DNA from: Porphyridium purpureum | Taxonomy: Eukaryota | DNA: 64,000 nucleotides | Assembly (NCBI GenBank): GCA_008690995.1 | Contig: VRMN01000004.1 | Coordinates: forward strand, 744,001-808,000 | Direction of reading: 5' to 3' | Shown here: positions 1-64,000 of the stretch, piece after piece | Numbering within the stretch: position 1 is the first letter of the stretch | Layout of the letters: the number at the start of each line of letters is the position of its first letter | The notes under the pieces: model-generated | What the model saw: the letters and a program-made list of their open reading frames with translations, nothing else | Told to the model about the DNA's origin: nothing | The model's database searches: none | Program-made: the position numbers and the translations under genes

Positions 1-1134
1 CTCACGAAGCATCGGTTCGCGCGCTAGCTCAAGCATAAATGCATCGGTCTCATCCACACGGTCCACGAGGTACTGCTTCGCTTGCAAATCGCCGAGCTCC
101 GTGTCTGTGGGTGTCAGAGAAAGCAGGGCCGTGCAGGTTTCCTCAGTCATGTTCATGCAGCTACCAGAGCGGGCCGCCTCCAGAATTTCTGGGGGCTCCA
201 TGTTCAAGGTGCTACGAACGATACTGATACCCAGCCGTCGCTGAAAGGGCAGGATCTCGGTCGCTTGCTCCGACTCTTGCGCAATGTCAGACCTTTTGAC
301 CACCACGCTAAACAATTTTTCAATTTCCCTTGCGTCCAGCTGGACAAACGACACATCCAGTCGATCCCAAATAGAGCCAGGAACGACCTCTGCGCGGACC
401 TTCGTCCAGTGTAAGGTGACCAGCGTGGCACTTGACATGGGAACTGGAGGGGCCTGAAGCTTTGCATGCGCTGGTGGCGCAGTTGCCGCCGACGCTTCAA
501 GCATCTGCGGGGGCACCGGCCCCGCGACACCCGCGTCTGTATGCCCCTGCCGCTGAAGCTCCGCCTCATCCTGCTCGACATCATACGTATCCAGCTCGGC
601 GAGCGCAAGCAGTTTTCGTTGGCGGGCTTCATCCAGAGCCTGCTGGCTGTTACTGAACACATTCTCGCGGCTGGCGTCATAGGGTAGCTGCTGTTGCTCG
701 TTGGCCGTTGACTTGTCATTGGCTACATCCGCGCCCGCTTTGGCCTTTGGCACATAGCGAAACGATGTAATCTTGAGCAGGTCGTCATTGTTCAGCGCGG
801 GAATGCCGGTCTTCCTTCCAAACCGCGCGGCGTCCGCGGTGTACGCAAAGTTTCCCGCGTCATCGAAAAACACCAAGTCCTTTGTCTCATTTGTTCGCTC
901 GTACAACTTGTAACCCTGATACTGTCCCACGAGCGTGCGCGTGGAGAATGCCGGCGCCGCGGCGGCGCTGGCAGCCGCCGTGGTAGCTCCGCGCGCGCGA
1001 TCGCCACGCACGCGGTCTTTGGACAGCTCGGCGTCATTCTCGGTCGGGTCTGCCGCCGCCGCCGCGGTGGCGCCCAGCTTGACCTTCTCCCTCGCGTCGC
1101 GCGCGCCGTTCAGCACCCGGTCCACCAGCTTCAT
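1..1134 (-). CDS. Formin-like protein (FH2 domain), 3' end runs off the window
   Basis: Translated by hand; absent from the ORF track. ATG at 1134 with an in-frame TGA just upstream at 1144-1146, and the frame is open to position 1. It reads ...LVTLHWTKVRAEVVPGSIWDRLD...LDAREIEKLFS...ILPFQRRLGISIVRSTL...EILEAA...LLSLTPTDTEL...DAFMLELAREPMLRE, matching the FH2 lasso (LHWxK...IW), knob and PTxxE motifs. Only a weak Pro-rich stretch precedes the FH2. Confidence 0.8.
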   Translation of the reverse strand, partial: MKLVDRVLNGARDAREKVKLGATAAAAADPTENDAELSKDRVRGDRARGATTAAASAAAAPAFSTRTLVGQYQGYKLYERTNETKDLVFFDDAGNFAYTADAARFGRKTGIPALNNDDLLKITSFRYVPKAKAGADVANDKSTANEQQQLPYDASRENVFSNSQQALDEARQRKLLALAELDTYDVEQDEAELQRQGHTDAGVAGPVPPQMLEASAATAPPAHAKLQAPPVPMSSATLVTLHWTKVRAEVVPGSIWDRLDVSFVQLDAREIEKLFSVVVKRSDIAQESEQATEILPFQRRLGISIVRSTLNMEPPEILEAARSGSCMNMTEETCTALLSLTPTDTELGDLQAKQYLVDRVDETDAFMLELAREPMLRE

Positions 1135-1206
1135 GGCTCTGCCTCAAGGCCCTACTGCATCACATGCACAAAACCCCCCCTTTCCCTGTCCATACACGCT
1201 CTGCCG

Positions 1207-1224
1207 CTCTCTCTCTCTCTCTCT
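1207..1224. repeat. (CT)n microsatellite upstream of the formin start
   Basis: ctctctctctctctctct seen directly. Confidence 0.9.
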
Positions 1225-2831
1225 TCTCCCAACTCGACCTTTTTTGCTGCTGCTTAATAAAGTGCGATAAAAATAGGCCGCGACGCACGTTCTACCAAGC
1301 ACGCTTGAATTCAGTAGGGTACAGTGCGCGACTTTACACGAACAGAACGTCACGCGGCACAAGGCGAGGGAAAGGTGTCAAGTCGACACGCTGGTCGATT
1401 GGATGGCTGGTTGGTTGGTGTTTGAGTGCCGCTCATGAAGGACGGGGGAGAGACCGTGCAGTGACAGCGTCAACTCAAAATGTACGGGCCGCTCGCATGT
1501 TTGCGCGCAGCGCTACTGCGATGTGGCCTGCGCGGAAGAACGCTCAGATAAGTTCGCTTCACGCATTCAAATCTGGCGCGTCCCGCGTGGTTGCTGGCAC
1601 AGACCAGAACCCATGGCGTTTCGGAATTTGGGTTTAAAGTCGTCCTTTTGTCGCCCAGCATTACGAGAGGGCGCAGTCGCAAGCCAAGTGGCTTCATGCG
1701 GCCTTCGGCACGAACAAAAACCTTGTCGGCGGCGCTAATGCGTCCGGAGCGTCCTTCTCCATTCTCGAAATGACACACTCTCCACAAGGCCGAGAAACTT
1801 GCGTGAACGCCAGGAAATTCGCGAGATGTTGCCGCTCGGCATGTAGAGACCAAGCGCTCCAAACGTAGCGCAGCCATTCGAGGCCTTGAGGATGTACACA
1901 TGCAGACCACCCTCAACCGATGCCCGCCCACGAATCTGTTCGCGGCCATTACCCGGCCGTTGCCGAGCGCTTAGCTTTTCTTGAAATTGTGTCGCCACGC
2001 GAAAAATCCCCGGGCTCCTGCCGGAGACACATTCTGTGCCTTTGTGTGTGGGAGAAAGCAAGAAATCGCATGTTTCAGAAGGGCGTCATGAAATGGCTTT
2101 TGCGCACGCCGCTTGCTCTGCATCCACGCTTCCTGCACGTCGGCGACAATCATTTGCGGACAGAAGCGCACCACATGGCTGTTATCACTACGCCAGTAAG
2201 TCACGTGTCATGTGTCATGTGTCATGTGACGTGGATTCCAAACACACACGCGCCCCCTTGCTCCTCCATGAGCATCCGCACCGCACATGTCGGGTACAGT
2301 GTGCGGATGGACGGCGCACTGTACCTCTATTTCTGCGGAGCCGGGTGCATGTCGTTGCAGCACTGGGCGGAACGGCGAGGAGATCGTTTGAAAATTTATA
2401 TTTTTTTTTTCGAATCTGACGCGGCATGTGCGAGGAAGTGCGGAATCTCGAGATGGACAACAAAGCGACATGTTCCGGATGACGACGACCGGGACGCCAC
2501 ACAGCACCTGCTTCGGTTTCTCGGCCCCTTTCTTTATTCTTGTCCTGTTGCGCAAGATTTTTGCGCCTTGTGCGAGCTCCCGCCGGCGGAGGAGGCTGAT
2601 GCGGACTTTTTGTCCACAGGAATACTCGCCTCATGCCCCGCGCCGATTCTTCATATCTGGCGTCCCGCCCTACGCTTCGGCGGGTCTGGTTGCGCGTGGA
2701 GGTGCGCAACTGATGAACGTACAGGAGATGTGGCCTCTGCGGAATTCAGTAATGTTGCCACCGAAGAGTGGGCGGGATCAGGAATATCTCAGGTCACTGA
2801 ACCCCGTGGGATATGTTGCTCGTCGTGCGCG

Positions 2832-2861
2832 TATATAACCGGACGCGGTCAGCCACGTGGT
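2832..2861 (+). promoter_or_regulatory. TATA box followed by CCACGTGGT (G-box) upstream of family A copy 1
   Basis: TATATAA at 2832-2838 and CCACGTGGT at 2853-2861, about 90-115 nt before ATG 2947. The same layout occurs at 5970-6000. Confidence 0.55.
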
Positions 2862-2946
2862 AAACACGGCGAGATAACCCCAGCAGCGACGGTCAGGAGG
2901 GGGAGGCAGCACACCGACAAGCAGGCCAAAGGAGAAGAGTGAAACC

Positions 2947-3414
2947 ATGCCGAATAGCGAAGGATTGCCGCCGCGTGACATGTCCTTCTCGAGTGAAGAG
3001 CCGTCTGAGGGCGGTGACCTTGTTCGTCGCTCGAGCGAAGGCAGCCAACGCTCTCGAACCACCGCAGCAAAAGCGACGAGTCGGACAACAGGCCTTCCAA
3101 GGCTCTCGCACGCTTCGAGCATGTCGAGCTTGACACGGAGCGCGCGCGGGCCCTCCAGCCCGACTTTGCACATGGACCTTCGTGCGATCTCTCTGAACCG
3201 TGAGTGGCTTTCGGTTTCAGACAAGGGCGTTCTCTCCGCTCGGCTGAGTAGCAAGGCCGAGTCGGTGTCCTTTGAGCGAGACACAGGTGCTTCAGTGCCG
3301 TGCCTGAGCGCGCGGCTGGCGACGAATGTGACACGCACTGCCGACTATTTCGCGCTTTATCTGCCCTTGGAGCCGATTTGTGAAGAAGATGAGTTTGAGG
3401 ACTCGAATCAATAG
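2947..3414 (+). CDS. Family A small Ser-rich protein, copy 1 (155 aa), unknown function
   Basis: The C-terminal block REWLSVSDKGV...VPCLSARLATNVTRTADYFALYLPLEPICEED is shared with five other intact ORFs in 2.9-12.3 kb. Confidence 0.85.
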   Translation: MPNSEGLPPRDMSFSSEEPSEGGDLVRRSSEGSQRSRTTAAKATSRTTGLPRLSHASSMSSLTRSARGPSSPTLHMDLRAISLNREWLSVSDKGVLSARLSSKAESVSFERDTGASVPCLSARLATNVTRTADYFALYLPLEPICEEDEFEDSNQ

Positions 3415-4237
3415 AGCAAGTCTAACTTGCACGGCAGGCATGTACATAAAACTTCCTTCGTTGCCTTGAACTAGACTCACACCTCTGGCACCCATCATGC
3501 AGCACATGCAATCCTCCAAATGTACTTGGACTATACCATGCCACACGAGCTGGGCCGTGGACTGTTCTTTTTCTCCTACTCACGACGGCTTTGAAAACCA
3601 GCGGTGCCGTCGACGGACCACACATGGCGCCTGAGAACTTGACAACCACAGGGCTGGAATTCAGAAGGACAAGGCAGACCTGCAGCATGCGCGCTAATTA
3701 TCGAGCGGATGCGCAGACTCAAAGGCACTTGGTCTTGACCACCACGTGTGATAGGACTCAGGTGGATTGCAATTTGGTCGGCCTTTTTTGACTCTGTTTA
3801 GATGCGCGTCGTGAAGACCGTTAGATGCTGTGCCTAGACCATGCTTGGATCTTGTCGCGACAGGCAGAACAGCTGAATTAGCACGGTAGGGAAAAATAAT
3901 AAGCTCACTTCGGCCCTAGGTCATGCCAAGACGAACATCGAGCCCGAGTTGCGGATGACCAGCCTCCAAAAATGCACGCAGACAAAGAATCGGCGGTATT
4001 TTTTCGTTGGGACACGTGGTTGCCAGCTCACGAGCTTATGTTTGAATCTTTCTAGGGCGGAATGGAGTCATCATTTATTGAGCGCCCTGTCGTGATATCT
4101 GCAGAACGAGCCGTGCTCGCAGGGCGCCCCGATGATCATGAGGAGGTCACCAGTTTGGTGTACCTAGTAGGCCACGTGGTCGTTGCGCGTGACCTGAAAG
4201 GTTTAGAGAAGTGTGCGTGATGAATGTTGGACGCAAA

Positions 4238-4763
4238 ATGTCCGAATACGGTATCAGAGCTCTCTCACATTAGAAACGAGAGCCGGCCGAATAAGAAACT
4301 TGCGAAACAATCCCGCTAGATAATGAATTGTGAGTTGACACGAGACGAGCTCAGGCACCGCCCTTGTGATTGTGTGCAGCCGCTTCGTTGCACTTGTTGT
4401 GACGGTCGGTCATTTCATACTCGCCTGACTTGCTCGGGAAATAGGATCACTTTTTTTCAGTGGGTTTCCAACAATTCCAGTAGCTCGAGTCTCGCTGCAG
4501 CTGGAAGTATGAGGAGCAGAGCTGAGCCGCGAATGACTCGCAGTGTCTGACAAAGGCGCACTTTGGGTTCGGCGCAGCAATCGATCAGACGTCACAGACT
4601 GTGAGCCGGCCACAAAGGAATTCGTGCTGTGCCTAGGGCCGCGCGACCGGTAATAAGAGTCACGCGCTCCGCAAACTGTTTTGCGCGTCACTTGCCACTA
4701 GAGCCCAATCGTGAAGAGAAAGAATACAGCACTTTGTACATGGTTTGGCAGCGAGCAACTTGA
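4238..4763 (+). pseudogene. Family A pseudogene (copy 2)
   Basis: From 4522 it reads L S R E *(TGA 4534-4536 replacing Trp) L A V S D K G ... V L C L G P R, then shifts frame into VTRSANCFARHLPLEPNREEKE (from 4659). The upstream SSLAAAGS lies in another frame, there is an early TAG after the putative ATG 4238, and CCACGTGGT is retained at 4172-4180. Confidence 0.8.
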
Positions 4764-5969
4764 CCATTCGTCTTTGAATCACGAAAGCAGTAGCTACGTG
4801 ACACCATGAGCACACAAACCGAGCCGCGACCCAAACTGCGCATGAGCAGCTGCCAACGGTGCTACTTCACCTACACATGGCAGCCTCGCGTTGGACGTGT
4901 GCGCGTCTCTCACCTGTGCGCGCCACTTGGATTTCAAAAGTCTCGCTTTTCTTCCCTTTTTCCTTCCGGATAAGATGGAGGACTCGCACTCACTATCGCA
5001 AGAATTTGCGACGAGTCTTGAGAGAAAGTGCGGAGATCGAATTTCCCCATGAAGAGCAGCGAGCCAGGTGGGATGTAGTTCGGCAAGCGGACTTGTCACG
5101 CGCAAGTTGATAAGAAACTGTCTAGCAGCTCCGGCTGTGGCGGTGGCAAAAGGCATGATGCGGGCGGTTGGAAGTTGATGTGACTTGCGGCCGCGAGCAA
5201 AATGAGTTGGTCAAGGGACTGTACTCTGCGTCGCAATGCTTTCTAGTTGCCTTCGCCACTACCGCTTGCATGAAGCAGCATGAAGCGCAACGGATGTCGT
5301 TCGCACATCTCGCATTTTATGGGTCAGCAGCTACACAAACACCGTATCCCCGATGAAGCAATCTCCCCTCTAAACCTGCGCCCTGTGCCAGAAAGGACAA
5401 CCTTTCTCTCACCGTTTAGCACCAACCGTTCCATCGTCCTTGTCATCGAAAAAAAAAAACCCACCAGTTGGTGCAATGTACCGGCTTGTTCCGTCAGCTA
5501 CGGAGGTCCCATTCCATCCATCACGGAACGGTTTCCGGCTTCTCGCTCTAACACTCCCACCATGTTGTAACCCTTGCCGTTATTGCCGAAATCAAGGGCC
5601 GGCTCCTCTGCTGGGAGCTCGCCAAAATCACTCGCACATTCGGTTGGTGTGTGTTTCGCGTCTCTTTGCACTTGTGTGCATCTGTGTGCATCTGTTTGCA
5701 TCTGCCATCTCCGGCGGAGTAACCAGGCAGTAAGCCGCTGTACCAAAAGAGTTCGATCGAAGCGACGGCAACACCAACTCGTGAAGCCGTTTGCGTGACC
5801 GCGACGACGCTTCGACAAATCACAAACAGCGCATGCTTTCGAGGGCGTCTCGCACTTGGATGAGGCGCTGGTGCGCGGCCACTACCTGCAAGCTACATTA
5901 ATTTATCTTTTTCACAAGACTTGAGAGTGCCTGGAATAGCTTCAAGGTGTTGAGGAAAAGGGGGGGCGG

Positions 5970-6000
5970 TATAAAGGTGAAAGGGATTCGACCACGTGGT
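5970..6000 (+). promoter_or_regulatory. TATA box followed by CCACGTGGT upstream of family A copy 3
   Basis: TATAAA at 5970-5975 and CCACGTGGT at 5992-6000. Confidence 0.55.
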
Positions 6001-6070
6001 CGATGAAGGTACCGCGAGTCAGGAACGCCTCGGTGAAAAGGTAACGAAGAAGAGGTGGCGTTGGGGAAAG

Positions 6071-6574
6071 ATGTCGCAAGAAGAACTGCCGTCGCAAGGT
6101 CCGCGCACGCTGTCGTATGACTCTGTTGCTTCGGAACAGGTACTCAGACGGAGAGGAAGTGGGGGAAATGCCGGATCGAGTAGAAGCCTTCGCTCCCACG
6201 ACGAAAGGTGGAAGCGTTCCGAAACTACCCTCGTGAGTCGGAAAGGTAGCGCCGGTTCTAGCATGCGCAGTCTGCCAGATGCAAACAGTCTCGCGGCGGG
6301 CGGGAGCCGCAGCCCGACATTGAATCTCGAACTACCATCGCTCGTTTTGAGCCGCCAGTGGTTGTCTGTGTCGGATACGGGGGTTTTCTCAAGTCGCGCA
6401 CAAAGCGTAGAGATCGTTCTAGTGAACGGACAGAGCGATGAATCGGTGCCGTGCTTAAGCGCGCGATTGGCGACCAGTGTCACGCGCACCGCCGACTACT
6501 TTGCGCTTCACCTGCCTCTCGAGCCCATCTTTGAGGAGGAAGATGAGACGGCGCAATCGCCCCAGGGCCTTTAG
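6071..6574 (+). CDS. Family A copy 3 (167 aa from the first ATG)
   Basis: RQWLSVSDTGVFSSR...VPCLSARLATSVTRTADYFALHLPLEPIFEEED. The ORF-track start at 5996 is GTG; the first ATG is at 6071. Confidence 0.85.
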   Translation: MSQEELPSQGPRTLSYDSVASEQVLRRRGSGGNAGSSRSLRSHDERWKRSETTLVSRKGSAGSSMRSLPDANSLAAGGSRSPTLNLELPSLVLSRQWLSVSDTGVFSSRAQSVEIVLVNGQSDESVPCLSARLATSVTRTADYFALHLPLEPIFEEEDETAQSPQGL

Positions 6575-7931
6575 CGTGCACTTGTTTGAAATGGCTCGCT
6601 GTATATAAACGATCGTGAATTGCTTTATTTCTCTTTAAGAAAGACATCTTCATCTTGGAATTCGCTCTCCCCCGAGACAGTCCGCCGCGCAGCGAGACGA
6701 GTTAACGATTGGGATGGAGAACACAAGCCACCACTTTATCAGAATCATTGTCTTTGGGCTCAAGCATCCCACCCGAGTCGCTCACGTTGCTTGCAAAACC
6801 TTGCCAGGTCACAGAAATCGTGCATTGTTTTTCATTGCACCCGCTCAACTGCGAAGACCAGGCTTCCGAGACCCAACAATCTTCCGACGGTCTTCGGCGT
6901 CCTCTTCGTGTTACCATTCCTTGATGCCGCGGGAGCCGCTCGCGGTTGCCGTATGGCACCACTCGAAAGCATGCGTGTGCTTCAGCCGCTGGCGTTCACC
7001 GAAGGTTCTGTGCTTTCCGCACGGAATTGGGGACGCCAGCCTACAACAACTTGTCCTGAGGCACACGTGCCGCCATGATTGGATACGAGCGCACACGTCT
7101 ATCCACCACCAGCGCGGTTCCCTTCCAATCGTTGTGAAGGGTCGCCAGAACCCCAAGTCACATGAATCGACCACAGCCTCTACCTTGGGCGCCGACACCA
7201 AAGCGCAAGACCTGCACGAGCCGGGTGCGTAGCACGGGCGCTGACCGGCTAACCCGTGCGCTGAGGCTTTGATTCAGTCCTGCGAGTCGGCGGGCCGCGC
7301 GGTAGAAAGCGGCGTTCGGGTCGTTCACATCCGACCGCTTGGCAGCGCCATTCCTCGGCACCACAAAGGCGTTGCGCAGGAATCCGATTCGGATTTTCTA
7401 CTGTTCGGGATTCTCGGGGATCATGGCCGCGGGCGAACGGTCGAAGGACCGAGAAACCCGTGCCGCGACTTCGCGCATGGGATCATGTGTGAGTATTTGC
7501 ATGACCACTTGGGGATCGATGAGGAATTTGCTGGACAACGTTTGCGCCCCCCTGTTCGTTTTCATGTCGACCGATGACGGAGAGACAGAACGTTGGCTGT
7601 AGCGGTGTGAGCCATGGTGGAAAAAATTCATGGGCAACGATAGCCGCATAGCGATTCCTTTACGGAATCTCTGCTACGTGCGAGGCGCCGCAGATGGCGA
7701 CTGGGCGGGCGGCACTGTGAGTGGGGCGGCAGAGCAGGAGGGGTGAGCGGAGGCGGGGGATAAGCAGTGTCGCTGCGTGCGTACTTAGGTGATGGACCAG
7801 GACACGGTTTTCCTGAACGATGCGGCTCGGCGAGCGGGACGACAGCTGCGTGCGATTGAGAACGGACAACCGTGACATAGATAGAGCACACAGATTCCAG
7901 CAGACGACTCTGCACGCGCAGAATCCCTACA

Positions 7932-8360
7932 ATGTCCATTGGTGCCAAGCAAGAACCGGAAACGGGCTTTCGTCGAGTTCATAGCGACGAGACTGACTCA
8001 AATGATCTGTCCCGCGCCGGTGCTGGCCGCTCAAAGTCGCAGAACGGTCGCACTAAGCGTGCAGGCGCACCGAGTGGTCTCCGAACTGTGTCAAGCGCAT
8101 CGTGTCTGAACGGACGCAGCGTGACCACCCTGCAGATGGATCTTTCCCGCCAACACACAAGTCGGGAATGGTTGGCTGTGGCCGACAAGGGGATATTTAC
8201 GTCTGGCCTCTCGAGCATAACAGAACGAACCGAGTCCGAATCGAGCGGCCCGCGTCTCCAGGCCCGACTCGCGCCCAACGTGACGCGCACGTTTGACTAC
8301 TTTGCCGTCCATGTGCCGCTGCAGCGCATCAACGAGGAGGCCGAGTCAGACAAGGAGTAG
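7932..8360 (+). CDS. Family A copy 4 (142 aa)
   Basis: LRTVSSASCL...TLQMDLSRQHTSREWLAVADKGIF...RLAPNVTRTFDYFAVHVPLQRINEE. Confidence 0.85.
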   Translation: MSIGAKQEPETGFRRVHSDETDSNDLSRAGAGRSKSQNGRTKRAGAPSGLRTVSSASCLNGRSVTTLQMDLSRQHTSREWLAVADKGIFTSGLSSITERTESESSGPRLQARLAPNVTRTFDYFAVHVPLQRINEEAESDKE

Positions 8361-9262
8361 GATATTTCCTGGAACGAAAGATGCCTGCATGTATTATGGA
8401 TAAACCTAGCTAATTGCCGCTTCACCACCAGCGGCGCGTCACCTGGTCGCTGGCCATTCCATGGACACTTGTCCCTCGTGCGTCTTCCGGTCGCGGGGAG
8501 AAACGCCAAACAGTACCTCTATGTACAGCTACCGAGCGGCCTAAACGGTTTGAGGCGATAACGGCGAGTCGTTTGAGATGCAGACCACAGGTCAATCGTG
8601 GATGAATGCTGATGAAGATCCGCAAGAGGATAGGTGAGTCTGGAGCTGAGATGGGAAAGGCCGTGAACGAGCGTTGACCGCGGCAACATTGCGGGGGCAC
8701 ATAGACGCTGACAAGAATATTTGCTGCTTGGGTGCATCGATACAAACACCCTATTCCCATAAAATGGCGGCGGGCGGTTATTTTCTGGTCGACGTCGTGC
8801 GTTACGACACTTGGAACCGATGGATCGTGAGAGACCCTTCACAACGTTGGCAACACGACGGACAAAAGCTCATAAATGTGAAAGAATTCATTGCTCTAAG
8901 CAGCATGGTCATCATCCGAGAAAGATTCAGCGGGCTCGGGTGAACAGTATGAAGATTGTTTGACGGAATTCGGCAGGTTCTTTTCTGGGCGGGAAGGCCT
9001 TATTCCAAGACTTGTGTCCGTGTGAATTCTCGGCGGAGGAGAGCGGCCAAGCGTATCCTTTGACTGGATCTTTATCGGCTCCTGCTGATTTCTCAGGCGT
9101 AAAACGAAAGTACTGACTCCACGGCTTGATAAAAGGAGCGACTGGATCGTCTTCTTCGTCACGCGTGCGGGTGGGTCGTGCGAAAAAGGATGCGCCTCCC
9201 TTTGTACACGAACAAGGAAAGAGGCTAGCCATCCCAGGGACCAGGCTGCTTGGAGCACCACC

Positions 9263-9760
9263 ATGTCGACGCACGTCGAACAAGCATCTCCGAGACAGCT
9301 GAAGATTGGGTGCCTTCGCAGTGGCGACTTACGAACGATAAGTGAGCAGAGCCCAGGCAATGAGCCTCTCCATTGCATAGGTGACCCAATTCCGCACGTA
9401 CGCGATCCCGCCGAGGCAGTGCGCTCCAAATCGCAGAAACCACCTCGAACAGGTAAATTCCCAGGCGCCTCGAGTGCTCTACGGAGTGTGTCGAGCGCAT
9501 CCAACTTGTACGAGAGGGGTGCGTCAACGCTCCAGTTGAAGCTTCCCCGCCACATCGCGAATCGTGAGTGGCTCTCAGTTGCTGATAAGGGCGTCTTCTC
9601 GTCTGGTTTGTCTAGCAGGGCAGACCGGTCAGAGTCCGACTCGAGCGGCCCGTGTCTTCAAGACCGACTAGCGACCGGCGTCCTGCGCACTTCAGATTAT
9701 TTTGCTCTCAACCCCGCGCTCGAGCCTATCAGCGAGGGGGAAGAATCGGAACACGAATAA
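9263..9760 (+). CDS. Family A copy 5 (165 aa)
   Basis: RSKSQKPP...LRSVSSASNL...REWLSVADKGVFSSGLSSR...PCLQDRLATGVLRTSDYFALNPALEPISEGEE. Confidence 0.85.
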   Translation: MSTHVEQASPRQLKIGCLRSGDLRTISEQSPGNEPLHCIGDPIPHVRDPAEAVRSKSQKPPRTGKFPGASSALRSVSSASNLYERGASTLQLKLPRHIANREWLSVADKGVFSSGLSSRADRSESDSSGPCLQDRLATGVLRTSDYFALNPALEPISEGEESEHE

Positions 9761-10743
9761 ATTGGGCTTGTAACTACAGGTGACCATGCTATCGCAAGAA
9801 ATGAAAGTGGGGTTCTTCCAGACCGCCGCCGTCACCATACTACACGTCTTGGCCTCTAAGTTTCCTCAGCACTCAGCGCTGGAGCCTTTCAGCGAGTGGG
9901 AAAGACCTGAACAGAAAGAATTTCGGCACGCGAGTGCAAAAGCCATGCCATTGGGAGATAGCGACTTGGGATGCTTCCCTAACTCTGCCTTGGCCTCACC
10001 ATTTCCCAGAGTTGCCACAGAGTGTTGGTGCGGAACAAGGAGGATGAGGCTCTGAAGCGCCTTTCTCTATAGCATGGCCTTTCGACTGCCACGAGGTGCA
10101 CCCTGCACATTGCGATTCCCTTCTTCTCTTAAGATTCGCAGGTGGCAAAGTTCGGCCTTCTCATTTGAGGATGTGTGCAACGACGGCTGCGACTGGGTAG
10201 AGTGGCTACGCAGGCGGGCCACAGCCTCACGACATGACACATACCGCGAGGCGAGTGCCACCGCACCGCACCGCGCTACACTGCGCTACACTGCTGGCGC
10301 CGTTCGTGCAGTTTCGCCATCATGGGCAGAGCGCTACTCGTCACAGACGCCAGGCGCCGCGTGCACCCGCACCACATCGATCCAATATGCCCATACGACA
10401 ATGAACCGCCTCCCGAACGTCCCTATTTTTTCCCTGGGGTTTTCAGTGATAGGTTCACGCATTCGACGCATTGGGGGACAGAGGCACGCCGCGCAACGTG
10501 TTGGCAACGTGTTAGCTGTCGGGTCAGCAAGCAGGCTGGGCGTGGTTTGTTCGTGTGTTGGTTGGGGGTTTCACCCGAGGTGGAATCTCGGGATGCGCAC
10601 AGAAGTGTTGGCATGGCCGCTGCTCACGAACGGAGGAAATGTCAGGTCTGAATTCGCGCCGCTCTCGCGATTGGAGGGAACGGCCCTCGCGGTCGGCGGT
10701 TATTGTGGTGGACAATGCCGCGCGTGGCGTGGCGTGAGGGTGG

Positions 10744-10750
10744 TATAAAA
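10744..10750 (+). promoter_or_regulatory. TATA box upstream of family A copy 6
   Basis: TATAAAA followed by TGACGTG at 10760-10766, about 220 nt before ATG 10965. Confidence 0.45.
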
Positions 10751-10964
10751 GACTCTGCCTGACGTGTGAGCAATATCGCTTGGTTTGGTCAGTCACGCGG
10801 TTTCAGGTAAGTGGGGTTGGCTGCTGCCGCACTCTGTCTCACTGGCGGAAAAGAGGTGTTGAAGCGAAGAGCAGGCGTTTAGAGCATCTTGTGAGGTCGT
10901 CAGGTCGTTTAATGCCAACTGGAAGTCGCTTGACGTCGGCGAGTAGCTTACCTTGTCAAGCGCA

Positions 10965-11438
10965 ATGCCGCCCGAAGTAGAGTCAGAGGCCGCGGAACTG
11001 CGCCAATTGCACAGCGAGGAGGCCCGACGCCACGACATGGAGGAAACAATCAGCATCAGCGACCTTGCAAGTCTGTGCAGCCATAGCTCGACAGACGCGC
11101 GCCGCTCCAAATCTCAGAAGCCGCCGTCGGGACACGAACTAAGTGGCTCGCGTCACACATTGCGAAACGTGTCGAGCGCGTCAAGCCTGAGCGCACGCAG
11201 TGTGCCCACGCTGCAGATGGACCTGTCCCGACAGAACACGAGCCGGGAGTGGCTGTCTGTGGCGGACAAGGGCGTCTTCTCGTCGGGCCTGTCGAGCAGA
11301 GCTGAGCGGTTCGAGTCAGACATGGGCGGCCCTTGTCTTCAGGATCGGCTGGCGCCAAACGTGACCCGAACGGCCGATTACTTTGCGCTGCATCTACCAC
11401 TGGAACCCATCGACGAGGACGATGGCACGGACCCTTGA
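10965..11438 (+). CDS. Family A copy 6 (157 aa from the first ATG)
   Basis: RSKSQKPP...LRNVSSASSL...REWLSVADKGVFSSGLSSR...PCLQDRLAPNVTRTADYFALHLPLEPIDED. Confidence 0.85.
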   Translation: MPPEVESEAAELRQLHSEEARRHDMEETISISDLASLCSHSSTDARRSKSQKPPSGHELSGSRHTLRNVSSASSLSARSVPTLQMDLSRQNTSREWLSVADKGVFSSGLSSRAERFESDMGGPCLQDRLAPNVTRTADYFALHLPLEPIDEDDGTDP

Positions 11439-12008
11439 CTGCTTCGTCCAGCCAGCCACCGCAGCGCTGAATAAGCAATGCCGCATCACATAGAAATGCG
11501 GCATTGTCATAACACTGTACCTCCCACCCAATTGAGGCGCTGGCGGTTTGTGGGGAGCGAGCAGGTCGCAGTGAGGCGACGTGCGATGTGAGGGGCATGA
11601 ACTTCGCCGCGCATTCCTCGAGCACGAGCGTGAGCGCGAGCGACCAAACCGCCAAACAGTTCTGCGATACTCGGTCGTTGTGATCACCCGGAACACGTGG
11701 TCGCCCGCCGCGGCGCAGATGGGATCAAGCGTGAATTAAGCGCGCACCGCGGCCACCACAATGCGGTCATGGACGAGCAGTAATGCCGGCCTGCTCAATG
11801 TCGTGTGACATGGTCGACGGTTTCTCCGGCTACATTAGAAACCTGGGTAGAAGTGACTATTTAACAGCCCCGCCCGACATGCTGCTCGGTTGCCGACCGG
11901 AATTCAGTTGGTGATGCTCCATTGCGTTCTTCGGTCTCGTTCTTCTTCTCTGACTGCTGAGGAGGGGCACTGGGGAACAGCTCGCGTGCCCGCGGGCCCG
12001 TTTCGATC

Positions 12009-12317
12009 ATGATGTCTGAGCATGTGTTCGGCAAAAACCAACATATGCTAGTTTCGCAGCTCTCAGACCGCCTGAGCGCCAAAAAACAGCACGTGGCCTT
12101 GACGTGGCGCGAGAAGCGCGACTGGCTGGCGGTCTCAGACACGGGCATGGTGATATCGCGGAATGCTCTGATGCAACTGCCCCCATCGCTGTCAAGCACT
12201 GAAATTCCGCGTCTCACGGCGCGCTTTGCCACGTGCGTGCACCGCACGCGTGAGTATTTCGCTGTGCATAAGCCACTAGGAATCATCCACGAAGAACCAG
12301 AGACGGAGCAGAGATAG
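12009..12317 (+). CDS. Family A copy 7, divergent and short (102 aa)
   Basis: RDWLAVSDTGMV...IPRLTARFATCVHRTREYFAVHKPLGIIHEEPE. It lacks the Ser-rich N-terminal half; an in-frame TGA lies upstream at 11958-11960. Confidence 0.7.
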   Translation: MMSEHVFGKNQHMLVSQLSDRLSAKKQHVALTWREKRDWLAVSDTGMVISRNALMQLPPSLSSTEIPRLTARFATCVHRTREYFAVHKPLGIIHEEPETEQR

Positions 12318-12385
12318 CAGTAAAGTTTGGATCTGACATTCGATTTCTGTGTTGCTTTTCTTTTGTTTCGTTGATCTGGTCCCAC

Positions 12386-13492
12386 ATGGCCGTGGCGCAC
12401 GTGCGCGTGCCGCTCGTGGCCGCGGGCTTCCTCATTTGCGCCGCCTTCGTGTGGTTCACCAGCGGCTTGCAAAAGCTCGCAGATGACGGCGGTCCGGTCG
12501 TGTCGCGCCTCCCAGCTGAGCTGATTCGCGGGACGGCGTTCGAGGTCGACGAGGAGGCGCGACGGGCACGCGTGGCAAGGAATCCTTGGGTGACAGAGTA
12601 TCAGCAAAGCGGGCAAGTGTGGAATCATTGGGATGCGGAAGAACTCAGGCGAGGTGGGTTTGTGCCGTCTGGCGGCGAGCATGACGCATTCTCGAATGCT
12701 TACCGAATACGTGAGCCAGAGGTGACTGTAGACGCAAGTCATGGCGTCGAGTGGGTTCGGCATGTGATTGTGGTGGGATGCGGCGGTACCTTTCGGCCAT
12801 CGGCGCGGACGGGTGATCGCGTGGAGGTGCGGTATGTTGCGGAAATGCGTGGAAGAGACGCACGCGCAGTCGCGCCTACCCCGGTGCTCAATGTATCGTT
12901 TGTGTTGGGAGCCAAACAACCGTTTCGTGCACTACAGAGCGCCATCGGCCGCATGTGTCCAGGTGAAATAGCTGAGCTCGTGATACCATCGTGGGTGCTT
13001 CGGATTCTGCCAGGAGCGCATCATATTCCGTCATTCCTGAAGAGCGCCACACCCTTGCCGCGGCGCGGTGGTCTCGGACCCCAGCTGCACATCTTTGTGC
13101 AACTGGTGTCGACGGCTCGCGCCACTGAATCTATGGACGAGTTCGAAGAGGCGCAAGTCCTTGCAGCACGTATTCTGGCCATCGCTGGGGCGCAAGGCGA
13201 GTCGTGCGACTCTGCGTGTGCGCGCAACAATGCCACTTGCTTGGCGGACGCGTTTAAAGTTGTCAACGAATGTCCTCGCATCAAAACAGTCTTCCCGTGC
13301 ACTGTCTGTGAGGTCGCCGCGAAGGGTTCGGCCGGCCCAGATATGCCGTGCTTCGTGTCACCAAGCGCTCCCATCGGTCACCCGCGCGGTTACTGCATGG
13401 CTACTCCGAATGTAGCAGTATCCGATTGTGCAGGCAGGTATCCACACACATCGCGTGTTTGCCCGTGCGAGCCTTTGCTCACGCAATCATAG
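12386..13492 (+). CDS. Membrane-anchored FKBP-like domain fused to a GnT-V (GT18)-type C-terminal Cys-rich domain
   Basis: N-terminal hydrophobic anchor (VPLVAAGFLICAAFVWF). FKBP pattern GDRVEVRY...FVLG...AIGRMCPGEIAELVIP...LHIFVQLV. The C-terminus GESCDSAC...C...DCAGRYPHTSRVCPC resembles the MGAT5 tail. Confidence 0.65.
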   Translation: MAVAHVRVPLVAAGFLICAAFVWFTSGLQKLADDGGPVVSRLPAELIRGTAFEVDEEARRARVARNPWVTEYQQSGQVWNHWDAEELRRGGFVPSGGEHDAFSNAYRIREPEVTVDASHGVEWVRHVIVVGCGGTFRPSARTGDRVEVRYVAEMRGRDARAVAPTPVLNVSFVLGAKQPFRALQSAIGRMCPGEIAELVIPSWVLRILPGAHHIPSFLKSATPLPRRGGLGPQLHIFVQLVSTARATESMDEFEEAQVLAARILAIAGAQGESCDSACARNNATCLADAFKVVNECPRIKTVFPCTVCEVAAKGSAGPDMPCFVSPSAPIGHPRGYCMATPNVAVSDCAGRYPHTSRVCPCEPLLTQS

Positions 13493-13990
13493 GAGAAAGG
13501 TTCACCAGCAAAGACCTGGCGAGCGGCTCGAGACGAGTGAGCTAGGTCCAGATACTTGCTTCTAACATGCCGAAAAATGCGCGGTTCACACCTCCTCGGT
13601 CAAGTTGACAGAAACAGCACTTCACAGGAGACAGACTCCTGCGATTGCGCTTCTTACGCGCAAAAGCAATCTTTGGTGGAGAGTAACAGTCCAGACACGT
13701 GTAAATGAATAGCTCGAGTTACCGCGTGTTCTATCGCCTTTCCGGTTCGTCGTGCCACATGAAGAATCGTGCTGACGAATAGATCCAGCATTGCATTCTC
13801 ACTGCGTTTGAAGGGGATGCGGAAACTATGATCCAAGATTCTGCGGAAGGGAACGGTGGGTCTTTTGCCACCGACTCCGACCAAAGGATGAAACTCTTCA
13901 AAATTCGATATCACCTCCCACTTTGTTCAGAGAGCAAAATCCAGAACGACTTCTTAGTTTCCATTAAATGATAATCTGTAGGTCCCCTCC

Positions 13991-15286
13991 TCAATGCACA
14001 GGCACACACAATTCGCGGAAGAAGGGCCGTGTCCAGTCTTTCCACGTGACCTGCTCAAAACTTTGCGCGAGCGATGGAGCGCCGGAGTCTCGCAGTTGGA
14101 CTTCACGAAGCGACTTCATGAACTCGACATAGTAGAAAGCCGCAATACCGTTGCAACAGGCATGGTCCAATTTGTGCGACTGGCGAAGGCAGTTGACGAC
14201 ATGCACGAACTGGTCGCCCTGCGTCCACAGATGGTGCGACTTGTGGTGCTCGACCGTATTTCTGTCGAATGGTTGGTGCTCTAGCTCGAGGTGTGCATAC
14301 GAATTGAGCACTTGCTGCGGCACCCAGCTGACATATTCCAGTTCGGGAGCGTGCTTCTTCTCCATGCCCTCACGAATCGCCATGAGGTCGTCATTTCGAT
14401 CCACTAGACCAATCTCGACCGCCCAGCGGTCCAAGAAAGCGCGCCCTTCTCGCCCGGTGCTTAACAAGGTGACGCCCGGGTTGACCTGCCTCCCACCCCA
14501 ATCACGGCTCAACACTACGAAGTGGCCGCTACCTGGCGGCGCGTATAAGTCGACAAGCGATTCCAACGACATGCTGGCGTTTGTGATCAGCACATCTGTG
14601 TCCAGCCACAGCAACCAATCGTAATCATCCAAGTGCCGCCGAAACGCCGCAATACGGCTGCCGCTCTTCTGCGTGAAGCTCATTTTATCCGAGAGCAGGT
14701 CCGAGTCTGAAAAGTACGAATACCCGTACAGACGGGCGTACTGCGCCTTGGTCTCGCTGGCCAAGTTGGCCATGACATCGTAAACTTTCCCATTGTGCGC
14801 AGAGATGATTGCGAAACGTGCGCGGCGGCCAGGCGGATTGCCAAAAAGCTCCTTCGACAAAGAATCCAGCCCCATGGCACGGCTCGCGCTGCTGAAAGCG
14901 TCTTGACCGTCAGAAGAGCTCACAGCGTCCTCCTGCAGGTTCGCGGCCGATCGGTCGCCAAAGTACATGCCCACCTTGTGCACCCACACACTTACCGCCG
15001 CAAGCGTGAAAATGCCCACCGTGAAAATCACTGTGTCGCGCTTCACATTTGGAACGCCGCCGGTGATCCCAAACCGCCGCATCCTCTCTCCTTTCCGCTG
15101 TCTGTAATACTCGCCCCTCCCGCCTTTCCTCTTCGTCTCCTCGTCTGTTCGTCTTCCTCTCGATCTAAATCCACCATCGCCACGAGAAACCCTAGCAGTC
15201 ATCTTGCCATCACTGTACCTCCTCCACACTGTACACCCACGCACTATTGCTCTGAATGCGTCATCACAATGTAATGTGCATTCCAT
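13991..15286 (-). CDS. Glycosyltransferase family 34 (GMA12/MNN10-like), type II membrane protein
   Basis: TM segment VIFTVGIFTLAAVSVWV, then KAQYARLYGY, YDWLLWLDTDVLITN (DxD) and DWGGRQVNPGVTLL. The true start may be 15202 or 15082. Confidence 0.8.
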   Translation of the reverse strand: MECTLHCDDAFRAIVRGCTVWRRYSDGKMTARVSRGDGGFRSRGRRTDEETKRKGGRGEYYRQRKGERMRRFGITGGVPNVKRDTVIFTVGIFTLAAVSVWVHKVGMYFGDRSAANLQEDAVSSSDGQDAFSSASRAMGLDSLSKELFGNPPGRRARFAIISAHNGKVYDVMANLASETKAQYARLYGYSYFSDSDLLSDKMSFTQKSGSRIAAFRRHLDDYDWLLWLDTDVLITNASMSLESLVDLYAPPGSGHFVVLSRDWGGRQVNPGVTLLSTGREGRAFLDRWAVEIGLVDRNDDLMAIREGMEKKHAPELEYVSWVPQQVLNSYAHLELEHQPFDRNTVEHHKSHHLWTQGDQFVHVVNCLRQSHKLDHACCNGIAAFYYVEFMKSLREVQLRDSGAPSLAQSFEQVTWKDWTRPFFRELCVPVH

Positions 15287-16081
15287 CGAATGCTCGTGGT
15301 GTCATTCGGTGTACCCACAGTACCTCGTCAAACCATGGCCCGCACTGTACTCGCGACAAGCATCCCGTGTCCATTGACTATGAAACCACGTGTGGTGTTA
15401 TGCGTTGCAATGTTTTTTTTCGGGAGGGGCGCGAAATCGACATGGACATTTCAAAGCAAGGCGAAAACGCCTCAAAAACATGTGCACTTCTGAATTTGAA
15501 AATCGCGGGCGCGCGTGATTAATTTCAGTTAGAACGCATGACGGCGACGAGCGTCTTCTTTGCAACGGTCATTTCGGCGGTGTAACGGCAGCTGTGGCGA
15601 GCAGTGGTTGCTGTTTCTGTGGGTTTGTCGGGGGGGGAATTTGTGTGAGCGCGTGCATCTTTCAAACGCGCGCGTCGAGCCAAATAGTGCGTACGAAGAA
15701 TACGATGCAGGATACACGATGGGTTACGGCAGCCTGCGTGGTGCGGAGAAGGAGGCTGGACAACTAATGAGTGCGTCAAGTACGCAATCGCGGATGTGAC
15801 GGTTGCGCAGTTTGCGGCCTGGTCGGTCTACTCAAACAGCCTTCCTGTCTATCGAGCTGGAAAGCGACGCGCGTTTGGATGGACTGCCGAGCTGCGGCTG
15901 GCTCGCGGATTGGTAAGCGGTATATCACAAGGTCGCGCAGGGTATTAAAGGTGTCTCAATTGGACAGAGCACATACGGCCAGAGGTAGAGAGGTTTATCA
16001 GGCAGACCTGAATGTGAGGCCTGAAGCCAGGCGCCGCAAGCGAGGGTCGGGCACGACGATCGAACAAGGAAAAGAGCAACG

Positions 16082-17878
16082 ATGCAGAACGCGTTTCGGC
16101 GCATACTGACGCCCAAAAAGCATGCGGCAGCGCATGAAGCAGCGCGCAACGAGGCCATGGCGCGGGCGCAGCATGGCGCTTCGCCGGTGCCCAACCTGTA
16201 CGGCTCGGAAGAGCTGAATGAATGCCCGAGCACCAGCACTGAGCTGTCGGTGCCGCAAGTGTGCTCGCCGTCGCAGTACAAAGGCGCAACGTCGTCCGGA
16301 TACTCGCCGGCGTTTGCACGCTCTAAGGCCTTCCATGACAGCAGCGCAGCGGCACCCAGCAGGGTCACGGGGACCGGGGACGACGGCTGCGATGCCCCAC
16401 AGACAATTGACAGCCGCCCCAAGAAGCAGAGTAGCGCGCGCAGTGCGGGCAGTGCGCGCCAAGGCGCCGACAAGGAAAACAGTGCGTGTGAAAATTCGTA
16501 CGAGAATCTGTATCAGGAGGACTCGTCCATGCACTCGCCGTCCGTGCTGACCAAAAAGATATCAGACAAGCCGCCCAAGACCCCCGTCCAGGGCCGCAGG
16601 TTGGAATTTGGTTTTGCGCGCAAGGACTTTAACCGGAACAAGGTCTCCGAGCCCAAAATCGGGACGCCGCTTGAACTCGTGCACCAGGTACACGTAGAGC
16701 AGGATGTCGAGTCGAACACGGGCTTCATGGGCCTGCCACCGTCCATGGAGGCCGAGTTGATCACCAACGGACTGAACCATTTGGACTTGAACGAAGACCC
16801 GAACGCAGCTATGGCTGCGCTCCAGTTTTATAACAAGTCACGCGCGCAGTCTGTGTATGAGCGCTCTGCGCGCGCGGTGGCACTTGCGACGGACGGCGAC
16901 TCGGCCAGCACCGAAGCCGGACGCACCAAGTACCTCGAATCGCACTTTCGTTTCTCCGTTCCGCCCGAGCAGCCAATCTTTCGAGACGAGGACCCCGAGT
17001 TGCACTTCCAAGCCATCAAGGGGCTGGGCAAGGGTGCAGGCGGTATTGTGATTCTGGTCACGAAGAACGATGACCCGACGCAGACGAAGCTCGCCCTGAA
17101 AAAAGTGGAACCTGCGGATGAGAGTGAAGAGCGCGCGCTCGAGATGGAGATTACAGTCATGAGCGGCACGCGCCACAAGAATCTTATCAAGTGCTACGAG
17201 ACATTCCGCTGGGAAGGTGCGTGGTGGATCTCGATGGAGTACATGTCAGGCGGCTGCCTCACAGACGTGCTGGATTTTTTGCGCAAGACGAAGCAGAGCA
17301 TGCCTGAGAAACTGATCGCGTACGTCATCCGACAGACTCTGAAGGGCCTCAACTATATGCACATGCAGAAGAGACTGCATCGCGACATCAAGTCGGACAA
17401 TATTCTGGTGTGCGCAGACCAGGGAACTGTCAAGCTAGCAGACTTTGGTTTTGTGTGCGAGCTCACCGAAGAAAAGGCGAAGCGCACCACGTGTGTCGGC
17501 ACACCGTATTGGATGGCACCGGAGCTTATCAGCAACCACGAGTATGACTACAAGGCGGACGTATGGAGCATGGGTGTGCTCACGATTGAGTGCGCGGACC
17601 TGGTTCCACCGTATTTTGACGAAAAGCCGTTGCGCGCCATGTACTTGATCACCAAGCGGCCGCCGCCGCGCATGAAGGACCCGAGCAAGTGGTCGTTCGA
17701 GATGCTCGACTTTGTGGCACGCTGTGTGGCACTCAACCCTGCGCGCCGCGCCACCACGGCAGAGCTGCTCGCGCATCCATTCCTGCGCCAAACTGCTGAC
17801 AAGAACGACATGAAGAAGATGCTGCAGGATATGTTCCAGCTGAAGGCCGCAAACAAGAAAAAACTTCTGCACAATTAG
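16082..17878 (+). CDS. PAK/STE20-family Ser/Thr kinase with a CRIB/PBD domain
   Basis: PBD-like IGTPLELVHQVHV...GFMGLP. Kinase motifs LGKGAGG, ALKK, HRDIKSDN, DFG and RTTCVGTPYWMAPE (STE20 signature). Confidence 0.92.
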   Translation: MQNAFRRILTPKKHAAAHEAARNEAMARAQHGASPVPNLYGSEELNECPSTSTELSVPQVCSPSQYKGATSSGYSPAFARSKAFHDSSAAAPSRVTGTGDDGCDAPQTIDSRPKKQSSARSAGSARQGADKENSACENSYENLYQEDSSMHSPSVLTKKISDKPPKTPVQGRRLEFGFARKDFNRNKVSEPKIGTPLELVHQVHVEQDVESNTGFMGLPPSMEAELITNGLNHLDLNEDPNAAMAALQFYNKSRAQSVYERSARAVALATDGDSASTEAGRTKYLESHFRFSVPPEQPIFRDEDPELHFQAIKGLGKGAGGIVILVTKNDDPTQTKLALKKVEPADESEERALEMEITVMSGTRHKNLIKCYETFRWEGAWWISMEYMSGGCLTDVLDFLRKTKQSMPEKLIAYVIRQTLKGLNYMHMQKRLHRDIKSDNILVCADQGTVKLADFGFVCELTEEKAKRTTCVGTPYWMAPELISNHEYDYKADVWSMGVLTIECADLVPPYFDEKPLRAMYLITKRPPPRMKDPSKWSFEMLDFVARCVALNPARRATTAELLAHPFLRQTADKNDMKKMLQDMFQLKAANKKKLLHN

Positions 17879-18388
17879 GCGCTGTGTGCCGATTGTGATG
17901 AGCTGAAAGTATGAAAGATGAGTTTTCTTGCATTATTGGACAGTGCCATGCGTCGTCGGGCAGCGGAGTGACAGACCAGTCAGTGTTTGACGACGGCATA
18001 TGTCGCCCGCATTGATTGATTCGATTGCTTTGCAGTAGCGTGCAGTGAAAGTTCCCTTCCTCTCCAAAAGAATGTGATCTAGTGCAGCGATCTTGTGAAA
18101 CTCGCGTCCCGAACCCACGTGTCAACCTGAAAACTATTGCGTGTGGAGCCGTGCGAATCGCTGGAATGCGATAGTCCTCGGATTCTTCAGACGAATAGTG
18201 TCAAAAGCGGCCGTCTAGGGAACTCGCCAGATAAGCGCGGGCGCGCCACCCACGTATGTCGGCGCATGTGTTTGTCTTTTGAAAGTTAAACTATCCAATT
18301 GTCACGCGCTCCTGTTCTTCATGTGATTGGGGGGAGCCTGCACGCGTTGTCTGGATACGCTTCGGCAAGTGCATCAAGGGCGTGCAAT

Positions 18389-18622
18389 TCAATTTGTGCA
18401 ATACGACCGAATTGCTCGACGCAATGCCTGATCTGCAAAGTTGCCAATTCGCTCGCTCCACGCGTTCTGGTCTTGGTCGCCTTCGTCTTCATCTTTATGA
18501 GCCTTTTTGGGAATGGGTTCAAGGGTTGGAGATAAGCCGAAAATCCTCAGGGGCCCGCACATGCGCACTGGCATCTTGCCAACGCACCTGGATCGAATTC
18601 CTTCCAATGCAGCCGTCAGCAT
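18389..18622 (-). pseudogene. Family B degenerate copy (probable pseudogene or strongly diverged paralog)
   Basis: TAALEGIRSRCVGKMP...FGLSPTLEPIPKKAHKDEDEG aligns with TAALQEIRFKCVDKMP...FFSNLETIPEVAEEEE of 23761-24204. The motif Glu is replaced by Lys, and similarity (RQRVQAPP vs RRVQTACP) continues past two stops. Confidence 0.6.
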
Positions 18623-19863
18623 TGCGGTACCTATCTTGACGAGGTCACTGAACTGATGCTTGCCTTTGCACGGTGGCAAATCGCAACCCGACTCAAACAA
18701 GCCACGTCACAGACACAGCAGCTCCTCGCCGATAGCGTAGCGAGACCAGAGCAACCACTGTGTTGCCATGCCGTCCATCACAGCCGGCACAACTGTGTCA
18801 CGATCAATCCAACACACACGCTCGAACGCTTGTACATCCACATCTACACACACACACGCACCTCAGCACATGCCATGTACAGAATCTGCCACCACTCTGG
18901 CAACCAGCCTGAGCCCTAGCTCACCAGCTGTCCTGCTGTCCAATGGACTCCTGCACCCATGCCTGGACTCTTGGACTGAACCTTCACGGCCGAACGCCTT
19001 TTCTTCTTCTTGTTGTTTCGACATGATTCACCCGCCTCGTCGCCGCCTTACACATGAAAAGTAAACGGGAATCATATCAAAAATCACATGCTCCTGAACA
19101 TATTCCCCCTTCCCCCCCTTTTTTCATCCGTGGCGTCAGGCTTCGACAACGAAGACGTAACCGGCTGCATCTGCAGCCGAACACGAAACCACAACTCCTC
19201 CATGCTTGCAACTATCCGCCGTGAAACGTGGAAGGTGACACTGCCACAAATACATCCGATCAAGTAGAAACACTTCCACGTGTGTTTTCTATCACGACGC
19301 TTGCAACCAGCCTAAGAATGGGCAATTTATGATTGCAAGTCCACAACCGCCGCTGGTTTTATTATTCGAAACAAATACACACGCATGCTTGCACGCTTGG
19401 ATGGCGGTGAAAGGCAGAGGAGAAGAAGCCGGGGCGGGGGGTTTGCTTGATCTTGGTACGATTATGAAGATCAAGCACGCGAGGAGGAAGTACAGTGGTG
19501 CTTGCAGTGATGAGGCGACCGAGACGTGAAAGGCCGAAAATCTCTCTGGCCGAGATGGCGATTGGCGAGTTGTGCCGCTTGGCATGTGCCATGCTGGTGG
19601 AAGCACCGCGCAACAGAACGACACAGGCCCCCGGGCTGCCTTGTCAGCTGCCAGTGGTGGGGACAGAAAGAAAAGGAAGGAAACAATGTGGGAATCAAAA
19701 AACGTTTCGTTCATACTGAGGCGACCGGCTATGGCGGCTCGCAGCTGTTCGACTCGGTGGAGCGGCGTGTCTCTATAAGGGGACGGTGAGGGATGAGCGG
19801 GTTGGGCGCAGAGTTGGATGGAAAAGGTCAACTAGAGGTGGAGACAACACAAGGAGGGTAGTT

Positions 19864-20250
19864 ATGCAGCCCTCTCATCAAGCAACAAGCCCGCATACAT
19901 CCATGCCGCTTCAAAGAGCGTGTACGACGTGTGGTCGGGGCGAGGCTGAGGACGCCGCACGCATGCACGGTGCGCTTCTCCGCTCATACACTATGCCGCG
20001 CGCCATGTCAAACGCAGCTTCCTGCGAAATCAAGTTTCGCTGCCTCGAGATCATGCCGGAACAAGGGCCGTCGCCGTACCGCCGCTTCTCGTACACACCG
20101 ACCCTGGAGACTATTTTTGAAGAGGACGAAGAAGACGAAAGTGGCAGACAAGAAGAAGGCTCTAGCAGTCGAGAGAGCAACGTCGCCTCACGCCACAAAT
20201 CACGTGCGATTCCAGCTCGCATGGGTTCTTCGAGATATTCCTGTGAATAG
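19864..20250 (+). CDS. Family B small protein (128 aa from the first ATG), unknown function
   Basis: LLRSYTMPRAMSNAASCEIKFRCLEIMPEQG...YTPTLETIFEEDEED; TATAAG at 19774-19779. Confidence 0.82.
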   Translation: MQPSHQATSPHTSMPLQRACTTCGRGEAEDAARMHGALLRSYTMPRAMSNAASCEIKFRCLEIMPEQGPSPYRRFSYTPTLETIFEEDEEDESGRQEEGSSSRESNVASRHKSRAIPARMGSSRYSCE

Positions 20251-20513
20251 CCTAGCCATCGAGGCATTGTATCGGGTGTTTCTAGTAGCATATCGTCAGA
20301 TTCAGTGTATAAATGATGGCCTGGACAAAAGACTACATCATTCACTCTCGCACACCATGTGACGTTTTCCGGCGCACGCGCGAATCCCACCATCATTTCC
20401 ATGCTGTACATACTGAGTCGGTTCCTTTTACTCAGTCGAAAGTTTCCTAGAAGCTTGTACAAAAAGTAACTATGTGCACCGGAGCTAGCTAATTGAGCAG
20501 ACTATGCATGATC

Positions 20514-20822
20514 TTAGGAAGAATGGGTTCGAGAACTCGCATCCATTGTTCCACTGCTCGATTCGTCCTCTGAAACTTCCTCGTCTTCTTCGTAAATGGT
20601 TTGTAAGGTGGGCGTATATCGGGTTCGTCGATACGGCACGGAAACCTGTGTCGGCATCGTATCGAGACAGCGCCATTTGATTTCACAGGACGCTGCGTTT
20701 GAAAGTTTGAGCGGCATGGCCTTTGAGCGCAGAAGCATGCTGCCTTGCGCAGCAGACGACGCAGCACTGCTCAATGTCGTGGCCCGGCCCGGCGACGCAT
20801 TGGTCTGGTTGGTTTTCGACAT
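20514..20822 (-). CDS. Family B small protein (102 aa from the first ATG)
   Basis: LLRSKAMPLKLSNAASCEIKWRCLDTMPTQ...YTPTLQTIYEEDEE; minus-strand TATAAA at 20952-20957. Confidence 0.82.
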   Translation of the reverse strand: MSKTNQTNASPGRATTLSSAASSAAQGSMLLRSKAMPLKLSNAASCEIKWRCLDTMPTQVSVPYRRTRYTPTLQTIYEEDEEVSEDESSSGTMDASSRTHSS

Positions 20823-21736
20823 GCAATGGATCGATTCAAGCTCATGACAGTTCAATGTGATTCTTTACCTTCTGCGTCTGGTTTCTTGCTTTGCTCCGTC
20901 CATATGTTATGGCCTACCCGAACGGAGCCCGGCCGTTCTCGACCTGACTCCTTTATACTCAATGCCCGTCAACTGCACCTGTGCACGGGGCCGCCGCATA
21001 TTGCCAAGGGCTGCGCGAGTCTAGGGTCATCAACATGAACGGACGGACTTCATGCGCAACCCCACACTTTGCCTTCTGAACATGCAAACACAATGCGTGC
21101 TAGGACCAATCCCTGGTGTTCCTCCACCGGATGTTGCGCAGTGTCGAGCCAAACACGTCATGAATCCGCGTGAGTTCCAAGCTACACCACCATGTAAAGT
21201 TCTGTGCATCGATATCACTGAATGTACGGAAATCTGCGAATCCCGCTGTGGTCCAACACTTTTTGGTTACACATCGCAGCAGAAAGCTTGTCCTGCTAGA
21301 AAAACAACTCCGATGTAGTGAGTAATCATTGGTGAGGAGGAGGGTATCTTGCCCTGCACGGCTGCGTTACGACGAGCAACCAACATATCGATCCAGGCAT
21401 GTCATCCAAGCCTTTCCAATGCGGTGGTGGTGGCAGTGCCGGCCGTGCGGAGTGCATGTCGAAAGTGTCGACGACGTTCTCCCAGTGAAAGGAATCTCGC
21501 AACGACAGAGGCGAAAGAAAGAGCGACGCCTGCAAAGTGGCTTATTCCCAAGCCACGGCGAAGCGCCGGCCGTCTGTCACAAATTCTGAGTGATCTGGGG
21601 CGTTCTGGGTTGATAATGAGAGCGTCGTGCCGCACCCACCAAGCTTTACCCTATTTTTCAACGGGAGTGTCACCGTTGTTGTATATTTCTATAATCACAC
21701 CTTCATCAATAATACTATGTACACATGGATCTCCGT

Positions 21737-22156
21737 TTACGCCCGGCTCGCAGAAGAACTCTTGCGCGAGCGGAAATCCCTTGTCCGCGTCAAGTCATTG
21801 TATGAGCCAGCCTCGCTCGACTGTACTGCGTCAGTGTACGAGCCAACTTCGCTCGATTGTACCGTGTCAGTGTCGGAAGCAACCTCATTCGACTGTGTCA
21901 ATTCACAGTCTTCCTCGTTCTCTTCGTAGATGGTCTCCAAAGTGGAGGTATACTGAATCCGTGAATACGACCCGAGACCCTGCGTCGGCATGGTCTCCAG
22001 GCACCCAAAGCGAATTTCGCATGAAGCGGCGCTCGACATTTTCAGCGGCATCGTCTTGGATCGCGTCAAGGCGTTTCCTGGCAGGCCAGACGACACGCCG
22101 CCGTTCATTGTGCGCGACCGTCGCAACATTGTTGATTCTTGACCCGAATAGAGCAT
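21737..22156 (-). CDS. Family B small protein (139 aa) with an internal 12-aa repeat
   Basis: LTRSKTMPLKMSSAASCEIRFGCLETMPTQG...YTSTLETIYEENEED; minus-strand TATATAA at 22253-22259. Confidence 0.82.
   Translation of the reverse strand: MLYSGQESTMLRRSRTMNGGVSSGLPGNALTRSKTMPLKMSSAASCEIRFGCLETMPTQGLGSYSRIQYTSTLETIYEENEEDCELTQSNEVASDTDTVQSSEVGSYTDAVQSSEAGSYNDLTRTRDFRSRKSSSASRA
21794..21899. repeat. 36-bp tandem repeat (about 3 units) inside a family B CDS
   Basis: gagccagcctcgctcgactgtactgcgtcagtgtac / gagccaacttcgctcgattgtaccgtgtcagtgtcg / gaagcaacctcattcgactgtgtc, encoding QSNEVASDTDTV-QSSEVGSYTDAV-QSSEAGSYNDLT. Confidence 0.9.
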
Positions 22157-23760
22157 ACTTTGGCGCTACGCCTTGTCCTTACTTTTGCGGATATCAAGAT
22201 GAATCGTCGCATCACTTTCTTCTTCATGCTTTGCCCGCCTCTTTTCGTGGCCTTATATACACGTTGAACACAATCCTCCTGGTCTGATTTTAGCTCAACG
22301 CACGGACACAGACAGCCAACGCAAGACACCGCAAGGCTCATTGACTTGGCTTCCATGGAATGCAAATTGCTTGGGACGTGAACGAGGATGATGCTTCAGC
22401 TGACGAAGACGGCAAGTCCGGGTGAACGTCTATTTTTGTGCCCCGTTCAGCAGACCTGTGATCGAATTCGGACCGCCGATCTCGCCGAAATCACACGTCC
22501 CGCGCCACGTTTCTACGACAGACGCATTCTACGCTTCTACGCACGACTCGCTCTGCGATGCTTGCAACGAGGTTACTCGCTCACCCTGTGCCGCACAAGA
22601 CGTGCAACACGACACTTCCATCGGTCGTTGTTGTCCGCCCTTGCGCCGCAGCAACCGCTCCGGCCACACGGAGGAACAGCAAACGGCAACGTAGAAAAGG
22701 GCGCCGCGATCGCCGAAATCAACACGCACGACGTGCTGAGTGTACACCCACCGCCGCGCTAAATTCGTTCCCTCACCCGCCAAAAAGCGGTTCATCAAAT
22801 TCCCCTCTTGTCATCAGAACATCCAACCCTCGCGTGCACTTTAAGTCCAGCGCAACGTCATCACTCTACCTTTTCTATGATTCGAACGGCGGGGTTCAGT
22901 CGCGGGCAAGGGTGCACGCTCACGCAAGTAGGGTTACAAGCCGCCCGCGCTGACAAGGACGAAGAGTGTGCGCCTGCGCGATGCGACGGGATTTCTGAAT
23001 CACGGAGGAGCGTGTGCGGGATTGTGTGTCTCGCGGAATGGATTTTTTTTTTGATTTCTTCCCTTTTCGTCGAGCGTATGAATGTGGACCATGTTTGCGA
23101 ACACGTTCGTAAGGTCGTGGCGATACACGGAAGACGAACGTCAACAACCATGGTAGGATTTCGACGCAACAAGCGTGCATCCTCATTGCGTGTGAACATG
23201 CCCGTTCGCGCGATCGGAAAGGGGGCATAGCATCCATCCCACCATGATTCCGCCGACTTTGCGAGCCGCGCCGAAACTGTCATGCGAAAATGAGCATGTC
23301 GTGCTTGTTTTGCCAGGGGAGGAAAACGATTCGGCTCGCCCGCCCACCGCCTCATGGCGATCCACTTCGTGCCTATTCAGCAAACGGCACGCTGGAGGTA
23401 AATCTCGCGTAGTGTAGAGTTGTGGGTGATCGACTAAATTAAATTGAATGCGATGCTCATGTCTGTGAAGCGCTTTGTATGACCTACATTCGTCATTCCT
23501 CTTTTGATTCCGACGACACCAGAGAACCGAAAAGAAGAACCGCGGGAGTAAAAATAAAAAACCACCCCGCATGCATTATCTGCCCGGCGTGGTGTAGAGC
23601 GCGTGTGGCTTGTATATAACCAGCCCCACGCCGGTCAGGAAGGAAGCGGTACGATCTCTGTATCTGAACATTTTTCATCCAACTCTTCGAACTCTCAAAG
23701 GCTTGTGCGCGCACGGCAGTCTTTGCAACTTGGCTTCGGCGTTTGGACCAGCGCGCCGCA

Positions 23761-24204
23761 ATGGAGTACTCGACCTTTTCATTCAAACGCGAGCCCGCGG
23801 CATCGACTGCTGCGCTCCAGGAAATCCGCTTCAAGTGCGTGGATAAGATGCCTCAGCCCACCGGCAGTACGCAAAGACTTCGCTTCTTTTCCAACCTCGA
23901 GACCATTCCAGAGGTGGCTGAGGAAGAGGAGGAAGAAGAAAGCGAACAGGAGGAACGTGGCGAGTCATTCAAGTCAAATAGGAGCGTCCGAATGCCGTAT
24001 AGCAGTGCGTCGGTGGACTTGAGACTGTTCAGACGTGTACAAACAGCCTGCCCGGGGTCAATGGGCTTGAGCAGGCGACCTAAACGGTACGGAAGCAATT
24101 CGATGAACTCAACAACCGCCATAATGCTGCGCCAACGACAATCTGGTGAGCTGCAGAAACTCGTTGAGCACCTCATGGTCCTGACTGAGTCCGGTAGCCG
24201 GTGA
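23761..24204 (+). CDS. Family B small protein, divergent subtype (147 aa)
   Basis: STAALQEIRFKCVDKMPQ...RFFSNLETIPEVAEEEEEEE; TATATAA at 23613-23619. Confidence 0.75.
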   Translation: MEYSTFSFKREPAASTAALQEIRFKCVDKMPQPTGSTQRLRFFSNLETIPEVAEEEEEEESEQEERGESFKSNRSVRMPYSSASVDLRLFRRVQTACPGSMGLSRRPKRYGSNSMNSTTAIMLRQRQSGELQKLVEHLMVLTESGSR

Positions 24205-24674
24205 GCAGGCAAGTACACGCGCCAAACGGGCACCCTAATAGCTTTACTTGTACATACGCAAACATGCAGAAGCTGGTGTAAAGGTATATCGCATTTTTAC
24301 GACGTTTTCTGTTTCTTTTCTAAAATCTCCAGTGCACTCAGCGCCTTATGACCATTTACTCAATGCCGAGGACGGTGACCGTGACCAGCAAACGCGATAG
24401 TGCCAGTTCGTCTCTCCCATTCAGCGCACAAGGCAAAGCATAGAGGCACCAGCAGTGCGACAGCCATGTGCAGGTCATCTCGGTAGTCGCTGCTCCGACT
24501 CATGCAGGCATCCACTGCTACGCCCGAGAGAGAGCTTCGACATCAAGATGAGAAAAGCTGGGCGTCAACCCTCTCCGGTCTGTTAGATAGGAACATGCTT
24601 TTGCATGCCGAAGATTCCGAGCGAAATTGGAGGTCAGGGCGACATGAAAACGACTTTCTCTGTCCCAACCTGTT

Positions 24675-27041
24675 TCAGCGCTCGTCTCGCTGTTGAATGC
24701 GGCTAGCCAAGCGAAATCCTTGTTTCTCACTGGCGAGGAGAAGCGATTTGACCCGCTTCCAAAAACGTGTCGAAGCGCGCACCAAAAGTTCACCTGCAAC
24801 GTAGCGCGAGCTCTCGAGCGGCGGAATCGCCTCCAGCAACTCGTCGCGTCTCGATATCAGCTGCATGATCACCTCTTGCGCCACGCCAGAGCGCCGCGTC
24901 TCTGTGTGATCGGCGCGCCTTTCCTCCGCACGCACAAGCGAGCCCGCGCTGAAGAATGTACCCCGTTGAAGCAGCGCTGCCAGCACGTCTTTCGCAAATT
25001 GGACCCGCTCCGGATCAGCCACATCCACGGGCGGCGGTATTATTCCGCGTGTCACATCACTAATAGCTCGCCCGGATGCCAACTGCAAATCATCGATCAG
25101 ATCCGTCAGGTCTTTCAGGAGCGCGTCGCGCAGGAAGCGGCCATTTGCAGAAAGAAAAAACTCAACCGCCGCAGCGATCATTCGATCATTCTGGGCCTCA
25201 CCCGCGCTCGCGGCTGGTGACGCGACGTCTCTTGCCGGTACCGATGTATGGGTGGGCACATTGTCTGGCCTTCGCACCTGGAAGCCTTGCATTCCAGAAT
25301 CTTGCAGTAGCGACTTGAGACGAGACCATCGAATCCTCCCTGTCACTGGATCGAGAACAACTTCCTGCATGGCCTGAACAAGCTCGGGCGCCCGGTCGTT
25401 CAGCAGCCGCCGCGACACATAAGGAACTGCCGAGTCCACAATGCGGAAATTCGGGTCAGCAGCCAGACCCAGGCCTTCCAAAATCGCCAGCGAACGAATA
25501 ACTAACGCAAAGTATGAGGGAAGTCGTATCGGCGAGCTGCGAGTCACTTGGGACAGCGTCTTCGTTAGGGCGCCAAAACTGATATTCTTGAGCTTGCCGT
25601 CGGGACTGGCATCTCTAAAGGCGCGCTGCAGCGTCGCAGCCACATCTGCCACTTTTAAGTCTTGCGACTCTTGAGTGGTGGTTCCATCAACGGCACCCAG
25701 AAAGCCCAGTACATCAAAGTCCTTTGCTAGCAGGTCCCACTGCTTATTGATCAGGTGCGCGATGCTTCCTATCAGGGCAAAGCGTGTCTTCTCGTCCACT
25801 TGCGCCATCATGCCAAAGTCAATGTATGCAAGCTGCCCATCAGGCGTGCGCAGCAGATTCCCTGCGTGCGGATCGACCTGGTAAAACCCGTCGTCGAGCA
25901 ACTGCTTTAAGCTGCACAGAATGCCGCTCTCGATCAGCGCACGAGAATCCTGCCCTTGGACTTTCAGCGTGCGCCCTTCCACAAAATCCATGGTGAGGAC
26001 CCTTCTGGTTGTCAATTGCTCGTAAGCCCTGGGCACCACGACTCCTGTGACTACGCCGTTACCGTACAGCGTGTAAAATTTGTTGCAGTTGCGGGCCTCG
26101 TTTTCATAGTCGATCTCCTGCATCAGCAGCCTGCCAAACTCGTCCACAACGGCAACCATGTCTGAGCGCAGCCCGAGCCGACGCTTGCCGTATGCCGCCA
26201 ACTTGCGCAAAATGTATAGATCTAAACGCGCAGTCTCTTCAATATTGGGGCGCTGCACCTTGACAGCGACTTTTTTCGGTGGTGCGGAACCTTCTGCACG
26301 TAGAGTGGCACTATAAACTTGTCCCAAGGATGCTGCAGCGATTGGTGCGTCACTGAAAGACGCATATACTTCGTCAAGCCGCTGTACGCCAAACTCATCC
26401 AGCACGATCCGTCGCGCCTCATCGTCAGGAAATGGCGCTACTCTATCCTGTAGTGTCTGCAGCGCACTGAACAATGTAATATCTGTCACAATGTCCGGCC
26501 TGTTACTGATCAGCTGGCCGACTTTGACCATCGTTGCGCCCATTTTTGTGATTACTTGCACCAGTGCCGCGGCACTTTGCTCGGTTTGCGGCGCGTTCAA
26601 AGCTACACCTCTCAAGACGCGATATCGCAGCGTCCATCCCACTAACGGCCACCCGATTGAGGCCAAGCGCAGCAGCACGAGCTCTGGACGAGCATCATAA
26701 TACTCACAGATCGCCGCTGCATCGTATGCTCTCAGCGGTTGCGTACCTACAAGAAGCTCTTTACCAGGCAGACTCGCGTGCGCCTTCTCACGATCCTCAC
26801 TTAAACCGCTGACAGATGTCACTGTAATCCTCGCAATTCTTCTCCTTGTCCCCAACGACTGACCCCCGCCCCGCACGGACCCGAAACACACCGCGGGACC
26901 CGAACTGGATCCCAATCTCCAATTCTCGCGCACATGACTGAGTTGTTCACCGCACGTATCAGTGCGCGCAGGGCCACTGGGACAAAATGCGCATGGATGA
27001 CTCCTCCTTCCGTTGCTCCTCCTCTTCGCCAGTCCCATCAT
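24675..27041 (-). CDS. ABC1/UbiB-family atypical kinase (ABC1K), probably plastid-targeted
   Basis: MGATMVKVGQLISNRPD, LQDRVAPF, IAAASLGQVY, VAVKVQRP, EIDYENEA, DPHAGN and IDFGMM. The first ATG is at 27041 and is followed by an R/S-rich transit-like N-terminus. Confidence 0.92.
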   Translation of the reverse strand: MMGLAKRRSNGRRSHPCAFCPSGPARTDTCGEQLSHVRENWRLGSSSGPAVCFGSVRGGGQSLGTRRRIARITVTSVSGLSEDREKAHASLPGKELLVGTQPLRAYDAAAICEYYDARPELVLLRLASIGWPLVGWTLRYRVLRGVALNAPQTEQSAAALVQVITKMGATMVKVGQLISNRPDIVTDITLFSALQTLQDRVAPFPDDEARRIVLDEFGVQRLDEVYASFSDAPIAAASLGQVYSATLRAEGSAPPKKVAVKVQRPNIEETARLDLYILRKLAAYGKRRLGLRSDMVAVVDEFGRLLMQEIDYENEARNCNKFYTLYGNGVVTGVVVPRAYEQLTTRRVLTMDFVEGRTLKVQGQDSRALIESGILCSLKQLLDDGFYQVDPHAGNLLRTPDGQLAYIDFGMMAQVDEKTRFALIGSIAHLINKQWDLLAKDFDVLGFLGAVDGTTTQESQDLKVADVAATLQRAFRDASPDGKLKNISFGALTKTLSQVTRSSPIRLPSYFALVIRSLAILEGLGLAADPNFRIVDSAVPYVSRRLLNDRAPELVQAMQEVVLDPVTGRIRWSRLKSLLQDSGMQGFQVRRPDNVPTHTSVPARDVASPAASAGEAQNDRMIAAAVEFFLSANGRFLRDALLKDLTDLIDDLQLASGRAISDVTRGIIPPPVDVADPERVQFAKDVLAALLQRGTFFSAGSLVRAEERRADHTETRRSGVAQEVIMQLISRRDELLEAIPPLESSRYVAGELLVRASTRFWKRVKSLLLASEKQGFRLASRIQQRDER

Positions 27042-27481
27042 AACATCCTTCCTCCCTTCCGTTCCCTTTTCCCTCCTACCCCCTTCCTCTTCTCGCCCTC
27101 CACTACCACCACCACCCCCCTCTCGACAACTCTCATCAAACACACCCACACCTGCTGTACCGCTTACTGTACTTTTTTCCACGTTAAACACACGATTAAC
27201 TTAATTTTTTATATTACTTTAATGGTGTTCACTGTACTTTTATGTACTGTTGAGTACTGTAACTGTACCTCTCTGTCGGTCCGATTTTTCAATTTTTTTT
27301 TTTTTTTTGGGACGTTGGCACGAGCGGGTTTTTCGGTGTTTGATTGGGAGAGGGAGAGAGAGAGAGAATGGGAGAGAAGAGTGGTTGTAGTTGAGAAGGG
27401 TGTGTTTGTGTGGCGTGTCCCGGCGTGGAGAGGTAGTTGTCGACGAGGCGCGGCGCGGATGTGCGCGCGGAGACGTGGAGG

Positions 27482-29251
27482 ATGAGCAGCGGAGGCGGGA
27501 GTAGCAAGCCTGCGGTGCGGTTTGGACGAACGCATGCACCGGCAAAGGCATCGGACGACGCGACAGCCGCGCACGAGACGCTCTTGCGAACATCCGCGTC
27601 CTCGCAGATATCCGACAGCGGCTCGTTTCCAGTGAGTTCCGGCTCTGGCGGGCGCGCAGCGTCTGCCGTCGCCCCAGGTGGGGATGAGCAGCACGCCAAG
27701 AAGGAAAAGACAGGGGTCAAATTCCCACCGCTCGCCGAGATCCCGGACTTTTTCGGGACGAGAAAGAAGAAACCGGCCAACGAGGAGTATAAAAGCGTGT
27801 CCGTGGCGGCAAGCGAGGTCGCGAGTACCTCGTCATCCGGTGTTTCCAGAAATGCATCCCCAGGTCATGCTATGAACCTTAGCAAGGCAGATCGGGCAGT
27901 GAAGCCGAACAGTGAGCGCAAGGTGCCACCTGTCGCCGCTCGCGCGGGAACGCGCTACTACCCGATCCAAGTGGAAGTACAGGCACCTGCCTACCAGGAT
28001 TTCGAAATGGGTTTTCGTATGATGATGGTGGCAACCATGCTAGTTTCGTCGCTTGCCCATATGTTCGAATCTTCCGTACTGGCCTGGGTTGCCCTGGTGC
28101 TCGCGATTGTCGTGATGGTGCTTGCGGCAAAATCATCACTAGACGACAAGGTCTCGCGGACGGTGCAGGTCACCCTGAACGTGGTGCCGAAGAATCAAGC
28201 AATCACTGCTCAAGCCTCCGAAGGAGAGGACAAGTCGGCGACCCAGCCGCACTCACAGCGCCCCCGCCAGGTGGCCTTTTCAAACGTGACCAAGGATGTA
28301 GACGAACACGTCGCTGACGGCAGCGACGACGAAGAAAGCGGGACACTTGAGAAACGCGCAAGCCGCATGATGGACGTGATTGGCTGCGATCAGTTGTTCA
28401 GCGTGGTCAAATCCAGGTCCGGCAAATTGTATTCTCCCGCGCCCGCACCGTCGCTATCGGATGCAGACCCGAAGGCATTGTGGCTGGCCGAGCAGAATGC
28501 ACGTTATCAGGACTTCAAGGCCGAGAACGACCAGCAGCGCGCATTGCTCAAGATCAAGGATTTATGGCTCGCGTTGGAGCTCAAATCGAGCGGCGATTTC
28601 CGTTTTAATCAATTTAACGAGGCTCTGCTGAGCCTAGGTGCGGTGATCGACGCGTTTGGGACCGCCTTGGTTGTTATCAAGATGGACTGGAGCGCGAAAT
28701 GCGGCGCGATCGAGACAGCATGTGTGCGCGCCGGTACCGAATATGTCCACCCGATGGTGTGGGCTGAGGTCGCAAAGAAGGGCCCGCCTGGCTTGACGGG
28801 CTCGGACGGTATTTTGTGGATGAAGCGCACACTGCAGTTTATCGTGAGTATGATTTCGGGCCTCACATTGGGCGGTGTGGATTTGGGCGAAGCGGTCGAA
28901 TTTGCGTACCGCGAGACCTTGTACCACGTGCATCCGTATCTCGTGCAAAAACTCGCAGGCAATATCAAGCGAGCGGTACCGACGCGTGACACTTTCATCC
29001 AGCGCTTGTACCCTGATGAAGGGTTTGTCACGTTCAAGCTGCGCGAGTTTAGCTACATCATGCGCCCCAAGCTCGATATGATAACTGCCTTTCTCAACGA
29101 GGCCAAGGTTGAAACCGTGCTCACCCAGTCGGCGGATCACTTTCACGGGGGCGCCAAGAAGCAGTTCGCTGCCGCTGCCGCAAGCGCTCCGACAGCGGCC
29201 GTTGCGCCAACCGCAAAGCCCAAGCACCGCAGAACCAAGACAATTGGTTAA
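27482..29251 (+). CDS. Transmembrane protein with a C-terminal glycolipid transfer protein (GLTP) domain
   Basis: Two adjacent hydrophobic segments in the middle of the protein. C-terminal IDAFGTALVVIKMD...GILWMKRTLQFI...AYRETLYHVHPYLVQK...VPTRDTF matches the GLTP fold motifs. Confidence 0.78.
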   Translation: MSSGGGSSKPAVRFGRTHAPAKASDDATAAHETLLRTSASSQISDSGSFPVSSGSGGRAASAVAPGGDEQHAKKEKTGVKFPPLAEIPDFFGTRKKKPANEEYKSVSVAASEVASTSSSGVSRNASPGHAMNLSKADRAVKPNSERKVPPVAARAGTRYYPIQVEVQAPAYQDFEMGFRMMMVATMLVSSLAHMFESSVLAWVALVLAIVVMVLAAKSSLDDKVSRTVQVTLNVVPKNQAITAQASEGEDKSATQPHSQRPRQVAFSNVTKDVDEHVADGSDDEESGTLEKRASRMMDVIGCDQLFSVVKSRSGKLYSPAPAPSLSDADPKALWLAEQNARYQDFKAENDQQRALLKIKDLWLALELKSSGDFRFNQFNEALLSLGAVIDAFGTALVVIKMDWSAKCGAIETACVRAGTEYVHPMVWAEVAKKGPPGLTGSDGILWMKRTLQFIVSMISGLTLGGVDLGEAVEFAYRETLYHVHPYLVQKLAGNIKRAVPTRDTFIQRLYPDEGFVTFKLREFSYIMRPKLDMITAFLNEAKVETVLTQSADHFHGGAKKQFAAAAASAPTAAVAPTAKPKHRRTKTIG

Positions 29252-29326
29252 ACGACCCAGTGAGCGAATTTTGTATAAAAGAACCCTTGTCGCAAAACCC
29301 ATCCCCGCCGAGCGCCATGACATTAT

Positions 29327-32300
29327 TCAAAGCTCAGCGTGCTCAACGCAGCTGGGTTCCTCGGCGCTATTCTTCTCACCCACGTTGCAAGATACACTTG
29401 CATTCACGGCAAGGATGCGCGCCATACTTTTGGTAGCTTCCTTATCGAGCTGTATCCACTCTGGAATGATGCGCTTGGCGCTTACGAGCTTAGGTTCCTT
29501 TGTCATAGGGTTGTTGCACAGGTCGATGGTGCGCGCCCGCCACTTTGTGTCCTCCGCGCACCACGTCTCGCACCAGAGCCAATCGAGCGGTAGCGATGCG
29601 ATAGGCAATCCACCAGGCTTGTTCATTGAGTTTGGAAGGTCCTGGTCCAGGTTCGAAAGGCTAGCCGGGTCGCGTGAAAGTAGTTGGTACTGCACACGCA
29701 GCGCGTCACCTGCAGCAATACGCCGAAAACGGCGTAGATCTACGAGGAACAGTGCAGATATGTGGTAGGGCCGCTCGCCGAGGACACCGCGCCAGTACCC
29801 GTGCTTCCAGAAGCGAAAGCCCTCCACATCAACCCGTGAATCACAAAAAGGCACGAACGCATACGGTGCGCCATGCGGCAAAGGCTGGTAACTCAGGAGT
29901 TCGGCCAAATCACCGCGCACTACCTGATCCGAGTCGATAAATATAACGTGGGACACATCAAGCGGGAACAGTACATCCAGAAACAAAATTTTGTATGCCC
30001 ACAGCACACGCTGCCGTTCGCTTTGCGAGCGCAACCACGGTGGCCACTGATACGCCACCAGTTCGTAGTCGAAACCGTGTTCCGCCGCAAATGCGGGTAG
30101 CGCCGCTTTGAACATTGGCGACAAGTAATTTCCCAAAAGCCAAAACTTGATCGGACGAGAACTCTGGCGGCTTGCGCTCAGCATCATAATGCGCAGAAAT
30201 CGCTCATACAAGTGCCCAGAAGCCACAGAGAAGACATGAATAGGCTCTTTGCTCTTGGCCGTCAGAAAATGGACTGGAACATGGCGTTGCCACCATGCAC
30301 GCCCAGCGGACAGCATTCTTTCCAACTTCAACCACCAACGAAAAGAAATCCTGCTCCGAGCCATGATTTCAAGGTCTGCGCCATGATTCTTCAAATCCAG
30401 GTCATTATTCAAGTCATCCTCGTCCACATTGACGACTAGTTTGACCTCGTCCGTCGGCGCTTGTGGCCGCCGACGAACAGGGAGAGGCGTGAATGCGTTG
30501 GCGTCGCGGCGTGCATCCGCAAGTGAGTCAAGCATGACACCAACATACGGTTCCCCCGTGGCTTCGAACACGAATACGTCGCGCCCGGCGCCGATCATCT
30601 CGACCCTCAAACGTGACGGCTGAGTGGCACGAAGCTGGTAGTACCCAACATTCTGCATAACAACCGTATCTGATACGAGCTGTCCGCCGAAGCGCTTGAG
30701 GGCAAGCTGTAAGCCCTGCACAGACTGAGCAACGGCACCTTTGCCCTCCTGCTCGTCCTGTCCGGGCGCATAGGCATTCTCCCACGCACTCCCAGAAATA
30801 ATTACTGCGTCTAGCACATACTCGGCCAAGATTGTGCGCTTCTTTTCTACGTCTTTGTCAACTTGTGGCGCAAGCACGACATTGTCCAGGTCAACGTGGG
30901 CAGCAGATGCGCTCACAAGCCAGGTGCGCGGTGCGTCCACCGACACTGTCAGAACCAGCTGTTGCGGCAGCGCGTTGCTCTGGAAGCTAGCCACAGGATA
31001 CGTAAACGCCGAACCATCCGGGACAAACACGCGTGGCTCAAACACGTGCTTGGTGAAACGCTTGGACAACTTTGTGGAGGGAAAGCGCGGAATGAGCACG
31101 ATTCGCACGGGCACGTCCAGCGACGTATGCAGGTAGGTGAGCAATTGTGTGAGCTTGGATAGTCGCGCATCGTCAAGCCGCAGAAATGCATCGACTTGAA
31201 TGTTCGATGCCGCGGATGGCTTTGACGACGAAAGGGAGAACGCAAACTCTCCAGCCTGGTCGATACGTTTTCTCATGCGGCTAGTGCTCATCACTGTCGA
31301 CTGGTACTCGCCGACAAGTGCTGCCCCGCCGCAGTTTTTATGCACGGCAGCGGCCGCAACACTCAGCAGCACGACAGTGTCTTCGTCGGTAGCAGTAGAC
31401 GTGGAAGCAAATGCTTCTAGCATAAGGCGCGAACGAAGCGTGCCGCGATAATGCAGCAGAGCGTCAAAATCGTCCACATCCTGAGCCAACTCGGCAGCGC
31501 TGAATCCAATTCCGTCAACCACAACAACGCCATCTCTTGCAGCATTCGATTCGATGCCAAGAGCTCGCAACAGCTTTTCGGTCATTTCGTGCCAAAGCTC
31601 ATCGTCCAGAAGCTCGGCATGCTTGCCCGTTGGCCTCCTGCTGTCACCCAGTACCGTTTGAAAGAGTGTGTCTTCCATGTTGGCGTCACTGCGTGAGCCC
31701 GACAAAAAGGCGCCGCCGAGCTCGTGAAAAGTGAGAGCTGCGGACGCAGTGGAGGACCCCACGGGTATCAATGCGAGCCGGAAGGAGCCAGAAGATGACT
31801 GGCTTTGTCGCTTGTCCGACATCCACTGCACAAGCACGCGAAGAAGCGTCTGAGCGCTTCCAGTACTATCTCCAAAATCACCTACGATCCAAACTGTTGT
31901 CGCTGGCGGGTGAGTCTTTTCACGTGCCAGCCAGACGTGCTTCAAATGTGCCCAGGGCACCTGCCATACGTGCTGCTCAGGCTCTGTCACTCCGCTGGCA
32001 TGCTTGAGCGTGAACCGACGAAAGTCCGGCACGAAACGATCAGTGGATGCCGCACCCTCCTTCTCGTCATCTACCTCAAAAAGCTTCGAAAAGCGGGTGA
32101 GCGCACGCATACCAACGAAGAGGAGGCGTAGAGGATTCTCAGCTTGGCCTTTAGCGTGTTTGTTCCCCTGTGCGGTAGCATCTCGATCCGTAGCAGATGC
32201 GCGTGTCCCTTTCTTGAGGATTTGGTTGGCGAGCCGCTTTTGTTCTGTGCGCGCAGTCGAAAAGATCGCATCGAGGCCATCTTGAATATCCACACGTTTC

Positions 32301-34639
32301 CCATTTACCAATGCAATGATCGGTACGTCTTCGTCTTGAGCAGCAGGTACGCGCAGCGAGCGGAACCACTTCTCATACTTTAGAATCTCCTCTTCATGCA
32401 TTTGTATTTGGAGTTGCATTTGCACCTGTGCCTGCGTGACAGCATACTCAACCATCCATCCCATGCCACTGTGTGCGAGCATGCCAGCGTTTTCGAGTAG
32501 CGCATTGAGAAAGAGCACCATGAAGTGCTCACCAAGAGCAGACGCTTGCCTCGCCGCGGCAGTGTTCATGACGGCGAGCACTGCAGACACAAACGCGCGC
32601 TGAGCGACGGCACGCTCACCTGATACCGCGTCCACCCGGAAGACCAGTCCCCATCGGATGGGAACAATCTCTGCGCGGCTTAGCTGTACCACGTGCAAAA
32701 GCGTCTGCAGATCCCGCTCGGATGTCACGTCAAGCACTAACACACACATGACCGTGTCCTTTTTATACGGCACCAATTTCATAAGAGCAGCGATCCCACC
32801 TTCTTCCTCCTCGTCTTGCTCCTCGCCCTTCCCAACCTGCAGCACTCGACGGGCAAAATCATTGAGGTTTCTTGGCGGGAGTGGATCCTGTGGCAGCGGT
32901 GCCGCGCTCAGCCACAGAATCGGAATATTCTCTTCATCTCCGTCGCCACGACCATGCCCGTGACGAACATCGTTTGCTTCATCCGGGAAGCCCGGCAAGA
33001 TGCGCGCTTCATCCCATATGCTTGTCTGATTGGCTTTGAAGTCTGCGACCACCTGCAGCACAAAGCCGATATCCACGTGAACGGACGAAGGCGGGAGGGG
33101 CAAATCCGTTATGCTATGCAGGCACAGCAAACATGTGCTCACGCTGTGCAAGTCAAGGTCAGCGGACTGCAAGTGGCCATTGATGAAAATTTCAGATGAG
33201 CTGGTACTACCGGAGCTGCTGCTCAGCCGATCTGCAAGGCGCTGCAATGCGTCCATATCCATGGAGCGCGGTCCGCGCAGGAATTTACGCAAAGCGCTGA
33301 TGCCCACGACGGGCTGATTTTCCGCCCACTGCTGTAGATAAAGTAGCGGATTGTGCACCTGCAGAGCCTCAACCACCACTGCGAGTTGCACATTAACAAA
33401 GTCCGGAGGCGTGGGCGCTGCGTCACCGGTGTCACTTGAAAACGCCGGGCGCAAGTAAAACGGGTCTGCAGTGTATTCTTCCAAGCTACTCGCTTCAACA
33501 AGATCCCGCCGCGCCAATTCCATGTACTCTTTCCAGAAAAGCGCATCTGCCTCGAAATCCACAGCGTTGTCGTTGTGCTCATCCAGATCCGGAGCCAAGT
33601 CGCCCGGTCCAGCGTGCTGCGAGACAGGAAAATGCGCAGCAGTATCTGAGAAAAGATCACTGTCGAACACCAGATCATCCACGACATTGTACTCTGTATT
33701 TTTGAGGTCAACGCGCACATCATAATTTTGCAGCGCAAGGATAGACGCACGTGCATCATTGGGGCTGCCTTTGTCCGAAGCTTGGTGCGGACTTTCAGCG
33801 TATATGTGATGAAAGTAGCACTCCAGGTGTTCCGCCACGCATGTTTGTAGCGTGGCTTCGTAGGTCTGCAGAAAGCCGCGCGTTCCGATTTGTGCGAACA
33901 GAGCGAGCGTCGCACTGCTTTTTTGCCGTGTCCGGTGCATCACATGACCATACTGGATATCGCGATGCAAGCCCTCTGCCAAGGCCACGTCCCGAAACTC
34001 GGCGTCGCTGCCTGGCAAAACTCTGCTGAGCGTGTGCGAGACCGCAAACGCAGCGTGTTCCGCGGCGCCGTGATGGTCGTTTGTCCGTACAAGCACGTAC
34101 AGGGGTTCCTGGGTATCCCCAAAATGGAGCGTCAGATTTGCTGCCTGACACCAATCGTGATGTACTGAGTGGTAGTACATGACTTTGGCGGCAAATGCGC
34201 GACTGGCCAGCGCCCACTCAGCCAGAATCGCATGCGCGTGGCCAAAGCGGTCCCGCACGTAGTCCAAAGCCCAATGCGCAAGCTCGACTTCCGTCATGTG
34301 CTGCAGATGCTCGGACGAAGCCCCCGCGTGACGCACAAACGCCGCGAACTCTGGTTCGAGATCTGTATCGAGACCAGCCGCATCTGCGGTGCCGTCCGCA
34401 TCCATGTACTCTGCAATCCACTCGGACACCTCGAGCAGCCTTGGCGGCGTATATTTCCACGGCGCGTGCATCCCGACGCGCAGATCCTCGCCCGCGCTGT
34501 GCAGCTGATCGCCTTGCTGCGGCGCGGCGGAGCATGCGCTCTGTGGCCGCGCATCGCACCCCGCTGCGTGCGCGATCTGGCCGCGGTACCACGCCGCCAG
34601 CAGCACCATGCATGCCCACACATACACAAGCGCCCTCAT
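29327..34639 (-). CDS. UGGT: UDP-glucose:glycoprotein glucosyltransferase (GT24)
   Basis: Signal peptide MRALVYVWACMVLLAAW. C-terminal IHVFSVASGHLYERFLRIMM, YKILFLDVLFPL, DSDQ, LSNLDQDLPN, WLWCETWC and IDLCNNPMTKEPKL. Ends in HAEL (HDEL-like). An alternative ATG lies at 34678. Confidence 0.96.
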   Translation of the reverse strand: MRALVYVWACMVLLAAWYRGQIAHAAGCDARPQSACSAAPQQGDQLHSAGEDLRVGMHAPWKYTPPRLLEVSEWIAEYMDADGTADAAGLDTDLEPEFAAFVRHAGASSEHLQHMTEVELAHWALDYVRDRFGHAHAILAEWALASRAFAAKVMYYHSVHHDWCQAANLTLHFGDTQEPLYVLVRTNDHHGAAEHAAFAVSHTLSRVLPGSDAEFRDVALAEGLHRDIQYGHVMHRTRQKSSATLALFAQIGTRGFLQTYEATLQTCVAEHLECYFHHIYAESPHQASDKGSPNDARASILALQNYDVRVDLKNTEYNVVDDLVFDSDLFSDTAAHFPVSQHAGPGDLAPDLDEHNDNAVDFEADALFWKEYMELARRDLVEASSLEEYTADPFYLRPAFSSDTGDAAPTPPDFVNVQLAVVVEALQVHNPLLYLQQWAENQPVVGISALRKFLRGPRSMDMDALQRLADRLSSSSGSTSSSEIFINGHLQSADLDLHSVSTCLLCLHSITDLPLPPSSVHVDIGFVLQVVADFKANQTSIWDEARILPGFPDEANDVRHGHGRGDGDEENIPILWLSAAPLPQDPLPPRNLNDFARRVLQVGKGEEQDEEEEGGIAALMKLVPYKKDTVMCVLVLDVTSERDLQTLLHVVQLSRAEIVPIRWGLVFRVDAVSGERAVAQRAFVSAVLAVMNTAAARQASALGEHFMVLFLNALLENAGMLAHSGMGWMVEYAVTQAQVQMQLQIQMHEEEILKYEKWFRSLRVPAAQDEDVPIIALVNGKRVDIQDGLDAIFSTARTEQKRLANQILKKGTRASATDRDATAQGNKHAKGQAENPLRLLFVGMRALTRFSKLFEVDDEKEGAASTDRFVPDFRRFTLKHASGVTEPEQHVWQVPWAHLKHVWLAREKTHPPATTVWIVGDFGDSTGSAQTLLRVLVQWMSDKRQSQSSSGSFRLALIPVGSSTASAALTFHELGGAFLSGSRSDANMEDTLFQTVLGDSRRPTGKHAELLDDELWHEMTEKLLRALGIESNAARDGVVVVDGIGFSAAELAQDVDDFDALLHYRGTLRSRLMLEAFASTSTATDEDTVVLLSVAAAAVHKNCGGAALVGEYQSTVMSTSRMRKRIDQAGEFAFSLSSSKPSAASNIQVDAFLRLDDARLSKLTQLLTYLHTSLDVPVRIVLIPRFPSTKLSKRFTKHVFEPRVFVPDGSAFTYPVASFQSNALPQQLVLTVSVDAPRTWLVSASAAHVDLDNVVLAPQVDKDVEKKRTILAEYVLDAVIISGSAWENAYAPGQDEQEGKGAVAQSVQGLQLALKRFGGQLVSDTVVMQNVGYYQLRATQPSRLRVEMIGAGRDVFVFEATGEPYVGVMLDSLADARRDANAFTPLPVRRRPQAPTDEVKLVVNVDEDDLNNDLDLKNHGADLEIMARSRISFRWWLKLERMLSAGRAWWQRHVPVHFLTAKSKEPIHVFSVASGHLYERFLRIMMLSASRQSSRPIKFWLLGNYLSPMFKAALPAFAAEHGFDYELVAYQWPPWLRSQSERQRVLWAYKILFLDVLFPLDVSHVIFIDSDQVVRGDLAELLSYQPLPHGAPYAFVPFCDSRVDVEGFRFWKHGYWRGVLGERPYHISALFLVDLRRFRRIAAGDALRVQYQLLSRDPASLSNLDQDLPNSMNKPGGLPIASLPLDWLWCETWCAEDTKWRARTIDLCNNPMTKEPKLVSAKRIIPEWIQLDKEATKSMARILAVNASVSCNVGEKNSAEEPSCVEHAEL

Positions 34640-35617
34640 CCCAGGACCCCGCCCACCCGCGAGCACACACACCCGCATCCATGCATCACACCATCCACTC
34701 CTGCCCCCCGCCCCTTTCTTCCCCCTGGCCCCCTTCCCGCTCGCTCCACCGTCACGTACAGCGCACAGTACCCCATCGCAGATGTACAGTGACACATGTA
34801 CCCACCCCCACACACCCCGCACCGTCGCGCGTGGAAGCAAAGACACCGATCCCTGTAGCAGTTCAAACACCACGCGATCGATCTCTGCCTCCTCGCTCTC
34901 TCATATGTGAAATACACCCACCTGCCTGTCTGTCTTTCCTTCTTGTCGCAGTCTATCTGTTCGGAACCGTCCCTGTTCTAATAAAAGCGAGCGAGCGAAT
35001 GAGCGAGCACGTGCCTTATTCCCAGCCTCCGTTTTCCCAGTGCACGCCACTCGGTGCGTGTCGCGCGCATGGAGCGCTCATTTCGCATTATCATGAAGTT
35101 TACTCCGCACTGTACACCTCTTACGAAAACCAACCCGCTTTGGTATGTAGAAATGAATCAACAACACACCCCACACACACACACCACCATACCGCCGCCG
35201 CCTCCTAGCACATACCGCTGCGTTCCTTTTCTACCTTGGCGGAGTATTTCGCGTGAGGTTTTTTTCCTTGGTGCGTTAGTGTGCGTGAGCGTGTTGTGTT
35301 TAGGAAGGGTGTGTTTGCTTATGAGTTTGGGTTGAAGACTTGGCAAAGATATCTGGGGGGCATGGTTTGGCGGTGGAGTCGAGAAAGAGGAAACCTGCGT
35401 TGGGGGTTCCAATTTGGCATGTGAGAACTACAGATCAGAAGACCAAACCAGGAGAGAGAGAGAGAAGAAATACTGCAGGCTTATGTGTGTATAAAGGAGG
35501 CGACTTGGACGGTGGATTGAGGAGGAAGAGCAGCGAGGAAGATCTTTGGTGCGAGTGAGTGTGCGTTTGGGTTTCGGGGTTTGAGGTGTGAGAGGAATTA
35601 AGAGCAGAGAAGGAAGA

Positions 35618-35968
35618 ATGGCGGAGAAGGATGACTTTAGTGAGCCGACCTCCATGGTGAACTTCCTGCAGCGCTACCACTCGGCAAAGGAGGAGAGCAA
35701 GCTGCCACGCTCGGACAGCCAGGTGGCCGGCTCGTCGCCGGTCCTGGCGCCGAAGAAAATGGACGTGCCCGACGCGCGCGCGTCGGCTATTCCGCGCTCC
35801 ACAAGTAATAGCCAGAGCGTGTGGACGGCGGTGTTCCATCCGTCCGGCAGCTACACCACGGGCAAAAGTATGTTTGATCGTGCGCCGAGCGCCGGCATGG
35901 GACAGTCCACCAGCGAGATTATCGACTTGTCGGACAAGCCCATCCAGCTTGACGGCCGACACCAGTAG
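35618..35968 (+). CDS. Small protein with a dormancy/auxin-associated (DRM1/ARP)-like C-terminal motif
   Basis: SVWTAVFHPSGSYTTGKSMFDRAP resembles the plant DRM1/ARP motif NVWRSVF(N/H)PGSN...FDKP. TATAAA at 35490-35495; strong GC3 codon bias supports coding. Confidence 0.55.
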   Translation: MAEKDDFSEPTSMVNFLQRYHSAKEESKLPRSDSQVAGSSPVLAPKKMDVPDARASAIPRSTSNSQSVWTAVFHPSGSYTTGKSMFDRAPSAGMGQSTSEIIDLSDKPIQLDGRHQ

Positions 35969-36437
35969 GCAGGGCACGTCCGTGGTGTATCCGCGCCCCC
36001 TGCGTGCACGTCCTCGATGCAGTGAACGTCTCTGTTGTTGACACGCGTTGCCGAAGCAGGACAGTCCAGAACGCAGAGATGAGCAGAACGAGTCGGTGCT
36101 GTGTATGAATGAACATGTTGGAACCCTGTCCACCCCAGTGGCTTTCTAAAACGAATGGCTAAAATATATGTTGAATGTTTTGTGTGCGTTTTTGTGTGCA
36201 GGTGTGAGCCACGCTCCTCGTCTTGACCCTCGCGGACCTCTTCATCTGTCCGCGGCGCGACAGGTCCCCCACGCCTGACTGTCCGCATTAACCAGCAGAC
36301 CCACTGGTCGCACGTGCGCTGACGGTGAAAAGTAGGCGATTTGTCATGACGTGGAAACAAGTAGCGCCCCGGAATCACGTTGGGACGTCCGCGTTCCTCG
36401 GGAGGGCGGGGAGAAGGGCGCGGAGAGCAGAGGGAGA

Positions 36438-38765
36438 ATGGCGAGGAGAGCAGCGTGGGTAAAGTACGGAGTGGCCGCTACGCTTTGTGCGGTGGTGCTG
36501 GCCTGCATCGGAGCATGGACGGGCGGCGATGTGAACCCGATCGCGCATCCGATCTCCGCGGTGGCAACGCCGAGCCGGCGCGGTCAGATCAACACTGGCG
36601 CGCCTGCAGACTCGGAGGAGTCGGGTGCGCAGTTGGATGGGCAGGACAGTGGGGAGAGCATGACGCTCGCGCGTGAGTTGATGAGCCAGAATGAGCCTGA
36701 AGGAAAAGAAGAGAAGGACGAGGAGAAGGACGAGGATGAGGAGAAGGACGAGAATCTTTCGCGAGGGCTTTCGGTGCTTGCCATTGTGAGCGTGCTCATC
36801 TGTATCACGCTCCTGTTCGAGCGGGTGAAGCACCACGTGGAGCATCACGTCGATGAGTCCCTCATGCCCGTCGTCGAGCATATGTTTGGTGAGCTGACGG
36901 TGCTTGGCTTCATTGGTTTGACGGTGTTTGGCCTGTCCAAAACGGGCCTGCTCGCAAACCTGTCGCAGAAGGTCTTTGGGGAAACGCAAGAGCTGCAGGA
37001 AATGACCGAGCTTGTGCATGTGGTCCTATTCTTCGGCATGATCCTTTTCTTGTTCCAGGTACTGTTGTTGATCCGCCTTGCGCAGGTTGTGAAGGGCCGC
37101 TGGGTCTGGTACGAGGACCTTGCGCTCGAAAAGCACGGTATGGATACGCAAGTACGCGCGCTTGGCGAGCTGGGTCTTTGTCTACAGGACTCACCGCTGA
37201 ATCTGGTGCTTAGGCTCAGACATCAAGTCCAGTACCTCAAGGTGGAGTTCTTGTCAGTGCGAGAAGAATTTATCCTGGACCGCCGCCCAGCAACTCAGGG
37301 TAAGATGGAACACCTTATGCAGTATCCAAAAGTGTTGCACAAGAACCCGCGCTTCGCCTTCTCGGATTATTTGGGGCGTATTTTGGACGAGAATGTGATT
37401 TCACTCACAGAAGTATCGGAGGGAATATGGGTGGTTCTGTTTGTGTGCTTCGTAGCGATGTGGGCTTGTGTATTGTTTTTCGGTTCGTTGATCGCTACAA
37501 TGATCTTCAGCCTGGTGTCTTACATCCTTGTCATTTTCTGGCTGCTGCTCTCCTTAAAATTGCGAAGCATCGTGCACAAGCTCACCCCGACGAAGCACTT
37601 GCTCGAGAGTAAGCGAATTGCTGAAGGTATGCGTGGCGCTAGTGCGGCTGAGAACGACGCGCTGCTTGCCGATGGCGCTCCGTCTGCCACAGAGCCGGAG
37701 TACTTGCGCCTGACAGAGGAGGAGATGATAGGATCGTCCCTGTTGCACCGATTCGTGAGCATTTTTTTCAAGTCCAAGTTTGTTGTGAAGCAAGACGCTT
37801 TATTTTGGGGTGGGTCGCACGGGCCAGATTTCATTCGTATGCTGCTGAGCACCTGCCAGATGTTGGCATCGTTCTACCTGGGTGTTTTCTTTGTGGTTTT
37901 GCTGCCGAACGTAGTCAAGCAGATACACGCCTTCGTGTTCGCATCCGGGAACTCGACGGTGATTTCTTTGATCGTTGTCGACTCGGTGCTGGCATTATGC
38001 GTTGTCTTCGTCGTGCTACTGCCAATCTTGCTGATTTACCTGTTGAGCTTTTTCATCATGCGTGACCTCGTGATTGCAACTGGAATCGAAATGCACAAGG
38101 AGCCAGAAACGATCCTCAAGGTTGCAAGAGCGCAAAGGACAAAGAACATGCTGAACTTGCTTGGAACACTGATTGCCATGCGAGCGTTTGTGCTGGCGCG
38201 ACTGGCCATGAAAAGTACGATGAAAGAAAAGTCGGCGGCGTCAGCTCAGAATACCTCAATTCCTGCGACAAAGAAAGGCACGAAGTCACAGCTGTCAGCC
38301 AAGGACCAGGCACTTGCAAAGGATCTCTTTCACGTGCTGGACCGCGACAGGAGCGGACAGGTTGCAAACACGGAATTGAGCCACATTTTCAGCGTCCTAT
38401 TTGGCGATAACATTTCGCCCGGGGAGCTCAACGAACTGATCGACGAGATTGATGCAGACAACAGCGGTGCCATTGATCTCGGCGAACTGGGTGCGTGGAT
38501 TTGTGATCACGACAAGACTGGATCCGCGCTGAGAATCACAGACAATGTCAGTGAACTTGTGGACTCCCTGTTTTTGATATTGGATAAGGACAAGAACGGA
38601 AGTGTCTCCGCCGACGAGCTCGGCAGAGTGCTTACCGTCTTGAATGGCGAGTTGAGTGCTGACGATATAACACAGATGGTTCTAGACATTTCCACAGACG
38701 ATGATGCTAGTATCACCAAGGCCGAATTCGCCAAGCTGGTTCAGCAGCATATGAGTGACCTGTAA
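36438..38765 (+). CDS. MLO-like multi-pass membrane protein with four C-terminal EF-hands
   Basis: ITLLFE...ELTVLGFIGL, VHVVLFF, FAFSDYLGR and LFW..P match MLO motifs. EF loops DRDRSGQVANTE, DADNSGAIDLGE, DKDKNGSVSADE and STDDDASITKAE. Confidence 0.8.
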   Translation: MARRAAWVKYGVAATLCAVVLACIGAWTGGDVNPIAHPISAVATPSRRGQINTGAPADSEESGAQLDGQDSGESMTLARELMSQNEPEGKEEKDEEKDEDEEKDENLSRGLSVLAIVSVLICITLLFERVKHHVEHHVDESLMPVVEHMFGELTVLGFIGLTVFGLSKTGLLANLSQKVFGETQELQEMTELVHVVLFFGMILFLFQVLLLIRLAQVVKGRWVWYEDLALEKHGMDTQVRALGELGLCLQDSPLNLVLRLRHQVQYLKVEFLSVREEFILDRRPATQGKMEHLMQYPKVLHKNPRFAFSDYLGRILDENVISLTEVSEGIWVVLFVCFVAMWACVLFFGSLIATMIFSLVSYILVIFWLLLSLKLRSIVHKLTPTKHLLESKRIAEGMRGASAAENDALLADGAPSATEPEYLRLTEEEMIGSSLLHRFVSIFFKSKFVVKQDALFWGGSHGPDFIRMLLSTCQMLASFYLGVFFVVLLPNVVKQIHAFVFASGNSTVISLIVVDSVLALCVVFVVLLPILLIYLLSFFIMRDLVIATGIEMHKEPETILKVARAQRTKNMLNLLGTLIAMRAFVLARLAMKSTMKEKSAASAQNTSIPATKKGTKSQLSAKDQALAKDLFHVLDRDRSGQVANTELSHIFSVLFGDNISPGELNELIDEIDADNSGAIDLGELGAWICDHDKTGSALRITDNVSELVDSLFLILDKDKNGSVSADELGRVLTVLNGELSADDITQMVLDISTDDDASITKAEFAKLVQQHMSDL

Positions 38766-39229
38766 AGGTCACGTCATTGCAGTCCCACTTTTCATGTTCG
38801 CGTCTGTCAACGCATGAAAAACAAAAATGAGAACGCCGAGACGAAAGGTTCGTTTTCTGCCTGATGCAGGCGTAGCGCACGAAACAGTGTCCGGATGCAG
38901 CATCTTTGAATCTAGCCTTTTCGCGCGAGAACTCAAAGAGGGATCATTGCCGTACATTTGGTGGGAAAATAAAAAGTATTACAGACTCGAAAGGTGTGGG
39001 TAAAATGATTTTGCGAGTGACTGAAATCGCACACATAGTTGCTTTTTCTTCGTCCCGGTTGACGAGGAGTCGGCGGCGGAGTTTTCGTGCTCATCTTCAA
39101 TCCTCTGATGCAAGTCCCGCCGTTCCAATCGCAGAAAATGTAGCCCATCACGAGAAAAATGACCTCTGTATTGTGGTCTGGAGTATATTCGCGGTTACTC
39201 AAGTAGAGGCATAAATGCTTTTCGACAGA

Positions 39230-39661
39230 TCACTTGCTCGGCTTGACAACTGCCTGTGTCTTGCGAGAAGTTGTGAAATTCAGAATGCTGTTGCGCTTCT
39301 TGCGCTGCGAGAATTCCAGGTACTCGTCGAACTTGGTGCTGTGTACATGCGCAGGTAGAGGCGTAGCGCGGGTCCCCGGGTCACCCTTATTCGAATACTT
39401 CACGCGTATCGAGCTCGGACATGCCTCCAGCATCGTGGCGGTTGTCTCCTCGTCTTCTTCAAAATCGACGCACTCAAACGATCCCTTGCTGCTGGCTTTC
39501 TGGCTCAGCACCTTCCCAAAGTGACGCAGATTCTGTGCGCTCGTCACCTTTTTTAGGTTGAGAAACGAGGAGCTCGCGTTCATCCTGATCCCTCTTGGCG
39601 AGACCGCGGGCGAGCTGGCAAAGTTTTCGTTCAGTTTGTACTCGACATCGACACGCGACAT
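39230..39661 (-). CDS. Hypothetical Ser/Lys-rich protein (143 aa)
   Basis: ATG-initiated ORF with coding-like composition between the MLO and RPS7 genes; contains LKKVTSAQNL; no family recognised. Confidence 0.6.
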   Translation of the reverse strand: MSRVDVEYKLNENFASSPAVSPRGIRMNASSSFLNLKKVTSAQNLRHFGKVLSQKASSKGSFECVDFEEDEETTATMLEACPSSIRVKYSNKGDPGTRATPLPAHVHSTKFDEYLEFSQRKKRNSILNFTTSRKTQAVVKPSK

Positions 39662-40084
39662 GTTGCCGGGTTTCCAAACCGCTGCTAAAGGAGCAAGGAG
39701 GTCGGACGCTGCACGAGCTCGCGGCTATGTCCGACGTCAACGCCGAATGAGTGTCGAGGGCGCCAAGACTCTTCATCCCCTTTCCGACAGGAGCCCACCA
39801 GCACTGCGACGCATTCCAGCCCCGCCTTCCGGAAGCCTAGTTGGAAACACTGCAGTTGCGTACATCCATGACCCCGACAACCGCCTCACGATCCTTCACA
39901 CTACGTGCACGTTCTCCATCCATACACGCACATCAGTGCGTCGACACCCAACACCAGCGTATATCTGCAGTTTGCGTGTCACCGCACGTCCTCATCATCA
40001 TTCCGTCATCTCTGGCAAGGTCGACGTTATTGCGCTGGTGACCTGGCGACTTGATGTCTTGTTGCGTTGGTGAGATGGTGTCCT

Positions 40085-40118
40085 TGTGTGTGTGTGTGTG
40101 TCTCTCTCTCTCTCTCTC
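40085..40118. repeat. Compound (TG)n(TC)n microsatellite
   Basis: tgtgtgtgtgtgtgtg tctctctctctctctctc seen directly. Confidence 0.9.
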
Positions 40119-40639
40119 GGTCTGATTCTCTCTTAGTCCATGTCATGCCATGGTCTCACCCTTCCCCCAATGCCAAGTCCGAGTCGCGTCACACCAGGAC
40201 GATCTGCCATGACGTGTCAGCGCGCGGAACCCAACCGCCACACTCCACCGGAGTACAGTCATTTCAAGGGTTCTCCGCGTTCTCCACCCAGACCTCCCGG
40301 TTAGATCGAGGGTTTCTGCGACGTGCGCGCATCAAAACCGGCCCCGCAACTGTACGTCGACGCGCAACCATGTTCCGGTGTACCGCCGCGGTTCAGTTGG
40401 CCGTCGGCGTGGGGGAGGGGGGCAGCAAGCGCGGTTGTGTATGAAAGCGCGCTGGTTTGATAGGCGCGTGCGGATGGTCTCCGGCGGTGTGTGTGAGGGA
40501 GCGAGAGAGAGAATGAGGCCAAGCGTGCATGCAGGCGCTCAGTTGATTAAGAGGAAGACGAACAATACGGGAAAGAGTGACGGTGGGGGTTGAATACGCG
40601 GTGTGTGTGTGTGGGGGTTGGGGGCACGAGGGGAAGAAG

Positions 40640-41224
40640 ATGGCGATGGAAAGGCTGGTCAAGCCGGCTGGCGCAACCGCGGACCCGCTGGAAGAAGAGG
40701 TGGCCAAGGCGCTGTTTGACTTGGAGCAGAACTCGAACGAGCTCAAGGCCGAGTTGAAGGTGCTCAAGTTTGCGTCGGCGCGCGAGGTGGAGGCCGCGAG
40801 CGGGAAGAAGGTCGTGGTGATCTTTGTGCCGCCTCCGCAGCTGGGCGCGTACCACAAGATCCAGACGCGCCTGGTGCGCGAGCTCGAGAAAAAGTTCTCC
40901 GGCAAGCAGGTCGTGCTGATTGCTCAGAGAAAGATCATTTCGCGAGAAAAGAAAGGCAGACGCCAGCATAAGCAGAAGCGTCCGCATTCGCGATCGCTGA
41001 CGGCAGTGCACGAGGCGATTCTCGACGATCTGGTCTTCCCGACTGAAATCGTGGGTAAGCGCACCCGCTACCGAACAGACGGCTCGCGGCAACTCAAGGT
41101 CCACCTCGACCACAAGGACCAGCAAAACGCAGAGTACAAGGTGGAGGCGTTCGAGGCCGTATATAGGAAGCTTACTGGAAAGGAAGTTGTGTTTGAGTTT
41201 CCCGTAATTGCTGACCTGTCTTAG
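40640..41224 (+). CDS. RPS7: 40S ribosomal protein S7 (eS7)
   Basis: KIQTRLVRELEKKFSGK, KRPHSRSLTAVHEAILDDLVFPTEIVGKR and VYRKLTGKEVVFEFP. Confidence 0.97.
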   Translation: MAMERLVKPAGATADPLEEEVAKALFDLEQNSNELKAELKVLKFASAREVEAASGKKVVVIFVPPPQLGAYHKIQTRLVRELEKKFSGKQVVLIAQRKIISREKKGRRQHKQKRPHSRSLTAVHEAILDDLVFPTEIVGKRTRYRTDGSRQLKVHLDHKDQQNAEYKVEAFEAVYRKLTGKEVVFEFPVIADLS

Positions 41225-41314
41225 GGCGTACTTGTTCTTCTTGAGTATCTAGATCAGTACACATGAGATTCGCTTTCTACTCCCTAGCCTGAGATTGGCA
41301 CACACTGCGGCAGC

Positions 41315-42514
41315 ATGTGCTTCTTCCGTCATTCTTACCACGTGCATCCCAAGAACCCTCTTGATTCCTCTCGCTCTGTGCGTCAGTCGGTTTCCACACG
41401 CAATTTGTTTGCTTGCGCGCAGGCAAGCAACAACATTCCCGTGTTCTGCCCGGCAGCGATGGCGGCGACAAACACGCGCGTTTTGAGCGCACAGGCAGCA
41501 GACGATTTGTACGCCGTCGCATGGTCGCAGCGCCCGGACCGCGCGCTGCGGCTGGCGGTGGGTGGGCTCGATGCCCCGGGCAGTTTGGATGTGTATGACG
41601 TGGTGGAGAGTGCATCCGCCGCCGAAGCGCTACAACTACAGCTCGTGGACTCGGTCGCGTTACCAGGTGTGTCCGTCAAGTGCATGTGGGTGCCTGATGA
41701 CGCGTGCCAAGCGCCTGGACTCGTGGCGAGCGCGGGGGACGCGCTACATGTCTGCATGATCCCGGATCAGGTCACCGGCTCCGTGGGGCATGCAAAAGTC
41801 GCCATGTCGCTGCAAAGCGCAGAGGAGGCCACTCAGGAGTTTTGCGTGCCGCTTACGGGACTCGACTGGCCTGAACCGGGCAGGATTGCAACCAGCTCCG
41901 TGTACGGTCACGTCAGCATTTGGGACGTCGAAAGTGCGCGACTCGTGCAGAAGATTCAGGCGCACGACGAGCCTTGCTATGAGGTGGCCTTCCAGCCGAT
42001 GACAAGCGGAAAGAGTGGTGCAAACAAGTTTATCAGCACAAGCAGAGACGGGTCGGTGCGAATGTTCGACACGCGCGACCTTCACTATTCAATGGTTGTA
42101 TTTGAAGCCCCACAGAAGGGCAACGCAATGATCCGTGCCAGTTGGAACAGATTGAACGAAAATCTGTTGTGCGTGGTACCTCGGCATTCGGACCAGTTGC
42201 ATATTCTTGACGTACGCGTTCCGTGCCTTCCTGTCGCCTCCTTGAGCACGGACTTGGATGCGAAAGTGAGCCAGCACGAAAGCGTGGCAGTAAACGCATG
42301 CAGCTGGGCGCCTTCATCAGCGCACCATCTTGCCACGTGCGACTCGTCCGGCACAGCGTATGTCTTTGATCTGGAGGCACTGCCCGAGCCTGTATCAGAG
42401 CCAATCCTACAGTACAAGTGGCACGCGCCGCTAAATAACATGGCGTGGTCCGCATGCCGTCCAGAGTGGCTCGCACTGGTGAGTGGGAATGTCTTGCAGG
42501 TGCTCCAGGTATAG
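41315..42514 (+). CDS. WD40 protein of the DCAF7/WDR68/AN11/TTG1/LWD family
   Basis: PLTGLDW, AHDEPCYEVAF, DGSVRMFDTRDLHYSMVVFE, ILDVRVPCLPVASL and VNACSWAP..AHHLAT. The likely start is ATG 41459. Confidence 0.85.
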   Translation: MCFFRHSYHVHPKNPLDSSRSVRQSVSTRNLFACAQASNNIPVFCPAAMAATNTRVLSAQAADDLYAVAWSQRPDRALRLAVGGLDAPGSLDVYDVVESASAAEALQLQLVDSVALPGVSVKCMWVPDDACQAPGLVASAGDALHVCMIPDQVTGSVGHAKVAMSLQSAEEATQEFCVPLTGLDWPEPGRIATSSVYGHVSIWDVESARLVQKIQAHDEPCYEVAFQPMTSGKSGANKFISTSRDGSVRMFDTRDLHYSMVVFEAPQKGNAMIRASWNRLNENLLCVVPRHSDQLHILDVRVPCLPVASLSTDLDAKVSQHESVAVNACSWAPSSAHHLATCDSSGTAYVFDLEALPEPVSEPILQYKWHAPLNNMAWSACRPEWLALVSGNVLQVLQV

Positions 42515-42791
42515 CAAAAGTAAAGTATTCTGAATAAGCGCATTCTTGCACAAGCGGACGCGCGCCGTTACGCTCTCTTCGTATCGTATGCCATAGCGCG
42601 CAGGTCCGAACTCTCGAACTGCTTCGCAAGCTATCGAGGATCTAGACTTGATCAACCACAGAAATTCTCATTTATTTCAACTCAATTTTCACACACATGG
42701 ACTCATTCTTCAAATAAACAAAGACTCGCCTAAGGAGAAATAGATGCCACACTCGTCATTCATCAATCTTCCTCAGACCTCCGGTCATCTA

Positions 42792-45700
42792 TCAGTAGCC
42801 GTAGCGTGCTGTCGTGAGGACCGGCCGAGCTCTCGGCTGGCCGAACGCAGGTTTGCTCGTGCCCATCGGACCAGGCGCTCGGGTACCGATTGGCCGCTGA
42901 CCGTACATTCCAGCCCCGCCGTTTCCATAGTAGGGGCCTGGTCCGGCAGCAACGCCACCGCCATACCCACCGTTGCCAATGTACCGACGCGCCAAGTTGC
43001 TCATTCCACCATACTGCGGCTCGTGCACATATCCATCGCCATATAGTGCCTGTTGATGATGCTGCTGCTGGTCGTAGCCATCGAACCCTTGCGGTTCGTA
43101 CGGAGACACTTGCGCATGAGGCGCGAAACCCGTGCGAGCACCATGCATTCCACCAACTGGGCCTGGTGCTCCAGCATACGGTGCGAAACCACCAGCTGTG
43201 CCTCGTCCGCCCAGGCCCATCACACCAACACCGCCGGCACCTCCGTACGTGCCCACCATCCCGCGGGGCCCACCCAGAGAAGCTTGCTGCTGCTGCTGCT
43301 GCTGGCGCGCACGCTGCAAAACGCTGATGTCAACACTGTCCTGCATGCGCACAAACGCATCCACAACCGCCGTGTGCGCAAAAGGACCAAAGTGCTCCAG
43401 TGTGAAGCGCTGCAAAAACATGCGAGCAAATTCGAACGCGTCATGTGGCGCGGGCAGAAAGCGGAACATCCCCCACATCCAGGCACTCAAGCGTCCTGGT
43501 GCGAGGCGTGCATGGTCAATCATATTATTCTGCAGCTCGTTCCAGTCCTGATCGGGGGTCTGCGCATCCACCACAGCGTCCAGCGGCAGCATGGGATCGG
43601 CACCGGATTGCACCAAATCATTCTTGAGGTACTCGAGCATAGCGCGCTGGTTTTCATCCAAAACCGCAGCGAAATCCTCGTAGCTCGAGTTATAGTACAC
43701 ATAGTTCACCGCGTACTCAAGCCGACTCACCTTCCACAAAACGGCGCGCAGATCTTCATCGGATGCAAATGACTCACTGATCCTGTGTACCACGTCGGCC
43801 ATGCTGATGAAACCAAACGCGACTTGCGTCTGCAGCGAGGCAAACATCGCTCTTAGCGGATCGAGCGCGCTCTTGTTGCCGTTCAGCTGATGCACCGTCC
43901 CCGCAGGAGACGAAGACGATGCCGCAGAAGCAAAGCCGTCAAACTTCGACGCAGCAAACTGTTCAAGCGTTCGTAAAGCCATCATCTCTCCGCCTGGTCC
44001 TGCGTCTGGATGCTCGCTGAAGGTAAGGTCAACGCCCGAGTCACTCAAAACAAGATCAAGCACCTCCGTGTTCTGTAGCCACGCTTCCGGGCCCCATTGC
44101 AGAATGGCAGCCGTGCTATTCAGGTTGGTGCTGCTGCTGTCGCGCATGAAGTCCCACTGATAGCCCAGAATTTCCGGTCTCAGCTTGCGGTTCTGAGCCT
44201 TGATCACCATGCTGGTCGAATCCAGGCGCTTCACAAAACCTCCGAGGGCAGCAAAGAACTTTTGGGCAAAGCCGTCAAACCGGTTGCGCACATTGCTGGT
44301 TGCATTGTTGCTGCCACTTCCAATGGCGTGATTGCCTACCACTTCGAGCGGCACGACAAGGCGAGACTCGACCTCAATCACGCAGCATCCGGCGTGTGAT
44401 GCCACACGCTTCACGGACGCGCGCGCCACACGTAAGTGAGAGCGATCCGTGACAACAGCCCATGCACGCGACGCGAAGCCTGTGATGTTAGTATTTTCAA
44501 GACCGACCACTGACGCACCCATCCCACCGCCTACCTGCTCGGACGGATCCACACGCAGCACAAAGCAAATATTCTGCTCCTTGAGTTGTCGTTCAACGTC
44601 TACAAGGCCTTGCAAGTAGTACAACACATGCGTCTTGCTGTACAACGCAAAACTGCTGAGATCAAGCACGGCGAGCACAACCAAAGGCAGACCAGCATTA
44701 TTAGCCAATACCTTGGCCACTTCAAGTGACTCGTTGTGGCGCACGCGCAGCGCAGATGTCATCCAGTACAACACGTACTCGCTTGAACCATTGTTGTCAT
44801 TCACCGAACGGCGTGGACCAAGGTCATTGAGCAATCGCACGCGCGACCGCTCTACACCACAATCTTCGAGAGCCGTCTTCACCAGGGTCTTCATCGTGGT
44901 CTTCTCAACCGCGCCATGCGTACCTTGCAGTTGCGGACGTGTCACAATCGCTGTCTGCGGTGCCACCAACATGCTCGCAAGCTTGAAAGATTCCACGATA
45001 TTCTTGTAGCATACGGCGTCCAACGCATCAATCATGATACGCTCATTCAAAGATAACGCCACCTGGAATGCCTTACTGGGATCGCGACTGTATTCGATGA
45101 TTTTCTGGCACCAGAAAGAGCGGTCGTGAGAGACATTTCGCCCAGTCTCCCGCAGCTTTTTCTGTACCTCGTTCCACTTGTCATCGTGTGTCTCGCCAAC
45201 TTCCCACTGATGCAGCGAGTAGTCGTAGTTCTTGCGCTTTTTGCCTGCGTCCTCAAGCGTCTTGCGCACCACTTGCGAAAGCGTGTTCTCGTACGTGTCA
45301 TATTTCTCGCAAAAGTGAGCAAAATTGTACGCTAGCTCACGGCGTGCCAGATTCTGCAAGAACACTGAAATATCTTCCTGTGATGGCGTCAGGATCCCCG
45401 CGTGACTATTGTCCGAGACAGGTACCACATTATTCGCAATTTCGAAAACTCGAACCATGATTTCAGACGCAGCAATAATGCCGAAGCACAAATAGGGCGA
45501 CAAATTGCTGCCATAATCAGCACGATTTGACTCGCCGAACTCCTGCGAGTGCTTTGCGTAGTCTTTGAGCTTGTGCTTCAGGAATTCCTCCAGCTTTACG
45601 CGAGCGGCATGTTCACCAGACTGCGTGCCGGCCGGTGGCCCGATCGACACATCCACGCGGTTCTTGGCGAGAACCTCCAATAGTGTGCTCTCGTTGTCAA

Positions 45701-48700
45701 GCCACTCTTGAGCGCTCCAGGCACTCCCTTTCATGAACGGATAAACCTTACCCTTGCCAGTTACATCAACATCGGCCAAGGCACCAGGTACCTTCACCGC
45801 CTGCTCTACGAGCGGCTTTGCGTAACGCCTGCACAAAGGAAGGAAGCGCTCATAGAACGAATCAAAGTCAGGCGCAGGACCGGAACACGCCTTTTCCAGC
45901 GGCACACTTAAGATACTTTCAACCTCAATCATCGCGCAGCCTGTTTCAAACGCGGTCTTCTTGACCATTTCTCCATTGGCCCGTAAATGGGCGCGGTCCG
46001 TGACCACGGCCCACGCGCGAGCCTCGAAGCCTTGGATACCCTCGAGCTCAGAACCAATCAGGTTGAGCGAAGTGGGAGACTCGGATGTCTCTTCGAATCT
46101 CATACAGAAGATCACGCCTTCGTCCCGTAGGTCCTTCTCTAGCTCAGCGAGCCCCTTCATCACAAAATTGATCTGTCGATAAGAACCACGTTGGAAATGA
46201 TTAAGGTTCACCAGCGCAAGAAATACGAGCGGAAGCGAGCTCATATTCGCAAGAGCTTTCGCTACTTCGAAGGCATCGTTGTGATGCTTGCGGAATGCGC
46301 AATGCGAAACGTACAGCACGTATTCGCCGCCAACCGAGTTGCCTTTGCCCTTGCGAACCTTGGCGCGTGCACCAAAGTCATTGAGCACGCGCACGCGTGT
46401 CTTATCAATACCACAACTATCCAGCGCATTCTTCAGGATGGTGCGAATAGGGTTCCGCTCAAACGTCTTGCCTAATTCACCAGACGTGAGGCACGCCAGA
46501 TTGAAGCACTCGGAGATATTCTTGTACCCCACAGGGTCAAGCGCATCAATCATGTACTTGTCGTTGAGATACACCGCAAGTCGATAGGCGTCCGACGGGC
46601 GGGACTCGTACTGAATCAGTTTCTCACACCAGTACACACGATCAGCCATGAACTCACGCCCGTGCGACAAAAGCTCCTGCTGGATCTCATTCCACACCAT
46701 ATCGTGTGTCTCGCCAAGCTCCCACTCCTCATCTGTGTAAATATATTTTTGCGGACGATTAGCTGCTGCCTGTTCAAGCGTCTCGCGCACCATCGGCGCT
46801 ACAGCTCCCTGGTAGCTGTCATACCCTTGCGTCTGGTAAACAAAGCAGTACGCCAACTCGCGACGGCACAGGTTTCGGAAGAAGGCAATAATATCGGCAT
46901 CTGATGCCTTGCTGTGCAGAACTTCAACGGCGACATGTACCACGGACAAGAAACCAGTACTGAAAAAGGGAGAGAGAAGCGAGCCATACTCGAGCCGGAG
47001 GGACGGGTCCGCTGCTTCCATGGTAGAACCATACCCAGGTAAGTTTTTCATGACAAAAGCATCCAAGTGCTCGCGAGCACGCAACTCGCCACCATAGTGA
47101 CCACTGGCTGGTGGCACAGTCACATCCAAACCATTCTGTTCGGCGACCTGCTTCATCACCGCTTCGTGTTGGCCGCCATCGACAAATGCAGAAAGCTCGG
47201 GCAACGCTGATCCATCCGCCAAGTCAACGGGACTGGCAAGCATGGAAAGCTCTTTCGGCATCATGCCATAGTCACGCAACTTGACACTTTGCTTGAGTAC
47301 ATCAGCGCCCACTTTGCATTCCAGGTCTGAAATTGGCTTCACATAAGAATTCAACACGGGGAAGAAGCGATAGAAAAACGCATCGACGACGTCCTCCATT
47401 ATACCCGCGGAAACCTCGAGCGGCACGAGCAGGCAGCTCTCAACCTCAACAACGGCACAGCGAGCTTCACGCGCGACGCGTGCTTCGACATCTCTGGCGC
47501 GACGCAAATATGCGCGGTCTGTCACAATAGCCCAAGCGTCCTCTGCAAACCCCTTTATGCCCTCTTTCTTGTCACCCAGGACGCTCAAGCCTGGTGCAGA
47601 GCCACTCGGCTCAACACGCAACTCAAAGCGCACACCTGCCTTGGTTAGGTCTGATTGAAGCTGCGCAAGACCCTGCAAATAGAACACAAGGTGACGCCAG
47701 CTTCCACTCTTGAACTGCTCGAAATCAAGCACGTACAAATACACCAGCGGCAACCCAGCCTCATTTGCGAGCGACTTTGCAATTTCAAAGGATTCGTTGT
47801 GCTGCGTGCGAGGCGCCAGAGAGCAATGATAAAGCACAAATTTGCCCTTATCGTTCGATCCTTCTTGGTTGACAAGTCGAACGCGAGATTCTTCAACCAA
47901 TGTTGGCTTTAGACATGAAAGAATCGTCTCCTTGAATGCTGATGAGTCAGTCTTGTTCTGGGTCTCACGAATGAGTACGGCCTCCATTTCGCACATCTGC
48001 ACAAAGCCCTCAGAGACGTTGCGATACCCTACGGCGTCCAGCGCATCGACCATGTACTTGTCATTCAGAGTCATGGCCAGGTAGTACGCGTTGCGGGGAT
48101 CGGACTCGTACTCGATGATCTTGTACAACCAGAAGAAGCGATCTTGCGCAATGTCGCGCCCACGGAAGATCAGCTCATGCTGCACACTGTTCCATCGCTT
48201 GTCGTGCGTCTCACCCTTTTCCCACTGCTCGAAAGTATACGCGTACCGTGGGGTTCGGTGCTTCGCCATCTCGCTCAGCGTACGCCGTGTTTCCTCAGGA
48301 ATTGCTGCCTCGTACACGTCGTATCCTTCCGGGTTATCCACCACAAAATGGAACGCCATCTCACGCCGTCCCAGATTCCGCAAATAGCTGTTAATGTCAT
48401 GCTCAGAGCGTCCTGACCGAACAATCTCGAGCAAAATATCGGACGCTGAAATAAACCCGTTGCACAAGTATGGCGACAGCAACGAGCCATATTCTGAGCG
48501 ATTATTGTCACCAAAACGACCTAGTTCCTCACCATAGCCACGCAGTTTACGCATGACAAACGCTGTCAGCAGCTTGCGTGCGGGTCCTTCACCACCAAGA
48601 TACGTTCCTGAGACAGGCGGCACATCGACCGACATCCCATTTTGTGTGAGTACCTCGTTCAGCGTCGCATCGTGGTGCAGCCAGTCCTTCGGCGCCCACT

Positions 48701-51700
48701 CCGCACCACCTGAGCTGGTGACACTAGGCTCAGATAGACTGCTCTTTCGTGCGGAACCTCCCGGAGCCAACTCGGAAGCATTAAGCCCCGCGCTCTCCAC
48801 ATTGCTCCACCGCCAACCCAGATGACCAAGTTCGAGTTCAGAGCCTGCCGCAACCATCACAGGGACATCGTTCGGCTTGCGCGCATACTCTCGCGCGAGC
48901 TGCGGGAATTGTTCGAGCCACTCTTTTTCGTCCGCATGCTTGTGCTGGCGCGCCGCCTTGATTGGGATAATGAGCCTACTCTCCACTTCAATCACCGCAC
49001 AACCGGCCTCGTTCACCACGTGTTCAACAGCAAGCTTGCCATAGCGCAGGTGTGGCGTGTCCGTGACGATCGCCCAAGCATAATTTTCGAACCCTTTGAC
49101 ATTATTCGCTGCGCAGCCGAGGACCGAGCCAGCCAAAACACCACCAAAGTCCTGTCGTGCGTCAAAGCGTACGCACAGCTTGATCCCGTCGCGCGCAAGC
49201 TGTGCGTGGAATTCTGACAAGCCTTCAAGCAGGAAAACGACGTGGCGCTTCGACCCGATTTTCATAACATTCAGGTCCACCGTATACAGTACGACAAGCG
49301 GTAGCTGCGCGAGGTTGGCAAGTGCCTTGGCAAGCTCGAGCGACTCGTTGTGATGTGCGCGGCATGTCGCAGTCGCCCAGTACAGAACGTACCGAGCAGT
49401 ACCACCCGACGACGACGTTGGCCGCACGCAGAGATCATTACGAAGCTGCACACGTGACGAGTGCAAGTTAACACTCTTGACTGCGTGCGACACGATGCTT
49501 TCCATGCGTGCACGGTCCGGCAGAGCGCGCGAAGTTGTAGAATTGAGTGCGGATGCAAACGTAAAGCAACTCGCTATATTGCTGTAGCTCAACGGATCCA
49601 GCGCGTCGACCATGTACTTGTCATTCAGCCGCATGGCAAGGCGAAATGCGTTCCGCGGGTCTTTCTCGTACTCAATGAGCTTCAGACACCAGAAGCTACG
49701 GTCCTGCGCAATGTCACGCCCTCGGTATCGCAATTCGTGCTGAATTGTATTCCAGCGGCTGTCGTGCGTTTGGCCCAGATCCCATTGCTCATCCGTGTAT
49801 GAGTAACGCTTACTCTCGTTGGCCAGCCGAAAGAGCTCCTTCTGAGCCTCAGCAGGAAGAGCGTGCTCAAATGTGTCATATCCCTCAGTATATCGCACAA
49901 AATTGAAGCCCTGTTCGCGGCGTGCCATGCTCTTCAGAAAAGCGTTTACGTCCGCCTCGGGTGCGCCCGAATTCTTAATCGCCACAACGATCTCGGCGGC
50001 GCTGACGAATCCATTGGTCAGGTACGGTGACAGCAAGGACCCATATTCCGAGCGGCGCTTCTCGCCAAGAATTTCCTGCGATGTAGAGTACTCATTCAGC
50101 TTCTTGCTCACAAAGACATTCAAAAGGCGGCGGCCGGACGCCTCCCCGCCGCGGTATATGCCTGAAACCGAGGACACCGTGACGTCGACTCCGCATTTTG
50201 CCAATAGATTATTCAGATGCGCCTGGTCTTCAATCCACTCATTCACCTTGAACAATTTCTTGCCCTCGTAGAAGTAGCCCAGATCCGCAAACAAGGAACC
50301 TGAGCCAATCACCGAGCTCGAATTCTCACCATCTGTGTCCGCTACAAGAACATCGCAAGATACATCGCAAGTCGTGACAGGGTATACCTTCGCGTAAGCC
50401 GGGAATATCTCCATAAAGCGCGCAAAGAAGGTTTGGAAATCATCTTCACGTTGCGAAGCCATAATTTCGACTGGAACCATAACCTTCGACTCGACTTCAA
50501 TCAGAGAGCAAGGAAGCTGCGTGGCCACAAACGCTTGCTTCTCATAACGGTGTTTCAAATGCGCACGGTCGGTGACAACCAGCGACGCCCCTTCCACAAA
50601 CCCGCGAACGCCAAGTTTGGTTGATCCCAGAAGACTAACAGCCTTCTCACCTTCAAGCAATTCGGAGCTTGGGTCCAGTCGAATTTCGACAGCGACGCCC
50701 ATACTGTTCAGGGCCGTCTGCATTTCAGTCATTCCCTCCAGCAGAAAGACCACATGCCGCCTTGAGCCTAGCTTGAAATGGGAAAGATCGAGTGCCACAA
50801 GGACCACGAGCGGAAGTCCAAGAGCATTGGCCGCTCCAATAGCCACTTGCAGGCCCGGATTATTGTGGCGCCGATGGCCAGTCTGCACCCAATACAATAC
50901 ATATTTTGTGTGATTTTCCATCAACGGAGCGCGGTCATTCAAAATGCGAATGAAATCACGAGAAACACCAGAACTTTCACATACCTCGGTCAAAAGCTTC
51001 TCCACTGCGGCCACGTTATGCTCCGCCGAGCTGCTGCTTGGCGGCGCCAACAAACCATTCTCCATCATCATCGCGTTCTTTGCACCCCTCCCGGCAGCGT
51101 CTTCGCCTATCACACTCGATGACGATATGAACGCATCGCCCGCGGTGTTACCACCGCTCACAATCGCGCCAATGTATTCAAAGCAGCGCTTGATATTACG
51201 CAGGCCGATTAGGTCAGCGTCAAGCATATACTTGTCATTCAGATATGTGGCGATGCGGAACGCGTCGCGCGGGTCTCGCTCATATTGAATGATAAGGTGG
51301 CACCACAGAGAGCGATCGTGCTGCATGTCCCGTCCGCGCATACGTAATTCGGACTGGATGGCGTTCCACTTGGCGTCGTGCGTCTTCGCGAGCTCCCACT
51401 CTTCAAGCGAGTAAGAATACTTGCCCTCCTGGTCGCGACAGCTGATGAGCGCTTCGTGCACGTCAGGCGCTACCAACCACTCGTAACTGTCGTACTCATC
51501 CGGGAAATAGTACGCAATAGCATACGCATATTCACGCATGCCAAGTGCTCGCGAAAAAGCCTCAAGATCCGCTTTCGGCGCGGTTGATTTTAGCACCTCA
51601 ACCAGAACTTCGACCGGAGATATGAATCCCTGACTCAAATAGGGTGAAAGCAAAGAGCCGAATTCAGATCGAGTACTGACGGCCACATCATGCAATTTCT

Positions 51701-54700
51701 TGTGGTAGTCACGAAGCTTGCGCGCAATAAAGGTCTGCAAAAGCTTCTTCGCACCTTGGTACCCGCCACGATACGAGCCGCTTACGACCGAAACCGATGA
51801 ATCAATACCATTCGCCTCAAGTACACTGTCTAGCACGCTCCCCTCCTCCTGTGAACCGGCCAACCAGTCAGCGGGGCCCCAGCTTGCAGTCACGCCATCC
51901 TCGTCCATGCAAAACCCGTACCGGAAAGAAGCATCTGCTGATCCACTTACACCTCCCCGTACCATGAGCGTCAGCACTGACGCGTTCGCGCTCAAAGATT
52001 TGACAAAGTGAGTGTACACGTCCATGAAAAAGTCGCTAAAGGCCTTCTCGTCTGGGAAGTCCTCCACTGCATCGATCTGGTCGCCAAGAAGAACATTCAG
52101 CGGCACAATCGTCTGCGACTCGACACCAATTAACGCACAACCGCATGCCTTGGACACGCGGTCGGTGACAAGCCGAAGCTGCCGCTCAAAAGGAACATCC
52201 GTCACGATGCACCAAGCATGACGCGCATAACCGGCAACTGAGCCATCCTCAAGGCCTAAGAGTGATACACTACCAACACCATCTTCGCATACTGGTTCAA
52301 TCGCCAAGTGGAAACTGCAACCCAAGGCCTTCATTTTCGCCTCCACCTCGGCTAGCCCTTCGAGCAAAAACACGACATGTCGCTTGGAGCGATTCTGGAA
52401 CGCATTCAAGTCAAGCACGCACACCACAAGCAGGGGTAGCTCGGCGTGGTTTGCAAACGCCTTGGCAAGTTCGAAAGCCGGGTTCTCGCTGTACCTGTGC
52501 GCGGACGACATCCAGTACAGCACATATTGACCGGCTCCACCGGCATGGACGCTTTGACGATGAACCAGCTCGTTGAGCAGGCTCAAGCGCTCTGGCTCGA
52601 CTCCTGTATCCGGCAGCAGGGATTCAATGATACCCAGCATCTCACCCGCCGCATCTGTGGTGGCAGTCTCCACGCGCGACGCGGACGCAAGTACTTGTTC
52701 AAAGCAATCCTGAATCGTGCGATAGCTCACTGGATCCAATGCGTCAATCATAAACTTATCATTCAGCTCGCTGGCGAGTCGATAGGCGTTCGCAGGGTCC
52801 TGCTCGTACTGCAAAATGCGCTTGGCCCAGTACTGTCGATCGTACAGCAGGTCCCGACCACGGAAAACAAGCTCGTGCTGAATTGTGTTCCACTTTTGAT
52901 CATGTGTTTCACCCGCCGCCCACTGTGCGTCCGTGTAGGAATAAGTGACTTGCCCTTGCTGGAGATGCAACCGTTTTTGCGCATTGAGCTCCTTAATTTG
53001 CTCAGGAGTGAACACTGCTTCAAACTGGCTATAGTTCGGAATATAGTTAACAAGATTGAACGCAAACTCGCGCTTGAGCAGCGAACGCAGAAAGGCTTCG
53101 ATATCAATTTGCGAAACGCCGGCGCGCGAAACTTCATAACCGACGTCGCGAGCGCTAATCATGCCGTAACTCACATACGGCGACAGAATAGAGCCAAACT
53201 CGGAACGGTTCATCTCGGTTTCCTCGTCCACTTTGCTTGCGTAACCTTGGAGCTTGCGCTGCAAAAAAACGGAAAGGAGGCGCCGCGCCGATGTCTCTCC
53301 ACCTCTGTACGCGCCTGTCACAACCGAAACGTTGGGGTCGACGCCGTTCTCACCCAAAATTTTGGCAAAGTGGACCTCATTGTCAAGCCACTCGCGCGCG
53401 CCCCATTGCCACTGCTCCATAAATTCCCATCGGAAGCCCATCAGCTCTACGTCCACGTCACTAAATACTTGGTGCTTCACGGTGAGCGGGGTCAGTGGCT
53501 TCAAGTACTGCCTGATTTCGGTCTTATTTGCCGCATAGAATGAATCAAAGGTCGGAACATAGGCATCAGCCGCATCTTCAACTGGAATGATCAGACGGGA
53601 TTCAACGTCAATGCATGCGCAGCCGCACAAAGCCGCAATGCGACTTTCAACTGCCTGCTCATACTCGAGGTGGGCGCGATCCGTCACAATGCACCAAGCC
53701 GCGGACGCAAAACCTAAAACACCATCCTCTTCGGAGCCCAACACACTCACGCCCCCTAACCCTGCTTCACCAAACCGGCTCGGGTCCACGCGCACGCAAA
53801 GCTTGATTCCCATGTCAGAAAGCGATGCTTTCAGCTCCGCAAGCCCTTCCAACAAAAAGGTGACATGTCGGCGCGAGCCGCGACGATAATAGTGGAGATC
53901 GATCACGTACAGATAAATCAGAGGCAGCTTGGCCGCGTTTGCCAACAATTTTGCCACTTCGAGGCTTTCGTTCTCCTGGGCACGACACGCACGATTCGCA
54001 ACGTAAAGTACATATTGCGCGTCACCTACGCCGCTGTCATTGACGCCTTCGCCTCCATTGCTGCGCGGGCCCAGCTCGTTGATCAGGCGAATCTTATTCA
54101 ACGACACACCAGTGCTCTCTTGCAGCTGCGAGTTCAAAATCTCGTGGATCACCGAAGGGTCGCTTGTGGACACACGGGACGCGTCATTATTCGTCGCCGT
54201 GTTGCCAACTTTGGCCTGCTGGAAGCACAAGATCAAATTGTAGTACGAGCACGCGTCGCCGGCATCGATCATGTACTTGTCGTTTAAGTAGCTCATCAGG
54301 CGATACGAATTGTCAGGGTCCGACTCGTACTCAATCAGTTTCTGTGCCCAATAGCGGCGATCCTGCAAAATATCGCGGCCCTTGAAAAACAGTTCGTGCT
54401 GCACTGTGTTCCAGCGTTGGTCGTGCGTTGTGCCTCGCTCCCAGGCAATGTCCGAATAGGCGTACTTTTTCTTCTTTGAGCTCTTGAGCTGATTGTACGC
54501 CTCGTTCGAGATGAGGCTGCCAAGATGTGTCAAGTCATCCAAAAAGTAAATCATGTTGAAAGCGTGCTCGCGCTTGCAAATATTGCGCAGATATGCTGTC
54601 CGGTCTTCGGCACCCTTGCCCGAGCGCAACACACTGATCGCCGCCTCTGCAGGCGAGATAAATCCATGAGTTAAGTATGGAGACAGCAAGGAGCCGTACT

Positions 54701-57197
54701 CTCTACGATTTGTTTCGCCGTGTACTTCGGATGCCTTCCCGTAGCCGTACAGCACACGCGAGAGAAAAGTGGTTAACAATCGCTTAGCGGTTGCTTCGCC
54801 GCCCTTAAACGACGTACTCAGGACAGGCACCGTGATGTCAATATCAGATTCGGACAGCGCCGCATCCAGTTTGGCTTCCCCATCAAACCACATGCGCGCC
54901 GACCAGGCACCTTCCTTTTCAAAGGACCATTTGAACCCAAGGCCCGCCAGCTCTTTCACATCACTGAACGGTTTCAGGTCGAGCTGCTGAGGCGGCAAGC
55001 CCTTTGCAAATTTCTTAATGTTTGCGTTGAAACGCTCAAAGAACACACTGAAGTCCGGTTCAAGTTTGCTGACTGGATTTTGCATGACTTCCAGCGGAAT
55101 CAGTAGCTTCGACTCTACGTCCAGCATCGCTACGCCGCATTCCAACGCCACCTTTTCCGTCAGGCGACGTCGAGGAAGCATGTGTGGCCGGTCCGTCACG
55201 ACAATGTACGCGTCTTGCACAAAACCCTTTGTGCCATCGCTGGAGCCAAGAAGTGAAACGCCGCTCTGATCTTTCGGCTCGATCCGGAACTGGAACGAGA
55301 TCCCGTCGAGTGTCAGCTGCTCTTCCAGCTCCACGATGCCTTCGAGATGAAAGACAACGTGGCGCTTGCTGTGGATCTCCCAGGATTCGAGACTCATCAC
55401 GTCAATCACAACGAGCGGCAGGCCAGACTGGAAAGCCAGCGCCTTGGCCAGCTCGAGCGTATCGTTGTGGGTCGTGCGAAATGCGGTTTGCGCCCAGTAA
55501 AGCACATACCTGCCCTCCTGGTTGAGGCCAAATTCATTCACTGTACGCACACGCGAGTCCTCCACCCCGCATGACTTGAGCGCGTTCCAAAGGGTGCTTT
55601 CAAGACGGCGCGCCGCGCCGGCGTCTTTTGTTGGCGCCAGTGGTGCAGCACGGCGCATCACGCCGCTGCCGTCATCCTCAAGAAGTTCGGCGGACTGGCG
55701 CGACATGTGCAGATTCACTCGCTCCGCGTAGGCAACGAAGGACTCGGCAATGCAATGATAACTGACAGGATCGACACCTTCAAGCATAAACAGTGCGTTT
55801 AAGCGAATGCAGCGCTCCCAGGCCACATCCGGTCGCCTTTCCATTTCAATGAGCGCCTGCACCCAAACTTGTCGATCCGACTTGAGGTCGCGACCTAATC
55901 GCATCATCTCCTGGTGAAAGGTGTTCCATTCGGTATTGGGCGTTTCGCCCTTTTCGTACTGAATGTCCGGTACTTCCACTGCGCTTGAGCTCGCTGAAGC
56001 AGCCGCTTCCAGCACAGGTTGGAGCTCTGTCGGTATCATGGCCTCGTACCGCTCGTAATTGGGCACAAAGTTAACCAGGTGGAAGCCCATTTCACGACGT
56101 GCAAGGTTCTTCAAGTATGCGGTGGTGTCTTGCAGACTACGACCCGAATTCAGAACCTTACTCGCCACTTCAGGGGTGGCGATGAACCCGTAGCATAGGT
56201 ACGCTGATAAAAGCGAACCATATTCAACTCTGTTGTTCTCGTCGTTAACTTCAAATGCACGCGCATATGCCTTGAGTTTGCACGCGATGAACGTGGAGAG
56301 CAGCTTGCGCGCCTCCTTCTCACCGCCGCTAGGCGACGTCTTGGGCACGAGCGGGATGTCCGTTCGGATACCGCTCATGTCGAGGATCTGCACGAGAATC
56401 TCTGGGTTATTGAGCCAGTCCACCGCGCCCCATGTCTCATCTTCGTCTGATTCCTTCATAAAGTCAAAGATAAGGCCAAAGCCGTCGGCTTCGTCCATGA
56501 GCTCTTCGGGTGCCGTCACATTGACGTCCTGATGCGGCAGCAGACGCGCATAGTCTGGCGCCAGCGACAAGAAACGATCCTGGAATGCGGCGCGGTCCTT
56601 GATAAAGTCGGTTGATAGCTCCTCCACAGGCACCAGCAGGTGTGTCTCGACGTCGATCACAGAGCAGCCCGCCTCCGCGGCCACGCGAGATACTGTCTCA
56701 ATATTTGCGCGCATATGGGGCCGATCGGTCACGATCGCCCACGCGCGAGATGCAAAGCCCGTCACGCCGTCCTCCTTCGAGCCCACCACGCTCAGTGCCG
56801 GAGGTCCTTGCACGGGATCCATACGCACACACGCCCCAATACCCTGCTCGAGGAGCGACTCCTCGAATTCTGCGATGCCATGCATCAGGAACTGCACATG
56901 ACGCAGCGATGCTTTGGTAAAGTTGCGCAGGTCGACTGTTGCCAGCACAATGAGCGGCAGGTCGAGCTCATTGGCGAGCGCAATGCTGAGCTCGAGCGCC
57001 TCGTTGTGCTGTGTGCGAAACGAATCCATCGTCCAGTAAAGAACATACTTGCTGCCCTCGGACTCGCCATTGTACCCAGCCGCGACATACTCGGCCACGG
57101 TCGCGCGCGCGTCATCCTCATTCAACCGCCGCACGCGCGTTGCCTCAATGCCCGACACCTCGATCGCCACATCCAGCGGCGACGCGTCACTCGTCAT
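42792..57197 (-). CDS. Giant (4801 aa) protein with nine tandem class II photolyase-like domains and a Q/G/Y/P-rich tail
   Basis: One uninterrupted 14.4-kb ORF. Each unit of about 500-540 aa has YVLYW...R..HN.(A/S)L, RHxxFxLEGL, IVTD, GGE..A, LSPYL..G.IS, RE, THD..WN..Q.EL, R..W..K and LNDKY..D..DP, which is the class II CPD photolyase motif order. Confidence 0.93.
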   Translation of the reverse strand: MTSDASPLDVAIEVSGIEATRVRRLNEDDARATVAEYVAAGYNGESEGSKYVLYWTMDSFRTQHNEALELSIALANELDLPLIVLATVDLRNFTKASLRHVQFLMHGIAEFEESLLEQGIGACVRMDPVQGPPALSVVGSKEDGVTGFASRAWAIVTDRPHMRANIETVSRVAAEAGCSVIDVETHLLVPVEELSTDFIKDRAAFQDRFLSLAPDYARLLPHQDVNVTAPEELMDEADGFGLIFDFMKESDEDETWGAVDWLNNPEILVQILDMSGIRTDIPLVPKTSPSGGEKEARKLLSTFIACKLKAYARAFEVNDENNRVEYGSLLSAYLCYGFIATPEVASKVLNSGRSLQDTTAYLKNLARREMGFHLVNFVPNYERYEAMIPTELQPVLEAAASASSSAVEVPDIQYEKGETPNTEWNTFHQEMMRLGRDLKSDRQVWVQALIEMERRPDVAWERCIRLNALFMLEGVDPVSYHCIAESFVAYAERVNLHMSRQSAELLEDDGSGVMRRAAPLAPTKDAGAARRLESTLWNALKSCGVEDSRVRTVNEFGLNQEGRYVLYWAQTAFRTTHNDTLELAKALAFQSGLPLVVIDVMSLESWEIHSKRHVVFHLEGIVELEEQLTLDGISFQFRIEPKDQSGVSLLGSSDGTKGFVQDAYIVVTDRPHMLPRRRLTEKVALECGVAMLDVESKLLIPLEVMQNPVSKLEPDFSVFFERFNANIKKFAKGLPPQQLDLKPFSDVKELAGLGFKWSFEKEGAWSARMWFDGEAKLDAALSESDIDITVPVLSTSFKGGEATAKRLLTTFLSRVLYGYGKASEVHGETNRREYGSLLSPYLTHGFISPAEAAISVLRSGKGAEDRTAYLRNICKREHAFNMIYFLDDLTHLGSLISNEAYNQLKSSKKKKYAYSDIAWERGTTHDQRWNTVQHELFFKGRDILQDRRYWAQKLIEYESDPDNSYRLMSYLNDKYMIDAGDACSYYNLILCFQQAKVGNTATNNDASRVSTSDPSVIHEILNSQLQESTGVSLNKIRLINELGPRSNGGEGVNDSGVGDAQYVLYVANRACRAQENESLEVAKLLANAAKLPLIYLYVIDLHYYRRGSRRHVTFLLEGLAELKASLSDMGIKLCVRVDPSRFGEAGLGGVSVLGSEEDGVLGFASAAWCIVTDRAHLEYEQAVESRIAALCGCACIDVESRLIIPVEDAADAYVPTFDSFYAANKTEIRQYLKPLTPLTVKHQVFSDVDVELMGFRWEFMEQWQWGAREWLDNEVHFAKILGENGVDPNVSVVTGAYRGGETSARRLLSVFLQRKLQGYASKVDEETEMNRSEFGSILSPYVSYGMISARDVGYEVSRAGVSQIDIEAFLRSLLKREFAFNLVNYIPNYSQFEAVFTPEQIKELNAQKRLHLQQGQVTYSYTDAQWAAGETHDQKWNTIQHELVFRGRDLLYDRQYWAKRILQYEQDPANAYRLASELNDKFMIDALDPVSYRTIQDCFEQVLASASRVETATTDAAGEMLGIIESLLPDTGVEPERLSLLNELVHRQSVHAGGAGQYVLYWMSSAHRYSENPAFELAKAFANHAELPLLVVCVLDLNAFQNRSKRHVVFLLEGLAEVEAKMKALGCSFHLAIEPVCEDGVGSVSLLGLEDGSVAGYARHAWCIVTDVPFERQLRLVTDRVSKACGCALIGVESQTIVPLNVLLGDQIDAVEDFPDEKAFSDFFMDVYTHFVKSLSANASVLTLMVRGGVSGSADASFRYGFCMDEDGVTASWGPADWLAGSQEEGSVLDSVLEANGIDSSVSVVSGSYRGGYQGAKKLLQTFIARKLRDYHKKLHDVAVSTRSEFGSLLSPYLSQGFISPVEVLVEVLKSTAPKADLEAFSRALGMREYAYAIAYYFPDEYDSYEWLVAPDVHEALISCRDQEGKYSYSLEEWELAKTHDAKWNAIQSELRMRGRDMQHDRSLWCHLIIQYERDPRDAFRIATYLNDKYMLDADLIGLRNIKRCFEYIGAIVSGGNTAGDAFISSSSVIGEDAAGRGAKNAMMMENGLLAPPSSSSAEHNVAAVEKLLTEVCESSGVSRDFIRILNDRAPLMENHTKYVLYWVQTGHRRHNNPGLQVAIGAANALGLPLVVLVALDLSHFKLGSRRHVVFLLEGMTEMQTALNSMGVAVEIRLDPSSELLEGEKAVSLLGSTKLGVRGFVEGASLVVTDRAHLKHRYEKQAFVATQLPCSLIEVESKVMVPVEIMASQREDDFQTFFARFMEIFPAYAKVYPVTTCDVSCDVLVADTDGENSSSVIGSGSLFADLGYFYEGKKLFKVNEWIEDQAHLNNLLAKCGVDVTVSSVSGIYRGGEASGRRLLNVFVSKKLNEYSTSQEILGEKRRSEYGSLLSPYLTNGFVSAAEIVVAIKNSGAPEADVNAFLKSMARREQGFNFVRYTEGYDTFEHALPAEAQKELFRLANESKRYSYTDEQWDLGQTHDSRWNTIQHELRYRGRDIAQDRSFWCLKLIEYEKDPRNAFRLAMRLNDKYMVDALDPLSYSNIASCFTFASALNSTTSRALPDRARMESIVSHAVKSVNLHSSRVQLRNDLCVRPTSSSGGTARYVLYWATATCRAHHNESLELAKALANLAQLPLVVLYTVDLNVMKIGSKRHVVFLLEGLSEFHAQLARDGIKLCVRFDARQDFGGVLAGSVLGCAANNVKGFENYAWAIVTDTPHLRYGKLAVEHVVNEAGCAVIEVESRLIIPIKAARQHKHADEKEWLEQFPQLAREYARKPNDVPVMVAAGSELELGHLGWRWSNVESAGLNASELAPGGSARKSSLSEPSVTSSGGAEWAPKDWLHHDATLNEVLTQNGMSVDVPPVSGTYLGGEGPARKLLTAFVMRKLRGYGEELGRFGDNNRSEYGSLLSPYLCNGFISASDILLEIVRSGRSEHDINSYLRNLGRREMAFHFVVDNPEGYDVYEAAIPEETRRTLSEMAKHRTPRYAYTFEQWEKGETHDKRWNSVQHELIFRGRDIAQDRFFWLYKIIEYESDPRNAYYLAMTLNDKYMVDALDAVGYRNVSEGFVQMCEMEAVLIRETQNKTDSSAFKETILSCLKPTLVEESRVRLVNQEGSNDKGKFVLYHCSLAPRTQHNESFEIAKSLANEAGLPLVYLYVLDFEQFKSGSWRHLVFYLQGLAQLQSDLTKAGVRFELRVEPSGSAPGLSVLGDKKEGIKGFAEDAWAIVTDRAYLRRARDVEARVAREARCAVVEVESCLLVPLEVSAGIMEDVVDAFFYRFFPVLNSYVKPISDLECKVGADVLKQSVKLRDYGMMPKELSMLASPVDLADGSALPELSAFVDGGQHEAVMKQVAEQNGLDVTVPPASGHYGGELRAREHLDAFVMKNLPGYGSTMEAADPSLRLEYGSLLSPFFSTGFLSVVHVAVEVLHSKASDADIIAFFRNLCRRELAYCFVYQTQGYDSYQGAVAPMVRETLEQAAANRPQKYIYTDEEWELGETHDMVWNEIQQELLSHGREFMADRVYWCEKLIQYESRPSDAYRLAVYLNDKYMIDALDPVGYKNISECFNLACLTSGELGKTFERNPIRTILKNALDSCGIDKTRVRVLNDFGARAKVRKGKGNSVGGEYVLYVSHCAFRKHHNDAFEVAKALANMSSLPLVFLALVNLNHFQRGSYRQINFVMKGLAELEKDLRDEGVIFCMRFEETSESPTSLNLIGSELEGIQGFEARAWAVVTDRAHLRANGEMVKKTAFETGCAMIEVESILSVPLEKACSGPAPDFDSFYERFLPLCRRYAKPLVEQAVKVPGALADVDVTGKGKVYPFMKGSAWSAQEWLDNESTLLEVLAKNRVDVSIGPPAGTQSGEHAARVKLEEFLKHKLKDYAKHSQEFGESNRADYGSNLSPYLCFGIIAASEIMVRVFEIANNVVPVSDNSHAGILTPSQEDISVFLQNLARRELAYNFAHFCEKYDTYENTLSQVVRKTLEDAGKKRKNYDYSLHQWEVGETHDDKWNEVQKKLRETGRNVSHDRSFWCQKIIEYSRDPSKAFQVALSLNERIMIDALDAVCYKNIVESFKLASMLVAPQTAIVTRPQLQGTHGAVEKTTMKTLVKTALEDCGVERSRVRLLNDLGPRRSVNDNNGSSEYVLYWMTSALRVRHNESLEVAKVLANNAGLPLVVLAVLDLSSFALYSKTHVLYYLQGLVDVERQLKEQNICFVLRVDPSEQVGGGMGASVVGLENTNITGFASRAWAVVTDRSHLRVARASVKRVASHAGCCVIEVESRLVVPLEVVGNHAIGSGSNNATSNVRNRFDGFAQKFFAALGGFVKRLDSTSMVIKAQNRKLRPEILGYQWDFMRDSSSTNLNSTAAILQWGPEAWLQNTEVLDLVLSDSGVDLTFSEHPDAGPGGEMMALRTLEQFAASKFDGFASAASSSSPAGTVHQLNGNKSALDPLRAMFASLQTQVAFGFISMADVVHRISESFASDEDLRAVLWKVSRLEYAVNYVYYNSSYEDFAAVLDENQRAMLEYLKNDLVQSGADPMLPLDAVVDAQTPDQDWNELQNNMIDHARLAPGRLSAWMWGMFRFLPAPHDAFEFARMFLQRFTLEHFGPFAHTAVVDAFVRMQDSVDISVLQRARQQQQQQQASLGGPRGMVGTYGGAGGVGVMGLGGRGTAGGFAPYAGAPGPVGGMHGARTGFAPHAQVSPYEPQGFDGYDQQQHHQQALYGDGYVHEPQYGGMSNLARRYIGNGGYGGGVAAGPGPYYGNGGAGMYGQRPIGTRAPGPMGTSKPAFGQPRARPVLTTARYGY
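43340..57150 (-). repeat. Nine tandem protein-domain repeats (about 1.5 kb each)
   Basis: (Y/F)VLY motifs start near 57047, 55508, 54014, 52526, 50903, 49391, 47840, 46322 and 44777, giving spacings of 1488-1623 nt. The units are highly diverged at DNA level. Confidence 0.92.
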
Positions 57198-59486
57198 CGC
57201 GCCTAAAGTTCTTCAATTCTTGCGCTCCCCTCCTCCAATGCGAGCTCTAGGCACCTCACTTCCACAACGCACTCGCGCAGGTACATGCACATGCACTCAC
57301 ATTCAGATGCGCCGACGTCCACTCCCTCCGCATGCCGATCACGAACCGACACGACCCGAACCCCCCAATCGCGCACAGCAGACCTTCACAGCTCACACCC
57401 ACTGCCCGGGCCGTGCACGCGCGAATGCACTCTCGCCCACAATCCCCCTCCCCCCCTTGATAACCCCTCCGGCTGCCCTACATGCATGCACTCCTCTCCC
57501 TCTCCGTCTCGCTCTTTCCTTCCTCCTCCCCACTGCTCGCTCTCTCCACGCTCCTTTTTTCCTCCCCCCAGTTCACGCTCGCCGCGCTTGGTGTTGTTGT
57601 TCGTGTTGCTGCAGTGGTGGCAACGCCTATCAAAATACCCCAATTCCATTACGAACCCCGCCTCATTGGAGCCACCTCCGGCAGTGTGACAGTCACACTC
57701 AGTGCTGCATCATGCCACTCTCACTACTCGCTCATACCAAAACACCCCCTTCCCGCTCATGTTTGCCCCCTCCAGCAACAACACACAACAACACACACTC
57801 TCTGTTGCCTGTCTAACATGAGATGTTCCCTTGTTGTGCACGTATCTAAACGCATACACAATAAGCGCATCACGTCATCAACACACAGTTTCGGACGACT
57901 GTCGGCTTTTTTCCGATTTTGTCGCTGGAGAATGAGGGGAAGAGCACACGAACGGCCGTGTGAATGAACGTGTTTCGCGCTTACGCGCTCAGATATTCGT
58001 TTCATTTGGGGCGCGTTTGGAAGATGGAAGCTGCAGCTCGTACAGCAGGTACAGCAGGGACAGCGAGCACCGCCCTAAGTTCAGGTACTGCCGCAAAAAC
58101 CGCACTGTACCTTCGTGATCGAGCGCGCGCGGGTTCGGCGACGCTGTACACCCGATGAAGGTCAACGCATGCGCCGCTGGTCGCTGGTCGCTGGTCGCTG
58201 TTGGTTTGTGTGCGTGATGGCGTGGAGCGGCGACTCGCACGATGCAGCGTCTGTGGATATTGCCGTACTTGAGCAGACGTGCTAGCTGTTTGCTGCCGTC
58301 AAAAAACACAAAGGATGACGCAGTGTCGATACTTGTTCGGCACGAGCGTGGGGCTCGATTTCGTGGATGTTGCTTCAATGTTCTACTCAACCAGATCGGG
58401 CGTATCGGCCAAAAGTGGATGTCTCGGACGTCGGTGTCTCCCTGCTTCGTACGAGTTTGCCAGTTGACCACTCGACACACAACAAAAGCACTATCCCTTA
58501 CCGCCTCATTTCCGCCGTAGCCTTCTTGCGGTGCCGCGTACACGTGCTCAAACTCGAGTCACACCCGCCCAAGTCAGGGGCACACGAGCCACGCCCGCCC
58601 GTCGCGCTCAAAATACACACGCGAGGCCCACGCGCAGCCCGAAATCGGCGTGCGCTGGATATCGTTTTCCAGGGTTATCCACCTCGTCTTCACGAAGCGT
58701 GACGTCGCTTTTCCTTCCCTCCTTTTTTTTCGTACAAGGCAACGACGGAGGAGCGTTTTGCTTTGTGGAACGCGCGCACAGATTCAAGCGTGGTCGCCGA
58801 CGAGACGCGCACATGATCTGTGGTGCTTGTGACTACAGACCAGGACACAAGGAAGTGATCTGTTTCAAATGGCACCTGAAAAATTCAAACCGTGTCGAAG
58901 CTCTGAAGTCCCAGCTGCCAATGAGGAAAAGCGCGCATGTGCGTGGGAGGTACAGTTGAGGTTGTGGTTACGGTTTACGCCCACGTTGGTGTCTCGTGTA
59001 AAGCGTGTCGCCCCCAAGTGTGTGTGGGTTACGGGGTTGGGAAGGGGCGGGCGGGATAATGGAAAGGAGAAGAGATAGAGAGTGAGAGGGAGAGGGACGG
59101 GCGGGAAGGATTGAGACAAGGCTTGTACTGCAGCGGTCGCAGTAAGTGTTCACGCAGGTCCAGGCGTGGCGCGTGGCGTGGCGCTCCTTCGTGAAGGGGC
59201 GCGGTATTTGAAATCTGTCACCGGTGAAGAATCTAGCGGCGTTTGAAAGTCACAAGGCGGAACGGAGGGTTTTGCCGTCGTCGTTATTGGACACACCTCC
59301 GCCGCTCTCTCGTCTTGGTGGTTCTCGCTTTCCTTCTCGCTTTCTGTTTCTCTTTGGCGTTGGGAGGATTCGAACACGGTGCGCACATTTTACGCGGGGG
59401 CAAAGGCATTAGTAGTGGCTTCCAGGGGGCTACATCGCGATAGGTCGAAAAAGTGCCGGTGGTAACGTGCGAGATCAGCTGGCAAT

Positions 59487-60998
59487 ATGGAACAGTGCGA
59501 GGCCGCGGTGAACGGCGCACAGAAGGCCATGGTGGATGCCGCGATTGAGGCGGTGGCGATGGACGAGCTCTGTCGCTTGTCGCACGAGCCCGCGATGCGG
59601 CAGCCGTTGGTCGACGCGGGAGCGATTGGCTGCCTGGCGACGGCGCTCCAGTCACACGCAATGGTGCCGCCTGTGCAGAAGCGCGGCCTTGAGATCGCGG
59701 CTAATCTGGCGCAACTGGACACGCCCACAAAGGTGAAGCTCGTGGACGCTGGGATTATAGCCCTTGTCGCCAACGCGATGAGCTCAAACCTTCAAGACCA
59801 AGCGCTGCAGGCCGTGGGAACTCTGCTGCTCTCACTGCTCGCCGCACTTAAGAAGAAGGACGTCTGTATTAAGATTGTGCAAGACGGCGGCATTGAGTCG
59901 CTGTGCCGCGCGATGGATACATACACCGGCAACTCGAGCATCCAGAGCCAGGGCTGTGATGTGCTGTTCTTAGTCACTTCCGCCCTTGACGACAAGGCTG
60001 TCCAAGATCGCGTGCGCTCTGCGCGCGGCATCCCCGTCATAATCCAAGACATTGCGGCGTACGAACAGAGCCCCGGATTTCTCCAGATAGCGATCCAGAT
60101 TCTTGCGAGCTTGGCGCGCAAGAACACAGCGAACCAGGAAGAAATCAGCGAGCTCAACGGCATCGAAGTCATTCTAAACGCGATGCGCAATCAAATGACG
60201 CACGAAGGTGTGCTGCTCGCGGGTTGTCAGGCGCTTCGATTTCTTGGCTTCTCGCGCGAGAACCGCACGCGCATCGGCGACGCCGACGGCGTCGAGATGG
60301 TTGTGACTGCTATCAAGCAGCTTCAGACCAACCCCGCTGCGCTGCTCGTGGTGCTCAAGTCGCTCAACAACGTGACCTTTGACAACTTGCAGAATAAGAG
60401 CGCTGCAGGGCGGTGTGGCGCCATCCAGCTGACCGTCGAAATAATGGACCTTAATCGCAATTCTGGAGAGCTTCAAGAAGACGGCTGCCGTTTACTCAGA
60501 AACCTGGCAGAAGGCGTAGAGCTTAATCAGCGCATCATGGTGGATGTGGGCGGTCTGAGCTCGGTGCTCTTTGCTATGACAACCCACCCCAACTATCTCG
60601 GTATCTGTGAGCACAGCTGTGCAGCGTTGCTCGTGTTGGCTAAGAATGATATGCTGCTTTCAAATGTCAATGTCGCAGACGTGCGCCGCCTCGTCGAGTC
60701 GCGACTCGAAATGCACCGCGAGAACATCGAGTTTCAGCGGTACGCCAAGGAGCTTCTCGAACTGCTGGACGACAACGCTGCCAGTATCCAGCGCAACCGC
60801 ACGCGGTCTCGCTCCATGTCGCGTTCGCGCAGCAAATCGCGAGGCTCTAACGCCGGCTCTGACGGCGGCTTTCAGTCCTCTGCGATGCGAAATCGCACGA
60901 GAAGCAGATCGCAGCGCTCCAACTCCAAGGGCCGCGGCAAGGAGACCAAAAGCTCACCCGGCGGAGGGTTCCTGTCCAAGTTATTCAAAAAGGGCTAG
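59487..60998 (+). CDS. Armadillo-repeat protein with an RS-rich basic C-terminal tail
   Basis: Repeated units of about 42 aa (LVDAGAIGCLATALQSH, IVQDGGIESLCRAMDTY, ISELNGIEVILNAMRNQ, MVDVGGLSSVLFAMTTH); tail RNRTRSRSMSRSRSKSR. Confidence 0.85.
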   Translation: MEQCEAAVNGAQKAMVDAAIEAVAMDELCRLSHEPAMRQPLVDAGAIGCLATALQSHAMVPPVQKRGLEIAANLAQLDTPTKVKLVDAGIIALVANAMSSNLQDQALQAVGTLLLSLLAALKKKDVCIKIVQDGGIESLCRAMDTYTGNSSIQSQGCDVLFLVTSALDDKAVQDRVRSARGIPVIIQDIAAYEQSPGFLQIAIQILASLARKNTANQEEISELNGIEVILNAMRNQMTHEGVLLAGCQALRFLGFSRENRTRIGDADGVEMVVTAIKQLQTNPAALLVVLKSLNNVTFDNLQNKSAAGRCGAIQLTVEIMDLNRNSGELQEDGCRLLRNLAEGVELNQRIMVDVGGLSSVLFAMTTHPNYLGICEHSCAALLVLAKNDMLLSNVNVADVRRLVESRLEMHRENIEFQRYAKELLELLDDNAASIQRNRTRSRSMSRSRSKSRGSNAGSDGGFQSSAMRNRTRSRSQRSNSKGRGKETKSSPGGGFLSKLFKKG

Positions 60999-61295
60999 CA
61001 GAGCATGGCATTGAATCACTCTCTGCTAAAGTCGCCGCTTCAGAGTTGCAGTTGAGTTGAGGTCTCCTTGTTTGGCCCCCTCGTTTCTGCGGTCGTGTGC
61101 GACACTACGGTTTTCGAGCTTCATAAACTGATTAGGACTATTTTCTATCGAATCTCCAACATCGCGTTCTGCGCGTCGCGCATTCTGCTCTGCGTACCTA
61201 TACCGGGGGCCCTGTGGTCTTACTCGTAACCCCTTGAGATTCGCCTCCGCCGCCATTGCATTCGCATGTTCAACGTGCGCAACAGGCGATGAGCG

Positions 61296-61913
61296 ATGGA
61301 TGATGACGACGAGACGCACGCCTTCGACGAGTCATATTTAGACTTTGAGAGCGAGATGTTCAACGCTGAGCTTGCTCTTCGCGTGGGCCGCGTCGCTCAG
61401 CGCGTGGCGCAGGGCCGCGCGTTTCAAAATAGCGTGGCTCTGGACAACGTGGCGATGTGCGCGTCAGTCCAGCAAAAGCCTTATCGGCTACTTGTGCGAG
61501 CCCCCAAACCACCGTCGGCGACTGCGGAAGAGCCGAGTGCTGCTAGCGCTTCAGGCTACGCAGCTACGACTCCTGAAACGCACCGTCATGATGCCGCAAA
61601 ACGCAGCACGATTGAGCATCTTGGCGCAAAGGTTACGGCCAAGTTTCCCCCACATCAGCTCCTCTCGGTGTCTGTGGAGACGCAAGAACCGGTCGAGGTG
61701 CTTGTCCGCCACACGCATGCGCTGCGCGGCTACATACATGGCCGTCTCGTGGCGTTTGATAAGCATTTTAATCTGGTCATCCAACAAGCGGTAGAAACAT
61801 CGATGAATCGTCAGCAGTCGCGCTTGCTCGGCCATGTCCTGCTCCGCGGAGAGCATGTGGTCAGAATTGCAAGACACGCGCAGACAATCCTTCCTTCGAT
61901 GTTGAACTCGTAA
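61296..61913 (+). CDS. LSM11: U7 snRNP-type Sm-like protein (Lsm11-like)
   Basis: N-terminal LDFESEMFNAELAL matches the Lsm11 LDxxSxxFDPxxAL motif. Sm1 is VEVLVRH...RGYIHGRLVAFDKHFNL and Sm2 is VLLRGEHVV. Confidence 0.72.
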   Translation: MDDDDETHAFDESYLDFESEMFNAELALRVGRVAQRVAQGRAFQNSVALDNVAMCASVQQKPYRLLVRAPKPPSATAEEPSAASASGYAATTPETHRHDAAKRSTIEHLGAKVTAKFPPHQLLSVSVETQEPVEVLVRHTHALRGYIHGRLVAFDKHFNLVIQQAVETSMNRQQSRLLGHVLLRGEHVVRIARHAQTILPSMLNS

Positions 61914-61918
61914 GTGCA

Positions 61919-63007
61919 TCATTCAGCGCGCATTTTCTCAACCAGATCCCGAATTAAAACTCCAGCAATCGCACCAGGAGGAGGAACGCGCAACGCGACC
62001 GACTCTGAATGGTTGATTGCCCCTTGCAGCTCGTCCAAAGAAAACCACGCCGCAGCCTCAATCTCCTTCTCGTCGATGGTGATCTCGGCAGCGCTCGCAG
62101 TAGCCATGCAGCCAATCATGAGGCTGTACGGAAAGGGCCACGGTTGGCTGGAGTGGTATTTAATGCTGTGGACCGCGACGCCAGTCTCCTCCAGCGTCTC
62201 ACGCTGCACGGCCTCCTCAATGCTTTCGCCATGTTCCATGAAACCGGCCACGCACGAGTACAAGTTTGGCTGAAAGCGAGCGCTGCGCGCCAGCAGCAAC
62301 ATCTTTTCCGTAGGATGGCGCACGGCAGTGATGACCACCGGGTCAGTGCGCGGGAACACGACGCCCGGACAGTTCTGCTCTAGCTCGTGAGCGTCTCCGA
62401 TGGGAACCGGCTTGGACGCCTCACCGACTGCATTCCTGCTGCAGACTCTCCGACTTGCACCATGCGACGCGCGCATTTCTGCGCCGCATAAACCGCAGAA
62501 GCGAAAGCGGCGGTGAAACTCAAACAGAGAGCGCGCGTGCGCGCAAATCGCAGCTTCTGCATGACTGAGTACTTTTTCAGCGCCCATCGCGGCGGAACGT
62601 AAGTCCTTCACCAGTAACTTGCCGTGACGAAAGTCTGTGACCACGTCATCATCTCGCAGCAACGCACCCACGTGCTCCAGCAATTCGGCTTCATCTCCCA
62701 GCGTGCTCAACACGGCCAGTTTCTTGCTTCGATGATCGCTCTCATTCTTCTCCTCGCCGAGCGCTAGCCATGGCAGCGTGCCACTCAACGCCAGCTGTTC
62801 GCCCAGCGAAGTTTTCCTTCTGAGCCACACCACCCTCAAGTCCGTTGCCGTCTCCACCAAAACAAACTTCAGCGAGTGCGTCAACACCGCCACGTGTTCC
62901 TCGCTCAGTGCGGCGGCGAGCGGCTCATCGACGCGGTCGCGCACTTTATCTTCTGCACGCGCGTTATTCTGGCGGTCGAGCGGGGATCCCGCAAACACGT
63001 TGACCAT
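61919..63007 (-). CDS. NADH pyrophosphatase / NAD-cap deNADding enzyme (NudC/NUDT12 family)
   Basis: FAGSPLDR, zinc ribbon FCGLCG...C...C, FPRTDPVVI, Nudix box GFMEHGESIEEAVQRETLEETG and SQPWPFP. Confidence 0.93.
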   Translation of the reverse strand: MVNVFAGSPLDRQNNARAEDKVRDRVDEPLAAALSEEHVAVLTHSLKFVLVETATDLRVVWLRRKTSLGEQLALSGTLPWLALGEEKNESDHRSKKLAVLSTLGDEAELLEHVGALLRDDDVVTDFRHGKLLVKDLRSAAMGAEKVLSHAEAAICAHARSLFEFHRRFRFCGLCGAEMRASHGASRRVCSRNAVGEASKPVPIGDAHELEQNCPGVVFPRTDPVVITAVRHPTEKMLLLARSARFQPNLYSCVAGFMEHGESIEEAVQRETLEETGVAVHSIKYHSSQPWPFPYSLMIGCMATASAAEITIDEKEIEAAAWFSLDELQGAINHSESVALRVPPPGAIAGVLIRDLVEKMRAE

Positions 63008-64000
63008 GGCCGCCGTCTTGGTCCCGTCGTTCGCCGCGAATCCGAGCGCCCTGCCCTGGCCGTTGGTAACACGAGCGCGTGAGACGAGGACATGTGGCGA
63101 TCAGTGGAGGACAAGAAGAACGACGGGCTTTGTCAGAAAGGCCTCTATTGGCCATGGCGGAGATGCTGCGGGGCGCACCAAAGTGTCGGCGGTGCGTGGG
63201 ACGGCTCCTGATCAAACGGCGCCGGTCGAAGTCGTTCGGGACAGGCGACGCGTGACACGCTTGTTGGAACTTTTGCATCCGGATGATGACCCGGCACGTG
63301 TGTATGTTAGTGCAGACCCAGGCATGGACAACATGCGGCTGGAACGCTATTCTGCGTCCACCGAAGCCGCCAAGAGCGATGTGCTTCGGCTACATATGGC
63401 CGAGGTTGACGCTCTCCTTTACGCACTGGAGCAAGCATATGCTCGCCGTGCCCCATTTATTGCACAGCAGAGCATGCTGGAAGCAGCGGTGGGGGCATAC
63501 ACGCTTCTGTTCGTGCGCACGCACGCACCTCTCGTCGGGGCAACGGCATTGACGACGTCCCTCGCGCATCGAAGGCGACGGCTGCTGGCCGTATTCCAGC
63601 GCGCGGCAGTGCGTGACTTTCTCGCCAATGTGGCCGTATTGGGCTGGCTCAAGCGGTCGCGTCCGGCTCGCATCCTGTTCACGGTCACCAATAGACTGCA
63701 GGTACTACATTCCAAGCGATTTCTGATCAACATGTTGCGTTTCCGCCTGCTTCGATTGTTCACTGGATGCATCACCACACGCGCCCGGATGTACTTTGGA
63801 CAGAGTCAGGAAGGCAAGGGATGGAGCGAAAGCGTCGCTGAACAAAGCGGGCCTGTACTACCTTCGCATAGCGTCAAGATCAAGTTTGACGCGCCCCGCA
63901 TTTCATTGGGTCGTGCATTTTCCATCAGCTATGGTCGTGCTTCGGAGGTGGATATGCGTGTCACGTACCTAGACGATCGTCTGCGACTTATGCGCGGGCC
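63006..64000 (+). CDS. PAP/fibrillin-family plastid protein, 3' end runs off the window
   Basis: Translated by hand; absent from the ORF track. The frame is open from ATG 63006 (MAAVLVPSFAANPSALPW..., transit-peptide-like) to the window end, finishing in VKIKFD...DMRVTYLDDRLRLMRG (fibrillin TYLDxxLRxxRG motif). Confidence 0.78.
   Translation, partial: MAAVLVPSFAANPSALPWPLVTRARETRTCGDQWRTRRTTGFVRKASIGHGGDAAGRTKVSAVRGTAPDQTAPVEVVRDRRRVTRLLELLHPDDDPARVYVSADPGMDNMRLERYSASTEAAKSDVLRLHMAEVDALLYALEQAYARRAPFIAQQSMLEAAVGAYTLLFVRTHAPLVGATALTTSLAHRRRRLLAVFQRAAVRDFLANVAVLGWLKRSRPARILFTVTNRLQVLHSKRFLINMLRFRLLRLFTGCITTRARMYFGQSQEGKGWSESVAEQSGPVLPSHSVKIKFDAPRISLGRAFSISYGRASEVDMRVTYLDDRLRLMRG

Follow-up and report, generated by a model that had tools for sequence, protein, structure and literature searches.

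The 64,000-nt window analyzed here (Porphyridium purpureum contig VRMN01000004.1, positions 744,001 to 808,000) carries on its + strand an array of six intact, intron-free ATG open reading frames (ORFs) and one pseudogene, termed family A, and a second small-protein family, family B, 6–12 kb away (Table 1). A sequence-only reading of the locus had proposed a seven-member tandem array of paralogues with one pseudogene, and the six ORFs and the decayed copy were all recovered, all on the + strand; a profile run over the window in six-frame translation placed family A at these seven sites only. The pseudogene (copy 2) has stops at 4510 and 4534 in the frame of motif 1 and a frame change ahead of its second motif. 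The conserved block of about 60 residues aligns as claimed, with 20 invariant columns (Met1 and one Leu not counted), and copy 7, which lacks the S/R-rich N-terminus, holds as an outlier. Of the two proposed subclades, copies 4, 5, and 6 are united by a common 257-nt repeat and N-terminal motifs, but the pairing of copies 1 and 3 is weakly supported: their N-terminal pN of 0.54 is at the level of unrelated pairs, and none of the four inner branches in a protein tree of the block was supported.

Table 1. Features of the family A array and the family B cluster. RNA depth is sense depth in three RNA runs for family A and a range elsewhere; positions in brackets are those of the motif.
Feature	Position	Strand	Length (aa)	Motifs and remarks	RNA depth
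Copy 1	2947..3414	+	155	motif 1 REWLSVSDKG (3199-3228); tail-like VTRTADYF (3328-3351); docking LEPICE (3367-3384), then EDEF	53/35/36
Antisense transcript	4250..5899 (bin limits)	-		spans pseudogene and gap before copy 3; in 3/3 raw-read runs	15-60
Copy 2, pseudogene	about 4492..4727	+		nhmmer E 1.7e-16; decayed VTRSANCF, LEPNRE	
Copy 3	6071..6574	+	167	VTRTADYF (6479-6502); LEPIFE (6518-6535), then EEDE	248/42/312
Copy 4	7932..8360	+	142	VTRTFDYF (8280-8303); LQRINE (8319-8336); N-terminal basophilic site LRTVSSASCL	23/14/21
Copy 5	9263..9760	+	165	VLRTSDYF (9680-9703); LEPISE (9719-9736); additional LxxIxE (LRTISE) close to N-terminus	14/15/7 (antisense 9/7/8)
Copy 6	10965..11438	+	157	VTRTADYF (11361-11384); LEPIDE (11400-11417); N-terminal LRNVSSASSL	47/68/25
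Copy 7	12009..12317	+	102	VHRTREYF (12237-12260); LGIIHE (12276-12293)	71/84/77
b0	18389..18622	-	77	LEPIPK, without final Glu of motif	
b1	19864..20250	+	128	RSYTMP, AASCEIKFRCLEIMP, LETIFEEDEE	96-266
b2	20514..20822	-	102	RSKAMP, LQTIYEEDEE	182-627
b3	21737..22156	-	139	RSKTMP, LETIYEENEE	362-1045
b4	23761..24204	+	147	LETIPEVAEEEE	22-113

The intact family A copies are both under selection and transcribed. The predicted purifying selection on the block was confirmed, with omega far below 1: about 0.03-0.06 for the conserved block (0.026 under a GY model, lnL -612.6 versus -696.7 with omega fixed at 1), a value that is rough because dS is saturated. Pairwise pS across the two motif segments was 0.59-0.90 against a pN of 0.09-0.31. 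Stranded RNA-seq reads revealed sense transcripts in all six intact ORFs, with no splice joints; copy 3 has both the highest and the most variable expression among copies. RNA coverage of the pseudogene is mostly antisense.

The block had been described as an unrecognized conserved module. No known domain emerged: Pfam searches with the six copies gave nothing above cut-off (three sub-threshold matches), a search of PDB sequences returned a single match at E 0.8, and the ESM Atlas yielded no usable feature match for family A or B. The notion of a folded module fared less well, as structure prediction leaves most of the block without a fold (AlphaFold2 model of the copy 6 block, pTM 0.21 and mean pLDDT 59; ESM Atlas pLDDT 0.47). 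The block is a string of three short motifs: motif 1, a tail-like element V-x-R-T-x-D/E-Y-F, and a C-terminal LxxIxE, across which AlphaFold2 places neither helix nor strand. The last of these was already written into the earlier consensus but went unrecognized there as a known short linear motif, that for docking to PP2A-B56.

Family A is best read as a set of lineage-restricted proteins. A HMMER search of 1.84 billion representatives gave 10 matches, comprising six self matches, one true homologue (P0127, the single outside homologue, which keeps all three motifs), and three discarded as repetitive or unrelated sequence (P0128-P0130, E from 4e-5 to 3e-4, aligning to the motif 1 region only). 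A word-indexed protein search found the six self proteins alone, or seven once P0127 was added. In viral contigs, none of 27 pattern matches was confirmed, and the tail of the PP2A catalytic subunit (PP2A-C) was sought there without a match. Prokaryote genomes gave 15 candidates; the one that passed, a protein from a bacterium, resembled motif 1 alone and was rejected.

The LxxIxE core is present in all seven family A proteins (the six copies and P0127), with L, I, and E invariant and the x positions variable, and in all seven it is followed within four residues by at least two D/E. The motif is short and degenerate and was here recognized by eye. The 12 other ORFs in the window (11,602 aa) hold three matches to the bare core and two with the acidic residues. 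Glu occupies motif position 2 in 5/7 proteins; a Glu at this position binds H187/R188 of B56 (PMC7108865). A basic patch no more than about 15 residues upstream is an optional enhancer of binding; in family A two invariant Arg (-11 and -18) precede the motif, with no run of K/R, a thin patch at best. The terminal, predicted disordered position and the at least two acidic residues are as in validated motifs (7/7 proteins). On the receptor side, H164/R165/R178 of a Porphyridium aerugineum cluster B′ (P0044) align to B56gamma 187/188/201, and this H, R, and R are invariant in 79/79 rows. P0044 also retains acidic E287/E290. By alignment, then, B′ subunits of the Porphyridiales have an intact LxxIxE pocket together with the acidic-patch residues. 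Family A proteins probably use their C-terminal LxxIxE-acidic motif to bind PP2A at its B′ (B56) subunit.

Family B bears on the same question. LxxIxE followed by acidic residues occurs in four of its five members; b0 is the exception and is probably decaying, with 6 of the 9 read variants among those listed changing a residue. When the two families were compared, the LxxIxE-acidic end alone aligned (probability 38%) and the rest was unalignable. The b1 protein has a weak match to Tantalus (PF15386; E 0.013, 15.9 bits, under the cut-off of 32.8). Taken together, 22 kb hold eleven intact small genes, ten of them with the docking motif.

Preceding the docking motif at fixed spacing in all seven proteins (R to L, 11 residues; F to L, 6 residues), the element V-x-R-T-x-D-Y-F matches the core of the PP2A-C tail, RTPDYF, at five of six residues, with D in 6/7 proteins and E in copy 7. 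The human tail reads RGEPHVTRRTPDYFL (residues 295-309; PMC4646675). A match of at least 5/6 to RTPDYF has a p of about 6e-5 per 60-residue block, a value that is valid for one pre-chosen motif, whereas the likeness was noticed after the fact and the seven sequences share one origin. No such match occurred in 792,188 six-frame positions, and none of 40,905 background 6-mers scored as high against the family profile. Where the tail has Pro, family A always has A, F, S, or R; Ala-Leu/Val takes the place of Leu309; and the element lacks a free C-terminus, being internal, with 17-23 more residues after DYF. The methylated PP2A-C tail sits at the A-B56 interface (PMC9398451). That the element is a true mimic of this tail is doubtful.

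We propose that family A proteins are disordered B′ ligands that damp the PP2A-B′ holoenzyme by occupying its groove in competition with substrates, and assign this reading a probability of roughly 0.4; the inhibitor role itself carries the same weight, and inhibitor, substrate, and adaptor are not separable from sequence alone. First, L, I, and E would enter the B′ pocket, with the position-2 Glu and the acidic tail contacting those basic residues that correspond to H187/R188/R201 of B56gamma. Second, V-x-R-T-x-D-Y-F would replace the methylated catalytic-subunit tail (VTRRTPDYFL) at the A-B′ interface; because it is internal it has no carboxylate, as in the methylated tail. Third, the basophilic RxxS sites of the S/R-rich N-terminus (LRxVSSASxL in copies 4-6) may be both kinase sites and PP2A-B′ substrates, and as such would switch or time the inhibition. 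The W-L-x-V-x-D-x-G hairpin could form a third contact with some partner; conservation of motif 1 equals that of the other parts of the block and is without explanation in the PP2A reading. Expression differs between copies, from which condition-specific control would follow. Artificial LxxIxE repeats inhibit PP2A-B56, which favors basophilic sites (PMC7327492). We speculate further, though we consider it unlikely, that family A proteins are natural bipartite PP2A-B′ inhibitors that obstruct the substrate groove and displace the tail from the A-B′ interface, sharing a 22-kb cluster with an independently derived family of B′ ligands that bear 14-3-3-type sites.

An alternative hypothesis, which we regard as rather less likely than inhibition, is that the proteins are adaptors or plain substrates: LxxIxE would recruit PP2A-B′, and a third protein (for instance a kinase, transcription factor, or metabolic enzyme), bound by the hairpin and the RTxDYF helix, would be dephosphorylated as a result. 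In this view the tail likeness arose by chance. Two more conserved elements do adjoin the docking motif, basophilic sites lie about 75-80 residues upstream of it (dephosphorylation rates are similar at 12 and 70 residues; PMC7327492), and Tantalus/PRR14 works in this mode (10.1101/788356). However, there is no recognizable targeting domain, a 5/6 tail match is rare in the background, and the rigid F-to-L spacing of 6 residues in all seven proteins suggests one continuous binding surface. It is also conceivable, but unlikely, that the block binds a partner other than PP2A by coupled folding and binding and that LxxIxE is incidental. Conservation indeed extends over the entire ~60-residue block, beyond the motif, which is degenerate enough to occur as three core matches in the 11,602 aa of other ORFs; yet the acidic tail and the terminal disordered position recur in 7/7 proteins, the motif reappears in the unrelated family B, and b1 shows a weak match to the part of Tantalus that binds B56. 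There is a slim chance that the proteins are decoys for the PP2A biogenesis factors TIPRL, PTPA, LCMT1, and PME-1, which bind the DYFL tail. The TIPRL site can take an unrelated LYFQ peptide (PMC4973239), and PME-1 couples an LxxIxE-like motif to handling of the tail (PMC9398451), but R200 of TIPRL touches the terminal carboxylate (PMC4973239), whereas DYF in family A is internal. That the copies are non-functional repeats, transposon remnants, or Atg8-interacting motifs (EWLSV fits W-x-x-V) is scarcely credible despite one dead copy, antisense transcription, and almost no homologues, given an omega far below 1, sense transcripts in 6/6, no Pfam match above cut-off, repeats that stay within coding blocks, a lack of long terminal or inverted repeats, and the absence of core ATG genes in red algae (PMC11449223); selection and expression have already largely refuted the non-functional or transposon reading.

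Several known systems resemble the proposed B′ inhibitors. PP2A-B56 interactors (BubR1, RepoMan, KIF4A, and an engineered 4x LxxIxE inhibitor; PMC7108865 and PMC7327492) have in common with family A the LxxIxE core, position-2 Glu, acidic tail, disordered context, and upstream Arg; in contrast, a family A protein, as a putative ligand, is hardly more than a motif array, plus a tail-like element at fixed spacing. Small, multicopy, partly disordered, phosphorylated plant PADRE/DUF4228 proteins end in WRPxLxxIxE (PMC7272662, which does not mention PP2A), but identity with these was rejected: neither the six copies nor P0127 matched DUF4228, and the copies have no Gly2 for N-terminal myristoylation and no WRP. 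The Tantalus domain of PRR14 and PRR14L is likewise a short conserved stretch that binds B56, with the core L/F/MxxIxE (10.1101/788356), but family A does not match it, and PRR14 proteins are large tethers or scaffolds. PP2A-C itself has the residue order V..RT-x-DYF (PMC4646675), whereas the family A element is internal, lacks Pro305 and the terminal Leu, has a V-RT gap one residue shorter, and is not attached to a phosphatase domain. PME-1 (PMC9398451) has a B56 motif that mimics a substrate, acts on the PP2A-C tail, and obstructs the substrate groove, but it is a folded esterase and binds the tail; family A, with no enzyme domain, would imitate the tail. CIP2A, an endogenous inhibitor (PMC9974998), occludes the LxxIxE pocket and perturbs the holoenzyme, but is large, acts via a folded head domain, and showed no relation to family A in Pfam or PDB searches. 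Phosphatase control by an internal tail copy beside a B56 motif was not found in the literature searched, and the B56-directed inhibitors in the literature reviewed are folded (CIP2A, PME-1) or engineered LxxIxE repeats. If the proposal is true, a tiny natural ligand mimicking the catalytic tail would represent a new means of tuning a single PP2A holoenzyme. It would offer a directly testable probe of the role of the methylated tail at the A-B′ interface, and selective B56 inhibitors might be modeled on it. Mimicry aside, the gene cluster points to a layer of red-algal phosphatase control that has gone unstudied.

Family A is a real, expressed gene family under selection. In this eukaryotic window of long, intron-free ORFs (~55% GC), whose genome traits would fit a unicellular red alga of the Porphyridium type, the sequence-only reading had described six ORFs and one pseudogene on the + strand with a common C-terminal block. 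Both claims held: the six intact ORFs (102-167 aa) lie where they were placed and align along the block as described, and the decayed copy was recovered by six-frame profile search and nhmmer, which found no further members in the window. Families A and B (the latter a second set of five small genes) are flanked and set apart by genes for a formin (FH2) and a kinase of the PAK type.

Features in and around the two small-gene families (positions in the window)
Feature	Position	Strand	Remarks
Formin FH2 gene	1-1134	-	
TATA-like hexamer, 22-23 nt, then CACGTG (G-box)	2832-2859		before copy 1
Antisense RNA	4250-5899	-	over pseudogene
Decayed family A copy	~4492-4727	+	E 1.7e-16; stops at 4510 and 4534, frame change
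TATA-like hexamer, 22-23 nt, then CACGTG (G-box)	5970-5998		before copy 3
Antisense RNA	6560-7219	-	behind copy 3
Antisense RNA	9200-10190	-	across copy 5
368-aa ORF	12386-13492	+	begins 69 nt past copy 7; weak FKBP and glycosyltransferase-18 C-terminal matches, both below cut-off
PAK-type kinase with p21-Rho-binding domain	16082-17878	+	
Family B	18389-24204	mixed	five small genes; AASCEI(K/R)FxCLxxMP, LETIxEE-acidic and RSxTMP motifs
Single 4,801-aa ORF	42792-57197	-	nine DNA photolyase (PF00875) stretches

Transcripts, which the sequence-only reading had proposed to look for, were present: three stranded raw-read runs from one study, their orientation verified against the neighbouring kinase and glycosyltransferase genes, gave sense coverage of all six intact copies with no splice joints. 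The copy 3 to copy 7 ratio shifted between runs (~3.5, 0.5, and 4.0), so the copies are not co-regulated alike. Copy 5 is weakly expressed and overlapped by antisense RNA, the pseudogene region is transcribed mainly from the opposite strand, and the antisense RNAs, seen in 3/3 runs, could regulate sense copies. Upstream of copy 6 lies TATAAA followed by ACGTG; RNA read ends lie upstream of the TATA-like/G-box elements of copies 1 and 3. Across 41 motif codons, pS was 0.59-0.90 and pN 0.09-0.31 in all 15 pairs, and a codon model gave an omega of 0.026 (lnL -612.6 versus -696.7 at omega 1), a rough figure because synonymous sites are saturated. The dN/dS check thus bears out purifying selection on the block, and the saturation implies old duplications; its bias is visible in the N-terminal region, where omega is also low (0.083). 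The proposed subclade of copies 4, 5, and 6 was supported and that of copies 1 and 3 weakly so; in the block protein tree, 0/4 inner branches were supported. Among the read variants listed (40 of 158), one at 9653 turns Cys131 of copy 5 into Arg, the residue of copies 4 and 7 there, and one at 3278 turns Arg111 of copy 1 into Gln in the linker.

Searches returned no Pfam family above cut-off, no PDB match, and no usable match in the Atlas, in agreement with the earlier failure to recognise a known domain. HMMER against 1.84 billion representatives gave ten matches: six self-matches, three rejected, and one outside homologue, P0127 (219 aa, E = 2.5e-14, on a 1,696-nt contig), which is 45% identical to copy 6 across 58 residues and keeps all three motifs. 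A word-indexed protein search seeded with P0127 found no additional relatives; the family is thus narrow yet extends beyond this locus.

The block had been called an unrecognised module, which is right in that no profile domain covers it and wrong in that its last motif is, by sequence, a known PP2A-B56 docking motif and no globular fold is predicted. AlphaFold2 on seven rows (pTM 0.21, mean pLDDT 59) gave a possible W-L-x-V-x-D-x-G-V-F hairpin and two short helices, with the end extended. In the terminal L-x-x-I-x-E, which begins 12-18 residues before the C-terminus, L, I, and E are invariant and the x positions free, and at least two acidic residues occupy the next four positions in 7/7 proteins (six intact copies and P0127); 12 other ORFs of the window, 11,602 aa in all, hold this combination twice. 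Such motifs are reported to sit in disordered regions and occupy a conserved pocket (PMC7108865), with pocket conservation described from yeast to plants (PMC10418862). In a tree of B′ (B56, the PP2A regulatory subunit), an 18-member clade contains rows named red algae, including clusters of Porphyridium aerugineum, Timspurckia, and Erythrolobus. The H, R, and R of the pocket do not vary across 79/79 aligned rows; in the P. aerugineum-cluster protein, B56gamma H187, R188, and R201 correspond to H164, R165, and R178, and the acidic patch to E287/E290, the pocket being read from relatives' sequences. We consider it probable (about 0.7) that family A proteins dock on PP2A-B′.

Family B was first picked up by the family A profile as weak matches at 20-24 kb. 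It is under selection (omega 0.063; lnL -590.1 versus -621.5) and strongly transcribed (depth up to 1,000, among the highest in the examined part of the window). L-E/Q-T-I-x-E plus acidic residues occurs in 4/5 members, and the two families align solely at this LxxIxE-acidic end; the motif's presence in two unrelated families of candidate ligands makes chance less likely. Three members carry RSYTMP, RSKTMP, or RSKAMP, the first two of which we take to fit the 14-3-3 mode 1 motif. Homologues were sought in Pfam and the Atlas alone; member b1 weakly matches Tantalus, whose conserved core is reported as a tested B56-binding motif (10.1101/788356).

Beyond docking, the reading we tentatively favour is that family A proteins would be competitive PP2A-B′ inhibitors switched by basophilic kinases. 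LRxVSSASxL may be an AMPK/SnRK1 site. Inhibition is favoured because the proteins hold little but motifs and phosphorylation sites, and LxxIxE repeats by themselves reportedly inhibit PP2A-B56 in cells (PMC7327492). The main rival, that they serve as PP2A adaptors or substrates, appears rather unlikely; a partner other than PP2A ranks after it and seems improbable. The hairpin motif is accounted for by none of these readings.

Competitive inhibition might include a further step. Eleven residues ahead of the LxxIxE leucine, 7/7 proteins carry V-x-R-T-x-D/E-Y-F, which resembles the human PP2A-C (catalytic subunit) tail, given as RGEPHVTRRTPDYFL (PMC4646675); the corresponding stretch in copy 6 is RLAPNVTRTADYFAL. 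A match of at least 5/6 to RTPDYF has a chance of ~6e-5 per 60 residues and occurs at 0 of 792,188 six-frame positions, and the element scores higher on the family profile than any of 40,905 background 6-mers, although the likeness was spotted post hoc and the seven rows count as one event. Unlike the PP2A-C tail, the element is internal and lacks Pro and the terminal Leu. The methylated, uncharged tail is reported at the interface of the A subunit and B56 (PMC9398451), and an internal copy could mimic that state; as an added step, such mimicry is doubtful. A TIPRL decoy is unlikely because TIPRL touches the free carboxylate of the tail (PMC4973239), whereas the family A element is internal. 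An Atg8 motif is also unlikely because red algae are reported to lack core ATG genes (PMC11449223).

In the excerpts of open PMC and bioRxiv literature consulted, neither a description of family A nor a natural internal tail mimic was found, B56 decoys being judged among the matches listed. Family A proteins are best described, from their motifs, as LxxIxE-bearing candidate PP2A-B56 ligands, with tail mimicry a sharply testable idea. While family A has no profile membership in any of them, its analogues are PME-1, CIP2A (PMC9974998), Tantalus, and the plant PADRE family, which is reported to carry a C-terminal WRPxLxxIxE (PMC7272662).

Follow-up and report, generated by a model that had tools for sequence, protein, structure and literature searches.

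Gene content and layout of the two arrays

The window, meaning the whole stretch of DNA analysed here, is 64,000 nt of intron-poor eukaryotic DNA with a GC content of ~55%. It contains two arrays of small genes, A and B, with a PAK-type kinase gene between them, and the protein database lists one family B protein as a hypothetical protein of Porphyridium purpureum. Array A consists of six intact genes, all on the plus strand (2947 to 12317), and a pseudogene. Array B consists of four intact genes on both strands (19864 to 24204) and a fifth open reading frame, Bd. The features are listed below, with the docking motif and the residues that follow it, and with the first base of the motif Leu codon.

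2947..3414, plus strand: A1, family A, 155 aa; LEPICE-EDE, Leu codon at 3367
4492..4727, plus strand: family A pseudogene; two stops, a frame change, LEPNRE
6071..6574, plus strand: A2, family A, 167 aa; LEPIFE-EED, Leu codon at 6518
7932..8360, plus strand: A3, family A, 142 aa; LQRINE-EAE, Leu codon at 8319
9263..9760, plus strand: A4, family A, 165 aa; LEPISE-GEE, Leu codon at 9719
10965..11438, plus strand: A5, family A, 157 aa; LEPIDE-DDG, Leu codon at 11400
12009..12317, plus strand: A6, family A, 102 aa; LGIIHE-EPE, Leu codon at 12276
16082..17878, plus strand: PAK-type kinase with CRIB/PBD and kinase domains (Pfam PF00786, E 1.3e-7; PF00069, E 1.3e-58)
18389..18622, minus strand: Bd, family B, open 77-codon ORF (77 aa); LEPIPK
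19864..20250, plus strand: B1, family B, 128 aa; LETIFE-EDE, Leu codon at 20104
20514..20822, minus strand: B2, family B, 102 aa; LQTIYE-EDE, Leu codon at 20606
21737..22156, minus strand: B3, family B, 139 aa; LETIYE-ENE, Leu codon at 21940
23761..24204, plus strand: B4, family B, 147 aa; LETIPE-VAE, Leu codon at 23896

A6 is the most divergent copy of family A. A formin FH2 gene adjoins the far end of array A. B1, B2 and Bd are absent from the protein collection, and B4 is annotated in the database as a spliced form of 166 aa (P0008). The RNA reads contained no splice joint corresponding to this form, and they placed a poly(A) site at 24302. Tandem duplication explains each array separately. 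Since no inner branch of the family trees was supported, we claim no order of duplication.

Relationship of the two families and their range

The first-pass annotation hinted at a remote common origin of families A and B, or at convergence; the common origin did not hold. HMM-HMM comparison with hhalign gave probabilities of 32.5 (22 columns) and 17.4 (20 columns), and both matches were confined to the motif and its tail. An alignment at the motif alone points to convergence rather than shared ancestry as the source of the likeness. Neither family reaches a Pfam cut-off.

We scanned the family A core with HMMER against 1.84 billion representatives and obtained 10 hits. Six were the window proteins themselves, one was a real relative (P0009), and three (P0010-P0012) were dropped as repeat-driven matches that lack the family A core. 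P0009 is a protein of 219 aa from a 1,696-nt contig, matches the core with an E-value of 8e-15 and retains LxxIxE with an acidic tail; it could represent the orthologue of a different organism or a paralogue that escaped annotation. Word-based searches for family A homologues returned the window proteins alone (6 of 7,989 candidates), and the same was true of family B (2 of 7,311). A word-based search for longer forms of family A found 0 of 7,984 candidates, which is weak evidence. Metagenome contigs contained no loci related to family A, and viral contigs none related to either family. Both families seem narrow in range, the range of family B, judged from the word search, being less certain.

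The docking motif in the intact copies

According to the first-pass annotation, all ten intact copies carry the docking motif for the B56 subunits of PP2A, LxxIxE followed by acidic residues. Our analysis bears this out: the motif lies in the open frame of every one of the ten genes. Strict LxxIxE occurs 22 times across the six frames of the window, and 3 times among the other 15 proteins encoded in the window, 12,055 aa in total. When each protein was shuffled 20,000 times, LxxIxE with at least two acidic residues among the next four had a P of 0.0005-0.0032 per protein. Because the members of each family descend from a common ancestor, the ten motifs amount to two observations, and these were selected post hoc. 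Even so, the presence of the motif in two unrelated neighbouring families is difficult to explain by chance.

Position by position, L1, I4 and E6 are present in all ten intact copies, and the three residues are invariant in 7/7 family A sequences. The invariance noted earlier therefore stands, but the accompanying statement that the x positions vary holds in full only for P5. In the four intact family B copies Thr occupies P3 without exception, and 7/10 intact copies have Glu at P2. P5 is occupied by six different residues (D, C, F, N, S, H) over the seven family A sequences, P0009 included, and by three over the four family B sequences. Such freedom between an invariant Ile and an invariant Glu is expected of a docking motif, or of an exposed spacer. 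In a published account, P1 and P4 of the B56 motif are variable with a preference for Leu and Ile, Glu is required at P6, and acidic residues at P2 and P7-9 raise the affinity (PMC10970375). The broader pattern [LMFI]xx[ILV]xE is found in 10/10 intact copies and in P0009, and is missed by Bd and the pseudogene. Positions P7-P9 hold at least two acidic residues in 9/10 intact copies, the exception being B4 (23761) with one.

A basic patch within ~15 residues upstream is described as an optional enhancer of binding (PMC7108865). The 15 residues upstream of the motif contain 1-3 Arg or Lys in the present proteins, a thin match to such a patch, with one invariant Arg in each family. The PP1-binding RVxF pattern was found in 0/12 proteins.

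The two motif-breaking copies

The first-pass annotation further described two decayed copies as exactly those that break the motif. One of them, the LEPNRE copy, is a true pseudogene; the other, Bd, lacks the essential Glu and is open and transcribed (48-107x). The argument that motif loss tracks decay is consequently weak. The pseudogene has lost 5/18 invariant residues, and at this rate at least one of the three motif positions would be lost by chance with P=0.65; Bd, for its part, is not a decayed frame. The core of Bd shows a pN of 0.33 to B4, a sign of past selection. Bd has also lost other conserved residues, its leader contains six upstream ATGs, and 6/9 of its displayed variants are non-synonymous. 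Given these features, Bd is likely under relaxed selection.

Conserved cores and predicted structure

The earlier focus on the motif overlooked a larger conserved core, of which the motif is a small part. The core spans ~60 aa in family A and ~35 aa in family B. In family A it comprises two blocks with invariant Trp, Tyr and Phe residues and ends with the motif. Conservation stops at the motif Glu, and beyond it lies an acidic tail that cannot be aligned. There are 18 invariant positions across the seven family A sequences including P0009, and the motif supplies three of them. Conservation alone would thus not set the motif apart from the block at whose end it lies, and the 15 further invariant residues suggest that family A proteins possess a second conserved surface.

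The proteins of both families are predicted to be mostly disordered. AlphaFold returned no fold (pTM 0.21 and 0.12), which is weak evidence of disorder given the shallow alignments of 6 and 5 sequences; in the same models the highest confidence is reached beside the motif (pLDDT 61-78). A helix is modelled at residues 56-62, just upstream of the family A motif, with a pLDDT of up to 78. The Atlas models had a pTM of 0.13 and 0.08, and the ESM Atlas search yielded no feature match and structure rows below threshold. Matches from a sequence search of the PDB were rejected (E 0.12-0.52 only).

Several candidate phosphosites of the AMPK/SnRK1 and 14-3-3 types occur in these proteins. A1, A3, A4 and A5 carry the AMPK/SnRK1-type pattern at a common alignment position, and A2 has Asp at the acceptor; the pattern is weak alone, with a shuffle P of 0.27-0.36. 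The 14-3-3-type pattern RSx[ST]xP is present in B1 and B3, and B2 has Ala. We regard both putative site types as leads only.

Transcription

Sense-strand coverage of all ten intact genes was seen in three runs of stranded raw RNA reads that stem from a single study. In array A, sense depth was 35-58x for A1, 12-22x for A3, 27-64x for A5 and 50-79x for A6. A2 reached 206-298x in runs X21 and X23, and was ~6-7-fold lower in X22 (36-39x). A4 is weakly expressed, with sense depth of 7-14x and similar antisense depth of 7-10x (bin 9301-9640). The family B genes gave 111-324x (B1), 437-1176x (B2), 766-1827x (B3) and 38-146x (B4), making B3 the most highly transcribed copy. Depth differed 2-7-fold between runs for A2, B1, B3 and B4. 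The pseudogene lies mainly under an antisense transcript (antisense 37-43x, sense 4-5x; bin 4541-4880). An enrichment of G-boxes was rejected, as they occur at 4/12 family loci and 5/15 other genes.

Age and selection

Synonymous sites between paralogues are saturated, with a pooled pS of 0.74 in the A core and 0.78 in the B core. The pN of the cores is 0.34 (A) and 0.36 (B), compared with 0.48-0.60 in the less alignable ends. Both families are therefore old duplications whose cores are under purifying selection. Of 158 variants, 40 were displayed; two of these lie within the coding sequences of the six intact family A genes, which make up 2,682 of 10,200 nt, and six lie within the 236-nt pseudogene; the binomial P of 0.0006 for this distribution is only indicative, as the displayed 40 of 158 are not a random sample. 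All five displayed variants of B1 are non-synonymous (5/5), and all lie outside the core.

Discussion

The motif shared by the two families is likely to dock on B56. Four observations support this: the motif is kept in P0009, P5 is free, no fold is predicted, and B1 carries LETIFE. LETIFE is what the PRR14 motif becomes on changing F to L, a variant reported to bind B56alpha more tightly (10.1101/788356). One study describes the B56 pocket as conserved throughout eukaryotes (PMC10418862), and another warns that sequence context strongly alters the affinity of the motif (PMC8809670). Among 20 metagenome B56 sequences, 70/120 columns of the central region are conserved at 90% or more. A B56 locus chosen as a stand-in for a putative B56 of the alga itself (L079) matches PF01603 with an E-value of 1.4e-185.

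The reading that we prefer is that these small tandem-family proteins dock on PP2A-B56 and act as adaptors, or as substrates and adaptors at once, and we would put its probability at roughly 0.5. LxxIxE with its acidic residues would bind the B56 pocket, and the conserved block upstream would bind a second protein, bringing the phosphatase to that partner. Phosphorylation at Ser/Thr sites of the basic N-terminal regions would act as the switch for this interaction, and the docked phosphatase would remove the phosphates. An adaptor fits best with the 15 extra invariant residues of family A, since binding through the motif alone would not need them.

The likeliest competing explanation is that LxxIxE closes a small fold, or a surface that binds some other protein, and matches the B56 consensus by coincidence in one or both families. 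In family A the motif does extend a densely conserved block whose Trp, Tyr and Phe are invariant, the modelled helix at 56-62 (pLDDT up to 78) lies just upstream, and Bd is transcribed without the Glu. However, two unrelated families would need the same chance match, at P ~0.002 each. The tolerance of P5 for D, C, F, N, S and H, the abrupt end of conservation at the Glu followed by an unalignable acidic tail, and the lack of a match in the solved-structure and Atlas searches also argue against it, and we consider this explanation doubtful. The proteins could instead accept the B56 pocket as their target and serve as inducible decoys, small endogenous inhibitors that bind it tightly and compete substrates off PP2A-B56. 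Their small size and near-optimal motifs with acidic tails would suit this role, as would the very high transcript depth of B2 and B3 (437-1827x) and the 2-7-fold run differences of A2, B1, B3 and B4. Yet the 15 further invariant residues would be superfluous in a pure decoy, read depth does not measure the amount of protein, and no endosulfine-type Pfam match is present, so that we hold a decoy function to be distinctly improbable.

The kinase gene invites another proposal. The first-pass annotation placed a phosphatase-regulation module around it; the kinase is real, but its position is its sole link to the arrays. In such a module the arrays and the PAK gene would form one functional unit of kinase, substrates and phosphatase adaptors. 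The gap between PAK and Bd is 511 bp, the formin gene stands at the other end of array A, and RRxS occurs in A1, A2 and B1. On the other hand, 3,765 bp and two unrelated genes separate the end of A6 from PAK, RRxS has a shuffle P of 0.25-0.30, and the kinase contains no strict LxxIxE. Tandem duplication already accounts for the arrays one by one, and their families are unrelated. We therefore regard a PAK-centred module as very improbable.

Among known systems, RepoMan, BubR1 and KIF4A share with the adaptors proposed here the consensus of L1, I4, E6 and acidic residues at P2 and P7-9 (PMC7108865, PMC10970375); the Arg within 15 residues upstream would be a thin further likeness. They differ in being large proteins whose binding has been tested, whereas arrays A and B encode proteins of 77-167 aa, arranged in tandem, belonging to no Pfam family, whose binding is a prediction. 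Like B1, the Tantalus domain of PRR14 and PRR14L (PF15386) has a short stretch of conservation that closes with (F/L)ETIFE, and the conserved residues upstream of the PRR14 motif are described as dispensable for B56 binding (10.1101/788356). Residues 73-93 of B1 match PF15386 weakly and at the motif only (E 0.013; 15.9 bits against a cut-off of 32.8). We rejected homology to Tantalus, as this sub-cut-off match occurs in 1/5 B copies and the likeness is that of the motif.

If the decoy function were right, the closest comparison would be endosulfine and ARPP19, which are also small, disordered and directed at a phosphatase. These are PP2A inhibitors that act on B55 through a phosphorylated site and not on the B56 pocket. 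No Pfam endosulfine match was found at E up to 0.1 in the 12 family sequences. A bolder idea is that a panel of small inducible proteins, specialised for the PP2A-B56 pocket, arose in the alga on two occasions at neighbouring sites; as stand-alone regulators they would redirect the phosphatase, or titrate it, as conditions change. We think this unlikely, though if true the panel would be the B56 counterpart of the endosulfine-type B55 regulators.

A literature search with most subscription journals outside its scope turned up no paper that treats LxxIxE docking in red algae or these genes. For plants, the same search yielded only a prediction list for Arabidopsis. The two families are undescribed and lineage-restricted, and the docking mechanism is already known; a known mechanism in seemingly narrow families limits the general impact of the finding. 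The ten natural motif variants, together with one natural loss-of-Glu control, occur in a cultured alga and offer a cheap binding test. If the proteins bind, their upstream blocks would be two new interaction modules, and the partners of these blocks would point to the targets of algal PP2A-B56.

Transcription and sequence features of the two gene families

Antisense (-) transcripts lie over and between the loci of family A, the first tandem array of small-protein genes, at 4200-5900 and 6580-7260. Across the family A pseudogene, the variant, non-reference letters are nearly the only ones in the antisense reads (31/31 at position 4523 in X21, one of the stranded RNA runs), while most sense reads carry the reference letter, with 3 of 9 differing. 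Since the reads of the two strands thus diverge, our analysis suggests that two haplotypes exist at the pseudogene and that their transcription is allele-biased.

A1 and A2 have in common, at 2832-2861 and 5970-6000 respectively, a TATA box with CCACGTGG located 22-23 nt downstream of it. An overall enrichment of G-boxes was not found. The motif-coding stretch of A4 (9716-9742) is repeated directly downstream of the gene, at 9876-9902 (27 nt, 89% identical). Additional, non-conserved matches to LxxIxE, the putative PP2A-B56 docking motif, occur in A3 (8208) and A4 (9329).

Three of the ORFs in family B, the second array, are as follows:

19864-20250, +, family B ORF
20514-20822, -, family B ORF
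18389-18622, -, family B ORF

All three are well transcribed, as judged from RNA reads. An exact look-up in the protein collection returned no entry for any of them, and they are therefore probably unannotated.

Other genes in the window

1-1134, -, formin gene, FH2 domain PF02181 (E 5.8e-16)
35618-35968, +, 116-aa protein with a weak, below-cut-off dormancy/auxin-repressed family match (PF05564, E 0.027)
36438-38765, +, single protein chain that combines EF hands with a partial match to Mlo
42792-57197, -, photolyase-like ORF, 4,801 aa (PF00875, E 2.4e-87)

The formin gene, which is incomplete and extends past the window start, is arranged head to head with array A. Nine DNA photolyase-domain stretches are contained within the single 4,801-aa ORF, an unusual tandem photolyase-like polyprotein.

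What the first reader, a model, noticed from the sequence alone, without database searches (positions are those of the whole stretch)
44950..55760. Repeats keep the FAD-pocket motifs but have lost the CPD-lesion-binding machinery
The canonical class II C-terminus, from memory, is HGYMRMYWAKKILEW...LNDRYxLDGRDPNGYxGxxWSxGGVHDRxWxERxxFGKIRYM. Repeats 2-8 retain the Arg of MRMYW (as DRxYW, DRxFW or DRxLW), the flavin-N5 Asn and salt-bridge Asp (LNDKYMID) and two electron-transfer Trps (THDxxWN, and the Trp of that Arg motif). They replace the distal Trp of ILEW with Tyr (LIEYE, IIQYE) and lack the lesion-stacking Met and the Trp after DPNGY. They also lack the acidic EE before xxxRRE, and each unit ends before the HDR...FGKIRYM DNA-binding segment. 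The same losses in every unit point to a change of function. Inference: a flavin-binding, repair-dead, cryptochrome-like protein derived independently from the class II branch.
Basis: partly seen in the sequence, partly recalled or inferred. Interest (0 to 1): 0.85.

Follow-up and report, generated by a model that had tools for sequence, protein, structure and literature searches.

The report
Nine-domain repair-dead photolyase of red algae
A red alga transcribes one 4,801-residue protein made of nine copies of a DNA-repair enzyme (class II photolyase) that have all lost the residues that grip UV-damaged DNA, while seven keep the flavin pocket, so it is likely a blue-light-reactive flavoprotein with a new job, from an undescribed red-algal subfamily.

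Summary
The region lies in one intron-free, transcribed ORF (42792-57197, minus strand, 4,801 aa) with nine class II photolyase-like units and a Gly/Tyr/Arg-rich tail. Three other Porphyridiales-type proteins share the nine-unit layout. In units 2-8 of the four proteins, lesion- and bubble-binding residues match in 0 of 252 cells (controls 976/1125), flavin-pocket residues in 193 of 196 (controls 833/875). Unit 9 keeps the fold but loses the flavin residues (7/35), so their retention elsewhere points to flavin binding, not folding. The two retained Trps survive even in unit 9 and prove little. Single-unit relatives, including Cyanidioschyzon merolae BAM80384.1, share the same losses, so loss of repair came before the tandem array: one old event, not nine. 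The 3' read depth is 4-5 times that of the neighbouring ribosomal-protein gene. Best reading: a repair-dead flavoprotein from the class II branch, likely photoreducible through Trp-Trp-Tyr, acting as an abundant light-switched scaffold (0.5). Flavin binding and photochemistry are inferred, untested. No description was found in ten literature searches.

The parts
42792..57197 (-). Single ORF, 4,801 aa, about 535 kDa, pI 5.5; nine photolyase-like units and a tail; no introns
   Evidence: no splice joints in RNA reads
42652..57454 (-). Transcript extent: poly(A) at about 42652; RNA contigs reach 57312 (X1) and 57454 (X7)
55593..57197 (-). Unit 1 (aa 1-535), partly degenerate: keeps R378, W381, W360; Y345, H356 lost, 388 is Met; N403 kept in 2 of 4 orthologues
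54099..55592 (-). Unit 2 (aa 536-1033): flavin residues kept, lesion residues lost, Tyr at 388
52611..54098 (-). Unit 3 (aa 1034-1529), same pattern
50988..52610 (-). Unit 4 (aa 1530-2070), same pattern; a single-unit gene of P. aerugineum (P0007) groups with it
49476..50987 (-). Unit 5 (aa 2071-2574), same pattern
47925..49475 (-). Unit 6 (aa 2575-3091), same pattern; predicted class II photolyase fold
46407..47924 (-). Unit 7 (aa 3092-3597), same pattern
44862..46406 (-). Unit 8 (aa 3598-4112), same pattern
43248..44861 (-). Unit 9 (aa 4113-4650): fold residues kept, flavin residues lost (no R378, N403, S268); likely flavin-free
42795..43247 (-). Low-complexity tail, 151 aa, Gly 27%, Ala 11%, Pro 10%, Tyr 9%, Gln 7%, Arg 6%, net +5; a tail of like make-up ends all five long proteins

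Best explanation
The gene encodes nine tandem class II photolyase-like units that have lost the DNA-lesion and bubble-binding residues; units 2-8 likely bind FAD and are predicted to be photoreduced by blue light, so that the protein would act as an abundant light-switched scaffold and not as a repair enzyme. Steps: (shown) one spliceless mRNA, nine units, conserved layout, class II fold in the models, loss of lesion residues, retention of flavin residues. (Inferred) FAD sits in units 2-8; excited FAD takes an electron along W381-W360-Y388, with Y345 as a further donor, giving a long-lived flavin/tyrosyl radical pair. (Inferred, weakest) the redox change alters surfaces that replaced the DNA-binding face; the acidic units bind proteins, not DNA; degenerate units 1 and 9 cap the array; the Gly/Tyr/Arg tail with seven sensor units gives multivalent assembly like a cryptochrome photobody.
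For: Lesion/bubble set (R164, R256, E301, M379, W421, D428, R429, W431, R441; roles from PMC6126647): 0/252 in units 2-8 of four proteins, 3/45 in five single-unit relatives, 976/1125 in 125 controls. Flavin set (R378, N403 from PMC12082625; D409 as the salt-bridge Asp and Y252, S265, S268, D412 recalled): 193/196, 33/35 and 833/875; in unit-9-type rows 7/35 while 29 other conserved columns stay at 116/145. Y345 28/28 and H356 28/28 in units 2-8, both lost in units 1 and 9 of the four proteins; position 388 Tyr 25, Phe 3 of 28. In MmCPDII W388F slows photoreduction only about 2-fold, W381F blocks it, and Y345 is an electron donor (PMC5885780). Fold: Z 38.2, rmsd 2.5 A over 413 residues to MmCPDII, class I at Z 29.1; a model from derived sequences alone also hits MmCPDII first, E 1e-22. 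Nine units in P0003, P0004, P0005, grouped by position with full support. Stranded RNA over the whole ORF; 3' depth 780 and 469 against 186 and 90 for RPS7 and 27 and 17 for the 5.5-kb UGGT gene (two runs, one study). 25 of 34 listed variants in the ORF are synonymous, 23% expected. Unit net charge -2 to -31, controls median +2.
Against: No flavin binding, photochemistry, partner or location was measured. W360 and W381 are kept in degenerate unit 9, so they are structural as well. Near-invariant K383 (124/125), N414 (109/125) and H374 (107/125) around the flavin/adenine site are lost, G410 is Ala, and position 375 is variable and often bulky; the pocket may hold FAD differently or weakly. Phe at 388 in 3 of 28 units breaks the Tyr step. 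In MmCPDII W388F the radical-pair yield falls from 55% to about 4%. A transcript above a ribosomal-protein mRNA is odd for a signalling receptor. The structural alignment of unit 6 runs to MmCPDII residue 447-448, so the unit's last helix and low-confidence linker lie where the bubble loop lies; I read this as replacement, not retention, but only end points are given.
Confidence: 0.5

Rival explanations
1. FAD-binding bulk photoredox or photoprotective protein: seven flavins per chain absorb blue/UV-A light or pass electrons to a small molecule or partner enzyme; no signalling.
For: Same flavin-residue retention; high transcript level; copy-number gain raises chromophore per chain; the emptied lesion pocket could take another substrate, with new conserved residues R372, D377, M407-equivalent and an R-x-x-Y-G motif before S265.
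Against: Lesion-pocket positions are variable, not reshaped to one new residue (379: S7, V7, F5, R4 of 28); single-unit relatives exist without amplification; the tail and capping units are not needed for bulk absorption.
Confidence: 0.2
2. Light-independent scaffold or assembly factor that keeps FAD, or only the pocket, as a structural ligand, as trypanosome mt-SAF35 uses a photolyase fold in mitoribosome assembly.
For: Unit 9 shows that the fold is kept without flavin residues; precedent mt-SAF35 (PMC8784144; 7pua_Ff is a weak profile hit, E 0.018); abundant mRNA; low-complexity basic tail could bind RNA.
Against: N403, the redox-sensing Asn, and the donors Y345 and Y/F388 are kept together in units 2-8 and single-unit relatives and lost together in the end units, which a purely structural role would not need.
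Confidence: 0.22
3. Still a photolyase with changed substrate use (single-stranded DNA, RNA or a multi-site DNA scanner).
For: Class II fold and full redox triad; R305/R306 kept; basic tail could tether nucleic acid.
Against: 45 of 48 derived rows lack all six best-conserved lesion/bubble residues and 3 lack five (4 rows are partial, gaps counted as lacking); 113 of 125 controls have all six and none lacks more than four; W421 is mostly Glu/Asp; units are acidic.
Confidence: 0.05
4. Assembly artefact or decaying gene.
For: Very long ORF of repeats.
Against: Units are only 28-42% identical; same layout in three independent records; a 14,098-base RNA contig and continuous stranded reads; synonymous excess.
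Confidence: 0.01

Closest known systems
Class II CPD photolyase (MmCPDII, PDB 2xry/2xrz; rice 3umv; TIGR00591)
   Same: Two-domain fold (Z 38.2); class II placement of N403, R378-D409, W381, W360, Y345.
   Different: No M379, W421, E301, R164, R256, N257 or bubble loop D428/R429/W431/R441; W388 is Tyr; TIGR00591 161 bits against cut-off 550 (control P0012 529); nine tandem units and a tail.
Plant and animal cryptochromes
   Same: Works like: repair-dead photolyase fold with flavin pocket and a low-complexity C-terminal extension; lesion Met and Trp also replaced in plant CRY (V, Y; table in PMC7560933).
   Different: Those use the class I/(6-4)-type Trp triad and come from other branches; Z only 26-27 here; none known to me (recalled) is a covalent multimer.
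PPL/PHR2 (Arabidopsis GERALT)
   Same: C-terminally shortened photolyase-family protein lacking substrate residues, with a non-repair role; present in red algae (bioRxiv 2024.08.16.608208, passages).
   Different: CRY-DASH-derived, single domain; here the flavin core is complete up to D412 and class II type.
Trypanosoma mt-SAF35 (PDB 7pua chain Ff)
   Same: Photolyase homologue reused as a structural factor.
   Different: Only E 0.018 over about 60 profile positions; mitochondrial, single copy.
Cyanidioschyzon merolae BAM80384.1 'similar to DNA photolyase'
   Same: Same clade and same losses, single unit.
   Different: Keeps W328 and has long inserts; not among the six PHR accessions listed in bioRxiv 2021.05.23.445365; no characterisation found.

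Membership tests
Class II CPD photolyase | Photolyase two-domain fold closest to class II | tested here: met
   (predicted models)
Class II CPD photolyase | Redox triad R378, D409, N403 | tested here: met
   units 2-8 of four proteins 27/28, 28/28, 28/28; not met in unit 9
Class II CPD photolyase | Trp triad W381-W360-W388 plus Y345 | tested here: not met
   W388 is Tyr 25, Phe 3 of 28; the other three 28/28
Class II CPD photolyase | CPD pocket M379, W421, E/Q301, R164, R256 | tested here: not met
   roles from PMC6126647
Class II CPD photolyase | Bubble-intruding loop D428, R429, W431, R441 | tested here: not met
   motifs absent from all ten derived proteins scanned; TIGR00591 match stops at 411-421 of 453 in four of six derived rows and earlier or unresolved in the rest
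Class II CPD photolyase | Light-driven CPD repair | not testable with these tools
   needs assay
Cryptochrome (functional definition) | Binds FAD | tested here: inconclusive
   residues kept with an internal control; no binding measured; ligand not scored
Cryptochrome (functional definition) | No DNA repair | tested here: inconclusive
   strongly implied by sequence, no assay
Cryptochrome (functional definition) | Light-dependent or clock signalling through partners | not testable with these tools
   no partner, location or mutant data
Plant CRY, animal CRY, CRY-DASH, PPL/PHR2 clades | Sequence membership | tested here: not met
   TIGR02765 29 bits (cut-off 317), TIGR02766 20 bits (cut-off 604) against 161 for class II; best cryptochrome chain E 1e-5 against 1e-54
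Class II CPD photolyase | Nested inside class II in a rooted tree | tested here: inconclusive
   derived rows form one side of a long branch, support 100, but no class I outgroup was included; nested or sister cannot be told

The most novel reading that the evidence does not exclude
Red algae made a cryptochrome of their own from the class II photolyase branch before Cyanidiophyceae split off, with a Trp-Trp-Tyr-Tyr electron path, and some lineages strung it into a covalent nine-unit 'pre-built photobody' with seven flavin sensors, two blind caps and a condensing tail: a blue-light receptor of red algae that current photoreceptor inventories miss.
Probability: 0.35. Interest if true: 0.9.

Novelty: new variant of a known kind. 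Interest (0 to 1): 0.72.

Why it matters
Known cryptochromes come from the class I/III, (6-4) and DASH branches (recalled; consistent with passages). A repair-dead, flavin-keeping subfamily from the class II branch would be a further independent origin, with a different electron path. Red-algal light sensing is poorly explained, and these genes are annotated as ordinary photolyases. The question is directly testable: C. merolae has a single-unit member and CRISPR tools, and single units of about 500 aa can be expressed. The nine-unit chain with graded decay (units 1 and 9) is also a natural series for which residues flavin binding and photoreduction need.

Tried and rejected
No genome is held for this window, so I could not check whether the organism keeps a normal class II photolyase elsewhere. 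Packing of neighbouring units: the two-unit AlphaFold model gave pTM 0.52 with a low-confidence linker from a 5-row alignment, and the complex job for units 2 and 3 with FAD gave no answer (score 0.00, alignments not used, FAD not scored); neither is evidence for or against. Alignment A3 was mis-registered between repeats and was not used. The third homologue search was crowded out and gave two uninformative hits. A metagenome scan with a motif pattern gave 4 loci, all 99.7-100% identical to the C. merolae protein, no shared neighbours with the window. The ESM Atlas returned only generic photolyase clusters. Absence of Pfam FAD_binding_7 was rejected as evidence, since controls P0012 and P0031 lack it too. 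W305 was rejected as a marker (Arg in 113/125 controls). Order of unit duplications: the two trees disagree (5+6; 2+5), so none is claimed. No signal or transit-like hydrophobic N-terminus and one marginal hydrophobic window, inside a predicted beta strand region (crude scan). Antenna (8-HDF) residues: H272, F273, R411 are changed, but their role is recalled only; one search gave nothing. Earlier scan notes: none. Kiontke 2011 and 2014, the rice structure paper, and two red-algal genome papers were not held; the supplement of PMC9498864 could not be read; Asimgil and Kavakli 2012 was not read. Any of these may list members of this clade.

Full report
What is there. The coordinates fall inside one ORF on the minus strand, 42792-57197, 4,801 aa. 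Its neighbours (RPS7, a WD40 protein, UGGT, an ARM protein) are eukaryotic and unspliced. Pfam finds nine PF00875 stretches; a profile of the units finds nine matches in one frame and none elsewhere in the window. Units are about 500 aa and 28-42% identical to each other; a 151-aa Gly/Ala/Pro/Tyr/Gln/Arg tail follows.

It is a real, expressed gene. Two stranded raw-read runs of one study cover the ORF in every bin on the coding strand, with no splice joints and poly(A) at about 42652; an RNA contig of 14,098 bases spans 43215-57312. Depth rises to the 3' end (780 and 469), against 186 and 90 for RPS7 and 27 and 17 for the 3' bin of the 5.5-kb UGGT gene; two shorter transcripts in 20001-40000 reach similar or higher depth. 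Of 40 variants listed (of 184), 34 lie in the ORF and 25 are synonymous against 23% expected (the list is the best-supported subset).

Relatives. Full-length homologues of 4,593, 4,567 and 4,512 aa are from Porphyridium aerugineum (P0003/P0006), an unnamed record (P0004) and Timspurckia oligopyrenoides (P0005), 56-57% identical to the window protein, each with nine units and a similar tail. P0001 is an N-terminally incomplete relative at 40% with four units, the last of unit-9 type. I infer that the window is a Porphyridium species. The full profile search also ranked single-unit proteins far above ordinary class II enzymes: P0007 (P. aerugineum), P0008, P0009, P0014 (transcripts, organism not given), P0010/P0159 (Cyanidioschyzon merolae BAM80384.1), P0011, P0049, P0054 (unnamed; the last two stop before the last helices) and the fragment P0067. 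In both trees all derived rows lie on one side of a long, fully supported branch, and units group by position. So the nine-unit layout is older than the Porphyridium-Timspurckia split, and the subfamily is as old as the split from Cyanidioschyzon. The trees have no class I outgroup; class II ancestry rests on sequence (E 1.4e-54 against 6e-6 for the next class), on the class II position of N403, W360, W381 and Y345, and on fold.

Fold. Unit 6 models at pLDDT 90, pTM 0.90 (46 of 59 rows were class II controls, which biases it) and matches MmCPDII at Z 38.2, rmsd 2.5 A, 413 residues, class I at Z 29.1. A model of units 2-3 from five derived rows only (pLDDT 79) also hits MmCPDII first. The unit ends in one long helix (481-505) followed by a low-confidence linker; the aligner carries it to MmCPDII 447-448, end points only.

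Residue test. Controls are 125 class II-like proteins from the top 150 (of 140 non-derived candidates, 14 dropped for length outside 400-600 aa, one for a mis-called C-terminus); they are presumed, not assayed, photolyases. Lesion and bubble residues are taken from PMC6126647 (part 3 of the text and passages); R378 and N403 from passages of PMC12082625; the donor chain from PMC5885780 (passages and section 20) and PMC11725880 (passages); Y252, S265, S268, D409 and D412 as flavin contacts are recalled. Lesion/bubble set: controls 976/1125, units 2-8 of four proteins 0/252, five single-unit proteins 3/45. Flavin set: 833/875, 193/196, 33/35; unit 1 24/28; unit-9 type 7/35, where 29 other conserved columns stay at 116/145. 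Of 69 columns conserved in at least 85% of controls, 38 are kept in the derived set; the 21 clearly lost are mostly the DNA face, the deleted C-terminal segment and, by inference, what packs on it. Against a normal FAD site: K383, N414 and H374 are lost and 375 varies. W360 and W381 persist in unit 9, so they are also structural; Y345 and H356 are 28/28 in units 2-8 and lost in units 1 and 9 of the four proteins; 388 is Tyr in 25 and Phe in 3 of 28.

Mechanism. Shown: layout, expression, conservation, loss of the lesion machinery, retention of flavin residues beyond what the fold needs. Inferred: FAD in units 2-8 (about 0.8); photoreduction through W381-W360-Y388/Y345 (about 0.65), plausible because MmCPDII without W388 still photoreduces at half rate with a longer-lived tyrosyl pair, though at low yield; output by protein binding and multivalent assembly (about 0.5 overall), suggested by acidic units, the basic Tyr/Arg/Gly tail and the high mRNA level. 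Rivals: light-independent scaffold (0.22), bulk photoredox or screening protein (0.2), altered photolyase (0.05), artefact (0.01).

Comparison and novelty. It is of class II descent but fails the class II membership tests for lesion binding; it works like a cryptochrome by inference but belongs to no named cryptochrome clade. Ten paper searches, including the C. merolae accessions, found no description of the subfamily or of tandem photolyase units. Passages of PMC9498864 mention unassigned red-algal members, placed near plant CRY or DASH, not class II (supplement unreadable); PMC4564169 lists only CRY-DASH for Rhodophyta (table passage); PMC12558739, PMC7560933 and PMC13769073 (passages) do not mention it. 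BAM80384 is not among six C. merolae PHR accessions in bioRxiv 2021.05.23.445365; PHR6 is not listed there, and I infer from PMC10252272 (passage) that it is a CRY-DASH gene. Most subscription papers are outside the library, so a mention may exist.

Verdict. Observation confirmed; interpretation partly supported, with the loss of repair moved back to a single ancestral red-algal gene. New variant of a known kind; interest 0.72.

Noticed in passing
window 35618-35968 (+), transcript about 35490-36188: The most highly covered transcript in 20001-59500 (depth about 1,565 and 802) encodes a 116-aa protein with a weak Pfam match to dormancy/auxin-associated proteins (PF05564, E 0.027, below cut-off).
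   Followed up: partly
window 36351-38765 (+): 804-aa protein with a weak Mlo match (E 2.9e-5, 23 bits, cut-off 24) fused to C-terminal EF-hands: an MLO-like channel with its own calcium-binding domain; antisense reads at its 3' end.
   Followed up: no
P0007 (P. aerugineum): Single-unit gene that groups inside the unit-4 clade, so one unit of the array was copied out as a free gene.
   Followed up: partly
P0001: More distant multi-unit relative whose three intact-type units group with each other, not with particular window units, while its last unit groups with unit 9: separate expansion or homogenisation.
   Followed up: partly
window 42795-42810 and ends of P0001, P0003-P0005: All five long proteins end in Tyr or Tyr-Arg, three with an Arg-Tyr pair in the last five residues, despite unalignable tails; possible terminal binding motif.
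   Followed up: no
window 27437-29251 (+): 604-aa ORF with a glycolipid transfer protein domain only in residues 390-524; the rest has no Pfam match.
   Followed up: no
all units, linker between the two domains (e.g. window unit 3, aa 225-245): A subfamily-specific insert with a conserved Gly and Trp (100% and 86% of 35 rows), an extra Trp at the F350 position (35/35) and an insert before the second Rossmann half; extra Trps could be further donors or UV absorbers.
   Followed up: no
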